Origin: Flaccisagitta enflata
Lineage: Eukaryota
Reading direction: 5' to 3'
Assembly: GCA_965153355.1 (NCBI GenBank)
Contig: OZ231126.1
Coordinates: 6,262,001 to 6,326,000 of the forward strand
DNA length: 64,000 bases
In this document: one piece after another, positions 1 to 64,000 of the stretch
Numbering within the stretch: position 1 is the stretch's first letter
How the letters are laid out: every line of letters starts with the position of its first letter
Made by a program: the position numbers and the translations under genes
The notes under the pieces: generated by a model
What the model saw: only the letters and a program-made list of their open reading frames with translations
What the model was told of the DNA's origin: nothing
Databases searched by the model: none

Positions 1-590
1 AATCATTCGCGCGACGTCTTATTCCTCAACACAACGCCAACAAGACCCAAAACTAATCAGGGGCAGACGGAGGAATTTCGGGCCCCCATACAATCCATAA
101 TTAAGCCCCCCCCTCCTACCTGGCGCGACCGCAAAGGCGAATGATAACACATGTAATATCATTCTTTGTACATTCAATAGTTTAGGGCCCGGTTTTGCAC
201 ACCCTTTAATTAGGGGCCTTGGTTTATATTGGGCCCTAGACAATTCTTTTTTCTTTTCTGCTTTTTTTTCTTTTCTTTTTTTCTTTTTTTTCTTTTTTTC
301 TTTTTTTCTTTTTTTTTTTCTTTTTTTTTTTTTCTTTTTTTTTATTTGGTCTTTTGCCTTTTTTTTCTTTTCGTTTTTTCCCTTTTTCTCTTTACATCCC
401 CTGCTTTTCTTTGATAATTGAGGGGCCATCATTACTGTTCATAAGTTCATAACTGTAAATCATTACTGGTCATTTCTGGTCATCCTATAAGCCATCAACA
501 GGTTTCTTAATCCTCCTCCGATTATCGATACCTTATCACTAGATCACTGGGTTTGAGCTTGATCCTGACAGTGCTCTTGGTAGATCATAC

Positions 591-3500
591 CTTATCACTG
601 GGTTTGAGCTTGATCCTGACGGTGCTCTTGGTGGTGGTCACGCTGGAAACGTCGTCGAGTTTGATGATCTGCGACTTGACCGGCGTGAGTTCTTGTTCCG
701 TTTTGTCCACTCTCACTTTGACCCATCTGTGTTCGACGGGCGGTTTGGCGCTGTCAGTCGTGCAAGTCAAAGACAATTCTAACCCATTTTTCTTCCTTCT
801 TTTGTGGGTCGAGTTGTTTTTAGGGTTACTATTGTTGTTATTGTAATTGTTGTTTTTAGACCGTGTAGATTTCGAATAGGAAGAGGAAGAAGACACTGAG
901 GATGAAGAGTCCGACGACGATAAAGACGACGATGATGACGAGGACGAAGCTGATGACGCGGCGTCGACGAGCGCTTGGCGTTTCTCGTCAATGACGTCGT
1001 CGACGATGACGTCAACATCGTCATTGTTGGCGGAAGAGGACGCGGTGGCGACGAGCCTCTCCACGCCATTGTCGCCGCCGACGACGCCCGCATTGTTTCT
1101 TCTGACGCCGCTACCGCCATAAATCGCGTTATCGTCGTCGTTGTCGTAATCGTCGACGTCGTTCTCATCGTCGTCGACGTCGTCGTCGTAAGTCACTTTG
1201 TTGGGGTCTAACGTGGTCCCGTTATAACCCGTGATCGTAGTTCGGTTCGGCTCTTTGCGTACTTCCAGTAAAACTTTCACCTTATCTTCTCTCTGCGCCT
1301 GTATGTCGATCAGGGTGAGTAAGGGAGAGGAAGATGAGGAGAAAGAGGAAAAAGGGGTGAAGAAAGTCAATGAACGTTGAAAATAATCGTGACATTTGAT
1401 CGACGAGAGAGACAAAGAAGGCGAGGTAGTAAACGGAAGGTGCAGAAATACAAGTATCCGGGGGTTACAATATCGTCACGGACTGGTGGGCAAAGGCGTA
1501 CAACCCTCCATCCAGGCCACCCTCCCCAGATAGAATCTATGCGCGTATTCACTGTTCACACGACTAGAGTCGAGCATTACAGAGGAACTGAGGGAAGAAC
1601 CGAAGAAACGACGCGACGGTCTGACGGACGCGAAACGTCTCCTAAACAGAGCCACGAGTTGCGAGTCCACGACTAAAACAGCGCACACCACACGATACAC
1701 AGCTCAGCCTTGTAGATGAAACAATCATCATATTCGCACGCGCAGTACGAAACAACCAACTCGATAGCCGCGACAATGTAAAGAATAAAGAAAATTGCCC
1801 GCTGAAGAATGAAATGAAATGAAAGACATGACGAATGCTCCATCTTATGATCTTACCGTGTCACATTCAAACGTGCCGTCGTGCTGTTTGATTTTAAGAT
1901 GAAAGATTTGAAGCCTTCCTGTCTCATCGATACGAGAATCGGTGAAGTTTTTCACAGAGTTGAGAAACGTCGGGCCGAGCGTTCTCTCGTTTTTCTTCGT
2001 TTGTTGCCCGTTGACGTACTGAATATCGCGCGACAGTGGGGAGAAAGTGGGGGAGAAAGTGGGGGAGGAGGTGGGGGAGGGGGGAGGGAGGGGGGATGGA
2101 GATTAGATAAAGGGTTTTTGTAGAAATAAAATTTGATTTTGTGATGACGGGATGGGGTTAGAAAAGGATGTGGCCATGTGGGATACATGTAGAGACGGCG
2201 GGCTCAGAAGGAAGATGTGACGTCGTAAGAGGGAGTGGTCAGTGGAAAGAGTGGAATGGGGACGGCATTGAGGAGGAAGTGGTCGATAGAATGAGTGGTG
2301 GTGGGGGCAGGGACAGCGCTGAAGAGAGAAATAAAAGCTTACTGGAATGAGTGGAATGAGGGGGCAGGGTCAGAGTTAAAGAGAGAGTGGTCGGAAGAAT
2401 GAGGGGGTGACAGCGTGGAAGAAGAAGTAGTCAATGGAATAAGTGGGTTGAGGGGGGCGGGGACAGCATTAAAGAGGGAGTGGTCAATGGAGTAAGTGGA
2501 ATGGGGGGGCGGGGACAGCATTGAAGAGAGTTGTCGGTGGAATGAGGGGGTCGGGATAGTGTTGAGGGATTGGTCAGTGGAATGAGTGGAATGAGGGAGG
2601 GGGCAGCGTTGAAGGGAGAGTGGTCAATGGATTGAGTGGAATGAAGAGGCGGGGACAGCATTGAAGAAGGAGTGGTCAGTGGAATGAGTGGAATGAGGGG
2701 GCAGGGACAGCATTGAAGAGAAAGTGAGGTATGAAAGAGAAAGGAGAAGTACAAGAGAACATTACAAAAAACATCGCACATTGGTAGAAAGGTTGACAGC
2801 TTTGGTAATAAAGGGCCTACACGTTGAGAACACTACTGATTCTGACAAAAGCAGCAGTTCAAGCGATTACATATTAACATCCCGCGAAAGAGAGAGAAAG
2901 ATCAACTATGACAGAAGGTTGAAAGAAGGAAAAAGCTGAAAAGTTATCCCAGGATAGGATCCATCTGAAAGCCCATTTTGATCAGCGATAGCATTCAGAA
3001 GCTAACGTCAGGCAATCGTCAGGGAACAATTCAAGTTGTGTCCGAGGGGAAAATTCTAGTTATGTAACTTGTCTGAGGGGGGGGGGAAGAGGAGAGGAGA
3101 GGGGAGAGAGAGAAAAGGGGTGGTCGCGGCGAAAGAAACAAATAAAACTGACGAGGTTTTAATTCCACAAATAGTTTCATTCTTCCACAGACATAATTAG
3201 GATTCGCCACGAAGCAATATGGCCAGTGACGACACGTAAGACTAAGTGATGAAGGTATGATTATGGATCTGCTTTTTGAGAACGCGATTTCAAGCCTATT
3301 AACGAGACAACTTCAGATGCGCCCTTGGGTTGTAGCACATGAAGACCTAACTGCTGGTTTAGGCGATTGGTTGTTGCGGTTGTTGCGGTTGTTGCGGTCA
3401 TTGCGGTAGTATTTAGTCAACCTAAACCAACGGTTCAGGAAGGACCGCGAAATTGAGCAGACACCCTCCCCCTCACTGACTGTCTCCTGAACATCAATAA

Positions 3501-6438
3501 ATAAAACTGCTACTTAAACTATACTTTTGCATATCAGTTACAGTAAGATGGGAGCAATGACGACCTAAATTGGAGGATAGATTTTAAGTATCTCAATTAT
3601 ATTTGTACCAGTAATGGCGGCTGTCGCCGTGAGGAAAAAAGTCGTAAGCATTGGTCACTTTTCACCCTGCTTTTGTCTTCAGTCATTGAATTTTTTTTAT
3701 TTATTAGATCAAATCCAAAGCAATTGTATGTATTGATTGCACTGAAAATCAGAGAAAAATAGAACCGAGCCAAATGAGCTAGATGAGCTAAAATCTTTGA
3801 AATAATTCAACCAGACAACCAGCTTTGCTTACTGACATGCTTTCTTGTATTTGCATGCTTAAATCAAAACATTATTTTATTTATCCTATTTCAAATCAGA
3901 GAAAAAGAGCAAGCAAAATGAGCTAAATGAGCTAGAATACTTAAAAACACTCTCAGAGATGAGCAGCTCTGTTCACTGACATATTTTTTTTATTTGCTTG
4001 CTATGTAAGTATGAAAATATTCATTTATTTATCCTATTTAAAATCAGAAAGAACAGACTGAGCTAAGTGAGCTAAATGAGCTAAAATGCTCAAAAACGCC
4101 CTCACAGATGAGCAGCTGTGCTCATAAACATTTTTTTTTGTATTTGCATGCTCAAGTAAACATGAATAGACTCCTTTATTAATCTTACACAAAATAAAAA
4201 AAAATCGGAAAAAATCCCATTTGAATTTTTCGTAAATAAATCTTTAAAAAATCATAGCGCGAAAAGTATTTGTCAAAGAGCATTCTGCTTGGCGCCAAAT
4301 GAAAGAGAATTATCCAATTTACTTCCCCTATCAATTTCAGTGGAGGCCCCAATCTGCCCTAGGAGACTCAACTTCCTAATAAGAAAATGAAAACCCTGTT
4401 TCTCTCGAATATGTCAAAAAGTCGAAGACTTACTTCGACTTTTTTCCCAATTATTAAATATTTGTGATCTAAGCTAATCGTAAGTTGCTCTATTGATTGA
4501 AAATGTTTGCGTTTCTCAAACTTCAATTTGCGATTTGACCTCATCAAGACTTCATTTTTCAAAATTTTAACCTATCTCAATAGATTGGGTGAAAATTTTT
4601 AAATTGTTTTTAAAAAAATCAGCCCAATCAGTCTATCTTTACAGGTTTTATAGCCATTTTAAGTTTTGCCCAAAAACAAATTTGCACAACTTTTATTCAT
4701 TAAAAATAGCCATAAAACCTATAAACATAGTCCGATTGAACTGATACTTTTTTCAAAACTATATAGAATTTTTTGCCCAATTTAATGAAATAGGTTAAAA
4801 CCTTGAAAAATGAAGTCTTGATGAGTTCAAGTCACAAGTTGAGGTTTAAGAGACCCAAATGCATTCACTCAATAGAGCAACCTTTAATTAACCTGGATCT
4901 CAAATATTTTATGATACAAATAAAATTAGGATATTTAAAATCTATCCTCCAGTCTAGGTCGCCATTGCTCCCTTCGTACTGTACGCGAAGGACGCATCTA
5001 AAGGTTGCCTCGTGGCTCTGTTAAGGGGAGTAAGAATGTTAAATTAATGGGACTCGCCGTTAACAAATTATGATGATCATAATCGTAATAATAGCCACGG
5101 ATTCAAATATATCATTTCATCCAAGCAGAATGAGCGAAAAACTGTTGAAGTAAACCATACGTGCAAAATCATTGGATTGTGTATAATGCACACACTGCAC
5201 TTGTGCAGCAAGTATTTTTCGAGATCCGTCGGTCGGTGCATCCGTCATCCCTTATTTTCTAAATTCGGCGTTCCCAACCCAAAACTTTTAATGCCTCGGC
5301 ACCCCTGCCCAACCTTATGCTAACAATTCCGCCTGATATTCATGGAAAGTTTTGCACGCTTGTATATCCGATCAGATTTTGATCATGTTTAATGGTATAC
5401 AAGGAACGCTGATTTGAGCCATCACCCAAAACGTGATTAAGAAACCAACATACACTAAAAATCGTGTGTGATTGACATTTAGATGATCAAACCAATCCTA
5501 CTCTTAAAGAGTCCAATCATAAAGAAACGCATGATTATCATATTCATTTACAAGAAATCTTGAAAAACAAAAAACAAAAATTTTTTCCTGATTGCGTAGA
5601 TCAAAGATCCAATTATTAATTCTATTGTTATCAAAATGAGTTACTGTTAGTCAGACTCTATAACGTAAAATCTGCAGTTTCATAGATCAGGCGATCAAGA
5701 GAGTTCCATGAAAATCAGGATTTAACTACATTCTGGATCATCGGACAGAATTGAGGATCTCCTGACCAACAAACAAGAAGTAAATTGTAATTTCTTCTTA
5801 CCCAGTCGCGCTATGAAAGAAAACAAATTAAGTGATGTGTTTGTGAAAGGAAATAAATTAGTCAATGTGAATTACGGAAAAAAGAACAAACAACAAAGGA
5901 AATAAAGTCGCCTAAAAAAAAATAAAAGAGAGATTAAAAGAAGGGTAAACAAGTTTTGTGTGGAATATCGTTGATATCCGCGTTTTAGTAACGTGCGTTA
6001 TTCCAATATTAATCGCGTGCTACGCGACTCTACACTCCACTATGTCAGTTGGTCGGTCAATTGGTCGGTTGGTTGGTCCCCTTTTTACTTCTTTGGCGTC
6101 TTTGATCTTTTTGATCATACGGCTCCTTCCCAAATGCCCCAGTGACCTCCTCCAGCACTTCTCCTGCCCACCCGCACGCGACTAGGGTAGCCGTATATCC
6201 GGTCTTGTTTCTCTGTTAATTAACTATTATTCGCTTCTTCCTTCCAGTTAGTCAAAACGTCATAACTTAGGGGCTTTGAGGACAAATTCTAATGTACATA
6301 GCCTATTCCATTAAGATCAAAAGACGGAGGAAAAACATGGTGTTGTTGTCGTTGTCGTTGTCGTCGTTGTCGTTGTCGTCGTTGTCGTTGTCGTTGTCGT
6401 CGTTGTCGTTGTCGTTGTCGTTGTTGTCGTTGTTGTCG

Positions 6439-6475
<37 letters not shown>

Positions 6476-8355
6476 CGTTAGCGGGAACCACCCTTCAGTG
6501 GTTGTTTTTTTTTTCGCCCGACCGTATAAGACATAACGCAAGAGCTAACTCTCTCAATTTTTTAGTCGCGTACTACGCGACTCCTCACCGCGCTTTGTCG
6601 GTCCGTCCGTCACACTTTACTTTTTTTTGCGGTGTTTTGCCTCACTGCTCCTGCCCAAATAATCAAGTGACCTCAAATACAGCCCCTCCTAACCCACACG
6701 TGACTGGGGTAGCCGTGTATCCGGCCTTGTTTGTCCACCACACCAACTCCTTAATGACATTAGTAAGGCCTCTTTTTGCCTCGAGGACCACACAAAGAAA
6801 TAGGGTAGAACCCCGCTTCAACGAGTACGCTAGTAAGAAATATTCTGCCCTCGCCTAGAAAAATTCAGTAATCTAAATTGAAATGTTCGTATCCTGTGTG
6901 GGCCATGATAAGTGCCATCAATCAAAATGAAATACAGTTCCTCCGAATCTCTTTCCCGTAGAGTTTGGTTCTGTTCCATATCTCTCATAAACCTTTCAAA
7001 TTGGCATGTAGACATCCACTTTCTTACGATGATTTCTATCGTTTAAGCAGACACCATGGTCAAGTAGTTATTGTCTCGTCCTTACTCCTTACTTCTTTTA
7101 CCTGTACGGTTTGGTTCTGCGTAAACTTCCAGACGACGAAGTATTTTGGGTCGTCGCATTCGAGGGTCAGAGAATCGTTGATCCAGCCCCATTTCTTCTG
7201 GATGTGGACCACGCGGGAAGTGAGGGAAGGAGCTCGACGTCGACGAGGCCATTGGAACTCGGGCTTCATCACCACTGCGAAGAAACAGGTGAGACGGGTC
7301 GTATAATATGGGTGCAATAAGGAAGCACGAGGGTCATGAACTGAACTAAAGTGATCTGGAAGAGGCCATTGGAACTAAGGGTTCATCACCACTGCGAGGG
7401 GACACATGAAGCAGTTTATATTATTGGCTTATTGAGAAGGGAAGCACAAAGGTCAGGAACTGTATAAAAGTGACCTGGAAGAGGCCATTGAAACTCGGAC
7501 TTCATCACCACTGCAATGGGACCAATTGATGAACAGTTTACATTCGAGTGTGTCAATATGCAGAACATTAATCCCTGAGAATACAACGCTAGGATATTGT
7601 GGGGTTACTAATTCTAATGCCTTCGCCGTTTTTCTTTTTTCAAATTTCTGTCATCTTCTGTATTTTTCAAAAACCCCGTTTTGCCCCTAATTTGCATAAT
7701 GTTGTAGTCATGTTATCTACTTTTCAACCTTCGCCTTGTTATAGTGGGCGTTCGAATCACATTTAAATACTGCTATCCTCTTTAAAGCTTTACGAAAAAG
7801 TGTCTGGTTAATCATATCAGAATCAATGAAACAGTTAGATGGTCTTTTTTAGCTAATCAATTTGTTTCTTGGCAAACAAGAATGTTGTCATTGCGTTAGA
7901 TTTCGATCGCGAAAAAAAACGGTTGCCGATGGAATTTTGGAGAAAGGAAAACAGCGGTCGTATTAAAATCAACTGCCCCATTTTGGGTCAGCGTCATGGT
8001 CTCAAACTCAGTTATCACCCGTATTTGACACACCTGAAGGTTGCATGTTGCGGGGCAGTGAGATTTGTAGCCTGAGGCGGGGGTTCAACTGTTTCTCTCA
8101 AACGAGTAACGCGGGATTGCAATTTCGGGTGAGGGAGTGGGTGCACATTAGCACAGCCACAGACAAAGACACTAACGCAAGCACGCGTGCGCACACACAC
8201 GCGCACACACACGCGCACACACACGCCCAACACGCCACACACACGCCACACACACGCCAAACACACACACACGCCAAACACACACACACGAGAAACACAC
8301 ACACACACACGCCAAACACACACACACACGCCAAACACACACACACACACGCCAA

Positions 8356-8403
<48 letters not shown>

Positions 8404-8531
8404 CAAACGCACACACACACACACGCACACACACACACACACACACACACGCCAAACGCACACACACACACGCCAAACACACACACACACACACGCCAAA
8501 CACACACACACACGCCAAACACACACGCCAA

Positions 8532-8562
<31 letters not shown>

Positions 8563-9169
8563 TCGAGTTTTAACACTTTCCAAATCAAGCGGAAGGACCA
8601 ACGGACCAACAGACTGACAGACTGGTGGACGAAAATCTTTTACAAGGTATTAACAAATCCACGGCGTCTTATAACAAGCCTGCCAGACAAGGTAACAAAA
8701 GGAGTGGGATACCAACGTGGTGATGATAAGCCCTTAGGGTCACAACCGATAGTGAGATTGATGCGGCAATAGAAACTTTGGAACCTTTACCTAATCCATC
8801 TTTTCCGGAAGGAAGCGAAATGGCCCGCATTTCGAATTCGGAGGAAGGAGAAGAGGAAGATGATGAAGAGGAGGAAAAAGAAGAGGAGGACGAGGGTTGG
8901 GAGGAGGCGGAGGATGCTCCCGCCGTCATGGCTGCCGTGGCCGTAAGTTTGTGCGCGTGCGTGTTCTTGAAGTTTGTCGTGGCGCAAAAAGAAATGACGA
9001 CGACGAGAGTCCAAATGACGCGGAACACATCCGGTAACAACATCCTCAACCTCCGCGAACGACGAGGCCGACGGAAGAATGTGGTGGGAGAGGAAGAGGA
9101 AGAGGCGAAGAAGGAAGAGAGAGAAGATGTGAAGGAGGAAGAAGAGAAGGAGGAAGAGTACAGAGACAT
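591..9169 (-). CDS. Ig-superfamily secreted/cell-surface protein (nephrin/Kirre-like Ig motifs); partial, continues past the left window edge
   Basis: Phase-consistent GT-AG exons: 9169-8791 (Ser-rich start and hydrophobic signal-like VIWTLVVVISFCA), 7274-7102 (DSLTLECDDPKYFVVWKF, Ig B/C-strand pattern) and 1298-591 (LSLTCTTDSAKPPVEHRW, C2-set-like, after an Asp/Ser-rich insert). Intervening exons may have been missed. Confidence 0.55.
2240..2720. repeat. Degenerate ~60-bp purine-rich minisatellite
   Basis: GAGTGGTCAGTGGAATGAGTGGAATGAGGGGGCAGGGACAGCATTGAAGA-type units. Confidence 0.8.
3541..4981. mobile_element. TA-flanked non-autonomous TIR element
   Basis: TA|CAGTAAGATGGGAGCAATGACGACCTAAATTGGAGGATAG ... 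CTATCCTCCAGTCTAGGTCGCCATTGCTCCCTTCGTACTG|TA. Internal ~150-bp degenerate tandem repeats (3770-4200) and an internal inverted repeat (~4455-4910). Confidence 0.82.
6012..6209 (+). mobile_element. Short DINE-1/HINE-like interspersed repeat (representative copy)
   Basis: 5' hairpin TCGCGTGCTACGCGA, (GGTC/GGTT)n microsatellite, 3' CACGCGACT, stem-loop GCCGTATATCCGGT and a CTTGTT end. Related copies at approximately 6560-6731, 14256-14386, 20175-20428, 23778-23948, 25830-25977, 28148-28340, 39545-39810, 47575-47766, 49853-50120, 51233-51373, 52577-52745, 52796-52990 and 53470-53720. Confidence 0.75.
8185..8558. repeat. Compound (CA)n microsatellite punctuated by GCCAAA
   Basis: Direct inspection. 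Other simple repeats: (GTT/GTC)n 6340-6480, (GA)n 9278-9320, 31089-31170 and 53737-53778, (CAGA)n 15836-15903, (TCAT/TCAC)n 32881-33195, (AAAG)n 37645-38000, (TC/TG)n 61016-61140. Confidence 0.9.
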
Positions 9170-9274
9170 TTTTTTTTCTGTCTTTTTTCTTTATTTTGAT
9201 TAGGTTAGGAGCTTACGCTGATTACGCTTTATAAAGTGCTACATCGCTAAGTTTGAGGGATGAATATCATGTTT

Positions 9275-9324
<50 letters not shown>

Positions 9325-10175
9325 CAATTGGTTATGTTCAGACTGTGGTACTCGCACGAGTCACGTTAGTTAAAACTTGTAGAATTTATGATTGTATAGA
9401 TGGATATGACGTCTTTGACTTGTATGGAGTCTTTGACTTGATTACATGTGTGCCGTGTTACGTTACGCTATTTCTTGGGTTTTTGTTTTGTTTTGGTATG
9501 GTTTTTTCCGTTGTAGGCGATAGCTAAGAAGGGGTGACGAAATTTATGTTTATCTTTAATTAGCGTTTTTTATTCCTTTGATATAATTTTCTTTCTTTTT
9601 TTAGTTACTCGACAAACGCAGATTTGTAAATAGAATAGAATCCCATAGAAAAGAAGAGATTATTTACAAAGTTTTTTTTTCAATTTTCTAATTACTTTTC
9701 AAGTCATTTCTGACGATTGGAAAGACGGCTGGAGGAGTAGAGGGATTCAGTTTTTTGTTTTGTTTTCTATTTAGTTGTTAATCGCTACAAGACGAAGGTG
9801 AAAATTGTTGGTCCAGCTGGAAAAGTGGAGTGGTGGTGGTGGTGGTGGGTCGAGTTTTACTTCTGATCAAAGTTTTTTTACACATTTTTTATCCTTAGTT
9901 CTAGAAAAGAGGGAAGAAAACAAGTGAAAAGGAATGAACTAATGCATAATGCAACGAATACAAGATTTGGACTATAACTAGAGAGAATGGAGCATTCGGG
10001 TGTGCATTCGGGTGTATAAAAAGTATCTTTGATCAGATCATCAATATCAGGGAGCATAAACAAAAGAATTTTAAGACTTTTAGCGTTTTTATTTTTCCAA
10101 ATTTCAGTCGTCTTCCGTTTTTTTGCAGCACAGGAAAAGATTGTCAAAGATATATATACTTTCAGAGTCTCCACT

Positions 10176-11147
10176 TAACGGTGGCAAAAATAAAAATGGA
10201 ACAAATGCTTCTTTTGCTTATAAATCCTTTATAACTTAACCAATCTGTTTGAAATTTTTACTGAAGTTAGTTCCTAATGTTATTAAGGTTTGCTGAAAAA
10301 ATTGATAAAGTGGCTCAATTAGTTTAGGAATTGCATCAGATTTTGTAGTATTGGTTACATGTCGGAAAATCAAAGTTGAGTATCTGTTAAGCAACCATTA
10401 AAATTTCAAAAACTGATACTGAATCATGTCCGATTTTGATGAAATTTAGTATGGGGGTAGTCCTTAGTGTCGACTAGCTATGTTTCAAAATTTGTGATGA
10501 TGCTTCAAATGCTTTAGCAGAAATACTGATTTTTCTGATACTGGTTTTAGTCAGGTTAGATGGCTTAATTGTCAAGCATGCAGTATTAAATACAAAATTG
10601 TACTACAGGCTGAGTTTTTGAGCTATGTACATGACATTTGAACTGGTAATACTGGTAGGTATGAAATGACCTCTGGTAAGATTTTTATGAAGATCCAAGC
10701 ATTTTTGATGTGCTAAATAAGTCATACAGTTATATGAGCAGTAAATTTTTAAAAAATTTTGATGCGCAAACATTAGATCATTATCTACCCCCCAAGATGA
10801 CATCCTACTATCACAAAATTTGGCCTGTAATTAGTCAATAGTATCATTAGGCTACAGTTATAAAATCATCAAAAAACTCGTAGTAGTTTAGGAGCTACAC
10901 TTATTTTACTTCAGAATAGATATTCATGGTATCAGAAAATATTACTACTTGAGCATTCCAACTGATAGGGTACTTCAGAAAAAATATGATTTTGGGCTAA
11001 ATAGTTGATAGATTGCGATAAAATTTGAACCTGATATCATTCAAACTGTATACATCATTTACCTAAAATTTCATTCAAATCGGATATCATCTTCTTAGGT
11101 TTTTGCAACCTTCAAAATTTGTCCCGTTTTTTTTTTTGCCACCATTA
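10176..11147. mobile_element. Nested AT-rich non-autonomous TIR element, unclassified
   Basis: ~30-bp imperfect TIR: TAACGGTGGCAAAAATAAAAATGGAACAAAT versus reverse-complement TAATGGTGGCAAAAAAAAAAACGGGACAAAT. TSD not clear. Confidence 0.55.
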
Positions 11148-11373
11148 GTTTCGTTGAAAATGAGTCCTAAAACTTCAACAGAGAATATCAAGTTTTATTT
11201 CTTTTTATAATTTTTGTGGTAAAAAAAAACAACCTTTACCTAATCTCAACTAGAAATCATATATTCATAAACAATAATTCTAATATAAAATCAATGACAC
11301 AGCAATATACAAATTAACGGCTAAATAGGGGTTTTGGAAAAAACGGCAGATAAATAAAAATTGAAAAAAGCTT

Positions 11374-12490
11374 AAAAACAACAGTCCTCGACTGTAGTCT
11401 ATCTGGTGTCTGACCCGGCTACTCAGTCTGACCCGGCTACTCAGTCTGACCCGGCTACTCAGTCTGACCCGGCTACTCAGTCTGACCCGGCTACTCAGTC
11501 TGACCCGGCTACTCAGTCTGACCCGGCTACTCAGTCTGACCCGGCTACTCAGTCTGACCCGGCTACTCAGTCTGACCCGGCTACTCAGTCTGACCCGGCT
11601 ACTCAGTCTGACCCGGCTACTCAGTCTGACCCGGCTACTCAGTCTGACCCGGCTACCAATTGCATACCTTAAAGTAAGAAAAAAAAAATAAAAAAAAAAA
11701 TTTTTTGTCAAAAAAAATTTTTTTTTTCAAAAAAAAATATTTTTTCAAAAAATAAAAATTTTTTTCAAAAAAAAAAAATATTTTTCAAAAAAAATAAAAA
11801 AATTTTTCAAAAAAAAAAAAAAAATTTCAAAAAAAAAAAAAAAAATTAAAAAAAAAAAGAAAACATTTTTTTCGAAAAAAAAAATTCTTAAGTCCAAGAA
11901 ATAATGTTACTAGATACATCATAAATACCCTTATATTTTCTTAACCAATACTCAGAATTTACTGAAATCTTGCAAGGGAGCTTTAATTGATGCAATAAAC
12001 CTTCACAACAAGTTTGAACAACATTGGTGAACTTTTACTACCATTCCCCTATGTAAATTGCACAAGTCTAGTAATTAATATTACTAGCAAAATACCCTTA
12101 TATCTTCTAAACCAATACTCAGAATTATCTGAAATCTTGCAGGGGAGCTTTAATTAATGTAATAAACCTTCACAACAAGTTTGAACAACATTGGTGAACC
12201 TTTACTACCCTTCCCCTATGTAAATTGCACAAGTCCAGGAATTAATATTACTACAAAAATAATAGGCAAAGGGTACTAAATATTTATGAATGTTGTTGAA
12301 AGTTGGTACACAGGTTAGTAATGCCCTAAAAATAACACTGACCAAGTTTCATCAACATCTGAGTTGTGGTTCTCAAGTTTTTAAGGGTTGACACGAACGA
12401 ACGAACGAACGAACGAACGAACAAACGACTCACTACACGATCAAGGCTATGTTATAGTCCTCGACGAAAACTGATCGTCGAGGACAAAAA
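11374..12490 (-). mobile_element. Long DINE-1/HINE-like (Helentron-type non-autonomous) element, copy 1
   Basis: Terminal hairpin GTCCTCGACG-N9-CGTCGAGGAC, a matching subterminal GTCCTCGAC at the other end, (ACGA)n microsatellite, ~180-bp internal repeats, an 18-bp array, A-run flanks and no TSD. Confidence 0.75.
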
Positions 12491-13169
12491 TAAAAAAACT
12501 AAACATTTTAAAATTCTTTTGTTTACGCACCCTGATGTTGATGATTTGATCAAAGATACTTTTCATTTTTTGACACACCCGAATGGAGCATCAATGAACA
12601 AGAGAATTATTCGTGTCATCATTGAGACTGACGCGCGGAAGAGGCGTTAAATTACGTTAATTACGTCATTGGAATTCAGTTCATTATTAGGAACGCGATT
12701 GAGAAAGTCACATCACATCACAATCAATTCATTTCATTTCGTGATACGACGTGCAAATTAAAACCCAAAACGTCAGCTCATTTCCTAGAAAATCGAAAAT
12801 GATATTCTAAGGATATTTCATCATGAATATAAATCATATGATGCAGCATCGGCAAATTACTTAGGCCTGCCGGTGACCAATAACGAAAATTCATTGTAAG
12901 AATCGGATAAGGCCGCATTTATAGACCTACGTAGTGTCCCGGTAGTGAGCAGTCCTTACTTTTTGGAGACCTATTTAATTCCATTCACATTCTGTCGCTC
13001 GAGAGATCGTCAGCCTCCTAATGTCATTCAATTAATCTAGAAACTATTTGAACCATTCATTCACCCACCCATCCATCAATCAATCATCTATCCATCCATC
13101 CATTCGTCATATCAGTCTCGATCAATCAATCGATTTCTCGAAAGTGAAAATTCAGGCAATAGAAATGGA

Positions 13170-15852
13170 TTAATTGGTCCTTTTTCGAATAATGAATTTG
13201 TGCTTAGTCAATTGCGCCAGATGAATTTTCGTTTTGGTTCGATCTTCGACTTTACGGACGGTGATGACGTCTTGGTTACCAGCACCTGACACATGCCGAA
13301 GAAGGTGGAGAAGAAATGGAGTAGGGGGTAGTAATGGAGGATGGAGAAAAAATTGAGTGGGGGTGATTGGCAGCGTGGAGTGAGGGAGGGTGGAGAGGAA
13401 ATGGAAAAGGGAGTGATTAGCAGCGGTGATTAATAAACGAATTCGGGAGAAAGCTAGAAAAGTCAAATATCGCTCTAACGGACCCGTCAGTAGCGGCATT
13501 CCCCCTGTAGCAAAATAAAAAGCCTTCAATGTTTTTTCTGTTGATTTCCTACTATTACAGAATTCCGTTCATAACAGAAACAATTTTTTTAAGCCACTAA
13601 ATCAACTAAGAGGGAAATTGAAAATACGGCCCCTAAGCACCATCACCTTCCTCAAGGGATTTGATAACCCTCAAGTGTAATAACCTCAACTCCAGCGCTC
13701 TCCCCCCCCCCCTCCCCACGTAATAAAACACACACCCCCTCGTTGTCAATCCTACCTATAGCCATGATAACGGCCATTTCTCTGTCTCCGCCGACCGTTT
13801 CCAAGTAAATGGGTTGACCACGATGAAACCATTTTTTATCGTAAAACAATTTCCCATTTTCGATTCGAATGCCGACGACTGACGGAGCAGCGCCGCCGCC
13901 GCTACCGCCAGCGCCGGAAATGCTACCGGAAGCGGCGCCGCTGCCGCCGGTGGTAGAACCGGCGCCACTGCCACTTCCACCGCCGCCGCCGGCGATGGTG
14001 GTGGCGGAGGACGAAGAGGAGGCGAAGACGGCGGAGGAGGACGCGGAAAAACCATCGGATAAAGCCGCGGCGGAAACGGCAGCCGCGGCGGAGGCGGAAG
14101 AGGAGGCGGAGTGTGTGGAAGGACGTGCGGAGGAAGAGGAGGAGGAAGAAGACGCCTTCTGAGACGCCCAGAGTGAAAATTTTAAGGGTAAAATTGACGT
14201 GGTTTCAATAACGAATCTACTTTGTAATCAAGGCCCTCTCGCCAAATGCATAAGTTTTTAGGTGCGACAAAGCACCTCTATAACTGGCTGTGTCCATTGG
14301 TTGGTTGGTCGGTCTGTCGGTCGGTCTGTAACGCATTCGTTCGACGATCTACACGTCGCACCTTTTTGGCCTACTTGGCCTTGTTATTCATGTCCTTCGC
14401 CCCCGACGCGTGTATCAGACAAACAGCCAAATCATAAGCGCTCAAAAGCAGGCAAACGGAGAAACAGATCGCACTAGGAAATCCATGGATTTCATAGCAT
14501 TTGGCAAGCTCACTTGGAGAAGTTTGAGATCGTCGGCGATATCGTCTTCTTCCAAGAGTAAATTGATCGCCGATTGACCGTTTTTGCCTCGTTTCGAACT
14601 CGTCTGCGCGTTACGCGTCTCCGCGTGTCTGTCAACGGCACACAACGACAACAATCAACGGAAATGAAAGCGGCAGAAGCAGACAACAAACGAAGAAGAG
14701 AAGTGGAAGCAGACAAGAACCGAGGATAAGAAGTGGTAGCAGATAACAACAACAACAACCGAGGAAAAGAGGTGGCATCGTGGCAGCAGATAACGACAAC
14801 AACCATGGATAAGAGGTGGCAGCAAGCAACAACAAAAGATAAGAGGTGGCAACGAACAACAACAACAATCAATAATAAGACGCAATCTCAGACAACAACA
14901 ACCACCGAGGATAAGCGGTGGTAACAAACAACACCCAAAGATAAAAGATGGCAGCAGACAACAACAACAACAAGATAAGAAATGACAGCAGACAACAACC
15001 AAGGATATGAGATGACAGCAAGCAACAATCATAACCCCGCGGATAATAGGTGGCAGCAAACAACAACCGAAGAAAAGATGTGGCAGCAAACAATAACGAC
15101 AAGAAGGATAAGAGATGGCAGTAAACAACAAGAAGAAGGAAAAGGGATTGCAGCAAACATCAACAGAAGATAAAACAACAACGTTAACCACAACCACAAC
15201 AACGAATATAGGGGAAGAGCAACGACGGCAAGAGCAAAACGAACGAAGGGGGAAAAAAGAAAAATTAATATTAATTTCAAGCGTTTCGAATGCAAATGAG
15301 AGAAGCTTCGCGACACTTAACGTTGAAAAGTGGACAAATAAACTAACTGTGGAAGATTCTTATCTTTGCATTCCATCCAGATCAATGTCTTGTAACTCGA
15401 TTAACTGATGCGAAACAGTCTGTCCGCCAGTGTGACAATGAGTCGGTAACCATTTCAAATGAGAGTAACTGATAACCACGTAACATTTATTAGGAGATTA
15501 AGGTGCTTCATCATGCTTAATACACTACGTCAATTCGTAAGAAAAGAAAGGAACTACTACTGCTGCTGCTTCGCCATCGTTTGAAAAAAAAGTAACCTTT
15601 GTATTTCAACCCTTCTCGGCATCGCCACCGGAATGAACAGATCCCTTTTAGCGATTTTTGCGTGTTTAAATTTCGAACTGAAAACATGATCGCGAAAACA
15701 ATAAAATAAAGCCAATATGAGTGACTGACTTGATTTATTAAATGGATGAATGTTCGAATAAACTCAAACATTCAGTATAAGGATTTAAAGATCATCTGAG
15801 CCTCACTTTTCATATTTCTTTAATAAAGCGTGACTAACAGACAGACAAACAA

Positions 15853-15903
<51 letters not shown>

Positions 15904-18900
15904 GGACCTCTAACAGAGGTGCAAGGACGAATATAATGATGTTGTGCCATGCGATAAGTGGATGCATAGGTGGCGTTTATTAATTTTTTCTCATAACCAT
16001 GCGTCCATGCCCTATTGGATATATATCAATATAATCCGGACGCCTTTCGCGCCTGTGGCTGATTTCTACGCCATTGTTCACTTGCACAAAGAGCATCAAA
16101 TCATGTTTGGCTTACCGCTTCCTGAGTGTTCTAGTGACTGGTTTCTGATCCATGGCGTCGTAAAGCGACGTCATGAGTCGCGAGGACGCGGTCCCAGTCA
16201 AGTCCATACTTTGCCTTTCCGCTTCCACCTGCAACGAAAAGGTGACAAATGTCCCATTGACTAGGCCAGATTTCGACTTCAATGTGCTACACTTGTCAGG
16301 AAGGATTAAGAAAAGAACAGAAAGCTAACCATATATTTGGACAGCGTCACATATCTTGACATTGGATTGGTAAGGCACCTGTTTTTTCTTTTCCTCCAGA
16401 TCTGAGATGAGCGTTTCTCTGAGTTCGACTTTTCTTTCCTCGAATTCTTTTACAGCGGCTTTGATTTCATTCCGATATTCATTTTCAATCTGCAAATATT
16501 CAATGATTATTCGTAAATACAATTTTTAGTACAATATACACTTTTTTTTATAAGAACGTCATTTTTTTTTCGAAGGCTTCATGTTCTTATTTTTAAGATC
16601 AAATGAAGCCTTCAACGTTCTTAGAGTGTTCCAATTTAAAATACTATATAAACTATAAGGAACCTTACAATATACCATTATTTGATTACATTAAATATAT
16701 TTCTATTGAATACTATTAAAACAAATGCTAAACAATAATGTCTGGGGATATTTTCTTGGTTTTTATATTAGAAATTAAAGAATTTTATCTTAATTATACT
16801 AAAGTGTTAGTGTTTTGTTAATATTCTTTAAATGTTACTTTAAGCGAAATTTTTTTCTCAAGATTTGAAGCCTTTGTATGTTCTTAAGATGTTCTTAATT
16901 TTGGGGCTATTCGAAGCCTTGATGTTCTTATAAACTAGGTTCTTAAAAAAAAGATCAGACCCAGCTACTCGATCAGACCCAGCTACTCGATCAGACCCGG
17001 CTACTCGATCAGACCCGGCTACTCGATCAGACCCGGCTACTCGATCAGACCCGGCTACTCGATCAGACCCGGCTACTCGATCAGACCCGGCTACTCGATC
17101 AGACCCGGCTACTCGATCAGACCCGGCTACTCGATCAGACCCGGCTACTCGATCAGACCCGGCTACTCGATCAGACCCGGCTACTCGATCAGACCCGGCT
17201 ACTCGATCAGACCCGGCTACTCGATCAGACCCGGCTACTCGATCAGACCGGCTACTCGATCAGACCCGGCTACTCGATCAGACCCGGCTACTCGATCAGA
17301 CCCGGCTACTCGATCAGACCCGGCTACTCGATCAGACCCGGCTACTCGATCAGACCCGGCTACTCGATCAGACCCGGCTACTCGATCAGACCCGGCTACT
17401 CGATCAGACCCGGCTACTCGATCAGACCCGGCTACTTGATCAGACCCGGCTACTCGATCAGACCCGGCTACTCAGACCCGGCATACCTGGAAGTCCATGA
17501 TGGCATACCTGGAAGTCTATGATGGCATACCTGGAAGTCTATGATGGCATACCTGGAAGTACAACAATAAAAAATGATAACTACGGAAATTTCAAAAAAA
17601 ATAATTTCAAAACAAAATTTCAAAAATTTCAAAAAAAAAAAAAAAATTTCTTTAAAAAAAAAAATTCCAAAAAAAAAAAGAAAAAAAAATTCAGAAAAAA
17701 AAATTTTCAAAAAATTTTAAGTCCAGAAATTAATGTTACTAGACTAGATACATCATAAGTACCCTTATATTTTCTTAACCAATACTCAGAATCTACTGAA
17801 ATCTTGCAGGGGAGCTTTAATTGATGCAATTAACCTTCACAACAAGTTTGAACAATATTGGTGAACCTTTACTACCCTTCCCCTATGTAATTAGCACAAG
17901 TCCAGGAATTACTATTACTAGCAAAATACCCTTATATCTTCTAAACCAATACTCATAATTATCTGAAATCTTGCAGGGGAGCTTTAATTGATGCAACGAC
18001 CCTTTACAGCAAGTTTGAACAACATTGGTGAACCTTTACTACCCTTCCCTTATGTAAATTGCACAAGTCCAGGAATTAATATTACTACAAAAATAATAGG
18101 CAAAGGGTATTGAATATTTATGAATGTTGTTGAAAGTTGGTACACAGGTTAGTACAGAGGAAGGCGAAATATAAAATGTGAACCCCCTAAAACTGTAGCA
18201 CCCCCCCTTACAGATCAAACTACATCAATAAATAATTTATATTAGGTTTTCAATTATAGCTTAGGACTATACAAGTGGCGCCACCAGGGCGATATTGAAA
18301 TTTCCACTCCAGTTCAAAATTATAGTACAAAAACCTTATTTTTATGAATATTTAAAATTAGTTCATTTTAACATGTTTATTAGTTATATTTTGAGTTAGA
18401 GGTCAAAATTTAAAAATCGCTCTGGTGGCGCCACTTCTATTGATACAAACATTCTTTCTTTACTCTAAAAATCTCTGTATATTGATTAGAGCTGTAGGTG
18501 GGGGTGCTACAGTTTTTAGGGGGTTTACACCTTGTATTTAGCACTTCTCTGTAATGCCCTAAAAATAACACTGACCAAGTTTCATCAACATCTGAGTACT
18601 GGTTCTCAAGTTTTCAAGGGTTGACACAACGAACAAACAAACAAACAACGACTCACTACACGAAAGGAATTTTCAAGGCTATGTTATAGACCACATCGAG
18701 AAATAACTCAATGTGGCCAAAAAGTGTATTTGTTGCTATTTGTTTAATTTGTTCATATACAGAACCAATGACATTACAGTGAGAGGGGCAGTCAAAATCG
18801 CTAGCAACCCTACCTGCAGCTCAAATGGTTACTACCACATGGAAAATAAAGGTGGCGCCCAACAACTTGTCCCAATTCAATTCCCGCCATCGAGGCGATT

Positions 18901-20830
18901 TCCTAATTTCAACGTAGTTTTCAAGATACAGCCCTTTTTAGGGTGAAAATCAGCTATTTTCTGAGGTGTTGATTTAGCTAATTTATGACCAATATCTTCG
19001 GAACTATGAAGAAATTCAAAAAACGCCTCGATGGCGGGAATAGTATTGGGATAAGCTATCAGCCAGTACCTCAGTTTTCCCTGTAATATTGTCCATCCAA
19101 GCTGTGGGTAGGGGTGCTAGCGATTTTGCTGCCCCTCTCATTATATTATCATTGCGACTGTAAACGTTAATTTCAGAGTTGAAACTTTTTCAAGATTCCG
19201 TCTTTCCAATGAGTAAATCACTACCAACTAGTCAGTCCTATCATTTACGACGTTGGCGCCCTCGCAGCATGCTGGAATGATGATCAGCTTTACCATCTAC
19301 AGTTCTACACTACACAATAGCATAACAGGAGTTCATACGAAGTCATAGGAAAGTTCTCTATCAAAAGGATATGACTCAAAATCATGTACACATACAAACC
19401 ACAACAAAAAATTGGCCCTGGCACCTCTCAAAATTACCGCCGCCACCCCACTCATATCCCATAGAAAATGTACAGGAAGGATTTTTGCCTATGTTTTACT
19501 ATGGGAAAGGGGGCAGGTGGCGGCGCCAATTTATAGGGGTTCCAGGGCTAAATTTTTTTCATGGAACATCTGTAAACATGATTTTGGGCCATATCCCTCT
19601 GATAGAGAACTTTTCTAGGAAATCGTATTGATTGTTGTTAGGCTACTACACAACAACGACGCACCTGTTGGAGCTCGTATTCCCGGGCCACTTCTCGGTA
19701 ACGACACGTTTCGCGATGCGCGGCTTCGAGTTTTTTCAGTTTCTTGTTGTATTCCGGCAGAGTGCCCTCTTCCAGACGTTTCAACTGAGTCTTTAGACTA
19801 TTCAGTTTGTCCTGATACATTTGTTCTTGAATGTCGGCTGTATCCAGGTTGCCATTGTCCTGTTAATCGTATTGGAAGGAAAAGTATTGAGTAAATAAAA
19901 GACGGCGGTCAGGTGTTGTGAGTGATGAACAGGTGCCGAGGATGGCGAGGATACAAATCATGGCGGGATCAATTGAATTACGTGTCTATTGGTAGCGTGG
20001 AAAAGTTGAGTCAGCGTATGACGCAGCATTGAATATTTGTCAGTGAAGTAGATCTGATAGTGCTATGATATTTAATTTTTTATATAATGTAACTATGAAG
20101 CCGCTGAATACAAATAATTAACGAACAGCAACATTTAGGCAGCGGCTTTTAGCAAATTCCTGTTTTTCTAGCTAAAACAAGGCCAAGTTAAGGCCAATAA
20201 GTGCGCCTCGCTTGATTAAGAATTTGTGAATGAACTTTTTGATGAATGAATGAATTAAAATGAATGTAGTAAGGCATGAAAGGTGATAGGAATGAAGAAA
20301 TACGTCAGAATCCGTTCTTTTGCTTATTTTAAACGTTTGCGTGACCGACCGACCGACCGACCAACCGACCGACCGACCGACCGACCGACGGACATGACCT
20401 CTTATAGAAGTGCGAGGACGCACTTAAAAACCAGGAGCGATGATGACTGGGGATCTTCAATCGATTACATATTTACCGATACACCCTGGAAGGTTTTCGA
20501 AAAAGGGGCCCTTTAAGTTAAAGTCTAAGGTACCCTTGGATGCAAAAAGGCACTTCCAAGAGACCCTCCAAGTTAAAACCTTATTATCTCCCTTGCTCTC
20601 ACCGCTTCGTCCGACGATCTTGCGTCTTCCGTATCTTCGTCGGAATCCTCTCCATCGCTCATTCGTCTCCGCGAAATGTCCTCAAACGAAGTCGGTCCTC
20701 TTCCTCTTCCCACTCCCCCTCCTCCCCTCGCCGACATGGTCGTCGTCGTCGTCCGTTCGTCGCCGGAACTGTCCATGTCCGCCGGCAATTTCTCCACCGC
20801 CTTGACGCCGCCTCGCCACTGCTTCTGCAT
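13170..20830 (-). CDS. SUDS3: Sin3 histone deacetylase corepressor complex component SDS3
   Basis: Exons 20830-20603 (start codon uncertain), 19859-19665, 16489-16379, 16228-16116, 14628-14514, 14158-13756, 13285-13170, all GT-AG and in phase. The motifs SDEDTEDA, EQMYQDKLNSLK, KAAVKEFEERKVELRETLISDLEEKKK and RIENGKLFYDKKWFHRGQPIYLE match SDS3. Confidence 0.93.
14640..15200. repeat. Degenerate ~35-bp minisatellite in a SUDS3 intron
   Basis: GATAAGAGRTGGCAGCA...ACAACAAC units abutting the acceptor at 14629. Confidence 0.75.
16954..17480. repeat. 18-bp tandem array (ATCAGACCCGGCTACTCG), about 29 units
   Basis: Direct inspection. Variant arrays (TCTGACCCGGCTACTCAG) at ~11408-11656 and ~59415-59610. 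Confidence 0.95.
18155..18551 (+). mobile_element. MITE, internal-deletion derivative of the 48290-58387 element family
   Basis: Same TIRs as the large element; 18265-18551 aligns with 58097-58387. The empty site caggttagTAatgccc is seen in the paralogous repeats near 12311 and 60250, which shows the TA duplication. Confidence 0.92.
18760..19160. mobile_element. TA-flanked MITE family B, copy 1
   Basis: CAG...CTG ends, ~60-bp imperfect TIR (GAGAGGGGCAG..AAAATCGCTAGCA..CC), TA on both sides. Homologous to 36919-37320. Confidence 0.82.
19335..19628. mobile_element. Degenerate foldback MITE
   Basis: ~110-bp imperfect inverted arms (AAAGTTCTCTATCA...GGATATG..CAAAATCATGT and its reverse complement). 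Confidence 0.6.
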
Positions 20831-21649
20831 CGTGTCCCTTTTTTTTGTTACCGTAATACCTTAATTTGCAAAGTCGTTATTCCTCTCGAGGCTAAGAATG
20901 CAATTTATCGCTACAAGAAACGATGTAATCGTAGTTTTTTTTCCTTTTTCACACTTTATCGTCCAGGAAATTGTCCGCCGCGAAAGAGAAAACGGGGTAT
21001 ATTGGAGTGACCATGGATGAAAGAATCAACCCATCGCCCCACCGAATTTCTTTCTTTTTTTTAATTACTCGGCAAAAGGGAATCAGAATGAGAACACCAA
21101 TCAACGATCACCAAGGAACGATTACTTCCGAAAGATCGCTCAATGAACGATCGATGAACGCTGACCCAACCTCATTTTGTTTTTCAAGTTCTTTCTCGCG
21201 TTTCAAGAATTCTCCCTTCTTCTGAGATGACTCATCGTAAAGAGAATCTGAAATTTTTGTGTGTTTTTTTTTTTTTTTTTTGGCACGATAAATCAAAATA
21301 TAAGCGAATGGAAGCTGAGAACATATCGAAATTATATGATAAAGAAAATATTTAAATTTCTTCGCTAAGAGAGAGTTTACCGTCTCTCAAATTTCAAATA
21401 CGAGATATTATAACGCAATAGATTTTTTATTAGGTGCCTGTAATCATTTTTTTGATAAAATTTTTAAAAGTCACATGAAACTCACAAACTATACTCGAGT
21501 TTTACTATCGTCTTAATTTGTATATCTGTTTTCAGTCATAGACGCGACGCAGATCTCGGATAGGAATGAGGGAGGAATGATGGAACGTCTCCTTACTGAT
21601 CCTCTTCCTCTTCCTTCTCCCCCTTCCGGTCTTGGATCTAGATTTCATC

Positions 21650-24600
21650 TTATTTTCCGGCGCTGACGAGTCCACGATTCATGTCTTCGAATTTGAGGAT
21701 CTGACGAATGAAGAAGTCGCCGTAACGCCGAGCCACCTTCGTGTCCGCGATGTGGATCATGTCCTTGTCGATGTAAAAGTCGACCTGGAGAGACAATTAT
21801 GATTGATTGATTGATTGATTGACTGCCGAGACACTTTCGTGTCCACGATATGAATCATGTCCTTGTCGATGAAAAAGTCGACCTAGAAAGGCAAGATTGA
21901 TTGATGGATTGATGGACAGACAGATAGATTGATTGATTGACAGACAGATGGATTGACTGACTGCTGGATTGATTGCCGAGCCACTTTCGTATCGGCGACA
22001 TAAATCATGTCCTTGTCGATGGAACAATCAACCTGAACACAATAGAGATGGAAACAATGAAGACTACGAACCTGTAAGAAGGGGGGAGTACAATGTAGTC
22101 AAATAACACACACAAGGTTGACACATGGCACACAACTTCTCACGGGCCACGGACCATCGACAAAAAAAAACATGCGTGCGAAGTCGCCCCGCACACCATA
22201 GTACGTAAGCTCTAATGTTCGGTCATTCTCGCAGACATATCCCTCGCAAACGCGCAGTTTCACCCAATCAGCCATCAAAACCCCATCCTAACACCCAACC
22301 TCAAAACCTCCTCCATGTACCTCGGACGAAGACTGCAATTCTCCTTCTAGACCCGAGGAGCCGCTGCCTTTGGTCCAAACGACATTCTTCATCTTATGCT
22401 TGAAGGCGAGGAGATGCGTTTTCAGCACGCGCTCGTCGATCTCCATGAAGGCCGCCAATTTCGAGATCGGCATCGTCGTGTACAGCTTCAAGTACGATCT
22501 GGTTTTTTTTTACAGAAGCAAATTCTATTGGCTGACCCTTACCTTTTGATGGAAAATAACAAATTTCCATAATTCAATCCTAAATCCTACGTTGTTGTTG
22601 TTGTCGTCGTCGTTGTTGTTGTTGTCTTTTACTCTTCTTACTTCCAAATTCCCGCCCCGCTCAATAACTCCCGCTCACACTCAATAACCCAAACCCCCGC
22701 CCTCACCTGATGGTAGGCAGCCAGATTTGCTGTTCTACTTCGTCCTTGAAGACATTAAGCTGCTGCAAGTAAGGTTCTTTGCCTGTGCTTCCGGCTGGTA
22801 GGTCGTAATTGGGCGAAACCGGGGACAGGAATTTGGGGCAGGCGAAGCGGAAAGCCTCTTCGAACTCACCCATGTCACCTTTAGCCATCTTGGGCATCTT
22901 CTCACCGAATTTCTCCTGAGAAAGAAATCATCCGGAAGAAAGAGTGAATTGAAAGAAATTGAAAGAAATAATCGAAGAAAGAGTGAATTGAAAGAAATTG
23001 AAAGAAATCATCGAAGAAAGAGCGAATTGAAAGAAATTGAAAGAAATTATCGAAGAAAGAGTGAATTGAAATATATTGACAGAAATTGAAAGAAATCATC
23101 GAACAAGAGTGAATTGAAAGAAATTGAAAGAAATCATTGTAGACAGAGTGTATTGAAAGAAATCATCAAAGAAAGAGTGAATAGAAAGAAATTGAAAGAA
23201 ATCATCGAAGAAGAGTAAATCTAGAGAAATCATCAAAGAAAGAGTGAATTGAAAAAAATCATCGAAGAAAGAGTGAATTGAAAGAAATCATCGAAAAAAA
23301 GAGTGAATTGAAAGATATCTAAAGAAATCATCGAAGAAGAGTGAATTTAAAGAAATTGAAAGAAATCATCAAAAAAAGAGAAAGAATTATGTTTTTTTTT
23401 AAAGATAAATATGATGGAATGATTTCCATTTTTGCCGACATATAAATCATATTTGTGGGTTGTGTTTTTGGTTGATATGGTTGGAACAGGCGGTGTTGCC
23501 TTCCTTCTCTAACTGAGTTTTTATTACCTTGAGTTGCGAGTGAACGCTTTCGTCGATGCGAGTGGGATGCAACGTTAGGGCGATGGCCAAAAGAGCGTAC
23601 ATCTGATCGTGTTGTTTGTTGATCAACTCCACTTGGAAATTCTTATGTTGGAAGATCTGAGCGGGGAAATGGAATCGTATGATCATTATGGTGTACATCT
23701 CGTTGCTAAGATCTCGCACGCATCTTCGCTGCTTCACATTGCTGAAAGATCTTTCGCTAGTCACGTGAGGTCTTCTCTTTTTAGTCGCGGACTAGCGACT
23801 CTATAAGGGGCTTTGTCCGTCCGTCGGTCGGTTGGTCGGTCGATTAGTCGGTCCGTAGAGGTCATCGAGTTGAGAAAGTGCGAAAACGCGCATTTCCGCC
23901 CCTGCCCACCCGTCCGCGACTGGTATTGGCCGTGTATCCGGCCTTGTTCAAAAGCAGACAGAATGGTGACGTAAAGCAAATACGTACTCTTTTGCTCATT
24001 ACAACGAATATGTGCCTTGGAATGAAAGGGCGTAAATACCTAGAGGCAAAGGGACTCTCCCGAATTATAACCGACCTGCTTGGTCCTCTGAATGTAGAGG
24101 AGAATGTTGACAAAAGTTCGAATGGCGTCTTGATAACGGCGCATCATCAAATACGCGAAACCGACAAAGTAGTACGTCGTCACCTGTTCAACGGAAACGA
24201 ACGAAGGAGATTAAGAAAACGAAAAATTATAGGAAAAGGAATACTAGTACAACAGTAGCTATACAATTGTATATAACAGTATATTATTTGAAAATACTCG
24301 GATCGGTGCGTAATGCACGCAGGCACAATACACACTTACTTGACAGGCCGGTACTCGAGAGTACATGGTCTTCTTGTTGATGTCGATGTTCTCGAGAATG
24401 TGTATGGCTTGATAAAAGTCGCCCAACAGCGAATGAAGTCGGCAGAGTCCGATGAGAGAGAAGTAGCCCAACATCTTGTAGAGCGAGTGCATTCCAAACT
24501 CACCGGCGACTGTCTCCGGATCACCACCCGCCGCGAACACCTTTTCGTTAAAATGACAGACAGGAGATGATTATCGACTATCGAGTCAAGGCACACTGTG

Positions 24601-27600
24601 CTCTAATCTGTACTACAACGTAGATGTGATTCTTCGATTTCAATTTGGATGGACTACTGTACGAATAAATGGATAAACGCTCATAAAAGAGCGTGTACAA
24701 AAAAAAGAGCTGTGCTTGTAGGAAAACGTCAGGTCACGTCACTTCTTCCGAAGATTCTGGGGAGAATATCGGTGACGATTAAGGAAGATTTACAGTGTGT
24801 ATAGTTTTTGATGAAAACAGAAATTTTACAAGACTTGATAAATGGGCTGAATATAGTGGGTGACCTATTTTACCCCGTCACCCACTTGCCAGGCCAAACT
24901 TACCTCCAGTTGGGAGTTGATGTGGCTTTTTTCTACGAGGGAGTGAAGAACGTTGAGAACCGAATGTACGTTCCAAATGGTTGGATGAGTCCGGATGTGG
25001 TTAATGTCGCTGGCCTCTAACTTTGTCAAATTCGACCTAATATGCAAAATGGATGTGATGTGAACTTGAAATGTCAAAACACGGATAGTACAAAACAAAC
25101 ACAAAATATGACGTTAATGGGTGTAAATGAGGTACTTAGTACATGCAGTTTACCAAGCAAAACGGAATGACATCAAATCTCACTTATCAAATCAAACCCC
25201 GCAATAACGGCTGTCAAAGATACATACAGTCATGCTTGGATAAATTGCAACTGGATTCTCGAGCCTATCACTCAGTCAAAAATCAGAAAAACTTAGCAAA
25301 ATCCCAGATGAAATTGAAGCTCTTCAAAAGATGAAGAGATTGAGACCAAGTAGAACAAATTTTGTTGATGCATATAGATGGAATGCTGTTTTAAAGAGAA
25401 GGACTAAAAAATGGGGAGGGAAATTCATCATATTTGAGCGTTATTTCTATTGGTGATATTTTTCTTCAAACCTTTATTATTTCTAAAAGAATGAAGCCAC
25501 AATGACCAGCAATATCGCATTTGGAAGATTTTTTGCAGAGCCTTCAAATGGTCATGAATGTTTTATGGTTTGGGCCCTTAGTTTGACCAAACCTAAAAGA
25601 ACAAGAAGAGATTAACATGCAATGTCGGTGGTCTCTCTACCTAAATTACCTCATTAGCTTTGCAACCTTAATGTCCTGCAGAATCTTGAAAAGTGGTGAA
25701 AATGGTAGCAAATTAACTAAATATTGATGCTAACCTGTCGAAAAATATTCAATTTATACAGTTTGACCGATTAAGTATCGCTCAATGATCAAATAAAGTT
25801 CCAGTTGCAATTTATTCAAGCAGGACTGTATTTTTAGGTGCGGCAAAGCATCTCTTTAACTGGCTGTGTCCGTTGGTCGGTTGGTCGGTTGGTCGGTCGG
25901 TCGGTCGGTCTGTCTGTCGGTAACGCATCCGTTCGACGATCCACACGTCGCACCTTATTGGCCTACTTGGCCTTGTTTCTTCTTTAATTTAAGCGGTATT
26001 AACGGATTTCTGCAATCGCTAACATGAGTAAAGGAAACTGATAAGAAGGGACCAGCATTTCACATCTGTTATGGCCGGATTTTCGTTACTCTTGGATCCG
26101 GTATGGTATAGCGGGGTGTATTTGTGCGAAAAATGCACCAAAAGCACAACTGACCGACGACGAAAAGCATGTCTCAAAAACTATTGAAACCTGAAAAGGC
26201 TGAAGGATTGGAACTGGTAGATGAACTCGTCGATAATATCCCAGAGCCATTGGTTGGGCAGTTCGCGGTTGATGGGTCCGTCGTTGTTGAGGATGAAGTT
26301 GAAAAGGTTGCAGTAGTTGTAGTAAGACTCGTAACGATGCTCGAAGGTGGGAGCGTGAGCTACGCGAGCGTAAATGTGACGGAAGTACAACTCTTTGTAC
26401 AAGATCAGGAAGAACGGATCGTTTTGGCCTGGAAGAAGTAGGCGGAATGGAGGGTGAGATAAATTTGGAGATGGAGATTGAAGAAGGGTGGGTGGGGTGG
26501 GGTTGGTACTTTGTATGGTCTAGCAAACCGGTTTTTTTAAAATCGCAGTATGGAGTAGAGAGCATAAAACAAGGTCAAGCACAACTCTTTGTACCCTGTG
26601 TTGGGCTGTTGGCCCTATCCTTGGAGTATCGATAGATAGGAGCATTGAGTGGGGTGGGTTTTGGGTGGGGGAGAGATAATAGATGGGGCGCGAACGAGGT
26701 ACTGCGGAAAGAGTTCTTCGTTTGACTAACTTATCTTTTAAAATCGCGGTTCTGGAATAGGTCTGAAATAGGTCATGAGGAGTAGGAAATAAGTAAGGCC
26801 AAGTAAGAATTTTTCCCAGATGGAACGAGATGGTTAACGATGTCAAATAAAGCGCATCACCGCTCGGTGCCGCTAGCCTCAGCACGGCGAAGCTCATATG
26901 ACCGGTTGGAGGCCTTATTTCGTCTCAGGTCATGACCTCGGTGTCTGGACTTACCCATGGCTCTGGTGCATGATGAGTTTTGATGACCTCGGGGTCTGGA
27001 CTTGACCACGACTCTGGTGATGACCTCGGTGTCTGGACTTACCCATGACTGGTGATGACCTCGGTGTCTGGACTTACCCACGACTCTGGTGATGACCTCG
27101 GTGTCTGGACTTACCCACGACTCTGGTGATGACCTTGGTGTCTGGACTTACCCACGACTCTGGTGATGACCTCGGTGTCTGGCCATGGATCGTTCTTGAA
27201 AAACCGCTCCGTCAGTTTCGGGAACCCATTCTCGTAACATTCCTATGAAAAATTTACAATGGGAAAGTCGATAAGCCAATAAACCAGACAATCACAACGT
27301 GACGCGAACGAGTAGTTGGTCAACAATTAGTCAATCCGAGACAAATGCCACAAACACTGTACTATCCCTGATCGACGATCATGCAGGGCAAAAATCATTT
27401 ACATCACAGACTGTCAGTCCAAACAGTTCAGACAGACAAGGTCTCGACAGACACATGCCAAATATACACAGGCCAGACAGGCACAGTAGAGATAGACAGG
27501 CCAGACACACGCTAAACAGACACAGGCGTGATAGAGAGGCGTGATAAATAGGCCAGACAGACACTGGCCCGGCTGACAAGCGTCACACAGTGATGCAGGC

Positions 27601-28589
27601 CAGGCGAACACACCGTGCTCAAAGAAACTCTTCCCGGACCTGAATCTGCGCTACGTTTCTGTCTGCGATGACTTGCTGGAAATAAGTGAGGAAATTCCTG
27701 ATGACTTCCGGAATGACGGTGATGCCTTGAGATTGACGCGTGGGCTGGTAATGATGGCTGCTGTGACGTTGATCCAATTGGTAAGGATCGTTGAAACCAT
27801 ACCTGGTTGGCAACAAGAGGTTCCCTCTATAACTCACAAATACAGATACACACGCACAAACAAGTACAAACACACGCACAAACAAACACTCTCACACACA
27901 AATACACACACTGACACACACACAAACAAACACTCTCACACACAAATACACACACACACACGCACACACTCAAAAACACACAAACACAGAGCATTTTCTG
28001 TATGATTAAACAGAATCTCAAGTAACATGACATGCCTCTCCTCGAGCTTCTGTATTTATAACCCTTAATGACGATACAGAAACTTCTGTTTTTTCCATCC
28101 CTGCCCAAAAGTGCCTTTCTTATCCTCATTTCCAGTTGTTTCCCCCTTTTTAGTCGCGTGCTACGCGACTCTACAACCCGCTTTGTCGGTCCATCCGTCC
28201 GTCACACTTTACTTTTTTTTTTTTTTTTTTTTTTTGCGGTTATTGGCCTCAATGCTCCTGCCCAAATGATCATGTTACCTAAACTACGGCCCCTGCCCAC
28301 CCGCACGCGATTGGAGTTGCCGTGTATCCGGCCTTGTTTTCAATAAAATTGCTGCCATACTTTCTTTTTCCTAGCATCTCTCTTCTCTTTGTCGCGCTCC
28401 ATTCCTTTTAACCTTTCTTATTCCTTCTCCTCGCTCACAATTATACGCAAAAACAACAACAACAATAACAACAACAAAGCTATGAACTCACCCTCCGCCT
28501 CCACCGCCGCCGCCTCCTCCTCCTCCTCCTCCAGACACTCCAGTGCCGTAATCCTCTTCATAATCGTCGCCATCGTCGTAATCGTACAT
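21650..28589 (-). CDS. EIF3L: Eukaryotic translation initiation factor 3 subunit L
   Basis: 11 exons: 28589-28492, 27802-27640, 27242-27152, 26428-26191, 25036-24904, 24540-24340, 24183-24076, 23656-23528, 22915-22707, 22498-22321, 21784-21650. Diagnostic motifs: [87 protein letters not shown]. Confidence 0.97.
22920..23385. repeat. Degenerate 30-40-bp purine-rich minisatellite filling most of an eIF3L intron
   Basis: Units of the form AAGAAAGAGTGAATTGAAAGAAAT(TGAAAGAAAT)CATCG. Confidence 0.85.
26930..27185 (-). repeat. 37-bp tandem repeat of the eIF3L exon-3 end plus its GTAAGT donor
   Basis: Unit CCAGACACCGAGGTCATCACCAGAGTCGTGG|GTAAGT, about 7 copies, decaying into the intron. Confidence 0.92.
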
Positions 28590-30137
28590 CTTTTACGATT
28601 TAAGTGTTTGGTAATAATGTTATTATTTCCTAATCACAATATCTCCAAAAAGAAATTCATAGAACATAGAAGAGAAACATTGGAAATAAAACAAGAAAAC
28701 ATCAACCGATAAACAATATTGAGTATCAGGGAATGTATACGACGATATATCTAGACGGCAAATCCGCAGAAAAAAAAACCCCGATGCGATAAATAAATAA
28801 AACTATAACGAGAAGTCGAGAACGCGTCCTTGAAATAGGTTTGAGATCGCGCGAATGTAATAAGTAAACGACCACCATGTAAAATGAGTTATTAAACCGG
28901 AAAGTACTGTCAGCGATCTAACCTCGCCACGTAAAGAACCAGGTACTCGAATTAACAATTCAATGTAAACAAATGGAAACGAATAAATAATTGACAAACT
29001 ATAATAATAAAGAGAATTTTCACACTAAGTCTGAGTCAAAAGGATCTGGCTTTCAAAATGAGTTAATCAAGACTGCGGATTAAATTGGAACTACGACAAT
29101 GCAATAACGATCCATATAACGCGAAGGCTAAAGAAATAAAATGGGTAATTTCATATTGTAGGATTGAATGAGACCGGAAAATTCTCGCCACAATCCCTTC
29201 CATTCCAGGAACATTCTAGGGTTACACAGCGACTAGAGGAGATTTTTTACTGTGTGTTGACTAGACAGTTGATGTAGACGAAAGGTAAAACGAGAGTGAA
29301 CGAGAGAGAATGAGAGATCTACAAAGGTAAAACAAGAGAAGAGTAGGAGACTCGGAGGCCTTCCAATATCGATGGCATCGCGCAGATCGGCTTATTGAAC
29401 CGGCAAATAAAAAAAAAAAAAAGGTCATGGTAAGTGCAGGTAAGAAACAGATGGACTCTTAAAACATGAGGCAACATGAGGCAGAGAAAAACATCTAGTG
29501 TTCACGGAAGATACACGCAGATCTTGTTGGACCTTTATCGATAGCTATAGTAGTTAAACTAGTTATCAACTACGACAGGGAACGAAAAGTTTTTTGAGGG
29601 GAAGGGAAAATGGCAGACAGGGGGTAACACATAAAACAGGAGGCAGCGGGAATTCGAGCTCGGCACAATGATGATGATCGTTTCAATATAACAATTACCA
29701 ATTTTCTGCAAGTTTCACCTTTCACGACGTTCGTTTGAAAAGCGCTCATTTACGCTCATACTGCGCTGCATTCACATGCTCGCCTAATCGTCACTTACCC
29801 ACTCACCCACCCACCCATTTACTCACCCACCCGTTTACTCACCCACCCGTTTACTCACCCACCCATTTACTCACTCACCCACCCACCCATTTACCCACCT
29901 ACCCATTTACCCACCTACCCATTTACTCACTCACCCACCCATTTACTCAATCATCCACCCACCCCATTACTCACCCATTTCCTGGCCCACCAATGCACTC
30001 ACTCACACTCCCACTCACCCACCGATTTACTCACCCTCCCACTCACTCCCCCACGCACCCCTTTACTCACTCACCCACCCACCCATCCATTTACTCACGG
30101 ACTCACTTCCTCCTACAACGCCAAATACATCTCCAGA

Positions 30138-31085
30138 TTAGGCTCTACACTTATGAGAGAGAAGGAAGAATCCTAGAATAAGAACGGGAACGATAGAGAC
30201 AGAAACGACGAAGATGACCAAAGGCAGAGACCGAGTTAATGACGACGTCAATTCGTTCTTCGGTGGCTTCACATCGCGAACGCACCTAAAAACAGAAAGA
30301 AAGAAGAAATGATTAAGAGAAAGATATTCAAAGGTAGACAATAGTAATTCGCTCTTTGGTTGTTTCACATCGCGAACGCACCTAAAAACAGAAAGAAAGA
30401 AGAAATGATTAAGAGAAAGATATTCAAAGGTAGACAATGTTAATTCGCTCTTTGGTGGCTTCACATCGCGAACGCACCTAAAAACAGAAAGAGAGAAGGA
30501 ATGATTAAGAGAAAGATATTCAAAGGTAGACAATATTAATTCGCTCTTTGGTTGTTTCACATCGCGAACGCACCTAAAAACAGAAAGAAAGAAGAAATGA
30601 TTAAGAGAAAGATATTCAAAGGTAGACAATGTTAATTCGCTCTTTGGTGGCTTCACATCGCGAACGCACCTAAAAACAGAAAGAGAGAAGGAATGATTAA
30701 GAGAAAGATATTCAAAGGTAGACAATATTAATTCGCTCTTCAGTTGTTTCACATCGTGAACGCGCCTTAACAAAAAGAAAGAAATGATTAAGAGAAAGAT
30801 ATTCAAAGGTAGACAATGTTAATTCGCTCTTCGGTGGCTTCACATCGCGAACGCACTTAAAAACAGAAAGAGAGAAGAAATGATTAAGAGAAAGATATTC
30901 AAAGGTAGACAATGTTAATTCGCTCTTCGGTTGCTTCACATCGCGAACGCGCCTTAACAAAAAGAAAGAAGAAATGATTAAGAGAAAGAAACTCAGAGAA
31001 AGACAAAGACTGAGAGGTATAAGCGCGAGGACAGTGAGATAGACAGAAAAGCAGGTAGAAAGAAAAGCAGATGTGGGAAATGGGC

Positions 31086-31164
<79 letters not shown>

Positions 31165-34100
31165 GAGAGACAGAACGGAAGAGAAGAGAGAGAAAGAACG
31201 GAAGAGGAAAGAGACTAAGAAGGAAAGAAGAGGAGGGACAGTGTGAGAGAACGAATTACAATTACAGGTCATGCGTCAACAAACCAGTGGCAAGTTAACA
31301 ACATAGTAACATACCATTCCATAGATCGGCATCTTTATCATTAGGCAAGTGAAAAGATTTATAACGACAACGTACCTTTCCATCCGTTCAGCGATTTGAT
31401 CCAGGGTGAATGAGAGTTGGCATGTTTGCCTCTGTTGAGGGCTGCCTCTACAACGCGCGGGTTCCAGGTACCTGAAACGACAAAAAAGCCAGGCTGATAG
31501 TAAGCCCAACTATCGTTGAATAGCCAAGATGGCAAATAGTACAAACCCCACCAAGGCTTACACATATCATTGACTGTAACAGTAATACAGGGATGCCCTG
31601 GGAAAAAGTCACAATTACTATTTCATTTATAAATTACTTTAAGATTATACTAACTTTATAGGGCTTTCAAAACGGACCGTACTCATAGTCATACCAGTCA
31701 TCTTTATGCTGGATTCCTCTTTGCGGCGTCGATCCCCATGACATAACAACGCCGCCTCCATGCCTCCTTTCCCGCGTAACTTTTTCCTCTTCTCCTGTAA
31801 ATGATACCATTCCTTCTTTTGTAGGATTAGCCTCTTCTCCTCCTCTTTCTAAAATCCCTCTCCTTTCCCTTGTTTGATTAGCCTCTCTTTGTCCTCTAAT
31901 TGGTTTTGCCTCTCTTCTTCCTCCATTCAAAGCTCCTTCATATGAAACTCCTCTTCCTCTTTTCACTAGCTTAACCCTAATTGGCTTAACCCTCCCCTCT
32001 CCTCTCGATGGTTCCTCCTTTCGCCTTCCTCCGTCTGAGACTCCTCTTCCTCCGTCTGAGACTCCTCTTCCTCCGTCCGTGACTCCTCTCCCTCCGTCCG
32101 TGACTCCTCTTCCTCCATCTGAGACTCCTCTTCCTCCATCTGAGACTCCCCTTCCTCCATCTGAGACTCCCCTTCCTCCATCTGAGACTCCCCTTCCTCC
32201 ATCTGAGACTCCCCTTCCTCCATCTGAGACTCCTCTTCCTCCATCTGAGACTCCTCTTCCTCCATCTGAGGCTCCTCTTTCTCCGTCTGAGACTCTTCTC
32301 CTTCCTCTTGTTGGTCTTGTCTTTCTCTTGAAACCCTCAATGGGCTGGTATGGCCATGGCACCTTGGCAGTCAGTTCTGGGAAATAAAGTTTGGAACATG
32401 GAATTTCATACTAAGTCAGTTGCTGCGAGTCGCTAAGCGATCTTATTTCTAGCATCATTCAGCTGTCACTACATCAAATGTTAAAGATTGTAAAATGCGT
32501 TGCGCCGGTATAACATCCCATTCAAAAATTTCATTTCACGATAACACAAACTTCATTATATCCTTTTAAATTACCAGAGCCGGGGTGTGACGGGCCCTTG
32601 GGAACGCCGTAGGCGTCGACCAAAAATTTTACATGAGATTTAGCCTCGGTGACGAGAAGGGTGATATCCGATTTACGACAGCCGACCCCGAGGGCAGGGT
32701 CTGTCTCTAGGCGGGGAGTGAGCTTTGTTGAACCTAGAGTTGCAGGAGAGAGTGAATTCAAGGAGGAGCAGGTGAGAAGCTACATAAGTCGATTGGGGTT
32801 GAGTTAGGAAGGTTAGGACGTTGACGTTCCAACCTGGAGCCCACATCACAACGCCACACTTAATGACGCCATGACCTGATCTCACTCACTCATTTATTCA
32901 CTCACTCATTCATTCATTCACTCACTCATTCACTCATTCATTCATTACCTCACTCATTAATTCACTCACTCATTCACTCACTCATTCATTCACTCATTCA
33001 CTCACTCATTCATTCACTCATTCATTCACTCATTCATTCACTCATTCATTCACTCATTCATGCATTCATTCATTCACTCATTCATGCATTCATTCATTAA
33101 CTCACTCATGCATTCATTCATTAACTCACTCATTCATTAACTCATTCATTCATTAACTCATTCATTCATTAACTCATTCATTCATTCACTCACTCGCTTA
33201 TTCACTTGCTACACACACACCTTCCCGACCAAACACCACATCTCACCAGGTGAGTTTCGGACGTTGATGGAATACTCCCAAAAGCAGACGCTGACGACTC
33301 CTTGGACTATCATGATGAAGGAGGAGAGAATGATGAGATTACGCAGCCGATTGATCAATTGATTCGATTCTGGATCTTGCACTGTAAGAGAGAATGAAGA
33401 GACATTACATGCGTGGAAACAAAAGCTGGTCAATTTGTTACTGTAACGGACCCAAGAGTATCGAAAAATGGGAATCCACCAAAAATAAACATATTAACCC
33501 AGTGCCTTCTTATCATTTCTTTTATTGACAGTAACAGAAATCCACATGACGCATCATATTTGTTATAACCTCGATCTCCGTTAGTCGGGGATTCAACAGT
33601 ATCCGCGTGGCATTTCCACAATCAACCCTCCCCCCCCCTTTCCCCTGGACGTGACTCACTTCTCCGTTGTCCCGGCTGGTTCCAATTTCTTCTCATTTGT
33701 GTGAAACGATCAGACCACAAAGGCGACGATTCACCACCACCTCCTCCTCCTCCTCCACCAACAGCATTATCCACCTCAACATGTTCTCTAACCGGTCCAT
33801 TCTCTCTCCCCCGACCCTCTCCTCTTCTTCCTCCTCCCCTTCCCGTCGGGAGTGCATTTCCCCTTGAGTTGCCTTCAGCCGCTGACGCGCCTCCATCTTC
33901 ACCACCCGCCCCTTCCCTCCCACCTCTTCCGCCCTCTCCACCTCCTCCTCCTCCTCCCCTGGTAGGGCGTGGTCTGGCGTTGATAGACACGGTGGAGTCG
34001 ATGGCTAGCGACGGACGTCTCGAGACTGAAGCGGGGCCCTGTAAGTTGGTTTCATGCGATTGAATGTGAAACATTGACTATTGAAGCTGTAAGGGTTGGG

Positions 34101-35923
34101 GGTGGGGTTGCTACTACTATCTACGGACACCTGAAAATAAGCATCAACTTTATAAAAGCGCTGCGACTAAATAAACTTAGTAACTGACTCCAGATTGGCT
34201 ATATCTGAAAAAATAAAGATAATTCAATGAAATAGAATCAATCCAGGATTGGAAGCTCAATTTTTTGGGAGCATCATTTTTCCAAAGTTGATGCTTATTT
34301 TCAGATGTCCGAATAGTTATGAGCAAGATGGTTTTAGAGATTTTGCCCGCTCCACAAATTGTATTTTCATAGCCTCTTTGTGTACCTGATTGACTGCGGC
34401 ATCGGGCCGATTTGTGGTGTGTGCCAACGGTTGAAGTGGGATAGACACTTCGGACAAATGATGTTGATGAAACACGTTGTGGTGGTTGTTGATGTTGCCG
34501 TTGTTGATGGTGCCCACACTTCCTTCGGGACGAGTCAATGAACTGCGGGAAAAAAACGAGATAGAATGGTTTTGATTTGAGCGACTCGAGAAGAGACATA
34601 GTCCGTCCATCGGTACTTCGGTCTGTCAGGGATAGTCGGAGCCGAAAAATGAAGAAACGCGCATCTAAGATGCTGCTGTGTGATTTGTGCTTTTGTTTGT
34701 TTGTGTCTGTGAGAGTGGAAGTGATAGTGAAGAGGCATAACGTCAAAATTAATGCCAGAAAACCCCAAAATGTGCAACAAAGCGAAGGCGTAACGCAGGG
34801 CGGAAGTTCGGTCCGACAGACGGACGGACGCACCAGTGGAAAGAGAAAGCGACGTAAGTGATTAAATGGATGTATGTGTTTTACCCGCCGTGTGCAAATC
34901 TGACGAGAACTTCCACTCCGTGAAGGGAAGCTCTCGGGGAAGGCGTGGCCGTGGACGGGAGAAAAGGAGAAGCGATGAAATCCTGCTCGCTGATTGGATG
35001 GCGACATAACGGACAACACGGCGGAGATGGCGTCTGTTTGAGAAACATCAATTCCAAGAGAAAGAGGATGTATATCTCACACATTTCATGAGAGATTGAC
35101 GTTTTGACCTCAACTTTGACATCAAATGGCATCCAATGGCTAGGCCTATGCTCGTTGTTCTCACTCGACGGCTTCGAAAGTAAGGGAAATCCGCCAATAA
35201 CCGTTACAAAGTCTCGGTCCTTAGGCCTACATATCATTTTATATCATTTCTTGTGATGGAAATACTAGAAATTCGTCTATAACATAAGAGATCGATTCAT
35301 TAAATAAAATTGTCATAAGTATTCTAGTTCTAATCCTAATTCAGAGAAGTGAACGCTATTTTACCAAGTGCAAACATAAGATTTTAGATTCTGTTTTGTG
35401 GAAAACTAGGAGTGGTGCGCGTATTAACTAGTCAGTGAGGGTTCAGAAGGCCCTCTTCCATTTATTTTAGTTTGGGTTTAGTGAGGGATATTGTTCCACC
35501 TATCATAACATATAATGGATGTTTGCTAAGTTAGTTTTGCTAAATGGAAAACTAGGAGTGATGCGCGTAGTAACTAGTCAGTGAAGGCTAACAAGGCCCT
35601 CTTCCATAGTCTTCAGTTTGGGTACCATAAAATAAATTAGTCCCTTCACATCTGTTGTGGCGGGGTTCAACTAATATATTAGGAAGTGTAAGTCTGAACA
35701 GAAATGGCATACACTGATTGAGAATGGCAACATCCATTCTTCTAACCTGCGGTTGATTTTGGTCCCTTTGATTCATAGCCAGTCTAGAGACGTAGATATG
35801 AGATCGAATGCATGAAGAGCAGAATCGATGGCCACAAGTCGTGTAAACCGGATTGTCGAAGGTCCCCAAGCAGATGGGACATTCCGCGTTGCCGGATATA
35901 CCGGAAATAGAAGATCCCGGCAT
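30138..35923 (-). CDS. RING-HC (C3HC4) finger protein with two predicted transmembrane helices; putative membrane E3 ligase
   Basis: Phase-consistent exons 35923-35747 ([24 protein letters not shown]), 35033-34885 (CPLCR), 34542-34386, 34038-33660, 33381-33247 (TM1 [20 protein letters not shown]), 32733-32575, 32376-31695 (GGRGVSD repeats), 31471-31376, 30285-30138 (TM2 [23 protein letters not shown]). The RING is secure; the downstream exons are less so. Confidence 0.65.
30250..30965 (-). repeat. 96-bp tandem repeat of the acceptor plus start of the last RING-gene exon, 8 copies
   Basis: Acceptor-like sites near 30286, 30382, 30478, 30574, 30670, 30766, 30857 and 30953. Confidence 0.92.
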
Positions 35924-36918
35924 TTTGACGAGGCGGAGAGTGTCTAGAAGTAGAAACAAGTCTAGCTTTTGTAGTTATTCATGCAGAGACGACTTTCGCC
36001 ATTGCAGTTATTCCGTTGCATTTTGACAAACGACTCTCACCAGTTATTCATGCAGTCAGCACAGAGTTGTTTTTTTTTTTTTTTGTAGCTCGTATATTAT
36101 CATCTCGAAGGCGCCAATTTTGTTTCCCCTTCCTTCTTTAAGTTTCTCAGCTTTTCATACAGCCAATTTTTCTTCCCTCAAAAACCACAAGTGTTGTTTT
36201 TGTTGTTGTTGTTGTTGTTGTTGTGGTTGTTGTTGATGTGGTTGTGGTTGTTGTTGTTTTGTAAGCTGGTGTTTGTCTTGGATTTCTTCACTCTCGTTTT
36301 TCCCCAACCAAGAAGATTTTCTTCGACGGCTGATGACTAAGCGATGCGCCGATGCCTATCCATTCCTCCACATCCCGTCTCTGTCTCTGGCATAAAATAT
36401 CTTCACCACCACGAATGATGATGATGATGAATTCATTCAAACGGGGTTAAAGAGTGCGAGTGAAGAAAGGGAAGTCATGCTTAATCATATCTGGATAGAC
36501 TGGCCAAGTTGTCGCGGCCGAATTCTATGTGGGTTTTCTTTTTTCGTGTGACTCGCTTGCATCATCTTTAAGGGTTTTTTTTTTTAATCTTTGAGCCATG
36601 GGCACGTTATGGAGAAAACCCAATCATTAATAACATGTTAAGCATCTGTTGAACAACGTAAAGTTTGTACGTTTCAAAAAAAAAATTATCAGATTTTTTT
36701 TCAACGAACTGGAAAATCGGCACATGTTAGACATGTTCAATGAATGCTATGTCAACGGACTTACAAATCAGCGATGAGCGCGAAAAAAGAAAGAGGGAAA
36801 TGATTTTTTAGTTGCGGACACGCAATTCTATAAGAAGCATTGTCGGTCCGTCGGTCCGTCGGTCCATCCAGTTACATGGTGATCGAGTCAAAAAGTGGAA
36901 AAACGGGCGTTTCAGATA

Positions 36919-37320
36919 CAGAAGCAATGAAAATACAATAAGAGGAGCAGCCAAAATCTCTAGCAACCCCCCCTGCAGCTTAAATGATTAATATTAAATT
37001 AGCTTTTAAGGTAGCAGCTTATAACTTGTCCTAATAGAATTCCCGCCATCAAGGCAATTTTTTCATTTCAACTTAGTTTTCAAGAAACGGCCTATTAAAG
37101 GGTCAAAATCGACCGTTTTTGCAAGTGTTGAAGTTTGCCCAATTTTGGCTATTATCTCAGTTACTATGAAGAAATTGAAAAATTGCCTTGATGGCGGGAA
37201 TTGAATTGAAATATACTAGCATCTACCATTTCACTCACCCCTATTATATTCACAGTAAAAGCTGCAGGGGGGGTTGCTAGAGATTTTGCGACTCCTCGCA
37301 TTGTATTTTCATTGCAACTG
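36919..37320. mobile_element. TA-flanked MITE family B, copy 2, nested in a short HINE-like repeat (~36805-37430)
   Basis: TA|CAGAAGCAATGAAAATACAAT...ATTGTATTTTCATTGCAACTG|TA, colinear with 18760-19160. Confidence 0.82.
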
Positions 37321-37700
37321 TATTTTTTGTGAATGTTTGATTGTAGGGGTGGGGTTGAAGTGTGGAGGGTGTTTGGACGCCCCTGCCCACACGTCCGCAA
37401 CGATTTTGTGACCTCGCGTCACTTATTCATCACATCGGACGATTTTCTTGTTAGTGATCAAGACGGAACGAGTAACATAGAGCGTAAACAGGGCGTGAGA
37501 ATCCCATAACACTTAAATGATAACGTAACAGAGAATTAACAACGAAAATGGTCATCTTCCAATCGATGGATCAAAATGAGGCAAGTAAAAAAAGATGGGA
37601 AGGACATCCGATGAAGGGAAAAGAAGCGGAAGACCGATGTGATGAGTGAGTGAGTGAGTGAGTGAGTGAGTGAGAGAGAGAGAGAGAGAAAGAGTGAGAG

Positions 37701-37767
<67 letters not shown>

Positions 37768-37815
37768 AGGAAAGAAAGAAAAAAGAAAGAGAGAAAAAAA
37801 GAAAGAGAGAAAGAG

Positions 37816-37858
<43 letters not shown>

Positions 37859-37891
37859 AAAAAAGAAAGAAAGAAAGAAAGAGACAGGGAG

Positions 37892-37923
<32 letters not shown>

Positions 37924-38403
37924 GTGAGAGAAAGAAAGAGACAGGGAGAAGAAAGAAACAAAGAAAGAAAGATAGAGTGAGAGAAAGAAAGAGAATGAGA
38001 GAGGGATGATTATCTATGGACTTCAATGATGATCACGGAATCAAATTCTGGATTGAGTTTCACATAGGCTAAGTAAGGAGGGTCATCGGCTTTCCATCCC
38101 TATGTTCACGCTGTAAAGCCTAAAGGCGGAGGAAAAGCATAGAAATGGGGGAATGGAGTCCTTGCACTTGGACGCCATATTCAGTATATTTAGTAGACGA
38201 CGAACTGAGAATTTCGCCTCCTCGTCGATCGATAATGAGACGAGGAGTACGCGCATCAACGCGGATGTGACGGTGGAAGAGATCGACAGAGACGCGCTTG
38301 GAAGAAAGAGAGAGAGAGAGAGAGAGGATCCGGGGATCTACGAAAAAATTTCTGCGAAGCGAAAAAGCATCGCAACGCCCTATTCAGCCTCACAACATCG
38401 TCG

Positions 38404-41400
38404 TCAGGCGACTCTCTGAAGATTGGCGAGAGTGGCTTCGTAGAAGTCGACGACAGAGTTGGGAAGCGGCTGCCAGGAGGATGAACTGGACTCAAGAACT
38501 CGCAGCAGCAAACATCTCGTCAACGACTCGGTCTTGCCATCCAGGATCTTCTGACGAACGCTTTCGATCAACGCCTGATCAAGATGGGGGCGGAGGAAAG
38601 AGATGGACGAATGTTGTGATGGGCTTAAGAGGATGAAAAGTGGCCAATGAAGGCCAGATTCCTCACTCGTCTACTTGAGCATAATGGACTTATGAACTGT
38701 CTTGCCCTTCCGTCTGGCGATGATGCATGCTCATAGCAAGAGACAAGAGAGTGGAAATATACTCCTTAAACGAACCTGCTCTTTGTCTTGGGCTTTTTCC
38801 CTCAAAATGGGTCCGACCAACGTGAGATTTTGAGCAAGGACGAGACTCGCGTCGTTCGTCAGCGAAAAATCCTAATCAATTAACACAAATTTGATTCAAA
38901 ATCAGTTCTCCCTCATGTGTCGTATGTACGATCGGTCATCAATCTGATGTACATGATATTGATATATGCACAAGAGAACATAATTCATCCCCCAGAACTA
39001 TGGAACTATGGGTTCTGATTTCCAAACGAGCAAAAAGCCATGATGAACACAGCATCGTAATTAAGGAATTTGCAACTGGTTGAGTGGTTGGAAGACACTT
39101 GCGGATATGACTGGCAGTATCCTGGGGATATATGACAACGGAAGGTGCTAACGGCAGAGGCATTTACCTGCAGCATCATGGAGAGATATTCGACAACGGG
39201 AGTTGCTAACGGCAAAAGTGGCATTCCAGATCGATCCCGCATTTCCGCAAAAACTCCGCATAACAAAGTCACGCACGATAAAAAGTCGGACTCGGACTTT
39301 TCGAAGATCGTCGCTCTGCGTTGGGGGGGGGGGGGAGAAGGGGGGGAGAGAGGAGAGGAAGAGAAGAAAAGATATTGATTGCACACCCTAGATGGCGAGT
39401 TTTACAGTCGCAGTATTCAAGGGTCAGCGGTATCCGATGCCCCTAAGTCGGTGCATGTTAAGATGACATGATAAGAGGGGGCACATTTGTTTCAGGAGTT
39501 ATATAACCTCTCACGGACACCGGATGGGACAAAGATCAAGATTGACTAGGCCAAGTAGGCCAACGATGCGTCCTCTTTGAATGAACGTTTTTTATGAATA
39601 AATGTCTTTTTTGAGGATGAATGTCATTTGTGAATGAATGAATGATTGAATGAACGAATTACTTGATGTATGCTTCTTTTACTGAGGTACAACCACTTTT
39701 CTGTTGAAAAAATGCTTACTTTGATGTTTTTAATGAATGCGTTACCGACCAACCGACCGACTGACCAACGGACACAGCCTATTATAGAGATGCATGGACG
39801 CATCTAAAAACGGTGAACAGAACATAGTACACAAATGACACAATCAATGAGTTTCCGACATGAGTAGCCTGTCGGACAGCCTAATCAAGACTGAACCATC
39901 CCACAGTTGATTAACATCCATCATGACCCTGACCTACTCTTAAAATCCGATTAAAGGCCTCTTAGGAGGAATCCTCTGAATTCTAGTCCTCCTTGATTGT
40001 GATGAGTGAGACTGACCTGTTCTTAAAATCCGATTAAAGACCTCTGAGGAAAAACCCTCTAATTTTGCTCAACCTTGGTTGTCACAAGTGAGACTGACCT
40101 GTTTTTAAAATCCGATTAGAAGGCCTCTAAGGAGGAACCCTCTGAATTCCGCTCCTCCTTGGTCGAGATGAGTAAAACTGACCTGTTCTTAAAATCTGAT
40201 TGAAAGTTTCTACGAGGAACCCTCTAAATTCCGCTCCTCCTTGGTCATGATGAGTAAGACTGACCTGTTTTTAAAATCTGATTAAAGGCCTCTGAGGAGG
40301 AATCCCCTGAATTCCGCTCCTCCTCACTTGTGATGAGTGAGACTGACCTGTTCTTAAAATCCGATTGGAGGCCTCTTAGAAGGAATCCTCTGAATTCCGC
40401 TCCTCCTTGATCGTGATGAGTGAGACATTGACAGGTTTGAGCGGCTACTTGGGAAAAGGCCCGATCCTCGATACAAATCGCGTGAATCGAACGCGCCACG
40501 TCCTCGGCGCCTGAGGATGACAGAGGGGAGGAGAAAAATGGCATGGACGGTACTGATGACAGAAGAGGAGAACAGCGAATACGGATGAAGAGGAGGGGAG
40601 CAAGGACATGGATGATCACAATGACGAAGAGAAGAAGAACGATGAATATGGATGATAACAATGACAAAGGGGAGGATAAAAGCGACATGGATGATAGCGA
40701 TCAAGAGGAGGAGAACAATAACATGGATGATGACAATGACAGAAGGGGGAGAAGAACAATGACATGGAGAACAACAATGACATGGATAATAACAATGACG
40801 AAGAGGAGGAGGACAATGACAAGGATGATAATGGCAGAACGGGAGATCAATGACGCAGTAGAAGGGGAAATACGACATGCGTGATGAGAAAATGAAGAAA
40901 ATTAACACTACAGCATGCAGCAGGAGGAATGCCGTTACAGCATGCAGCAGGAGGAATGCCGTTAAAGAGGGAAAGGAAGGAGTTTCAAAGCCCGCAGATA
41001 TTTGTCATAATTACCATCAGGGAAATAAGGTTTCAGTTTGTCAAAAAGATCTCCTGGGCTAGATTTGTTTTTCGCCGCATTCCTGACCACCACTTCCGGA
41101 GGCGTGGTTGGACGCTGCTGTTGTTGTGGAAGCGGTGGTTGCTGTTGTTGTGGAAGCGGTGGTTGCTGTTGTTGTTGAAACGGCGGTGGTGACTGTTGAT
41201 GGGAAGGTGGGGGCGTCGGCGGTGGAGGACTGACGAATCCTCCGGCATTTGGAGGGGGCGTAGGAGTGGAAGGAGGCGGAGGGGTGGAAAAGGAAGTCGG
41301 CGGAGGCGGCGTGGAAAAAGGCCCCAGAGAAGATTGTTGTTGCTGTTGATGCTGCTGCTGTTGCCGCGATGAAAGTTGCGGCGATAATGGTTCCGTCGGC

Positions 41401-44400
41401 GACTGGGACGCCAAACGAGGATAGGCACCTGGGGCATCTTCGAATTGACTCTCTGTACATTTTAGACAACGAAAGGGCGGGGGGTGCAATGAACGAATAA
41501 GTGATGCTTCCTCGTAAGGTCAAATGGCATGGCCACGCCCAAAAAATTCGAGTTTCAGGTTTTTACCAAATTTTCATGATCAACAGTCCATAATAGAGAC
41601 AACTTATTTTCAGATCGACAGAGACGAATACACCGCAAGGCGATTTCTGTGGTATTTCCCTCAGCGCTTAGCCCTTTCCTTACAGTAGGGTTTGTGGAAT
41701 GACAGGCTAAATTGGAGGAAGGTATTTAAGTGTCTTAATTTCATTTAACAAACTTGATATTTGAAATATAAGTTGTTCACTCGATGCTTTTGTCCCTGAG
41801 TTTTTTTGTTGCTATGGAAACTAAAATTATTTTTTTAAACATTTATAACTACTAAAATATCAATATTTTGGGAAATATTGTCAGGGAACATTGCTCAAAA
41901 TTAGATTTGCTACAACTTTCCCGCAATATGTTCTGTAAGAATATTGCTCGTTTGGCGGTTGCTAGGGGGTATCACACCTAGCAACCGCTAAATGATGCTT
42001 CCTAGCAACGGCTAAACGAGCAATATTCTTACAGGACATACTGTGGGAAAGTTGTAGCAAATTTAATTCTGAGCAATGTTCCCTGATAATATTTGTCAAA
42101 ATATTGATATTCTAGTTGTTATAAATGTTCAAAAAAATAATTTTGGTTTCCATAGCAACCAGAAAACTCAGGGACAAAAACATCAAGTGAACAACTTATA
42201 TTTCAAATATCGAGTTTGTCAAATGAAATTAAGACACTTAAATACCTTCCTCCAGTTTAGGCTGTTATTCCACGAACCCTTCTGTACCTCTTGTCTGATT
42301 GTCGATGAGGGCGGTTAACGCTGGCGGCGGTAGATTGTCGAGAGACTGTTGCAGAGAGAGATAACTGAGAGAACCGCGTCCTCTTCCTCGCCCACGAGCC
42401 GGGGCAGCACTCACCAACGCCTCCATTTGTTAAAAGCTGGTTGGTTAATCGAAACGACGCTGAAACAACTCGGTAATCAAGTTCAATGAACCGTCGACCG
42501 TCGATTGTATCTCGGATGTCGAGTAGTCCCGTTATCACGAAAAATTAGGGAATCTATATATATATTGCCTATGTATCACAGAGATAAACTACAATAAATG
42601 GATGGCCAACGGGATGGGCGCGAGAGGAAGTGCGAGGAGGGACAAGCTTACTCGGCCTGCGCGATGGGAGGTGGCATTGACGCCGAGCCGAGCTCTTTAT
42701 CTGAGTGGCTGTCGATAGATACCACGATAGTCGATAGTTAGGCTTCATTCAATACACTTAAGAAAAACAGGTCTGGAAAGAAATGGAAAAATCAAAGTAT
42801 GGTGACAAACCAGTTATGGTAAATACATGGGGTCAAATAAGAAGACATTTAACGGTGGTTGTATCACAGCTTTAAAAAGATGTTAAGTTGCCTGTAAAAT
42901 TGGGATCAAATTGATCATTGTCATTGTTCAAAATCAAAAGTTGCCTGTGAAGTTCAGATCGAAATGATCATTGTCATTGTTCAAAAATCACAAGTTGCTC
43001 GTGAAGTTGGGATCGAAATGATCATTGTCATTGTTTAAAAATCACAAGTTGCTCGTGAAGTTGGGATCGAAATGATCCAAATAAACGATGACGTCAGAAT
43101 CGGAATTGAGTAAAAACGAAGAATCGATGAGAAACGTCGACGTTGAGTCGTCGTCGAAAAGCCGGCAGTCGTCGGCAACTAACGCAATTCCTTCTGTGGT
43201 AAGTGAAACGCCATCTGTAGGTAGTGTAGCTACATCTGTGGTCAGTGTAGCTTCATCTGTAACGACCGAAGAAACGTCCGTGTCTGCGATGAGAGCGATC
43301 CCGTCGGTGGCTAACAAGGAGCCATCTGTGGGGAGCGAAGACACATCCGTGGCGAGCGAGGACCCATCTGTGGCGGGCGAGGACCTATCCGTAGTGAGCG
43401 AGGAATTGTTCGTGACGAGCGGTGAATGAAAACATTCAGTAACTAGAGATGGCCCATCTGATAACTTATCGTTTATGAGCGATGAACCTTCCTCTACGAC
43501 TACTCGTGAAGTTCCGGTTGTTACGAACGAATGTCCATTATTTCCCACGTGAGATTCCAGAGGTGACCCAAAAGGTAACTCGTCCATATCGCCCTTGCTG
43601 GAGCCCGTTTCAGTGAATTTTGTGTTGTCGTTTTTGACGCCAATATTTCTCGAGACAACGCCATCTGTAGAATAGGGAAGAGAGGCGAATAAATAACACG
43701 AGGAAAATCTTTCAGTTTTTAACTTTAAAACCACGGGGTTATGATGATAAGACTCAATGATGGTCTAAATAAGGAGGGGAACAGGAAGATAAGAACTAAA
43801 TAAGTGGAAAGGGAAAGAGGAGGAAAAGGGGTGCGGAAAGACGTCTTACTTAAAGGTTACAAATCACCAGCTCAAATGGTAGGAACCGGGTACCGTTGGC
43901 GAGCTCAGGACTTGAATGATTCTGACAGTTCTAGACTTAAACTTAAAGACATGTTTTAGGAATGAACTGACAAGAGATCAGCGATTGAGATGAAATAAAA
44001 GGCAGAGGAGGAGGATGAAGAGGAGGGGGATGAATAGGAAATGGGGAAAAAGAAAACAAACTTGGGGTTTATCGCTCCCAGAAGCATCTGTATTTGAAAG
44101 AAAGGGTCGAAAGAATGAAAATAAGCGGATCAAGGATCAGCAAGGAATTCATAAAGCATGAATAATGAAATCGAAAAGGAAACAGAGAAAAGACTAAGGA
44201 CAGAGTGGACAGAATGGGAGGAAGAGATAGGGAGAAAGAGAGGAAAGGCTGGAGACAGAGGGAGTTGAAGGAAGAGATAGGAAGAAAGAGAGCAAAGGCT
44301 AGGGACAAACGGAACGGAAGGATGAGATAGGCAGGAATACAGAAAAGGTTAGGGACAAAGGAAAAGGAAGGAAGAGATAGGAAGAAAGTAAAAGGTTAGG

Positions 44401-45164
44401 GACTGAATGAGTGGAAGGAAGAGAGAAAAGGTCGAGGACAATTGACAAAAGGTGATGGAAGGTTAGGAAAGGATAGGCTGAAACAGAGAAAAACACAAGA
44501 AAAGGGAACGGAAGGACGAGATAGGAAGAAACAAAGACAATGGAAGGAAGAGAGATGTGTGGAGCGTGAGAAAACTTGTACGGGTATACCCGAAGCACTA
44601 AGGGTGTATGCTAGCAAGTAGCGACTGAGACTGGAACTGATATTGATAACTATTAAATGCACAACAGTGCAGTAACCCGTATTATTCATTAAATTGTTTC
44701 AGTTGAAATCAATAAACGGTACTAGGAATAGATTCTTATCAGACCAAAACCACACGGCATACGAACGGCACCGGCAGACCAGACCCAGGGGCAAAATCAA
44801 AACATTCTTTTTATCTCTCTCTCGGTCTCTTACTTAATGACGGGCTTCCTGTGGGGGTTCCGACTTTTTGGATACAACTTCGATGTTCTAACATTTTTCG
44901 ACGCGGAGAAATAGCAGCTTCCAAATTCTCTCCAGGTCTTTCCTCTTCTCTCGCTCCTCCTAGTTTTTCACCACCACAACCACCACCATCACCATTCACC
45001 CCAGCGATATCACCGAGTTTTTCAACCACAGTTTCGGCACTTTCCGTCGTATCTGAAGTCGTGGTGTATGAGGCGTTTTTGATTATTGGCTCAGTGTCGT
45101 CTGTAGACTGTTTGGGCGACATGGATGACGACGCATCCAATGGCAAAAACGACGACGAAACCTC
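38404..45164 (-). CDS. CTIF: CBP80/20-dependent translation initiation factor-like protein (C-terminal MIF4G domain); first coding exon not located
   Basis: Secure exons: 41452-41015, 40510-40348 (RSIHAICIEDRAFSQVAAQTC...AEFRGFLLRGLQSDF), 39315-39168 (FLSCVTLLCGVFAEMR), 38871-38776, 38574-38404 (LTRCLLLRVLE...SWQPLP...FY). These match the CTIF/MIF4GD MIF4G domain. Tentative upstream low-complexity exons: 45164-44834, 43664-43046, 42708-42652 and small exons ending at 42288. Confidence 0.75.
39925..40425 (-). repeat. ~83-bp tandem repeat of a CTIF-like exon end plus its GTCAGT donor, about 6 copies
   Basis: Donor copies near 40347, 40264, 40182, 40099, 40016 and 39933. Confidence 0.9.
41683..42284. 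mobile_element. Foldback (palindromic) MITE, TA-flanked
   Basis: TA|CAGTAGGGTT...AACCCTTCTG|TA. Inverted arms of ~285 bp make almost the whole element self-complementary. The end sequence resembles that of 3541-4981. Confidence 0.88.
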
Positions 45165-45779
45165 CTAAAGATACAACAATACATGATTTTGTAAGATTTA
45201 TGTATACATAAGTTTGTGCTCTTTTACAGGGCAGAATTTTTGTTAGTCTAAGCCTAACTTTTAGAAGAAATTGATTTATGGATGCTGCACCGTTCAATCA
45301 CATCATTAGATTTTGTCATCCTTCTTTCTTTTTAATCTCACCGATTATTTAAGAATTGGGTATAAAAAGCCAAGTAAATAAGATAATAATTGATAATCGC
45401 TTAAGTGACCGCTTGAGTGACCGAACTAAAAGGGAAACATGAGAGTCATATTTCGATATATCGAAGTATGCCCAGATAAACCAAGTTGCGTTATCTCGTA
45501 ATATGATGGAGATATGGTCATATGGATGAATGCGGAATTGGGACTGACTGTATAAAATGCGGCCATAAAATTCTGAGTCAAGAAAGGAGCTTTCCCGTGA
45601 TATGAGGGAGTTTGCAGGTCCACGGCTTGCAAAGCAGGGTAAATCAAGGCCTAAGGTAAGTTGAGGTGATGAGATTGCGTCGACCTTCGTCGCGTTCTCA
45701 ATCGCTTGAACGAGAGAAGAAGAATTTGCAGCTCTTGAGAGTATAATTCTGCTACGCGGCAGCTTGCGGAATCTGCATC

Positions 45780-45940
45780 TCTGCGAGAGAGATAGAATAT
45801 GACAGTCGAAACGTTGAGAGAAAGTTCGTAACTAAGCAACAGCTCAAACATCAACAAACAATCTGCTACAAAACTAGTTTAGCGGCACGCGATCGCCCGA
45901 GTGAATTTTTGTGACGCGCACAAACTTAGGAATTTTTGGT
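45780..45940. promoter_or_regulatory. Candidate bidirectional promoter between the CTIF-like gene (-) and the small membrane-protein gene (+)
   Basis: Head-to-head arrangement, a CpG-containing repeat-free stretch, and a plus-strand donor GTAAGC at 45939 that may close a 5'UTR exon. Positional inference only. Confidence 0.3.
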
Positions 45941-46248
45941 AAGCAGCTTGCATTTAGAGTTTGGAGTTTCTAAAAAAATCAGCTAGTGGCATACAAGTAA
46001 CACGGAGGCATAATTGAGATTTTATGCATAGTAGGTTGCGTATAAGTGGAGTTTTTTGCCTAATAATTAAACTGAGAAAGAATGGATAACCATAGGAGTA
46101 GTTTGGCGAATCGCATTTATGCATCTTTATGTCTAGCGGGACTCAATATATCTCACGTTCCGAATTAGCTCGGTTCATCAGGCTGGGTGGTTGGTTTGAC
46201 TTGATCTTGCTTCGTTTCTAATAATAATTTCTATCAGGCTGGAAGAAG

Positions 46249-49200
46249 ATGTGTGAAAAGTCAACGGTCGTCGGGGTTGTGAGTTTGGCTATTTTGGCGA
46301 CAGTCATTGGGTATGCGAATTAGCTAGCTTAAAACGAATTCAGTTAGGCCGTTAGGCAGGATTACATGCAGATATTGGCTAATAAAGAAGGCTAACCGCC
46401 AGGTGGAAGCGCCAAAACATATGTACAGGGGTATTGCATGATGAGTTTTTCCTTCTCTTTCGTTTGTCAAGATCGAGTTTGGCACGAAGCAACGTGACAA
46501 ATGCTACCAACGGAACTTTGAGTACAAATTCTGAAAGCGCAGTCAAAGTAGCAAGTCATGCACAGGTGTGTATGATCAAAGTTTTGGTGTTTAGGTGCTT
46601 ATAAAAACCTCAGTCGTATCATCTCATCATCGACGCGTCAGGTATTGACTGGTACAGCAAATATTATTTCATTACTGGTATACACTCTTTATTTTGAGTA
46701 AGGACAAAGTTTATAAGGACATTGAGGCTGAGATTTAGCCAAAAATTAAGGACATTTTAAGGACAAGGCTCAGCCTCAGATAAGACCTCAGCAAAAATCT
46801 TCTCTCAAGTGAGATTCTTAAATTCAGCTTTATGTTGAATTGTTGATATGTGTTTATTTTCTTTCAAAACTAATTTGTCATATCTTTATTATTTTTTATT
46901 TTATTTAGTTAGGTATAGTTACATTTGACAATAGTTAGATACTTGCCTTGCGAAGAAAAAATTAAGGACATTTCAAGAACATTTCAGCCTCAAATTTTTG
47001 ATAATTTAAGGACATCCGAGGCTCAAAAAAAATATACTGGTCCTTAAAAAAAATAAAGAGTGTAGTAAATATTAGCAGGGGGTGGTAAGCTAAAACGTCG
47101 GGGTGCAAACGAAGCCAAAATTTGAATTTCATTTACATTAAACTAATACATATAGTTATCCATATGGGTAATAAGTTTTGTAATAAAAAATTTATACTCC
47201 TGATTTTTTTAGAAATTTAAGAATATAATCACAATATAAAAAGTTTCTATTGCATATTCATGAAGACAGAAGTTATTCAATAAAACATGAGAATTTCTCC
47301 TAAAAATCAGAGGAAAAGTTCAGAAAGCTGTTAGGTAAAATTATAATTCTGCTTTTGAATGCAAAATTTTGCATTTCTAAACATATCATCATATGAGTCT
47401 TTAGAAAGACGCCATGTTTTTGAAAATGACAATTTTTGAATCTCTATGCAAAGTTATAATTTTACCTAAGACATGTCAGATAGTAAAAAGAGATTTCGCT
47501 TAAAAACTCCTTTTTTTCTGTCCTTCATCCTCACATTTCATGGTTAATTTGGACTCAAAAATGGTTTTTAATGCAACAAGGCCGGATACACGGCTACCCC
47601 AGTCGCGTGCAGGTGGGCAGTGGCCATAATTGAGGTCAGTGGAACATTTGGGCAGGAGCAATAAAGCCAAAACCCCCACTAACGCCGAAAAAGTAAAATG
47701 TGATGGACGGACGGACAGACGGACGGACAAAGCGGAGTGTAGAGTCGCGTAGCACGCGACTAAAAATACTTTAAACAAACTGATAATCATTTTTCATTAA
47801 TGATTGCAAATTAACAATATCTATCACACTGCTAAAAAAAATGTTGACAGATCAAATTTTGTCTTCGATTGCACCTTGACTGAAGCATTTTTCAGCGTTT
47901 TTTAGCATTTTTTAGCATTTTCTAGCATTAATATTTCTCCTTTCTGCTGAGCTGCTAAAACACTGGTAAATTCCGCCTTTATTTTAGCTTTTTTGAGTGG
48001 TGTTTAGGCTTTTAATGTTTTAGCATTCCATGTTTCTGCAATTTAAGTGTTTTAGCACAGTTTAGAAATTCCTTTATCTTGGTGCTTCAACACATTAGTG
48101 TTTTAGCAGTATTTACAATTATCCTTGCTTCAAATGTTTTTAAATATTCAGCGTTTTAGCATCAATTTGTGTTTTAGCATCTTAGTGTTTTAGCTAAGTC
48201 AGTGTTTTAGCGGAGTTGGTGTTTTAGTCTGGTGTTTTAGCATGATGGTGTTTTAGCTCATTTTTATGTTTTAGCTCAGTGTTTTAGTACAGAGGAAGGA
48301 GAAATATAAGATGTGAACCCCCCTAAAACTGTAGCACCCCCCCTTACAGCTCAAATTATACCAATGAATAATAAATTCAACATTGGTCCTTTCCGAAATC
48401 AGGCTGACGGTGAGAGCCTCAAAAGGGTCAAATTTCAAAATGTGTTTTATACAAATTTCCTTTTCTTACTATCTAATATGATGTTTGAGGGGTTGGAAAA
48501 CAAGTTTCATATAACTTAGCAGGACCTCAGTTTCCCGTGAGCGGCAATTTCATTCAGAAGTATACAAATTAGGAAAAAAATCATCTTTTGCCAAGACTAA
48601 GCCTTCAAAAACATTTCTCGTGTCTCGTTTACGTGGTTGAAACATACATACTGTTACAAGAAGGTTCTCTCATAGCCAGAAACGAAAAAGCTTTTCAGAT
48701 TCTACCGAATCATGCAAATTAGGTTGACTTATTATGCTGGATAAAGCTAGGAGAATCGAGAAACAAAATGTCTTCGTAAATCAGTGCTCTGTTTTTTTTT
48801 TTCGAATAGCCTTTTGTTGCCCTGAAAGTTAGCACTTTGTTTTCAAAAAAGTAAGAAACTTTCAGGGAGCGTTACAAGCCTACAGGCAACATACGTCACA
48901 TTAACAGGGTAGTCAGGCCCAGAATTGCAGCCTTTTGCCATAAAAACAAAAAATGTTTACACTGTACAATTGACTTTTCTCATGTAAACACTCGGCCATG
49001 ATCGAATACGTTTTCAGTAAGTGAATCTATATCAATTAATCATTGTTCTCAATTCTGCTTTAAGACACAGTTATGAAATATTAAAATGGAGTCAAAGGGA
49101 CGGGGTAGGCCACGGCAAACCTGTACTGATGAAAAGCAAGAGCGCTCGCGAGAGTTACAGCGCCTACGGACTGCCAAATCTAGGGAGGGGACGCGTGTTG

Positions 49201-52200
49201 TGGAAGGAAATAGCGAACTGAATAAAGGCGGACGACCAAGAAGAGAGGATGGGACGGAGGAGGAAATGGAAAAATTGAGAAAACGGCGAGAAAGGTACGA
49301 GAGGCGTAAGGCAGAGAAAAAGGCGAATGGACGACCAAGGAAGGCGGAGGATACGCCGGAAACCGAGAAAAAGAGAGAGAAGGACAGACGGTATCGAGAG
49401 AGGAAGAAGGAGAAACTCTTGAAGATTAAACTATTTCCTAGATTACACGAGTCACACGTGCTTAGTGAGACAACCGGTGAAACACCCGATGATACTCACA
49501 AAGATCGGGTCGGAGATACACACGGAGACGCGCTTCGAGACACGCTTGGAGACACGCTTGGAGACACGCTTGAAGACACGCTTGGAGACACGCTCGAAGA
49601 CACGCTTGGAGACACGCTCGAAGACACGCTTGGAGACACGCTCGAAGACGCGCTTGGAGACACGCATGGAGACACGCTCAAGGATTTCCCAGCTTCAATT
49701 CTAAAATCTCTTCCCAATGTGAGTTGAGTGGATACGGCCATTACACTTTTTTTTATAAGAACATTTTTTTAAGCCTTTAAAAGAGAAAGAGATAACTTCT
49801 AATTTTTGGGCATTTTGAAGCCTTGATATTCTTATAAACTAGGTTCTTATAAGAACAAGGCCAAGTTATGGCCAATAAGTGCGCCTCGCTTGATTAAGAA
49901 TTTGTGGATTAACGTTTTGAACGAATGAATGAATGAATGAATGAATGAATGAATGAATAAAAGAATGAAAATGAGCGTGGTGAGGCATAAGAAGTGATAG
50001 TAATGAAGACGACAGAATTGGCCGTTTTGAGCGATTTAAACGATTGCGTTACCGACCGACCGACCGACCAACCAACCGACAGACATGACCTCTTATAGAA
50101 GTGCGAGGACGCACTTAAAAAGTGCATGTGAGATTAAAGAGGGAAGAAATCAAAGGTCATGGAATTATATACACTCCTATAAAAATTTAAAAACAGACGT
50201 GGGAGCGTAGTCTTGCAATATGGCATGCGACAGATGATGGAGGATGTATATAAGCTTTATGCAACAAAGTTGTCAAAATACTGGGTTTCAGCTTTTATAA
50301 GAAGCAAAGCTGGAACTGGGTCTTTAAAAAAGAAAAAAAATTGTAATTGTACATTTGGCAAAGCACAAGGAAAATAAACAAAACCAGATACACAACTACC
50401 CAAATCGCATACGGGCGGGCAGGGGTAATACCGTGGTGCAAAAACCGCGCGTAAACGCAAAAAAAAAAAAAATTAAGATGAACCAACCGACAGACGGACA
50501 TGGCAGGCCATAGTCAAGTTCACGCGACTGGAAAGACCATTTGCATCCTTTTGTACATCCAAATATTTTTCTCTTTTCAGGGGTAGGAAAGCTAAAAAGT
50601 TTTTAACTCGTTTTAACTCTTTTTAACTCTTTTTTAAATATTAAAAGTTATAATGAGTTAAAAAGAGTTAAAAAGAGTTAAAAAGAGTTAAAAAGAGTTA
50701 AAAAGAATAAAAAAGAGTTAAAAAGTTTAAAAAACTTAAAAAGAGTTAAAAAAAGTTAAAAAGAGTTAAAAAGGGTTGAAAACTTGATTCAAATTGTATC
50801 ATCTGAAAAAGTCTAAAAAGACTTAAAAAAAGTTAAAAAGGTGGACTAAAAAGTGTTAAAAAGTATTAAAAAGTGTTAAACAGATAGTCTAAAAAGAGTT
50901 AAAAAATGTTAAAAAGATAGTCTAAAAAGTGTTAAAAAGTGTTAAAAACATAGTCTAAAAAGAGTTAAAAACAGTTAAAAAGATGGACTAAAAAGTGTTA
51001 AAAACCGTTAAAAACATTTGCTAAAAAGAGTTAAAAACAATTAAAAAATTGACTTATACGAGTTAAAATCAGTTGAAGATCTACCTTTAAGTTTTAAAGT
51101 GGAAACTCCATCTAACATCCATATCTGACTACAAAATCATTTGAAACATTTGAAACCACAGCACCTGGAGTTTCACCTATGAGCAATAAGAACAAATGGA
51201 AAGAAAATATAAAATCAACTTGAGTCAACATGAAACAAGGCCGAATCCAGTCGCGGACAGTTGGACAGGAGCAGTAATGCAAAAACCGCTTGGAATTCAA
51301 AAATGTGACGGACCGACGGACCAACTTACCAACTGACATGGCAAGGTGTAGAGTCGCGTGTCCGCGACTAAAAATGTCAGATGGGAAAAAACCTTTTGAA
51401 CTCTTACACATCCTTTCAACTTAAGTTTTTTAACTCTTTTTAACTTTTTTTAACTCTTTTTAACTTTTGTTTTTAACTCTTTTTAACTTTTTTTAACTTT
51501 TGTTTTTAACTCTTTTTAACTTTTTTTTTTAACTCTTTTCAACTTTTTTTAATTCTTTTTTTTTAATTCTTTTTAACCCTTCTTTTTAACTATTTTTTAT
51601 TCTTTTTAACTCTTTTTAACTCTTTTTAGCCTCAGTTTTTAACCTATACTTTTTAACTGATTTTTGTTGAACTTGTACAAGGTATTACCTTTTAACTCTT
51701 TTTAACTCTTTTTAACTCTTTTTAGAAAAAGTACTTCCAACTTCAGTTTTTAACTTTTTTCAACGGGGGTTTTTAACCCTTTTTAACTCTTTTTAATTCT
51801 TTTTAACTCAACATTAAAAGTTATAATGAGTTAAAAAGAGTTAAAACGAGTTAAAAACTTTTTAGCTTTCCTACCCCTGTCTTTTACAGCCAAAGCGAAA
51901 ATCCCAAGAGGTTCTTCTCTTGTCTCCCTCCAAAGAGGTTCAAGGTCGGTTTGTTCGTCCGAGCGATGATGTCACGCCAAAGGAAAACTCAGCTATGGCG
52001 TCATGGAGACCAAAGCGACGACGGTCATCGTCCTTATCGTCTTCTGCTCCAAATTCCAATCCATCATCTCCTTCCTCCTCACGCTGCTCTTCTCCAGCCC
52101 CAGCTTCCACGGTGTCAACTCCTTCATCCTCTCGTTGCTCCTCTCCAGCCCCAACAACAATCTCAACTCTATCGTCGTCACGCTGCTCTTCCCCATCTCC

Positions 52201-53731
52201 CTCATCTTCATCACGATCTTCCTCTATTGTAAGACGAGGACCCAAATTGAAACGGGACAAAGATGGAGTGGGTGATGAAAAGAAAAAGAAGGAAAAATTA
52301 AGAAAGCGGAAGTGGAGGAGGAAAAAAGAAAAGGACGAAAGGGAAGGAGAAAGATTGAAAGTTGAAAACCGCCAAAAGAACAAAGCGCGCATCAACGATT
52401 TCCGTCGCCGTCAGAGAGAAAACGTCGAGAAAGAGGAAGAGTCGGTGGAATCTGACATCGCAAGAAAGATTGTTACAAATCTTCGGGCTCGTTTGGACAA
52501 AAATAGAGGTACATGCAGCTATTTGAAAGTTTTGGTGATCAAGTTACCTGCATAATCAAAAATTCCTCTAAGCCAGAAACAAGGTCGTATACACGGCCAA
52601 TACCAGTCGCGGACGGGTGGGCAGGAGCGGAAATGCGTGTTTTCTCACTTTTCGACTCGATCACCACGGACCGACCGACCGACCGACCGACCAACCAGCG
52701 GACGGACGGACAAAGCCTCTTATAGAGTCGCTAGTCCGCGACTAGAAAATGCAATCCCAACTGTTACTGTATGAGAAGTTCTAAAACCTTTGATATTTTT
52801 AGTCGCGTACACGCGACTCTATTATCTTGTTGGTTCATCCGTCTGTTGGCCTGTTACGCTCTGCGTTTTTTTCGTTTTTAAGATGTTTTTATTACTTACT
52901 ACTCCTGCTCAAATGGTTCGTTAGTCTATTTCATCACTGGTCCTGCCCATCCCCACGCGACCTAGGTAGCCATGTATATAGCCTTTAGTTGCATGTACAG
53001 AACTACACTTCTCAGTCCGTCCATCAGTTTGACCGTTCATGTTAACATATTGCACGCACGTAACTAATAGGTTATGGTCTTGTTTGCTCAGGAAATGGAA
53101 CAATGGACAAGGAAGAACGGGCGTTTCGCCGAATGATTGCTCGAGCAGTTGTTGCCGGTCCTGAGCCATTGACGCGTGACGAGATCCATGCCAGTCTGGG
53201 AATCAGCAAGAACATGGTGGCGGATGCTCGGAAGGCTGAGGCGGAAGAAAAGCAACGAGTAACTGAGGCTCGTGCTACCGGTCGTCGCCTTAAATCGCGC
53301 CTTGTTACCAGTGCACTCGAGCGTCGTCGAAAAACAAACAAGATGGCTGAAATGCGTCAAAAAGTAAAAACATTTTACATAGCAAAATCGACTCCGACAT
53401 CAAGAAGAAGGGACGTCATGAAATGTTGGGTTAGTTGACGGGACTAAAAGCACAATTCTCTTTATGAATTTTTAGTCGCGTGCACGCGACATTACACCCG
53501 GATTGTGGGTCTGTCCGTCAGTCGGTCCATCACACTTTTACTTTTTTATCAATCTTATTTCTTTAAGTCATTTTAGATCAATCACTTTAGTCGCGGACTA
53601 GCGACTAAGAGGCTTTGTCCATCCATCCGTTGGTCTGTTGGTAATGATCAAGTTCAATAGTGCGAAAACGCTCATTTGCGCCCATGCCCACCCATTCGCG
53701 ACTGGTATTGGCCTTGTTTTTCAAAAGATGA

Positions 53732-53781
<50 letters not shown>

Positions 53782-56700
53782 AAGAGACGCAGTAATGCAA
53801 GAGGGCAGGGGCTGTGATATTAAGTCATCCAAAATTTTGCGTTACAGACAGAGACCTATCAAAAGCCCTAGCAAGCGACCAAAAACCAATGGCAAAATAT
53901 TGTAATAATGAAGGTGGAATAATGTAAGTGTTTTTGACTATAGGTATCGGGAGTTCAAGAGACGCATCAAAAACGGTTCCTCTCCGACACCATCACTCGA
54001 CTTCACATCGAATTTGTTCGTCGACATGGCCGAATTTCACGTGGTCGGTTCTTCTCTTTGCGACCAAAATGGGTTCTCCCCCCAAAAGACTTAGACCGAC
54101 TGGTACATCGTTTGTTACTGATTAAGGACTCAATAGGGTTGTAGATAGTGCGAGGGGGGTCAATAACAAAAAAATTGATGGTTCATTTGCTGTGATTTCC
54201 ATACTTTTGACCAAATATGAAATATCTAAACCAGGTTAATTTTTGTTCCAACAGGTATGCCTTTGCTCCACTCACACGAAGTTGAAGTTTGCCTTTGAGG
54301 ACTTTATCAAAGCCAGCAAGAAAAATGGCATTTCCTTGCCGGATATCGACCACTACGTGGAACTCATTGACGAATTTCTCTGCTCAGAGGATGAGCGAAC
54401 GAGAGATTGCCTGAAGGAGAAGTGCAGCAACTGTGGCATAAAGTCACTTGACATGCCTCTCTTTGAGCCATTTTTGCGGGGAATCGACAACAGCGTAGTT
54501 ACTTATCGCTCATTGGAAAAAGACGAAAATGGCCGTCTGGGTATTCAAGATAAATCTGGGACGCCTCAACAACTTGTCGATCATTTGAAAAACCAACTGC
54601 GCGGATTTCCTCTTCATCGATTTGTCGCCAAAAATCAACCAAAGGAGATGAATTTCCTACTCAAAAACTTAAATCCAGATGTGTTGGTCCTGTCCAGTGA
54701 TTATGCAGAAAAGTATCAGCGGAAAGAGTTTGAAGAGATACAGAGCATCCACTGGCACGCTCACTCTCTAACGATTTTCACCACCGTCGCTTTTTTCCTG
54801 ATCCCCGATCCTGACAACCCTCATGCATTCAAAAAGACCAAAGTCTACTTTTTCATAACAACCGAAAGACCTGAACAAGATAACTATTTCGCCGCGTTTT
54901 GTTACCGCCTCATCATCAAGTGGATCCATGACAATTTCAAACTAACCTTCACATCTTGCGTTTTCGGATCAGACAGATGCGGACAACAGTTTTGTAGTCG
55001 CAAGGTCTTTGGTTCCATCGCTGAGTCAAGACGAAATCTGTGCCTCAACCACACAACCACCGCTCCATTGTGCCCCAATTGTCCTCAGGCCATCATCCAC
55101 TTCACCGGCGCGGGACATGGCAAAGAAGAACACGACCATGTAGGCGCTTATGGTAAAACCAAGATGAGACTGGAAGAGTTGCATCAACGCCCACTTCGTA
55201 GCATCGAAGATGTCGCGAACTTTCTCCAGACCCTCAACTTTGTCGACGTACATAAGACCAAGTCTGGCAAAGAAGACACCAAAGGCTTTTTCTACAGTGG
55301 TTTCCATGCAGAGGTGGTGGAGCCAGCTGCCGTTCATACTTCCAAAATAGATTGGGATCCAATTGATCAAACCCGAACCCTACACCAGCTCATCACAACG
55401 GGGGTGTCAGGAGAACTCTTGGTTCATGAGTCCAGTTGCTTTTCCTGTGCAGAATGTGAATTTGGAAATTATGCTGCCTGCAAACGCACAGAGGAGCTTG
55501 GACCAATCAAAAAAGTCGTGATGAGTCGCGCTTCATCCAACTCCTCAGCACATAAAGCCGGTAGATCCCGGGCAGCGCAAGACTTACATCGTTACGAATG
55601 CGCCAAGCTTGCCCAGTCTGGCTCAATCATTGCAATAACTCAAGGTCAACATCAACACTTGAACCTCATTCTTGTTACCAAGGCCATGGGAGAGCTGACT
55701 GACCCAAATTTGCTGAAAGGGAGAGTCCTCATTAAGACCAAAACTGCCAATGAATTCACATCATTAGGCTCCAAACTGCTCTCCTTCAGCGCAGAGCTGG
55801 TTAGATCACCACCTCTGGATATTCAGATTTCCCAAGTCACTGTCAATGGCAAGATTGCAACGATTTTTCATATCGGTGAGCTCGAATTCAGCAGCCTTGT
55901 GGCAGAGTATCAATTTTGAGTTTTAAACATGTGCTTTGGGAGAACGAGGGATGACAGATTTAGTTTATCTCTTGTTTACATGTTTTTATCCACATCGCGA
56001 CAGTCACGTCGCATCTTATGAAACTGTTCATTCTTTTTTTCGGGATGTTAACTTAGTCTCAATGACCTACATTTTTCAATGACTCGAATATGCAGACCTG
56101 ATGTCACTTGTCGTTTATTCTCATCTTTCCTTCATTTCTTCTTACATGCTGTCTACGACATTCTCTATTACTATTGGTATGTGCATTTGTCATAGTTACA
56201 ACAAAAAAACTGCCTAGAGACATTTGCTTTGCATTTGAATTGATTCCGAAGTTTGTGAGCTTGGTATGTGCTCGTTTGTATTTTTCTCGGGTGAAAGTTG
56301 TATAAAAAAATTTCAAAAACTAACCATATGCTGGGTGACTGGGCCGAGTTTGTCGGGCTGGATTTGTAAAGACATGAACACGCGACTTGTGATGTATTTT
56401 TAAGCATTCACATCAAGTTAGAGCTCAATCCGATTAAGTTTCTTCACTACTCACATCGTCTAGTTGGTATGATAATATGCCCATAGATTATTTTTAAATT
56501 ATGAACTGTTGCCTCCTGACTATTCATACAAAACTTTAACCAAATTGGTTGAAAAATGCCAAAGCTATACACGTTTTTGACTTTTAGGCTGGTAGGCTGG
56601 TTGGGTGGTAGGCCAGTTTGGCTGGTTAGCATACTAAAATCTTTATAAATCGAATTCATATGTGGAGTCCTTCCATTTAGAGACTACATACCAAGTTACA

Positions 56701-59700
56701 ACCGAATTGGTTGAAAAATGCCAAAGTTATGCACGTTTTTCACTTTAAGGGATGTAGGCTGGTTGGGTGGTAGGCTAGTTTGGCCGGTTAGCATGCTAAA
56801 ATCTTTACAAATCAAATACATATGTTGAGTCCTTCCATTTAAAGTCTATATACCAAGTTTTAACCAAACCGGGTGAAAAATGCTAAAGTTATGCACGTTT
56901 TTCACTTTTAGGGATGTAGGCTGGTTGGGTGGTAGGCTGGTTCGGCCGGTTAGCATGCTAAAATCTTTACAAATCAAATACATATGTTGAGTCCTTCCAT
57001 TTAAAGTCTACATACCAAGTTTTGACCAAACCGGATGAAAAATGTCTAAGTTATTGCACTTTTTCATTTTGGTTGGTTGGCTGGTTAGCTGGTAGGCTGG
57101 TTTGGCTGGTTGGTTGGGTCGTATCCATATGAATCTTACTTCACTGATAAGTCGGTGTCTTTAGCACTTGTGTTTCAAATTTGAGCCAGATCGGAGAAGT
57201 ACTTTAGTTTTTATTTAAGTTTTTGTACAGCTATATCCCACTCTTGAATTACGCGGCAAAGCGTCGAAACGTCCAAACTGTTACAATTACATCATCTCCT
57301 CCATTTCTTCTAGAGAAAGGGTCAAGAAATGAGCGACCTGCCTTAAAAATTAAATCGGACGTCGCCAACTATTTATTCTTGAATGAGTAACTGTTCAGTA
57401 CGTTCTTCATGGACATACGCGAATTTGTGGCACAAGATAAAATAGCGGGACCCATAAGGGACTATTAAAAAGCGTCGAAACGTCCAAACCGTTACAATTC
57501 ACGGAGAAAATTGACACCCTGAAAACTTGGGTGTCAAATCATCGAAGCGCCGTAGAAACTTACGTGAGCGCAGATCAGGATTACTACGGTCAAAGACAAA
57601 GATGAAAAGTCTCATGATACAAACACTAATAATGCAAATAAAATAATAAAAACTATTACTATTTTTTGCCTATTATCGGACGAAATTGCGCATTGCCTCG
57701 ATAGATACAAACATGCCTCATTTTCTTCAAATTTATCTTTTTCATGCCTTTTTTTTTGCTCAGGTCTTGTCATTTGGGACAAGATGAGATGAAAAACGAT
57801 CACGTATGACGTTTTTTTGTTCTTTTTATGTTTAACATTACAAAAAATAGCAAATGTTACAAATTTGTTACATGAGAAATCCCCCATTTCAGCATAGTTA
57901 TATCATAAAAATGAGACATTTTTACGTGCCTACTCCAGATATTTAGGTATATTTCTTTCACTTTTGCCTCAGGGTATTACTTTAAGTCAGCCAATGCAAT
58001 AGAGAGCCGATAGGGAGAGAATTATTAGCTCAAAACTACTAAAAATTGGACCGTCAGCTAAAATTTGGAAAGGACCCATTGGTAACTAAAGCTTATGACT
58101 ATACAAGTGGCGTCACCAGAGCGATTTTGCAATTTCCATTCCAGTCTCAAATTATAGTGGAAAATCCTTGATTTTATGAACTTATAATAATATTTAATTT
58201 CAATACTTTATTAAGCCATATCTTGACTTAAAAAATCAAAATGAAAAATCGCTCAGGTGACGCCACTTGTACTAATATAAACATTTTTCTTCTACCTTTA
58301 GAATGTCTATAATCTAATCGGTTAGAGCTGTAGGTGGGGGTGCTACAGTTTTCAGGGGGTTCACACCTTATATTAACCTTCTCTCTGTAGTTATTTTAGC
58401 AAATTTTAAAAGTGTTTTAGTATTGTGAGGTGTTTTAGCAATATACTTAGTTTTAGCAATGAGTTTTAGCTAAAGTTTTAGCAATTTTTAGCGTGCTTTA
58501 GCAATTTTTAGCATGTTACAGCATATTTTTACTGTTTTAGCATATTTCTCCTTTCTCGGAAATGATCCTAAAAATGCTAAAAAATGCTAAAAAACGCTTT
58601 AGCTTACCACCCCCTGTATTAGTTTATTACAGAATAGCGGTTAGAGAGATTTAACAGCACTGACTAAATCATTGGACAATATTTTACAATCAGGCCACTC
58701 CAAGTGTCTTGGCAGCCACAGCGATGATGGCTTCTACGATTGGCCTAGTCGCCGCACTTCGACAACGGGCGTCCTCAGAAGGTGTGTTTCTACATAAATT
58801 CAAGCCGAATACTCTTGTCAGTCCCAGTTGGGGAGGGAAAGGGCACTGGGCAGGGGCAGAAACATGCTAGTTTTCATCAGGATATGCCTTTCATACGCAC
58901 CGTGTCACAATTTCTACTAACAGTGGTAACGAAGGGTGATCAAAAGCGGAAACGAAATCGTAGGAGTCGGCTTGGGAAAATAGTCGACGGCGGCGGCAAG
59001 GCGAGACGCCAGATGCTAACCGCCAAAGATGAGCAAGACAAGAAATGGAAAAAGGAAGATTTTATAAAATTCATCAAGGGGAAAGTCTTAGACGGAGTTG
59101 ATATCGAGGAATGGAAAGAAATCTCTCAGGTTGCAGGGGTGTATTTAATTGAATTTATTTCCCCCAGGGGTGTATTTAATTGAATTTATTTCCCCCCCCC
59201 CCCCATGCCTTTTTCTTCGCATTGTGTTGCGTCATAAAAACTATGGTTTTCTTCCCCACAAAGCAATAAAACAGTATAGTATAATTAGTATAGGTTTAAA
59301 TAGGGTTAAACTGTGTTGTAGTAATCAAATTTTTACTTTTGGTACTACCAAAAGTACTAAATCTTTAAAAAAAAAGCTTAAAAACAACAGTCCTCGACTG
59401 TAGTCTATTTGGTGTCCAACCCGGCTACTCAGTCTGACCCGGCTACTCAGTCTGACCCGGCTACTCAGTCTGACCCGGCTACTCATTCTGACCCGGCTAC
59501 TCAGTCTGACCCGGCTACTCAATCTGACCCGGCTACTCAGTCTGACCCGGCTACTCAGTCTGACCCGGCTCCTCAGTCTGACCCGGCTACTCAGTCTGAT
59601 CCAGCTACCAATTGCATACCTTAAAGTCCATGATGGCATACCTTGAAGTTCATGGTGGCATACCTTGCAGCCTATGATGGCATACCTTGAAGCCCATGAT

Positions 59701-60732
59701 GGCATTCCTTGAAGTCCATGAAAGCATTTTTAAAAAAAAATAAAAATTTTTTTCAAAGAAAAAAAAATATTTCAAAAAAAAAAAAAATTATTTCAAAAAA
59801 AAATTTTTTTCGAAAAAAAAATATTCTTAAGTCCAAGAAATAATGTTACTAGGTACATCATAAATACCCTTATATTTTCTTAACCAATACTCAGAATTTA
59901 CTGAAATCTTGCAGGGGAGCTTTAATTGATGCAATGAACCTTCACAACAAGTTTGAACAACATTGGTGAACCTTTACTACCATTCCCCTATGTAAATTGC
60001 GCAAGTCTAGGAATTAATATTACTAGCAAAATACCCTTATATCTTCTTAACCAAAACTCAGAATTATCTGAAATCTTGCAGGGGAGCTTTAATTGATGCA
60101 ATAAAACTTCACAACAAGTTTGAACAACATTGGTGAACCTTTACTACCATTCCCCTATGTAAATTGCACAAGTCCAGGAATTAATATTACTACAAAAATA
60201 ATAGGCAAAGGGTATTAAATATTTATGAATGTTGTTGAAAGTTGGTACACAGGTTAGTAATGCCCTCAAAATAACACTGACCAAGTTTCATCAATATCTG
60301 AGTTGAGGTTCTAAAGTTTTTAAGGGTTGACACAACGACAAACGACTCACTACACGATCAAGGCTATGTTATAGTCCTCGACGTAAACTGATTGTCGAGG
60401 ACAAAAATTTTTTTCAATCTTTTGATTTTTCCCCCGTCCCCAAATTTTTTTATTTTATTCCCCCCAACTTTATACACGCCTGTCAGGTTGTCAAAGAGAA
60501 CCTCGCCAACGCCGACGCCCCAGCCGAGCAAATCACCGAAGCTCTCGAACAATGGGAAGAAGCTGACCAAACCGTTCAACAGAAATTGGAAAATGGAGAA
60601 GAGATCGACTGGGAAGCAGTGTTTAAGCAAGCGGAGCAACTACACCCACAAAACAGAATTTTCAGTACGATCGTTTTTGGTACCGTTTATGGTGTCTTTA
60701 CTGCAGTGGCATCGTCCTGCAGTATTTCTTGA
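46249..60732 (+). CDS. Uncharacterised ~231-aa membrane protein (signal peptide, hydrophobic segment, C-terminal hydrophobic tail ending CSIS)
   Basis: Five GT-AG exons join without frameshift: 46249-46310, 46472-46565, 58694-58781, 58924-59129, 60487-60732 (696 nt). Translation: MCEKSTVVGVVSLAILATVIG-SSLARSNVTNATNGT...ATPSVLAATAMMASTIGLVAAL...RIFSTIVFGTVYGVFTAVASSCSIS*. No family recognised. Confidence 0.6.
46683..47062. mobile_element. TA-flanked CAC...GTG MITE
   Basis: TA|CACTCTTTATTTT...AAAATAAAGAGTG|TA with repeated TAAGGAC motifs. Confidence 0.75.
49086..55919 (+). CDS. Sola2-like DDD transposase, five exons, ~1137 aa
   Basis: Exons 49086-49718, 51890-52508, 53092-53429, 53944-54102, 54255-55919 splice in frame (3414 nt). 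Motifs: QKRFL...FFSLRPKWV...CLCSTH; C-x9-C-x4-C-x2-C; DYAEKY...EIQSIHW (D at 54699); SDRCGQQF (D at 54972); GHGKEEHDHVG (D at 55134). N-terminal GRPR AT-hook-like motifs. The family call is from remembered motif patterns. Confidence 0.85.
49744..50124. mobile_element. Short CAC...GTG MITE (family of the 16539 element) with a short HINE-like insert (~49853-50120) in its right TIR
   Basis: CACTTTTTTTTATAAGAAC ... CTTATAAACTAGGTTCTTATAAG [insert] AAAAAGTG. Confidence 0.65.
50578..51879. mobile_element. Non-autonomous hAT-like element in transposase intron 1
   Basis: TIR of about 50 bp (CAGGGGTAGGAAAGCTAAAAAGTTTTTAACTC...), 6-bp TSD TCTTTT, and GAGTTAAAAA arrays in both orientations. Contains a short HINE-like insert at ~51233-51373. 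Confidence 0.88.
56520..57120. repeat. ~180-bp tandem repeat, about 3.3 copies, in the 3' non-coding part of the Sola2-like element
   Basis: Recurring GAAAAATGCCAAAGTTATGCACGTTTTTCACTTT...GTAGGCTGGTTGGGTGGTAGGC...GAGTCCTTCCATTTA. Confidence 0.85.
59381..60407 (-). mobile_element. Long DINE-1/HINE-like element, copy 3
   Basis: Colinear with 11374-12490, including both ends and the hairpin. Confidence 0.75.
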
Positions 60733-61084
60733 GGCAGGGTTGCAGAAAATTCCATAAGTCCGAGGCACGCCTATTTTCCAACGGTATAGGTCCGACCTTT
60801 GGAATTTCTCTCGCACCACCAAAAGCTATCAATTTCTGAAATCTATACTCTTATGAAAAAAAAGTTTATACATACGTATAAATACAAGCATAAGACACCA
60901 AATATTTACAGAGCAGAATTCTTGTTTGTCTAAGCATCAAAAAGATAAACCAGGTCGGATACACGAACAACGAATCCTATAGGCAGTCGTTTGTGGTTGG
61001 GTAGGGTCAGAGAATCTGTCTCTCTGTCTCTCTCTGTCTCTCTGTCTCTCTGTCTCTCTGTCTCTCTGTCTCTCTGTCTCTCTG

Positions 61085-61144
<60 letters not shown>

Positions 61145-61963
61145 GTTCTTCCACACGCACGAGAAAAACGTAAATAATCTACAATTTAAAGAAAACCAGT
61201 TGTTTGCAAATCGTGAGCTAGAATTCTCGGCGAATTTCAACTTTTTTTTTTCCAAAAGACAAAACGGAAAAAAACTCGAGTTTACAAACAATGGATTTGC
61301 ACTTCAATCTTTTCGCTTGAGTCGTTCGGAAGTGCTCAGTGACAGAGTAGTAAGAGCAGGATGGGGAAGGAGGTGGTGGTGGGTGGGGAGGGAGGTGGTA
61401 GTAGAGGGTGGGGAGGGCGGTGAAAGAGGAGGGTGGGGAGGGAGGTGGTTGTAGAGAGTGGGGAGGGTGGTGGTAGTGGTAGATTTGGATGCCCGATGGT
61501 GGGGAGGGAGGTGAAAGAGGAGGGTGGAGAGGAAGGTGAAAGAGGAGGGTGAAGAGGGAGGTGAAAGAGGAGGGTGGGGAGGGAGGTGAAAGAGGAGGGC
61601 GGGCAGGGAGGTAGTAGTGGAGGGTGGGGAGGAAGGTGGTAGTAGAGGGTGGGGAGGGAGGTGGTTGTAGAGGGAGGGGAGGGAGGTGGTAGTGGAGGGT
61701 GGGGAGGGAGGTGGTGGTAGTGGTAGATTTGGATGCCCGATGGTACCCGAAGAATGGTGCTTACAGGGTGAAGTCTGAATTGTTCCGGCTGGATGGTTTA
61801 GTCCTGCAAGGTGGTAAATCCACTTCACTTGGCGGTTATTGTAGACTATGATAAATGGTGTAGGGGTTAAAACCGGTGATAGTGCAGACAGTGCTGAAGC
61901 GATGACGAAATTCTAAGTAAAAGGCACGATGGGGACGAAGATATGGCAGAAAATGAAGCTAAC

Positions 61964-63796
61964 CTTATCCAACTTTGTCTCGTCATTCGTCAAATTTGTC
62001 AGATTAATGAGCCGGTTGTGCCCACGAACCTGTCAGTCAGAACATCAGTCTTGTCGTCCACTGTGTAACAACCATACTAAGTATTGTAGAATGCGGTTGG
62101 GTCGGTCAGAAATTATGTATAAGCCACTAGTAGTCTAAAAAATAATATGGACTGGCGGACGGACACTCGCAAGGACACATCTTGTGGTAATGGAATGCGG
62201 GAACGCTAATAAAAAGCGAAACCCGGGGCAGCTGCGATTTTGAAAAATGGGATCAGGGAAAACAGAAATTCGTCATCATCACGCACGCGAGGGTTGTTGA
62301 TTCAGCCATTCCAATTGGAAAACAAAACATCGACGCCGAATATGAAGTTCATAGGCGGAGTGAGTGTCTGGCGAGGTACGTAACAGTCTGGCTAGTCACG
62401 ATGTGAAGTTTGTTTAACAATAAATTACAGTTGTTGTCCACTTGGTCAGAAATTCCGATGGTCGAGACAAAATTCCCACAACGCCGTTAGACGAAATAAT
62501 ATATCCGCGGCGAATATCTTAGTTTGGTGTTGCATCAGTTACAACAATTGTCATACTAGGCCTACGTAACTCACCCCAGCGTTTTCTATTCGGGTTTCTT
62601 CTGTCGTTTCGCCATTTGTCTTCCGCCGGGGAACACGCCCCACGTACGAGTTCTTCGAATGCATTAACGACCCCAAAGCCACTGTCGTCGCCGCAATCGC
62701 CGTCATCGGCGCGGTTGTTATCGTCATCGAAGTCGGCGTCGGGGATGACATCTGAAGACGTTGGTGCTCGAACGGTTGGGGTGGTACTTGGTTCACGGCG
62801 CGTCCGTTTAGTTTATCATCATGACGTTTTCGAGCCTTGCTACACACGTCGCTGGTTGTCGGACGACGGCGCTTTTTCCCGCCTGACCGCGTCTGTCTGG
62901 CGGTCTGTCTGGCGTCGATGGTGGTCGAACGAACTTCCAAGTCGCCGTTCAAAGTCGTTGCGTGTTTATCTTGTCCGGCGTTAATGATTGTTGAATGAAG
63001 TTGTTCCTGGCCGGCGTTGATGGTGGTAGAATGAAGTTGCTCGTCGGAAATCGTCGAAGGCGGAGACCGGAAGTCGTTCAAATTGATGTCGACGTTCAAA
63101 ACTTGACGGACGTCTCCTTCGCCCGAATGCCTGTCGAAGATTACATATAAAGCTCAACGTGATGATCTAAATCGAGTCTAACTCTACATACTTAGTCGCA
63201 TGAAAGTGGTCAATGCATGATCCAAATCGATGTGGCCAAAAAAACTTTTAGTGCAAGAATACCCCCTTCCACACATGTAAACAAGTTTCTGCACACCTCT
63301 ATCACGTATCGACCAACCCCCCGCTCGTACAACCTTCCCAACCTCTCACTCTTCCCGTCACCTCGTGTTGATGTGTCGTTTGACCTTTTGAGCTTGGATG
63401 CTTCTATACTCGCATCGACTACAAGCGTAAGGTTTAATTCCCTGATGAGCCATTAGGTGAGCTTTCAGTCCCGGAGGATAACGCGTCGAGTACGGACAGA
63501 TATTACAAAACAGCGATTTTGACGACGACGAAGATGAGGAAGAGCCTGTTGTTGACGTGGATGTTGCGGTTGATGCTGTTGTTGATGCTGTTGTTGTTGT
63601 CGCTGTTGCCGATTCACATCGTCCTTGTACTCCATCGCCGTCTTCATCGCCTCCGTGTCGTTGCAAGTGAATTTTAAGTTCGAATTTAGTGTGCGCGGCG
63701 TAAGAACAGGAAGTCACGTGGCATTTGTGGCGTTTCTCGCCTCCGTGGCGTCGAGTTACGTGACGAGAAAGAATTACGCCATCGCTCGACCGGAAA
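61964..63796 (-). CDS. C2H2 zinc-finger protein; partial, 5' part beyond the window and last exon not resolved
   Basis: Exon 63796-63362 encodes CHVTSCSY...HLQRH, CNICPY...HLMAH and GIKPYACSRCEY...HINTR. It joins in phase to 63130-62575, which supplies the final His, and probably to 62029-61964. Confidence 0.85.
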
Positions 63797-64000
63797 CTAT
63801 ACGTGGGAATGGAAAAGGGATGAGGGTGAGAAGGTGAGGGAGGAGAGGAAGAGGAGAGGATGGTGGGAAGAAGAGGATGGTGTGAAGTAGGGAGGATTGT
63901 GGGAAGAAGGTAGGATGGTGGGAAGAAGAGAGGATGGTGAGAAGGAGGAGAGTGGGAAGAAGGGAGGATGGTGGGAAGAAGGGAGGATGGTGGGAAGAAG

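Follow-up and report, generated by a model that had tools for sequence, protein, structure and literature searches.

Why is the edge of an exon, together with its splice signal, repeated in the intron that adjoins it, and why is this found at several junctions of genes that lie close together? The question is raised by the window analysed here, a stretch of 64,000 nucleotides (G000:C1:6,262,001-6,326,000) located 6.3 Mb inward from an end of a chromosome of 112.6 Mb, that is, in an outer chromosome quarter, of a 794-Mb genome assembled into 9 contigs. A first-pass annotation described at least seven junction-spanning arrays, seven of them listed, in four neighbouring genes and attributed them either to a duplication process focused on splice junctions or to local duplication filtered by selection. 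All seven listed arrays are indeed present and six of them span coding junctions, but the seventh spans a stop codon (Table 1). Together with one older array, these reiterated junctions, termed echoes here, are found at 7 of the 72 curated coding junctions of the window (4 donors and 3 acceptors, with units of 37-119 nt). The head-to-tail unit of the junction echoes consists of an exon end, the splice signal and the adjoining intron, and both the exonic and the intronic part are reiterated. The units contain true intron sequence, and the introns extend beyond the arrays into unrelated sequence.

Table 1. Reiterated arrays and host genes in the window, numbered from its first nucleotide.
Feature	Position	Strand	Junction or exon	Unit or remark
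Donor echo, first gene	529..632	(-)	true GT 590	unit 51 nt = 42 exon + 9 intron nt
Acceptor echo, first gene	7245..7522	(-)	exon start 7274	units 117/119 nt
Acceptor echo, last eIF3L exon	21727..22035	(-)	exon start 21784	unit 98 nt
Donor echo, eIF3L exon 3	26924..27182	(-)	exon end 27152; donor 27151	37-nt unit = 31 exon nt + 6-nt donor
Acceptor echo, last exon of RING-finger gene	30250..30989	(-)	exon start 30285	96-nt unit = 60 intron + 36 exon nt
Older donor echo	39110..39225	(-)	donor 39167; exon 39315-39168	absent from the first-pass annotation
Donor echo, MIF4G-like gene	39929..40426	(-)	donor 40347; exon 40510-40348	83-nt unit = 77-79 exon + 4-6 intron nt
Stop-codon array	42885..43077	(-)	overlaps TGA of open exon 43664-43043	54-nt unit, 3.6 copies
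eIF3L gene (Paf67 family)	21650..28589	(-)		11 coding exons; hosts two echoes
Sds3-like gene	13170..20830	(-)		zero echoed junctions; internal negative case

At the donor of the first gene, the copy contains a second GT as well as a small duplication within it, and the acceptor of the same gene is preceded by two copies, 117 and 236 nt upstream, each with about 85 intron and 30 exon nucleotides and an intact AG. Copies of the last eIF3L acceptor lie 98 and 248 nt upstream, also with the AG intact, and the identity of their exon parts is 90% and 82%. The donor of eIF3L exon 3 has five extra copies, the first two of which have the same donor score as the true site. In the RING-finger gene, seven upstream copies of two alternating types form a higher-order period of 192 nt, and one frame of the unit is free of stops (32 codons). 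The older echo at 39167 repeats the last ~58 nt of the exon directly after the first 3-4 intron bases at 86% identity, and at 40347 there are five extra copies (77-89% identity) whose coding frame is interrupted by stops. As had been proposed, the intact copy is the one continuous with the exon in the six annotated coding-junction arrays. A decay of copies with distance, also proposed, is weak: 8 of 12 arrays have a negative correlation, and among those of the window this is true solely of the eIF3L donor (-0.67), the values being 0.21 at 40347 and 0.11 in the RING-finger array. The array at 42885-43077 starts within the last part of an open exon of 206 codons and continues past the TGA. The 1st percentile of the score among 252 donors defined by homology is 2.64, whereas the only GT of this array reaches 0.51, and a search of 43330-42811 gave no GT scoring above 3; the array therefore lacks donor support and is rejected as a donor array on these scores, a non-canonical GC donor being formally possible.

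All echo-bearing genes of the window are encoded on the minus strand, and the gene order is the first gene, the Sds3-like gene, eIF3L, the RING-finger gene and the MIF4G-like gene. The Sds3-like gene that sits between the first gene and eIF3L is free of echoes. A RING domain match was found for the RING-finger gene, and an Ig family match was looked for in the first gene (echoes at 590 and 7274) and not found. Because same-strand exons just outside the window start match Y_phosphatase (tyrosine phosphatase family), the first gene is probably a receptor tyrosine phosphatase, if these exons are rightly joined into one gene. The MIF4G match of the gene with exon 40510-40348 is weak and sub-threshold (E = 0.031), and the earlier labels 'Ig' and 'CTIF' are set aside on these grounds. 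For eIF3L, no named relative exceeds 79% identity among the best 120 matches. Relatives' proteins align without gaps across the eIF3L junctions 21784 and 27151 and across junction 40347; in eIF3L and the MIF4G-like gene they thus fit the junctions that are contiguous with the exon, and the relatives themselves may be free of arrays. A 690-bp near-exact tandem duplication is also present nearby and could be a mis-assembly.

The frequency of echoes was assessed outside the window in a sample of about 1 Mb, or 0.12% of the genome, in which the genes are non-random and the repeat mask is incomplete. The sample consists of ten 40-kb dynein heavy-chain regions and smaller dynein loci (252 introns defined through protein homology), kinase, myosin, DEAD and CCT/HSP60 loci, and 20 kb on either side of the window. 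Exons outside the dyneins and eIF3L are ab initio predictions of a gene finder trained on dynein introns, which in two held-out genes found 71 donors and 70 acceptors out of 74 each, with 4 false calls at the score used. Two detectors were applied: one looked for ungapped self-diagonals, and the other aligned the final 40 exon bases, with gaps allowed, to 250 intron bases. Chance matches are excluded, since the threshold of the gapped test was attained by 2 among 19,251 mismatched pairs of exon and intron. Left out of the counts were six overlapping or duplicate loci (L025, L029, L050, L051, L052 and L100), 18 DEAD-family loci resembling single-exon repeats, four dynein loci whose junctions were not called with confidence, an echo copy in L046 that had been predicted to be an exon and, from the position and bootstrap analysis onward, the near-identical paralogue L042. 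A genome-wide pattern search returned 2881 matches for triple donors and 1952 for a control motif, each fewer than its reversed control, and simple satellites predominate among the matches listed. A degenerate eIF3L motif gave no matches in metagenome contigs.

The boundaries of the units provide information on what kinds of duplication are retained. In three donor cases exon sequence had been described as resuming 6-9 nt after the GT, and in the window all 4 donors have units with at most 9 intron nucleotides (0.82 expected, P = 0.0014), but outside it this is true of only 3 of 22 donors, with 3.4 expected. A breakpoint rule at +6 to +9 is thus local to the window; elsewhere the junction is positioned uniformly inside the units, and the breakpoints do not bear out a junction-focused process. 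In the 26 donor units the length of intron ranges from 2 to 195 nt (median 24), and acceptor units contain at least 25 intron bases in 13 of 13 cases. Fewer than 25 intron nucleotides are found in 13 of 26 donor and 0 of 13 acceptor echoes (P = 0.0014). This asymmetry supports a filter of splicing selection, and with it the earlier suggestion of local duplication filtered by selection; it is what would be expected if an acceptor needs its branch point and pyrimidine tract to survive. In five donor units with only 2-4 intron bases, exon-derived bases complete a good donor, either via microhomology or via selection.

Most echoes repeat both the exon and the intron part. The match extends across most of the intron part in 11 of 13 acceptor echoes, and spacers that are largely unmatched are few (about 5 of the 26 donor echoes and 2 of the 13 acceptor echoes). 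An origin from two divergent haplotypes, which would be read from mismatch of the intron parts, was considered and not borne out: most repeated intron parts match their copies well and give no direct sign of it. The GT is kept in 73 of 81 extra donor copies and the AG in 48 of 54 extra acceptor copies of the arrays examined, with a probe that favours retention. Erosion of decoy sites by selection was likewise not seen: GT/AG positions differ no more than their neighbours in a test biased by the same probe. With regard to concerted evolution, in 6 of 12 arrays the last copy is less similar than the other copies are on average, and higher-order periods are present (192 nt and 59/72 nt). Three paralogous myosin genes share one donor echo, each copy with its own changes.

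Outside the window the gapped test finds echoes at 27 of 910 junctions (3.0%), compared with 3.0% for intron windows as a whole and 1.6% for those in non-repeat intron. The junction/intron ratio by locus bootstrap is 1.8 (0.84-3.25) against non-repeat intron and 1.0 (0.47-1.79) against all intron, so that the enrichment at junctions in the whole sample is modest, with an interval that includes 1. Conditional on the repeat families per gene, with families treated as independent, 25 of 79 non-repeat families lie on junctions where 11.0 are expected, and 25 of 137 where 13.2 are expected when mobile elements are included. An excess of up to about twofold would arise at junctions without any targeting because the exon copy can neither decay nor be lost, and the case for a junction-specific excess beyond this persistence is, in our judgement, evenly balanced. 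Among individual families, 16 of 504 dynein junctions are echoed and none of 120 in the CCT/HSP60 housekeeping genes, which rejects a housekeeping or high-expression effect as the cause of echoes. The density of simple repeats is 4-5 times higher at 25-200 nt from a junction than in deep intron (with intron length uncontrolled). As a trigger they are rejected, having no association with echoes (odds ratio 1.26, P = 0.67). The echoes are overdispersed among genes (P = 1.4e-6), and their position on the chromosome was therefore examined.

In the outer quarters of the chromosomes, 23 of 262 junction windows are echoed, in 10 of 36 loci, against 6 of 688 in the central half, where 4 of 53 loci contribute. 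With the window excluded, permutation of loci gives P = 5e-5 to 2e-4. An effect of chromosome position had not been foreseen in the first-pass annotation. Intron-only duplications outside repeats amount to 39 of 1814 windows (2.2%) in distal and 82 of 5444 (1.5%) in central loci (P = 0.19), and over all intron to 3.1% and 3.0%. The distal junction/intron ratio is 4.1 (1.8-9.5) against non-repeat and 2.8 (1.3-5.5) against all intron windows, and the central ratio is below 1. A focus on junctions thus finds partial support by frequency in the outer quarters and none in the whole sample. The position effect persists after removal of the three loci near the window (distal 16/199), in dyneins alone (15/109 distal vs 3/405 central), in non-dynein families alone (5/106 vs 3/283, P = 0.02), in introns of at least 400 nt (19/140 vs 4/260), separately in donors and acceptors, on 8 chromosome ends, and with cuts from 0.15 to 0.33. 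Junctions of distal loci also exceed GC-matched intron windows (17/206 vs 11/548, P = 3e-4), so that GC content is rejected as an explanation for the excess at junctions there. The distal/central split is post hoc, having been picked after the clustering was visible; in loci sampled after the prediction was written, 3 of 33 junctions are echoed, all in 1 of 7 loci, and in the outermost 5% of chromosomes 0 of 38 are. A roughly tenfold, junction-specific position gradient is, in our assessment, likely to be real.

The gradient confined to junctions is the new part of these observations, and the arrays themselves are of a known kind. We are confident that those of the window belong to the mirage-type, or boundary-spanning, minisatellites. 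The open-access literature searched yielded no count of mirages by chromosome position, nor was one found in the accessible parts of PMC10078293 and of a report on megasatellites (bioRxiv 10.1101/2021.07.19.452908).

Several explanations of the echoes can be weighed against these data. They could be a pure by-product of random local duplication, in which junction-spanning events are tolerated and stay visible longer through the frozen exon copy, and in which the distal excess reflects clustering in a few genes. The equal frequencies at junctions and in all intron (and the lower 1.6% in non-repeat intron), the bootstrap interval, the uniform breakpoints outside the window, the echo-free CCT/HSP60 junctions and the strong overdispersion among genes are all consistent with this account. 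It leaves unexplained, however, the tenfold distal rise of junction echoes without a rise of intron-only duplications, as well as the surplus of repeat families on junctions with or without mobile elements, and the distal ratio of 4.1 lies above the roughly twofold excess that persistence allows, although its lower bound of 1.8 does not exceed twofold. On balance we consider it unlikely. A process tied to splicing or transcription, in which a paused polymerase, R-loops or the spliceosome footprint leads to cutting or slippage at splice signals and units end just past the donor, is far less probable. Outside the window such short donor units are no commoner than expected, housekeeping junctions lack echoes, central genes fall below the intron background (6/688 vs 1.5-3.0%), echoes are unassociated with nearby simple repeats, and one window array covers a stop codon and not a splice site. 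These points stand against the short intron parts of all four window donors, the five donors completed by exon-derived bases and the greater density of simple repeats near junctions, which would agree with it.

Retention by selection, as alternative splice sites or splicing enhancers, is harder still to credit. Among acceptor units, 8 of 12 are multiples of three (P = 0.019, post hoc), but only about 3 of these 8 are stop-free in the likely coding frame and the donor units have no such bias (5/18). The preserved GT and AG of the copies, many of which score like the true site under a probe that favours them, the stop-free frame of the RING unit and the echo common to three myosin paralogues would suit selection, against which stand the stops and frameshifts in the copies and the silence of the extra sites in the amphioxus and human F7 arrays, as far as their published descriptions are drawn on here. 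Least credible of all is an assembly artefact, for which it can be said that the arrays are known from one assembly and that a near-exact 690-bp tandem duplication lies nearby. It is improbable because the copies have diverged by 0-25% among themselves and relative to the exon, share variants and form higher-order periods, and because the myosin paralogues that share one echo, each with its own changes, are assembled at separate places.

The explanation that we favour, with somewhat more confidence than doubt, is recombination-linked local duplication in the distal arms that is filtered by splicing. A segment of 20-150 nt, comprising the exon end, the splice signal and part of the intron, is duplicated head to tail with the extra copies placed in the intron, and the donor/acceptor asymmetry shows that a duplicate survives while the first donor or the last acceptor stays whole. 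Such segments may be born in recombination or break repair, by unequal exchange or slipping strand annealing, and concentrated in the crossover-rich distal arms. The arrays would then expand by unequal crossing-over, and the 192-nt and 59/72-nt higher-order periods point to such later exchange. Junctions may gain more copies than introns for two reasons: the exon copy is safe from decay and loss, which would account for up to about twofold, and strand exchange between homologues may start or end in exons, where homologues would be most alike. The chances that recombination is the cause of the position gradient seem to us even, and the link is by analogy only. The spliceosome would still pick the exon-contiguous site and leave the copies as silent decoys. 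Translation of the copies indicates that use of the echoed sites in eIF3L or the MIF4G-like gene would cause a frameshift or stop, and for this reason the copies are probably silent. The RING unit, with its 32 codons free of stops, is the best candidate for real alternative splicing.

A more specific form of the recombination hypothesis, which we put forward tentatively and with clear doubt, is that mirages mark places where highly divergent homologues have recombined in meiosis. Only in exons would strand exchange pair well; in the intron, where homology breaks down, it would fail or slip and leave a copy of the exon edge behind. If this reading were true, the echo rate would map crossovers and scale with heterozygosity, and about 1 in 11 distal-arm junctions would test, in nature, how a choice is made between splice sites that are identical. 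Amphioxus, in which mirages are also found, is another highly polymorphic animal. The position gradient offers a direct test of mirage origin against a recombination map. By extrapolation from the 0.12% sample, the genome would contain thousands of natural ladders of identical donors or complete acceptors, so that one RNA-seq data set could test the choice of the first donor and the last acceptor at scale. Echo copies also mislead gene predictors, and the gene finder used here called several of them as exons.

Mirages have been described in amphioxus in Adh3, troponin C, the globins BflGb6 and BflGb9, and PGBD5, at both exon boundaries (PMC3087553, PMC3902484). According to the text consulted of PMC3087553, they leave splicing undisturbed, and the mechanism that generates them is called unclear. 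The class is defined by 5' or 3' boundaries and units of ~10-160 bp, into which the window arrays (37-119 nt) fit, and by intronic extra copies, many with AG or GT, in which the arrays examined here are alike. In the accessible accounts a few amphioxus loci are described, without frequency or chromosomal pattern, whereas here ~3% of sampled junctions are echoed and ~9% in the outer quarters; conversely, length polymorphism and normal splicing are demonstrated there, whereas the present echoes are known from the sequence of one assembly. In humans, the boundary-spanning VNTRs reported in the available part of PMC1557585 include F7 IVS7 (37 bp), IFI6/6-16, CBS IVS13, LMNB2 and PDGF. Their first monomer spans the exon-intron boundary and the donor is reiterated, as in this genome, and in F7 only the most upstream donor is used. 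The human examples given there are donors only, with 4 exon bases in the F7 unit, whereas acceptors are about as common here and the units contain 10-97 exon bases.

Other systems share single features with the echoes. Boundary tandem repeats in human segmental duplications turn exon into intron sequence, as they do here, but the part of that report drawn on (PMC2812944) concerns new introns and alternative transcripts in young paralogues, whereas here existing introns of conserved genes are lengthened. Repair-mediated duplication by SDSA captures nearby DNA with a mean length of 162 bp, as given in the sections used of PMC2671141; such copies are short and local and can include splice sites, and the handful of echoes with an unmatched spacer would fit capture. 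As defined in those sections, SDSA copies lie more than 50 bp from their template and are non-tandem, whereas all window arrays and most sampled echoes are arranged head to tail. In the Rogers model, as presented in PMC3087553, an intron is gained by tandem duplication of an exonic AG/GT site and consists of the duplicated exon segment. The units described here differ in holding true intron, and the introns continue beyond the arrays. Finally, subtelomeres show a 21-fold enrichment of GC-rich VNTRs in humans, for which the consulted part of PMC7608644 points to meiotic recombination, and the rise of long-unit tandem repeats toward chromosome ends is common to both genomes. That enrichment concerns VNTRs in general and follows GC, whereas the distal excess reported here is limited to junction-anchored copies and survives GC matching.

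Echoes, in which an exon end, its splice signal and the adjoining intron are repeated in tandem within the intron, also occur outside the window, and these further cases are collected with the other features in the table. At one of the two acceptor echoes in the phosphatase exons (sampled loci L177-L178) there are 11 copies, and the same loci carry a near-exact tandem duplication of 690 bp that includes a small exon-like piece. An old donor echo is common to three myosin paralogues that lie on two different chromosomes (L038, L041, and L042), of which L041 and L042 additionally have an acceptor echo in common. Across 497 sampled introns, and without control for intron length, simple repeats make up 15-19% of intron DNA at 50-200 nt from splice sites versus about 4% beyond 400 nt.

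Coordinates of the features described
Feature	Location	Strand	Remarks
Short exon (predicted), bounded by a donor and a strong acceptor	window 42651-42773	-	upstream of MIF4G-like start codon
46-nt tandem unit, acceptor and donor back to back	G000:C1:4402949-4403093	+	among matches listed, pattern search of genome
One element, three copies	window 11408-12480, 16953-18670, 59419-60400
Multi-exon open reading frame, putative, transposase-like by appearance	window 49086-55915	+	AT-rich repeat blocks on its flanks
Phosphatase exons, L177-L178	20 kb before window start		3 additional junction echoes: 2 acceptors, 1 donor
39-nt array, 1.5 kb long, dynein D5 (L141-L144)	C7:60.55 Mb		begins just 9 nt inside exon

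The RING-gene acceptor array (window 30141-30818, minus strand) forms a single open frame of 226 codons; if an echoed acceptor were used, 32-residue units are predicted to be added before a hydrophobic C-terminal stretch. A poly(A) hexamer was not found in window 43100-42400, so that an operon with trans-splicing would be possible at the MIF4G-like gene, judging from the sequence. The 46-nt unit array elsewhere on the same contig resembles, by its sequence, a chain of identical micro-introns.

The three-copy element of the window is probably a non-autonomous mobile element. It combines AT-rich repeats and a dimer of 167 nt with a near-perfect array of 9-29 units of 18 nt; this 18-nt unit is not identical from copy to copy. 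A stretch of 2,684 codons of a DNAH10-like dynein heavy chain (L121-L122; G000:C2, ~68.80 Mb) runs without interruption, whereas over 36 introns divide a close paralogue (C6:56.25 Mb); the uninterrupted stretch may be a very large retrocopy or the product of mass intron loss.

The echo counts are lower bounds because the 12-nt minimum in detection passed over the dynein D5 array. In its tiny exon part (9 nt), this array is like that of human F7, whose boundary-spanning VNTR unit (37 bp) holds 4 exon bases.

Follow-up and report, generated by a model that had tools for sequence, protein, structure and literature searches.

The genome of Flaccisagitta enflata contains an element that raises the question of which kind of transposase duplicates TA and has CAG...CTG ends. 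The element lies at positions 48290–58387 of a 64,000-nucleotide stretch of contig OZ231126.1 (referred to as the window), and an initial annotation had described it as an intact, intron-containing Sola2-like transposon. The presence of a transposon at these positions was confirmed, and the element is a real DDD transposon that has probably been mobile recently. The fuller reading, which we hold with good confidence, is that of a complete-looking, autonomous DNA transposon of the cut-and-paste type, 10,098 bp in length, which encodes a transposase of ~1137 aa in five exons, has Sola as its likeliest superfamily and departs in its TA duplication from the published 4 bp.

The boundaries of the element read TA-CAGAGGAAGG... 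at the left and ...CTCTCTG-TA at the right. The left terminal inverted repeat (TIR) occupies 48290–48355 on the forward strand and begins CAGAGGAAGG, whereas the right one (58322–58387, reverse strand) finishes CTCTCTG. The left TA is found at 48288–48289, where a duplication is indicated by the empty sites of a sister copy, and the right TA at 58388–58389, with the contigs of other copies parting just beyond 58389. The arms 48288–48355 and 58322–58389 (68 nt each, TA included; TIRs of ~66 bp) are 82% complementary and form the sole long inverted pair across the region, in agreement with the TIRs, CAG...CTG ends and TA flanks noted initially. The TIRs are only 82% alike, and, since identical left/right differences are seen again in a MITE, the mismatch looks built-in rather than a sign of decay. 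The non-coding 3' part (55920–58321) contains a 162-bp tandem repeat (3.6 copies, 56535–57111), whose abundance in the DNA run is very high, and AATAAA is absent from the 680 bp downstream of the transposase stop codon.

The transposase gene is located on the forward strand. Exon 1 (49086–49718, 211 codons) contains the putative ATG start and three GRP[RK] motifs, together with a 12-bp tandem repeat (microsatellite) at 49524–49678. Exon 2 (51890–52508) is Ser/Pro-rich and then Lys/Arg/Glu-rich, with an in-frame ATG at codon 36 as an alternative start; exon 3 (53092–53429) carries a weak helix-turn-helix signal (HTH_20, E = 0.068, below the cut-off), and exon 4 spans 53944–54102. Exon 5 (54255–55919, 554 codons plus stop) encodes a Cys cluster and an RNase H-like core as well as an H/C4 cluster and, at the C-terminus, a small barrel. 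When joined, the five exons give 3414 nt (1137 codons plus stop) with no internal stops, and the four introns, of 2171, 583, 514 and 152 nt, are all GT..AG. The five-exon model proposed from the sequence holds firmly in its later part, where junctions 2/3, 3/4 and 4/5 are crossed gap-free by contiguous ORFs of relatives P0180 (373 aa, 59% identity), P0047 and P0009, while intron 1 is predicted only. In exon 2 the match to relatives is limited to the last ~67 codons; among the relatives found, none lends homologue support to residues 1 to ~350, exon 1 or intron 1, and exon 1 is likewise without RNA support. A nested, unrelated 1302-bp MITE (50578–51879) resides in intron 1; its 55-nt TIRs match at 98%, its ends read CAGGGG, and TCTTTT appears to be its 6-bp duplication.

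The catalytic triad reported for the protein, D(90)D(53)D, was recovered as D732, D823 and D877 (codons 54699–54701, 54972–54974 and 55134–55136), and these residues (D149, D240 and D294 in exon-5 numbering) are invariant across 54 aligned sequences. The same comparison bore out the Cys/His clusters (C43, C52, C57 and C60; H377, C395, C398, C401 and C409, exon-5 numbering), which are invariant in the 54 relatives save for C57 and C60, conserved in at least 90%. The AT-hook-like motifs fared less evenly: three GRP[RK] motifs are indeed present at residues 7, 49 and 82, but the Pfam AT_hook model gave an E-value of only 0.57. In the AF2 model (pLDDT, 90.1), core residues 130–349 match the structures of retroviral integrase (Z, 10.0; rmsd, 3.6; 152 aligned), IstA (Z, 9.3) and Mos1 (Z, 8.3). 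The catalytic core of the enzyme is RNase H-like and carries the DDD triad. A Foldseek search against the PDB returned no match at E ≤ 0.001, and no PDB entry matched the window protein by sequence.

Further copies of the element at no less than 90% identity were detected in the DNA run, together with a deletion form that joins 48377 to 58079 with five filler letters. Third codon positions hold 18 of the 28 listed differences between the exons and other DNA contigs (binomial p = 0.0008), a bias indicative of coding constraint. In metatranscriptome runs X10 and X13, coverage was confined to nested repeats and the ends. The RNA-seq check of the four introns suggested in the initial annotation gave no support for splicing: in polyA RNA run X21 from the same organism, of which ~6% was read, depth was zero on all exon bins. 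It is quite possible, though not the reading we favor, that the copy no longer moves and is, despite its open frame, a relic that is silent or dead. The zero RNA depth on the exons is consistent with this, as are the nested repeats loading the introns and the 3' part; on the other hand, a relic sits poorly with a 3414-nt open frame, matched ends with TA, and several copies at least 90% identical that show the third-position bias, and one partly read RNA run cannot establish silence. The term "intact" is borne out by the open frame and the matched ends, whereas activity and the splicing of intron 1 are putative.

Bioinformatics analysis revealed 812 related eukaryotic proteins (E ≤ 1e-3), the closest being 91% identical and the closest named ones, from Caligus rogercresseyi, sharing 51–52% identity. 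The window protein falls within an 8-member clade with an SH-like support of 100 (FastTree). None of the 30 relatives looked up bears a transposon name, all of the named ones being "uncharacterized" or "hypothetical", and no Pfam match was obtained for the window protein, 9 long relatives or the catalytic region of 54 relatives. The family of the enzyme is large, spread across eukaryotes and without a Pfam model. A word-indexed protein search for longer versions yielded none, and a profile search there gave only the close clade. Scans for relatives produced one short locus with flanks in metagenomes, none in viruses and 10 loci in prokaryote genomes, the latter on contigs from MAGs of Sedimenticola (two) and Pacebacteria (one), with open frames of 425–997 aa (921–997 aa in L002–L006). 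The relatives on these other contigs end GACG...CGTC, as opposed to CAG...CTG in the 10.1-kb element: TIRs beginning (T)GACG were read at L005, L006, L008, L009 and L011, and L004 has a longer, degenerate TIR. The tree group labeled "GACG_termini_loci" also took in L002–L004 and L007, which are outside the loci with GACG ends read. The flanks of the relatives' loci were CTAT/TATA, TACT/ATAG and TAAA/AATG, and further copies of the L008 end were sought, with L008 itself as the only match.

The initial annotation gives GRG...CYC as the Sola2 termini, whereas CAG...CTG was observed in 6/6 ends here. The core motifs of the enzyme presumably match those of Sola. By exclusion, it is rather likely that the enzyme is a member of the Sola superfamily; a narrower assignment to Sola2 is plausible but somewhat doubtful. 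The cited papers report a DDD triad for Sola (PMC10741241), as found in the RNase H-like window protein, and describe Sola as having no Pfam model (PMC5751038), so that the absence of Pfam matches is what a Sola enzyme would give. Further likenesses (PMC3627910, PMC10741241, PMC4455052 and PMC5751038) are the wide eukaryotic range, the large size of the elements (2–9 kb in Sola, some >15 kb) and the very variable TIRs of Sola. A difference lies in the duplication: the 4 bp given for Sola2 in the initial annotation agrees with PMC3627910 and PMC10741241, in which Sola, Sola2 included, makes 4-bp duplications (AWWT-type in Sola2; PMC3627910), whereas single-TA empty sites and TA-only flanks in 3/3 insertions were found in the window. 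In the literature searched, no link between Sola and a 2-bp duplication was encountered; in two papers that contain the relevant terms, "2-bp" refers to Tc1/Mariner or to ESv-1.

Alternatively, the family may not be Sola at all but an undescribed or unnamed superfamily whose copepod-type clade uses TA, which we consider unlikely though worth serious attention. The departure from 4 bp speaks for such a family, as do the lack of Pfam and PDB sequence matches and the uninformative names of the relatives; however, Sola itself is without a Pfam model, the triad is that published for Sola, and the core motifs presumably agree with Sola. In addition, "TIR/sola2" elements are reported to be frequent in Lepeophtheirus salmonis, a caligid copepod (PMC12241861), and the closest named relatives come from another caligid. 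The "atypical lineage" proposed initially stands if the enzyme is Sola-type, and the comparison falls away if it is not.

The 2-bp TA duplication by the family of the 10.1-kb element is supported by DNA evidence. The second insertion mentioned in the initial annotation, at 18155–18551 (18153–18553 with its two flanking TA; forward strand), is a 397-bp non-autonomous deletion derivative of the same family. When filled, the site has the sequence ggttag-TA-[397 bp]-TA-atgccc, and two paralogous empty sites, at 12319–12320 and 60258–60259, read ggttag-TA-atgccc, with a single TA each. Over 152 bases, the first empty site is 96.7% identical to the filled site in the left flank and 82.8% in the right, and the 40 bases on either side are identical. 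A related family is represented by a 402-bp MITE (MITE C; 36919–37320, or 36917–37322 with TA; forward strand), which reads TA-CAGAAGC...GCAACTG-TA and has a subterminal block in common with the 10.1-kb family. TACAG is invariant in the 6/6 aligned ends of the three insertions, with no conservation outside it.

A duplication other than 2 bp, in which GTA is duplicated or TA belongs to the element and nothing is duplicated, appears very improbable. It draws on the G that precedes the left TA in both insertions of the exact family, the caveat raised initially, and on the self-complementarity of TA, through which the inverted repeat also runs. Yet exactly one TA at the empty sites is not easily reconciled with the "nothing duplicated" form, and GTA would leave the ends one base unequal, although CAGAG is common to 4/4 ends of the family. 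The left TA of MITE C is preceded by A, which does not fit GTA and excludes it for that MITE's own family; given the G in both same-family insertions, GTA is excluded for the 10.1-kb family only by this symmetry and the related MITE C.

In the PIF/Harbinger-ISL2EU group, ISL2EU elements duplicate 2 bp; neither the window protein nor the 54 relatives have a Pfam match to an IS5/Harbinger-type DDE domain (DDE_Tnp_4 and similar), and the third catalytic residue is D. In Tc1/mariner/pogo transposases, the second catalytic spacing is short, about 34–41, as opposed to 53 in the window protein. A divergent Tc1/mariner/pogo element, suggested by the TA duplication (called a hallmark of Mariner in PMC3627910), TA-CAG termini, MITE derivatives, an RNase H-like core and the match to Mos1, can be set aside as most improbable, since the ITm Pfam models (DDE_1, DDE_3 and Transposase_1) gave 0 families at E ≤ 1 with the 554-aa catalytic exon, integrases and IstA outscore Mos1, the triad is DDD at 90/53, the gene has four introns, the element is 10 kb, and the protein, at ~1137 aa and with Cys/His clusters, has roughly three times the length. 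The best structural matches of the core (Z, 9–10), retroviral/LTR integrases and IS21 IstA, are alike at the fold level only: identity is ~10%, no rve Pfam match was obtained, and the N-terminal region differs. The C-terminal barrel can likewise be aligned with two-domain integrase chains, at high rmsd. In the ESM Atlas, DUF7869 (PF25273) is the sole named family close to the protein; a profile-profile alignment that covers the three catalytic blocks indicated a remote similarity (probability, 92%; E-value, 5.8e-7; 162 columns). The PF25273 model matched 0/54 relatives at E ≤ 0.1 and not the window protein, the family profile matched no DUF7869 ORFs at E ≤ 10, and DUF7869 was not mentioned in the literature searched.

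In the favored reading, the N-terminus of the transposase is AT-hook-like and of low complexity and is followed by a region with helices and the Cys cluster, by the RNase H-like DDD core, by the H/C4 cluster and, at the C-terminus, by a small barrel. Such an enzyme may bind the conserved subterminal block of the ~66-bp inverted ends and cut at the CAG/CTG termini; the cut ends would be joined to a TA opened with a 2-nt stagger, and repair would leave the TA duplicated. The same enzyme or its near relatives could also mobilize the short deletion derivatives (MITEs).

The length of a target duplication mirrors the stagger with which the two strand transfers occur, and it is used to diagnose transposon superfamilies, including in the sorting of non-coding MITEs. 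If a DDD enzyme outside Tc1/mariner duplicates TA and has CAG ends, such MITEs would be misfiled as Tc1/mariner, and a natural pair would be available for asking what determines the stagger. Should Repbase or Dfam already list the family as a curated group of TA type, the result would be an ordinary annotation. With its matched ends, the complete copy could serve in an excision/integration assay and possibly as a new gene-transfer vector. We suggest, tentatively and as a rather unlikely scenario in its entirety, that a Sola-type DDD clade, so far found in copepod-like marine animals, moved from a 4-bp to a strict 2-bp TA duplication, gained Tc1-like TA-CAG ends and may still be active; a Sola-type clade with TA, if true, would mean convergent target choice by unrelated transposases.

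The 10.1-kb element (48290–58387) is bounded by the sole long inverted pair spanning the region (48288–48355 and 58322–58389), the arms of which are 68 nt long and 82% complementary. Direct reading of the ends gives ...ttttag TA CAGAGGAAGG... on the left and ...CTCTCTG TA gttatt... on the right. The differences between the left and right arms are fixed and recurring. As judged from sequence, the 82% arm identity appears to be a built-in asymmetry rather than decay, because the 397-bp copy (18155–18551), a non-autonomous derivative of the same family, has a 90% match to the left arm and a 94% match to the right. Six ends from three insertions were aligned, those of the element, of the 397-bp copy and of a related-family MITE of 402 bp (36919–37320). 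TACAG is invariant among them, the subterminal block AAAAnCTnTAGCAnCCCC...CAGCT is conserved, and no conservation extends beyond the TA. A degenerate GTGTTTTAGC-like short-repeat array surrounds the 10-kb element (48138–48289 and 58390–58600).

The window has two further occurrences of the segment holding the 397-bp copy, neither with the insertion. The paralogous copies, which have a ~167-bp repeat inside them, lie at 12002–12460, 17836–18703 and 59941–60377, and only the middle one carries the 397-bp MITE. The filled site reads ggttag-TA-[element]-TA-atgccc, while both empty sites (12319–12320 and 60258–60259) read ggttag-TA-atgccc. Over about 150 bases, the filled and empty flanks are 97% identical on the left and 79–83% on the right, with full or near-full identity across the 40 bases to either side. 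The TA duplication proposed in the initial annotation is thus directly supported by two paralogous empty sites with a single TA, compared with TA on both sides when filled. Duplication of GTA instead of TA remains as a caveat for the element's exact family, both insertions of which have a G preceding the TA. However, a GTA duplication would leave the ends unequal by one base, yet CAGAG begins all four ends, and the related MITE has an A before its left TA.

The predicted spliced gene for the putative transposase (3414 nt) comprises five exons (49086–49718, 51890–52508, 53092–53429, 53944–54102 and 54255–55919), which give 1137 codons and a single terminal stop. Introns 1–4 measure 2171, 583, 514 and 152 nt, and all four have GT..AG borders. 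Contiguous ORFs of relatives span the later junctions: that of P0180 (373 aa, 59% identical) crosses junctions 2/3, 3/4 and 4/5 gap-free, P0009 spans the same three, and P0047 spans 3/4 and 4/5. Exon 1, intron 1 and residues 1–350 received no support from contiguous ORFs of relatives. Exon 1 contains three GRP[RK] motifs and a 12-bp microsatellite; exon 2 has one in-frame ATG, and a start there would yield a protein of about 890 aa. Intron 1 harbors an unrelated 1302-bp MITE (50578–51879) with an apparent 6-bp duplication (TCTTTT), 55-nt TIRs (98%), CAGGGG...CCCCTG ends and an interior of 10-bp unit arrays in both orientations; the exon-2 acceptor lies 10 bp past its right end. Two inverted copies of a ~100-bp repeat (76% complementary) are found in intron 2 (52591–52694) and intron 3 (53614–53717).

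The 554-aa last exon matched no Pfam family at E ≤ 1 and had no PDB sequence match, either as a single sequence or as a profile. Among 1.84 billion representatives searched, 812 relatives were found at E ≤ 1e-3. The nearest, found in a marine assembly, has 91% identity, and the nearest named ones belong to the copepod Caligus rogercresseyi (51–52%). Sea cucumber, nemertean, gastropod and green alga sequences make up the remoter named relatives, every one "uncharacterized". The C. rogercresseyi relative P0169 (51% identical) bears the source name "(S)-beta-bisabolene synthase", which looks mis-transferred. D149, D240 and D294 (D732, D823 and D877 in spliced-protein numbering; spacing 90 and 53) are invariant in 54 aligned sequences, and lie in the blocks DFAENY, FSDGCxxQYKS and HGKGxxDxxGG, which may be Sola-like. 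An H/C4 cluster is likewise invariant in the alignment, and of four Cys near the N terminus, two are invariant and two at least 90% conserved. Among the 54 relatives, 4 have an OTU-like cysteine protease domain (best E-value, 1.5e-4). A 60-row FastTree phylogeny puts the window protein in an eight-member clade with support 100; this clade has a long stem, and P0009 is its sister.

Ten loci with relatives are located on contigs filed under bacterial MAGs. Sedimenticola and Pacebacteria MAG contigs carry eukaryote-type transposase ORFs of the element's family and of DUF7869 (loci L002–L011 and L014–L023), and are probably host DNA binned with bacteria. L002–L006 have intron-free ORFs of 921–997 aa. 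Five of the ten loci have termini (T)GACG...CGTC(A), not CAG...CTG, and no readable target duplication was found in the flanks of the three degraded two-ended loci.

The AlphaFold model of the last-exon protein is confident (pLDDT 90.1, pTM 0.76). For its residues 130–349, the highest-scoring structures are retroviral integrase cores (Z 10.0, rmsd 3.6, 152 aligned), followed by IstA (Z 9.3), Mos1 (Z 8.3) and Hermes (Z 7.5), while Foldseek alone gave no match at E ≤ 0.001. The protein has the residues and the predicted fold of a DDE/D transposase. Residues ~445–525 (~55587–55829) resemble Tudor/chromo-type barrels (Z 6.4, rmsd 2.4, 60 aligned), among them TDRD3, PHF19 and MTF2 (Z ~6.4), as well as the SH3-like domain at the C terminus of integrases; the predicted barrel may serve in contacting chromatin or DNA.

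A same-organism DNA run yielded perfect contigs across the element, and more at ≥90% identity. Of 28 listed exon differences from other DNA contigs, 18 fall at third codon positions (p = 0.0008), a bias of the pattern expected of a protein under constraint. Also present in the run is a deletion form in which 48377 and 58079 are joined through five filler letters; products of this type give rise to MITEs. Exon bins had zero depth in one same-organism polyA RNA run, of which about 6% was read, and in the contig sets of two metatranscriptomes. The element contains a 162-bp tandem repeat (3.6 copies; 56535–57111) and further nested repeats (51287–51629 and 52316–52658); their summed contig depth in the DNA run is 1–2 million versus ~80–110 for single element contigs, and they are the only parts seen in the RNA libraries.

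It may be proposed that the AT-hook-like motifs and the helical/Cys region bind the conserved subterminal block, and that catalysis at the DDD site would involve cleavage at CAG/CTG and joining of the cut ends to a TA, with the two joints staggered by 2 nt. Derivatives that are short but retain the ends would be mobilised in trans.

In the passages of the literature considered, Sola elements are described as having DDD transposases without any Pfam model and 4-bp duplications, AWWT-like in Sola2, and TA is given as a Tc1/mariner hallmark (PMC3627910, PMC10741241, PMC5751038). In the caligid copepod Lepeophtheirus salmonis, "TIR/sola2" is reported to be frequent (PMC12241861), which agrees, circumstantially, with the taxonomy of the nearest relatives. 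"Sola2", as used in the initial annotation, is a plausible candidate label. The element has a 2-bp TA, in contrast to the 4-bp duplication of the published Sola definition. It is therefore not filed as a Sola member, but described as behaving in the manner of a cut-and-paste transposon, Sola-type or generic DDD, whose target is Tc1-like. The only named neighbor is Pfam DUF7869 (profile-profile probability, 92%), with no HMM matches between it and the enzyme family; this remote kinship recalls the published view of Sola as a set of very distant groups, and gives those groups no name. Tc1/mariner membership was rejected on sequence (no Pfam family at E ≤ 1), as was an IS5/Harbinger-type enzyme for this element. 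The observation is confirmed: the element is real and looks complete, and the DDD transposon family to which it belongs is multi-copy and includes MITE derivatives.
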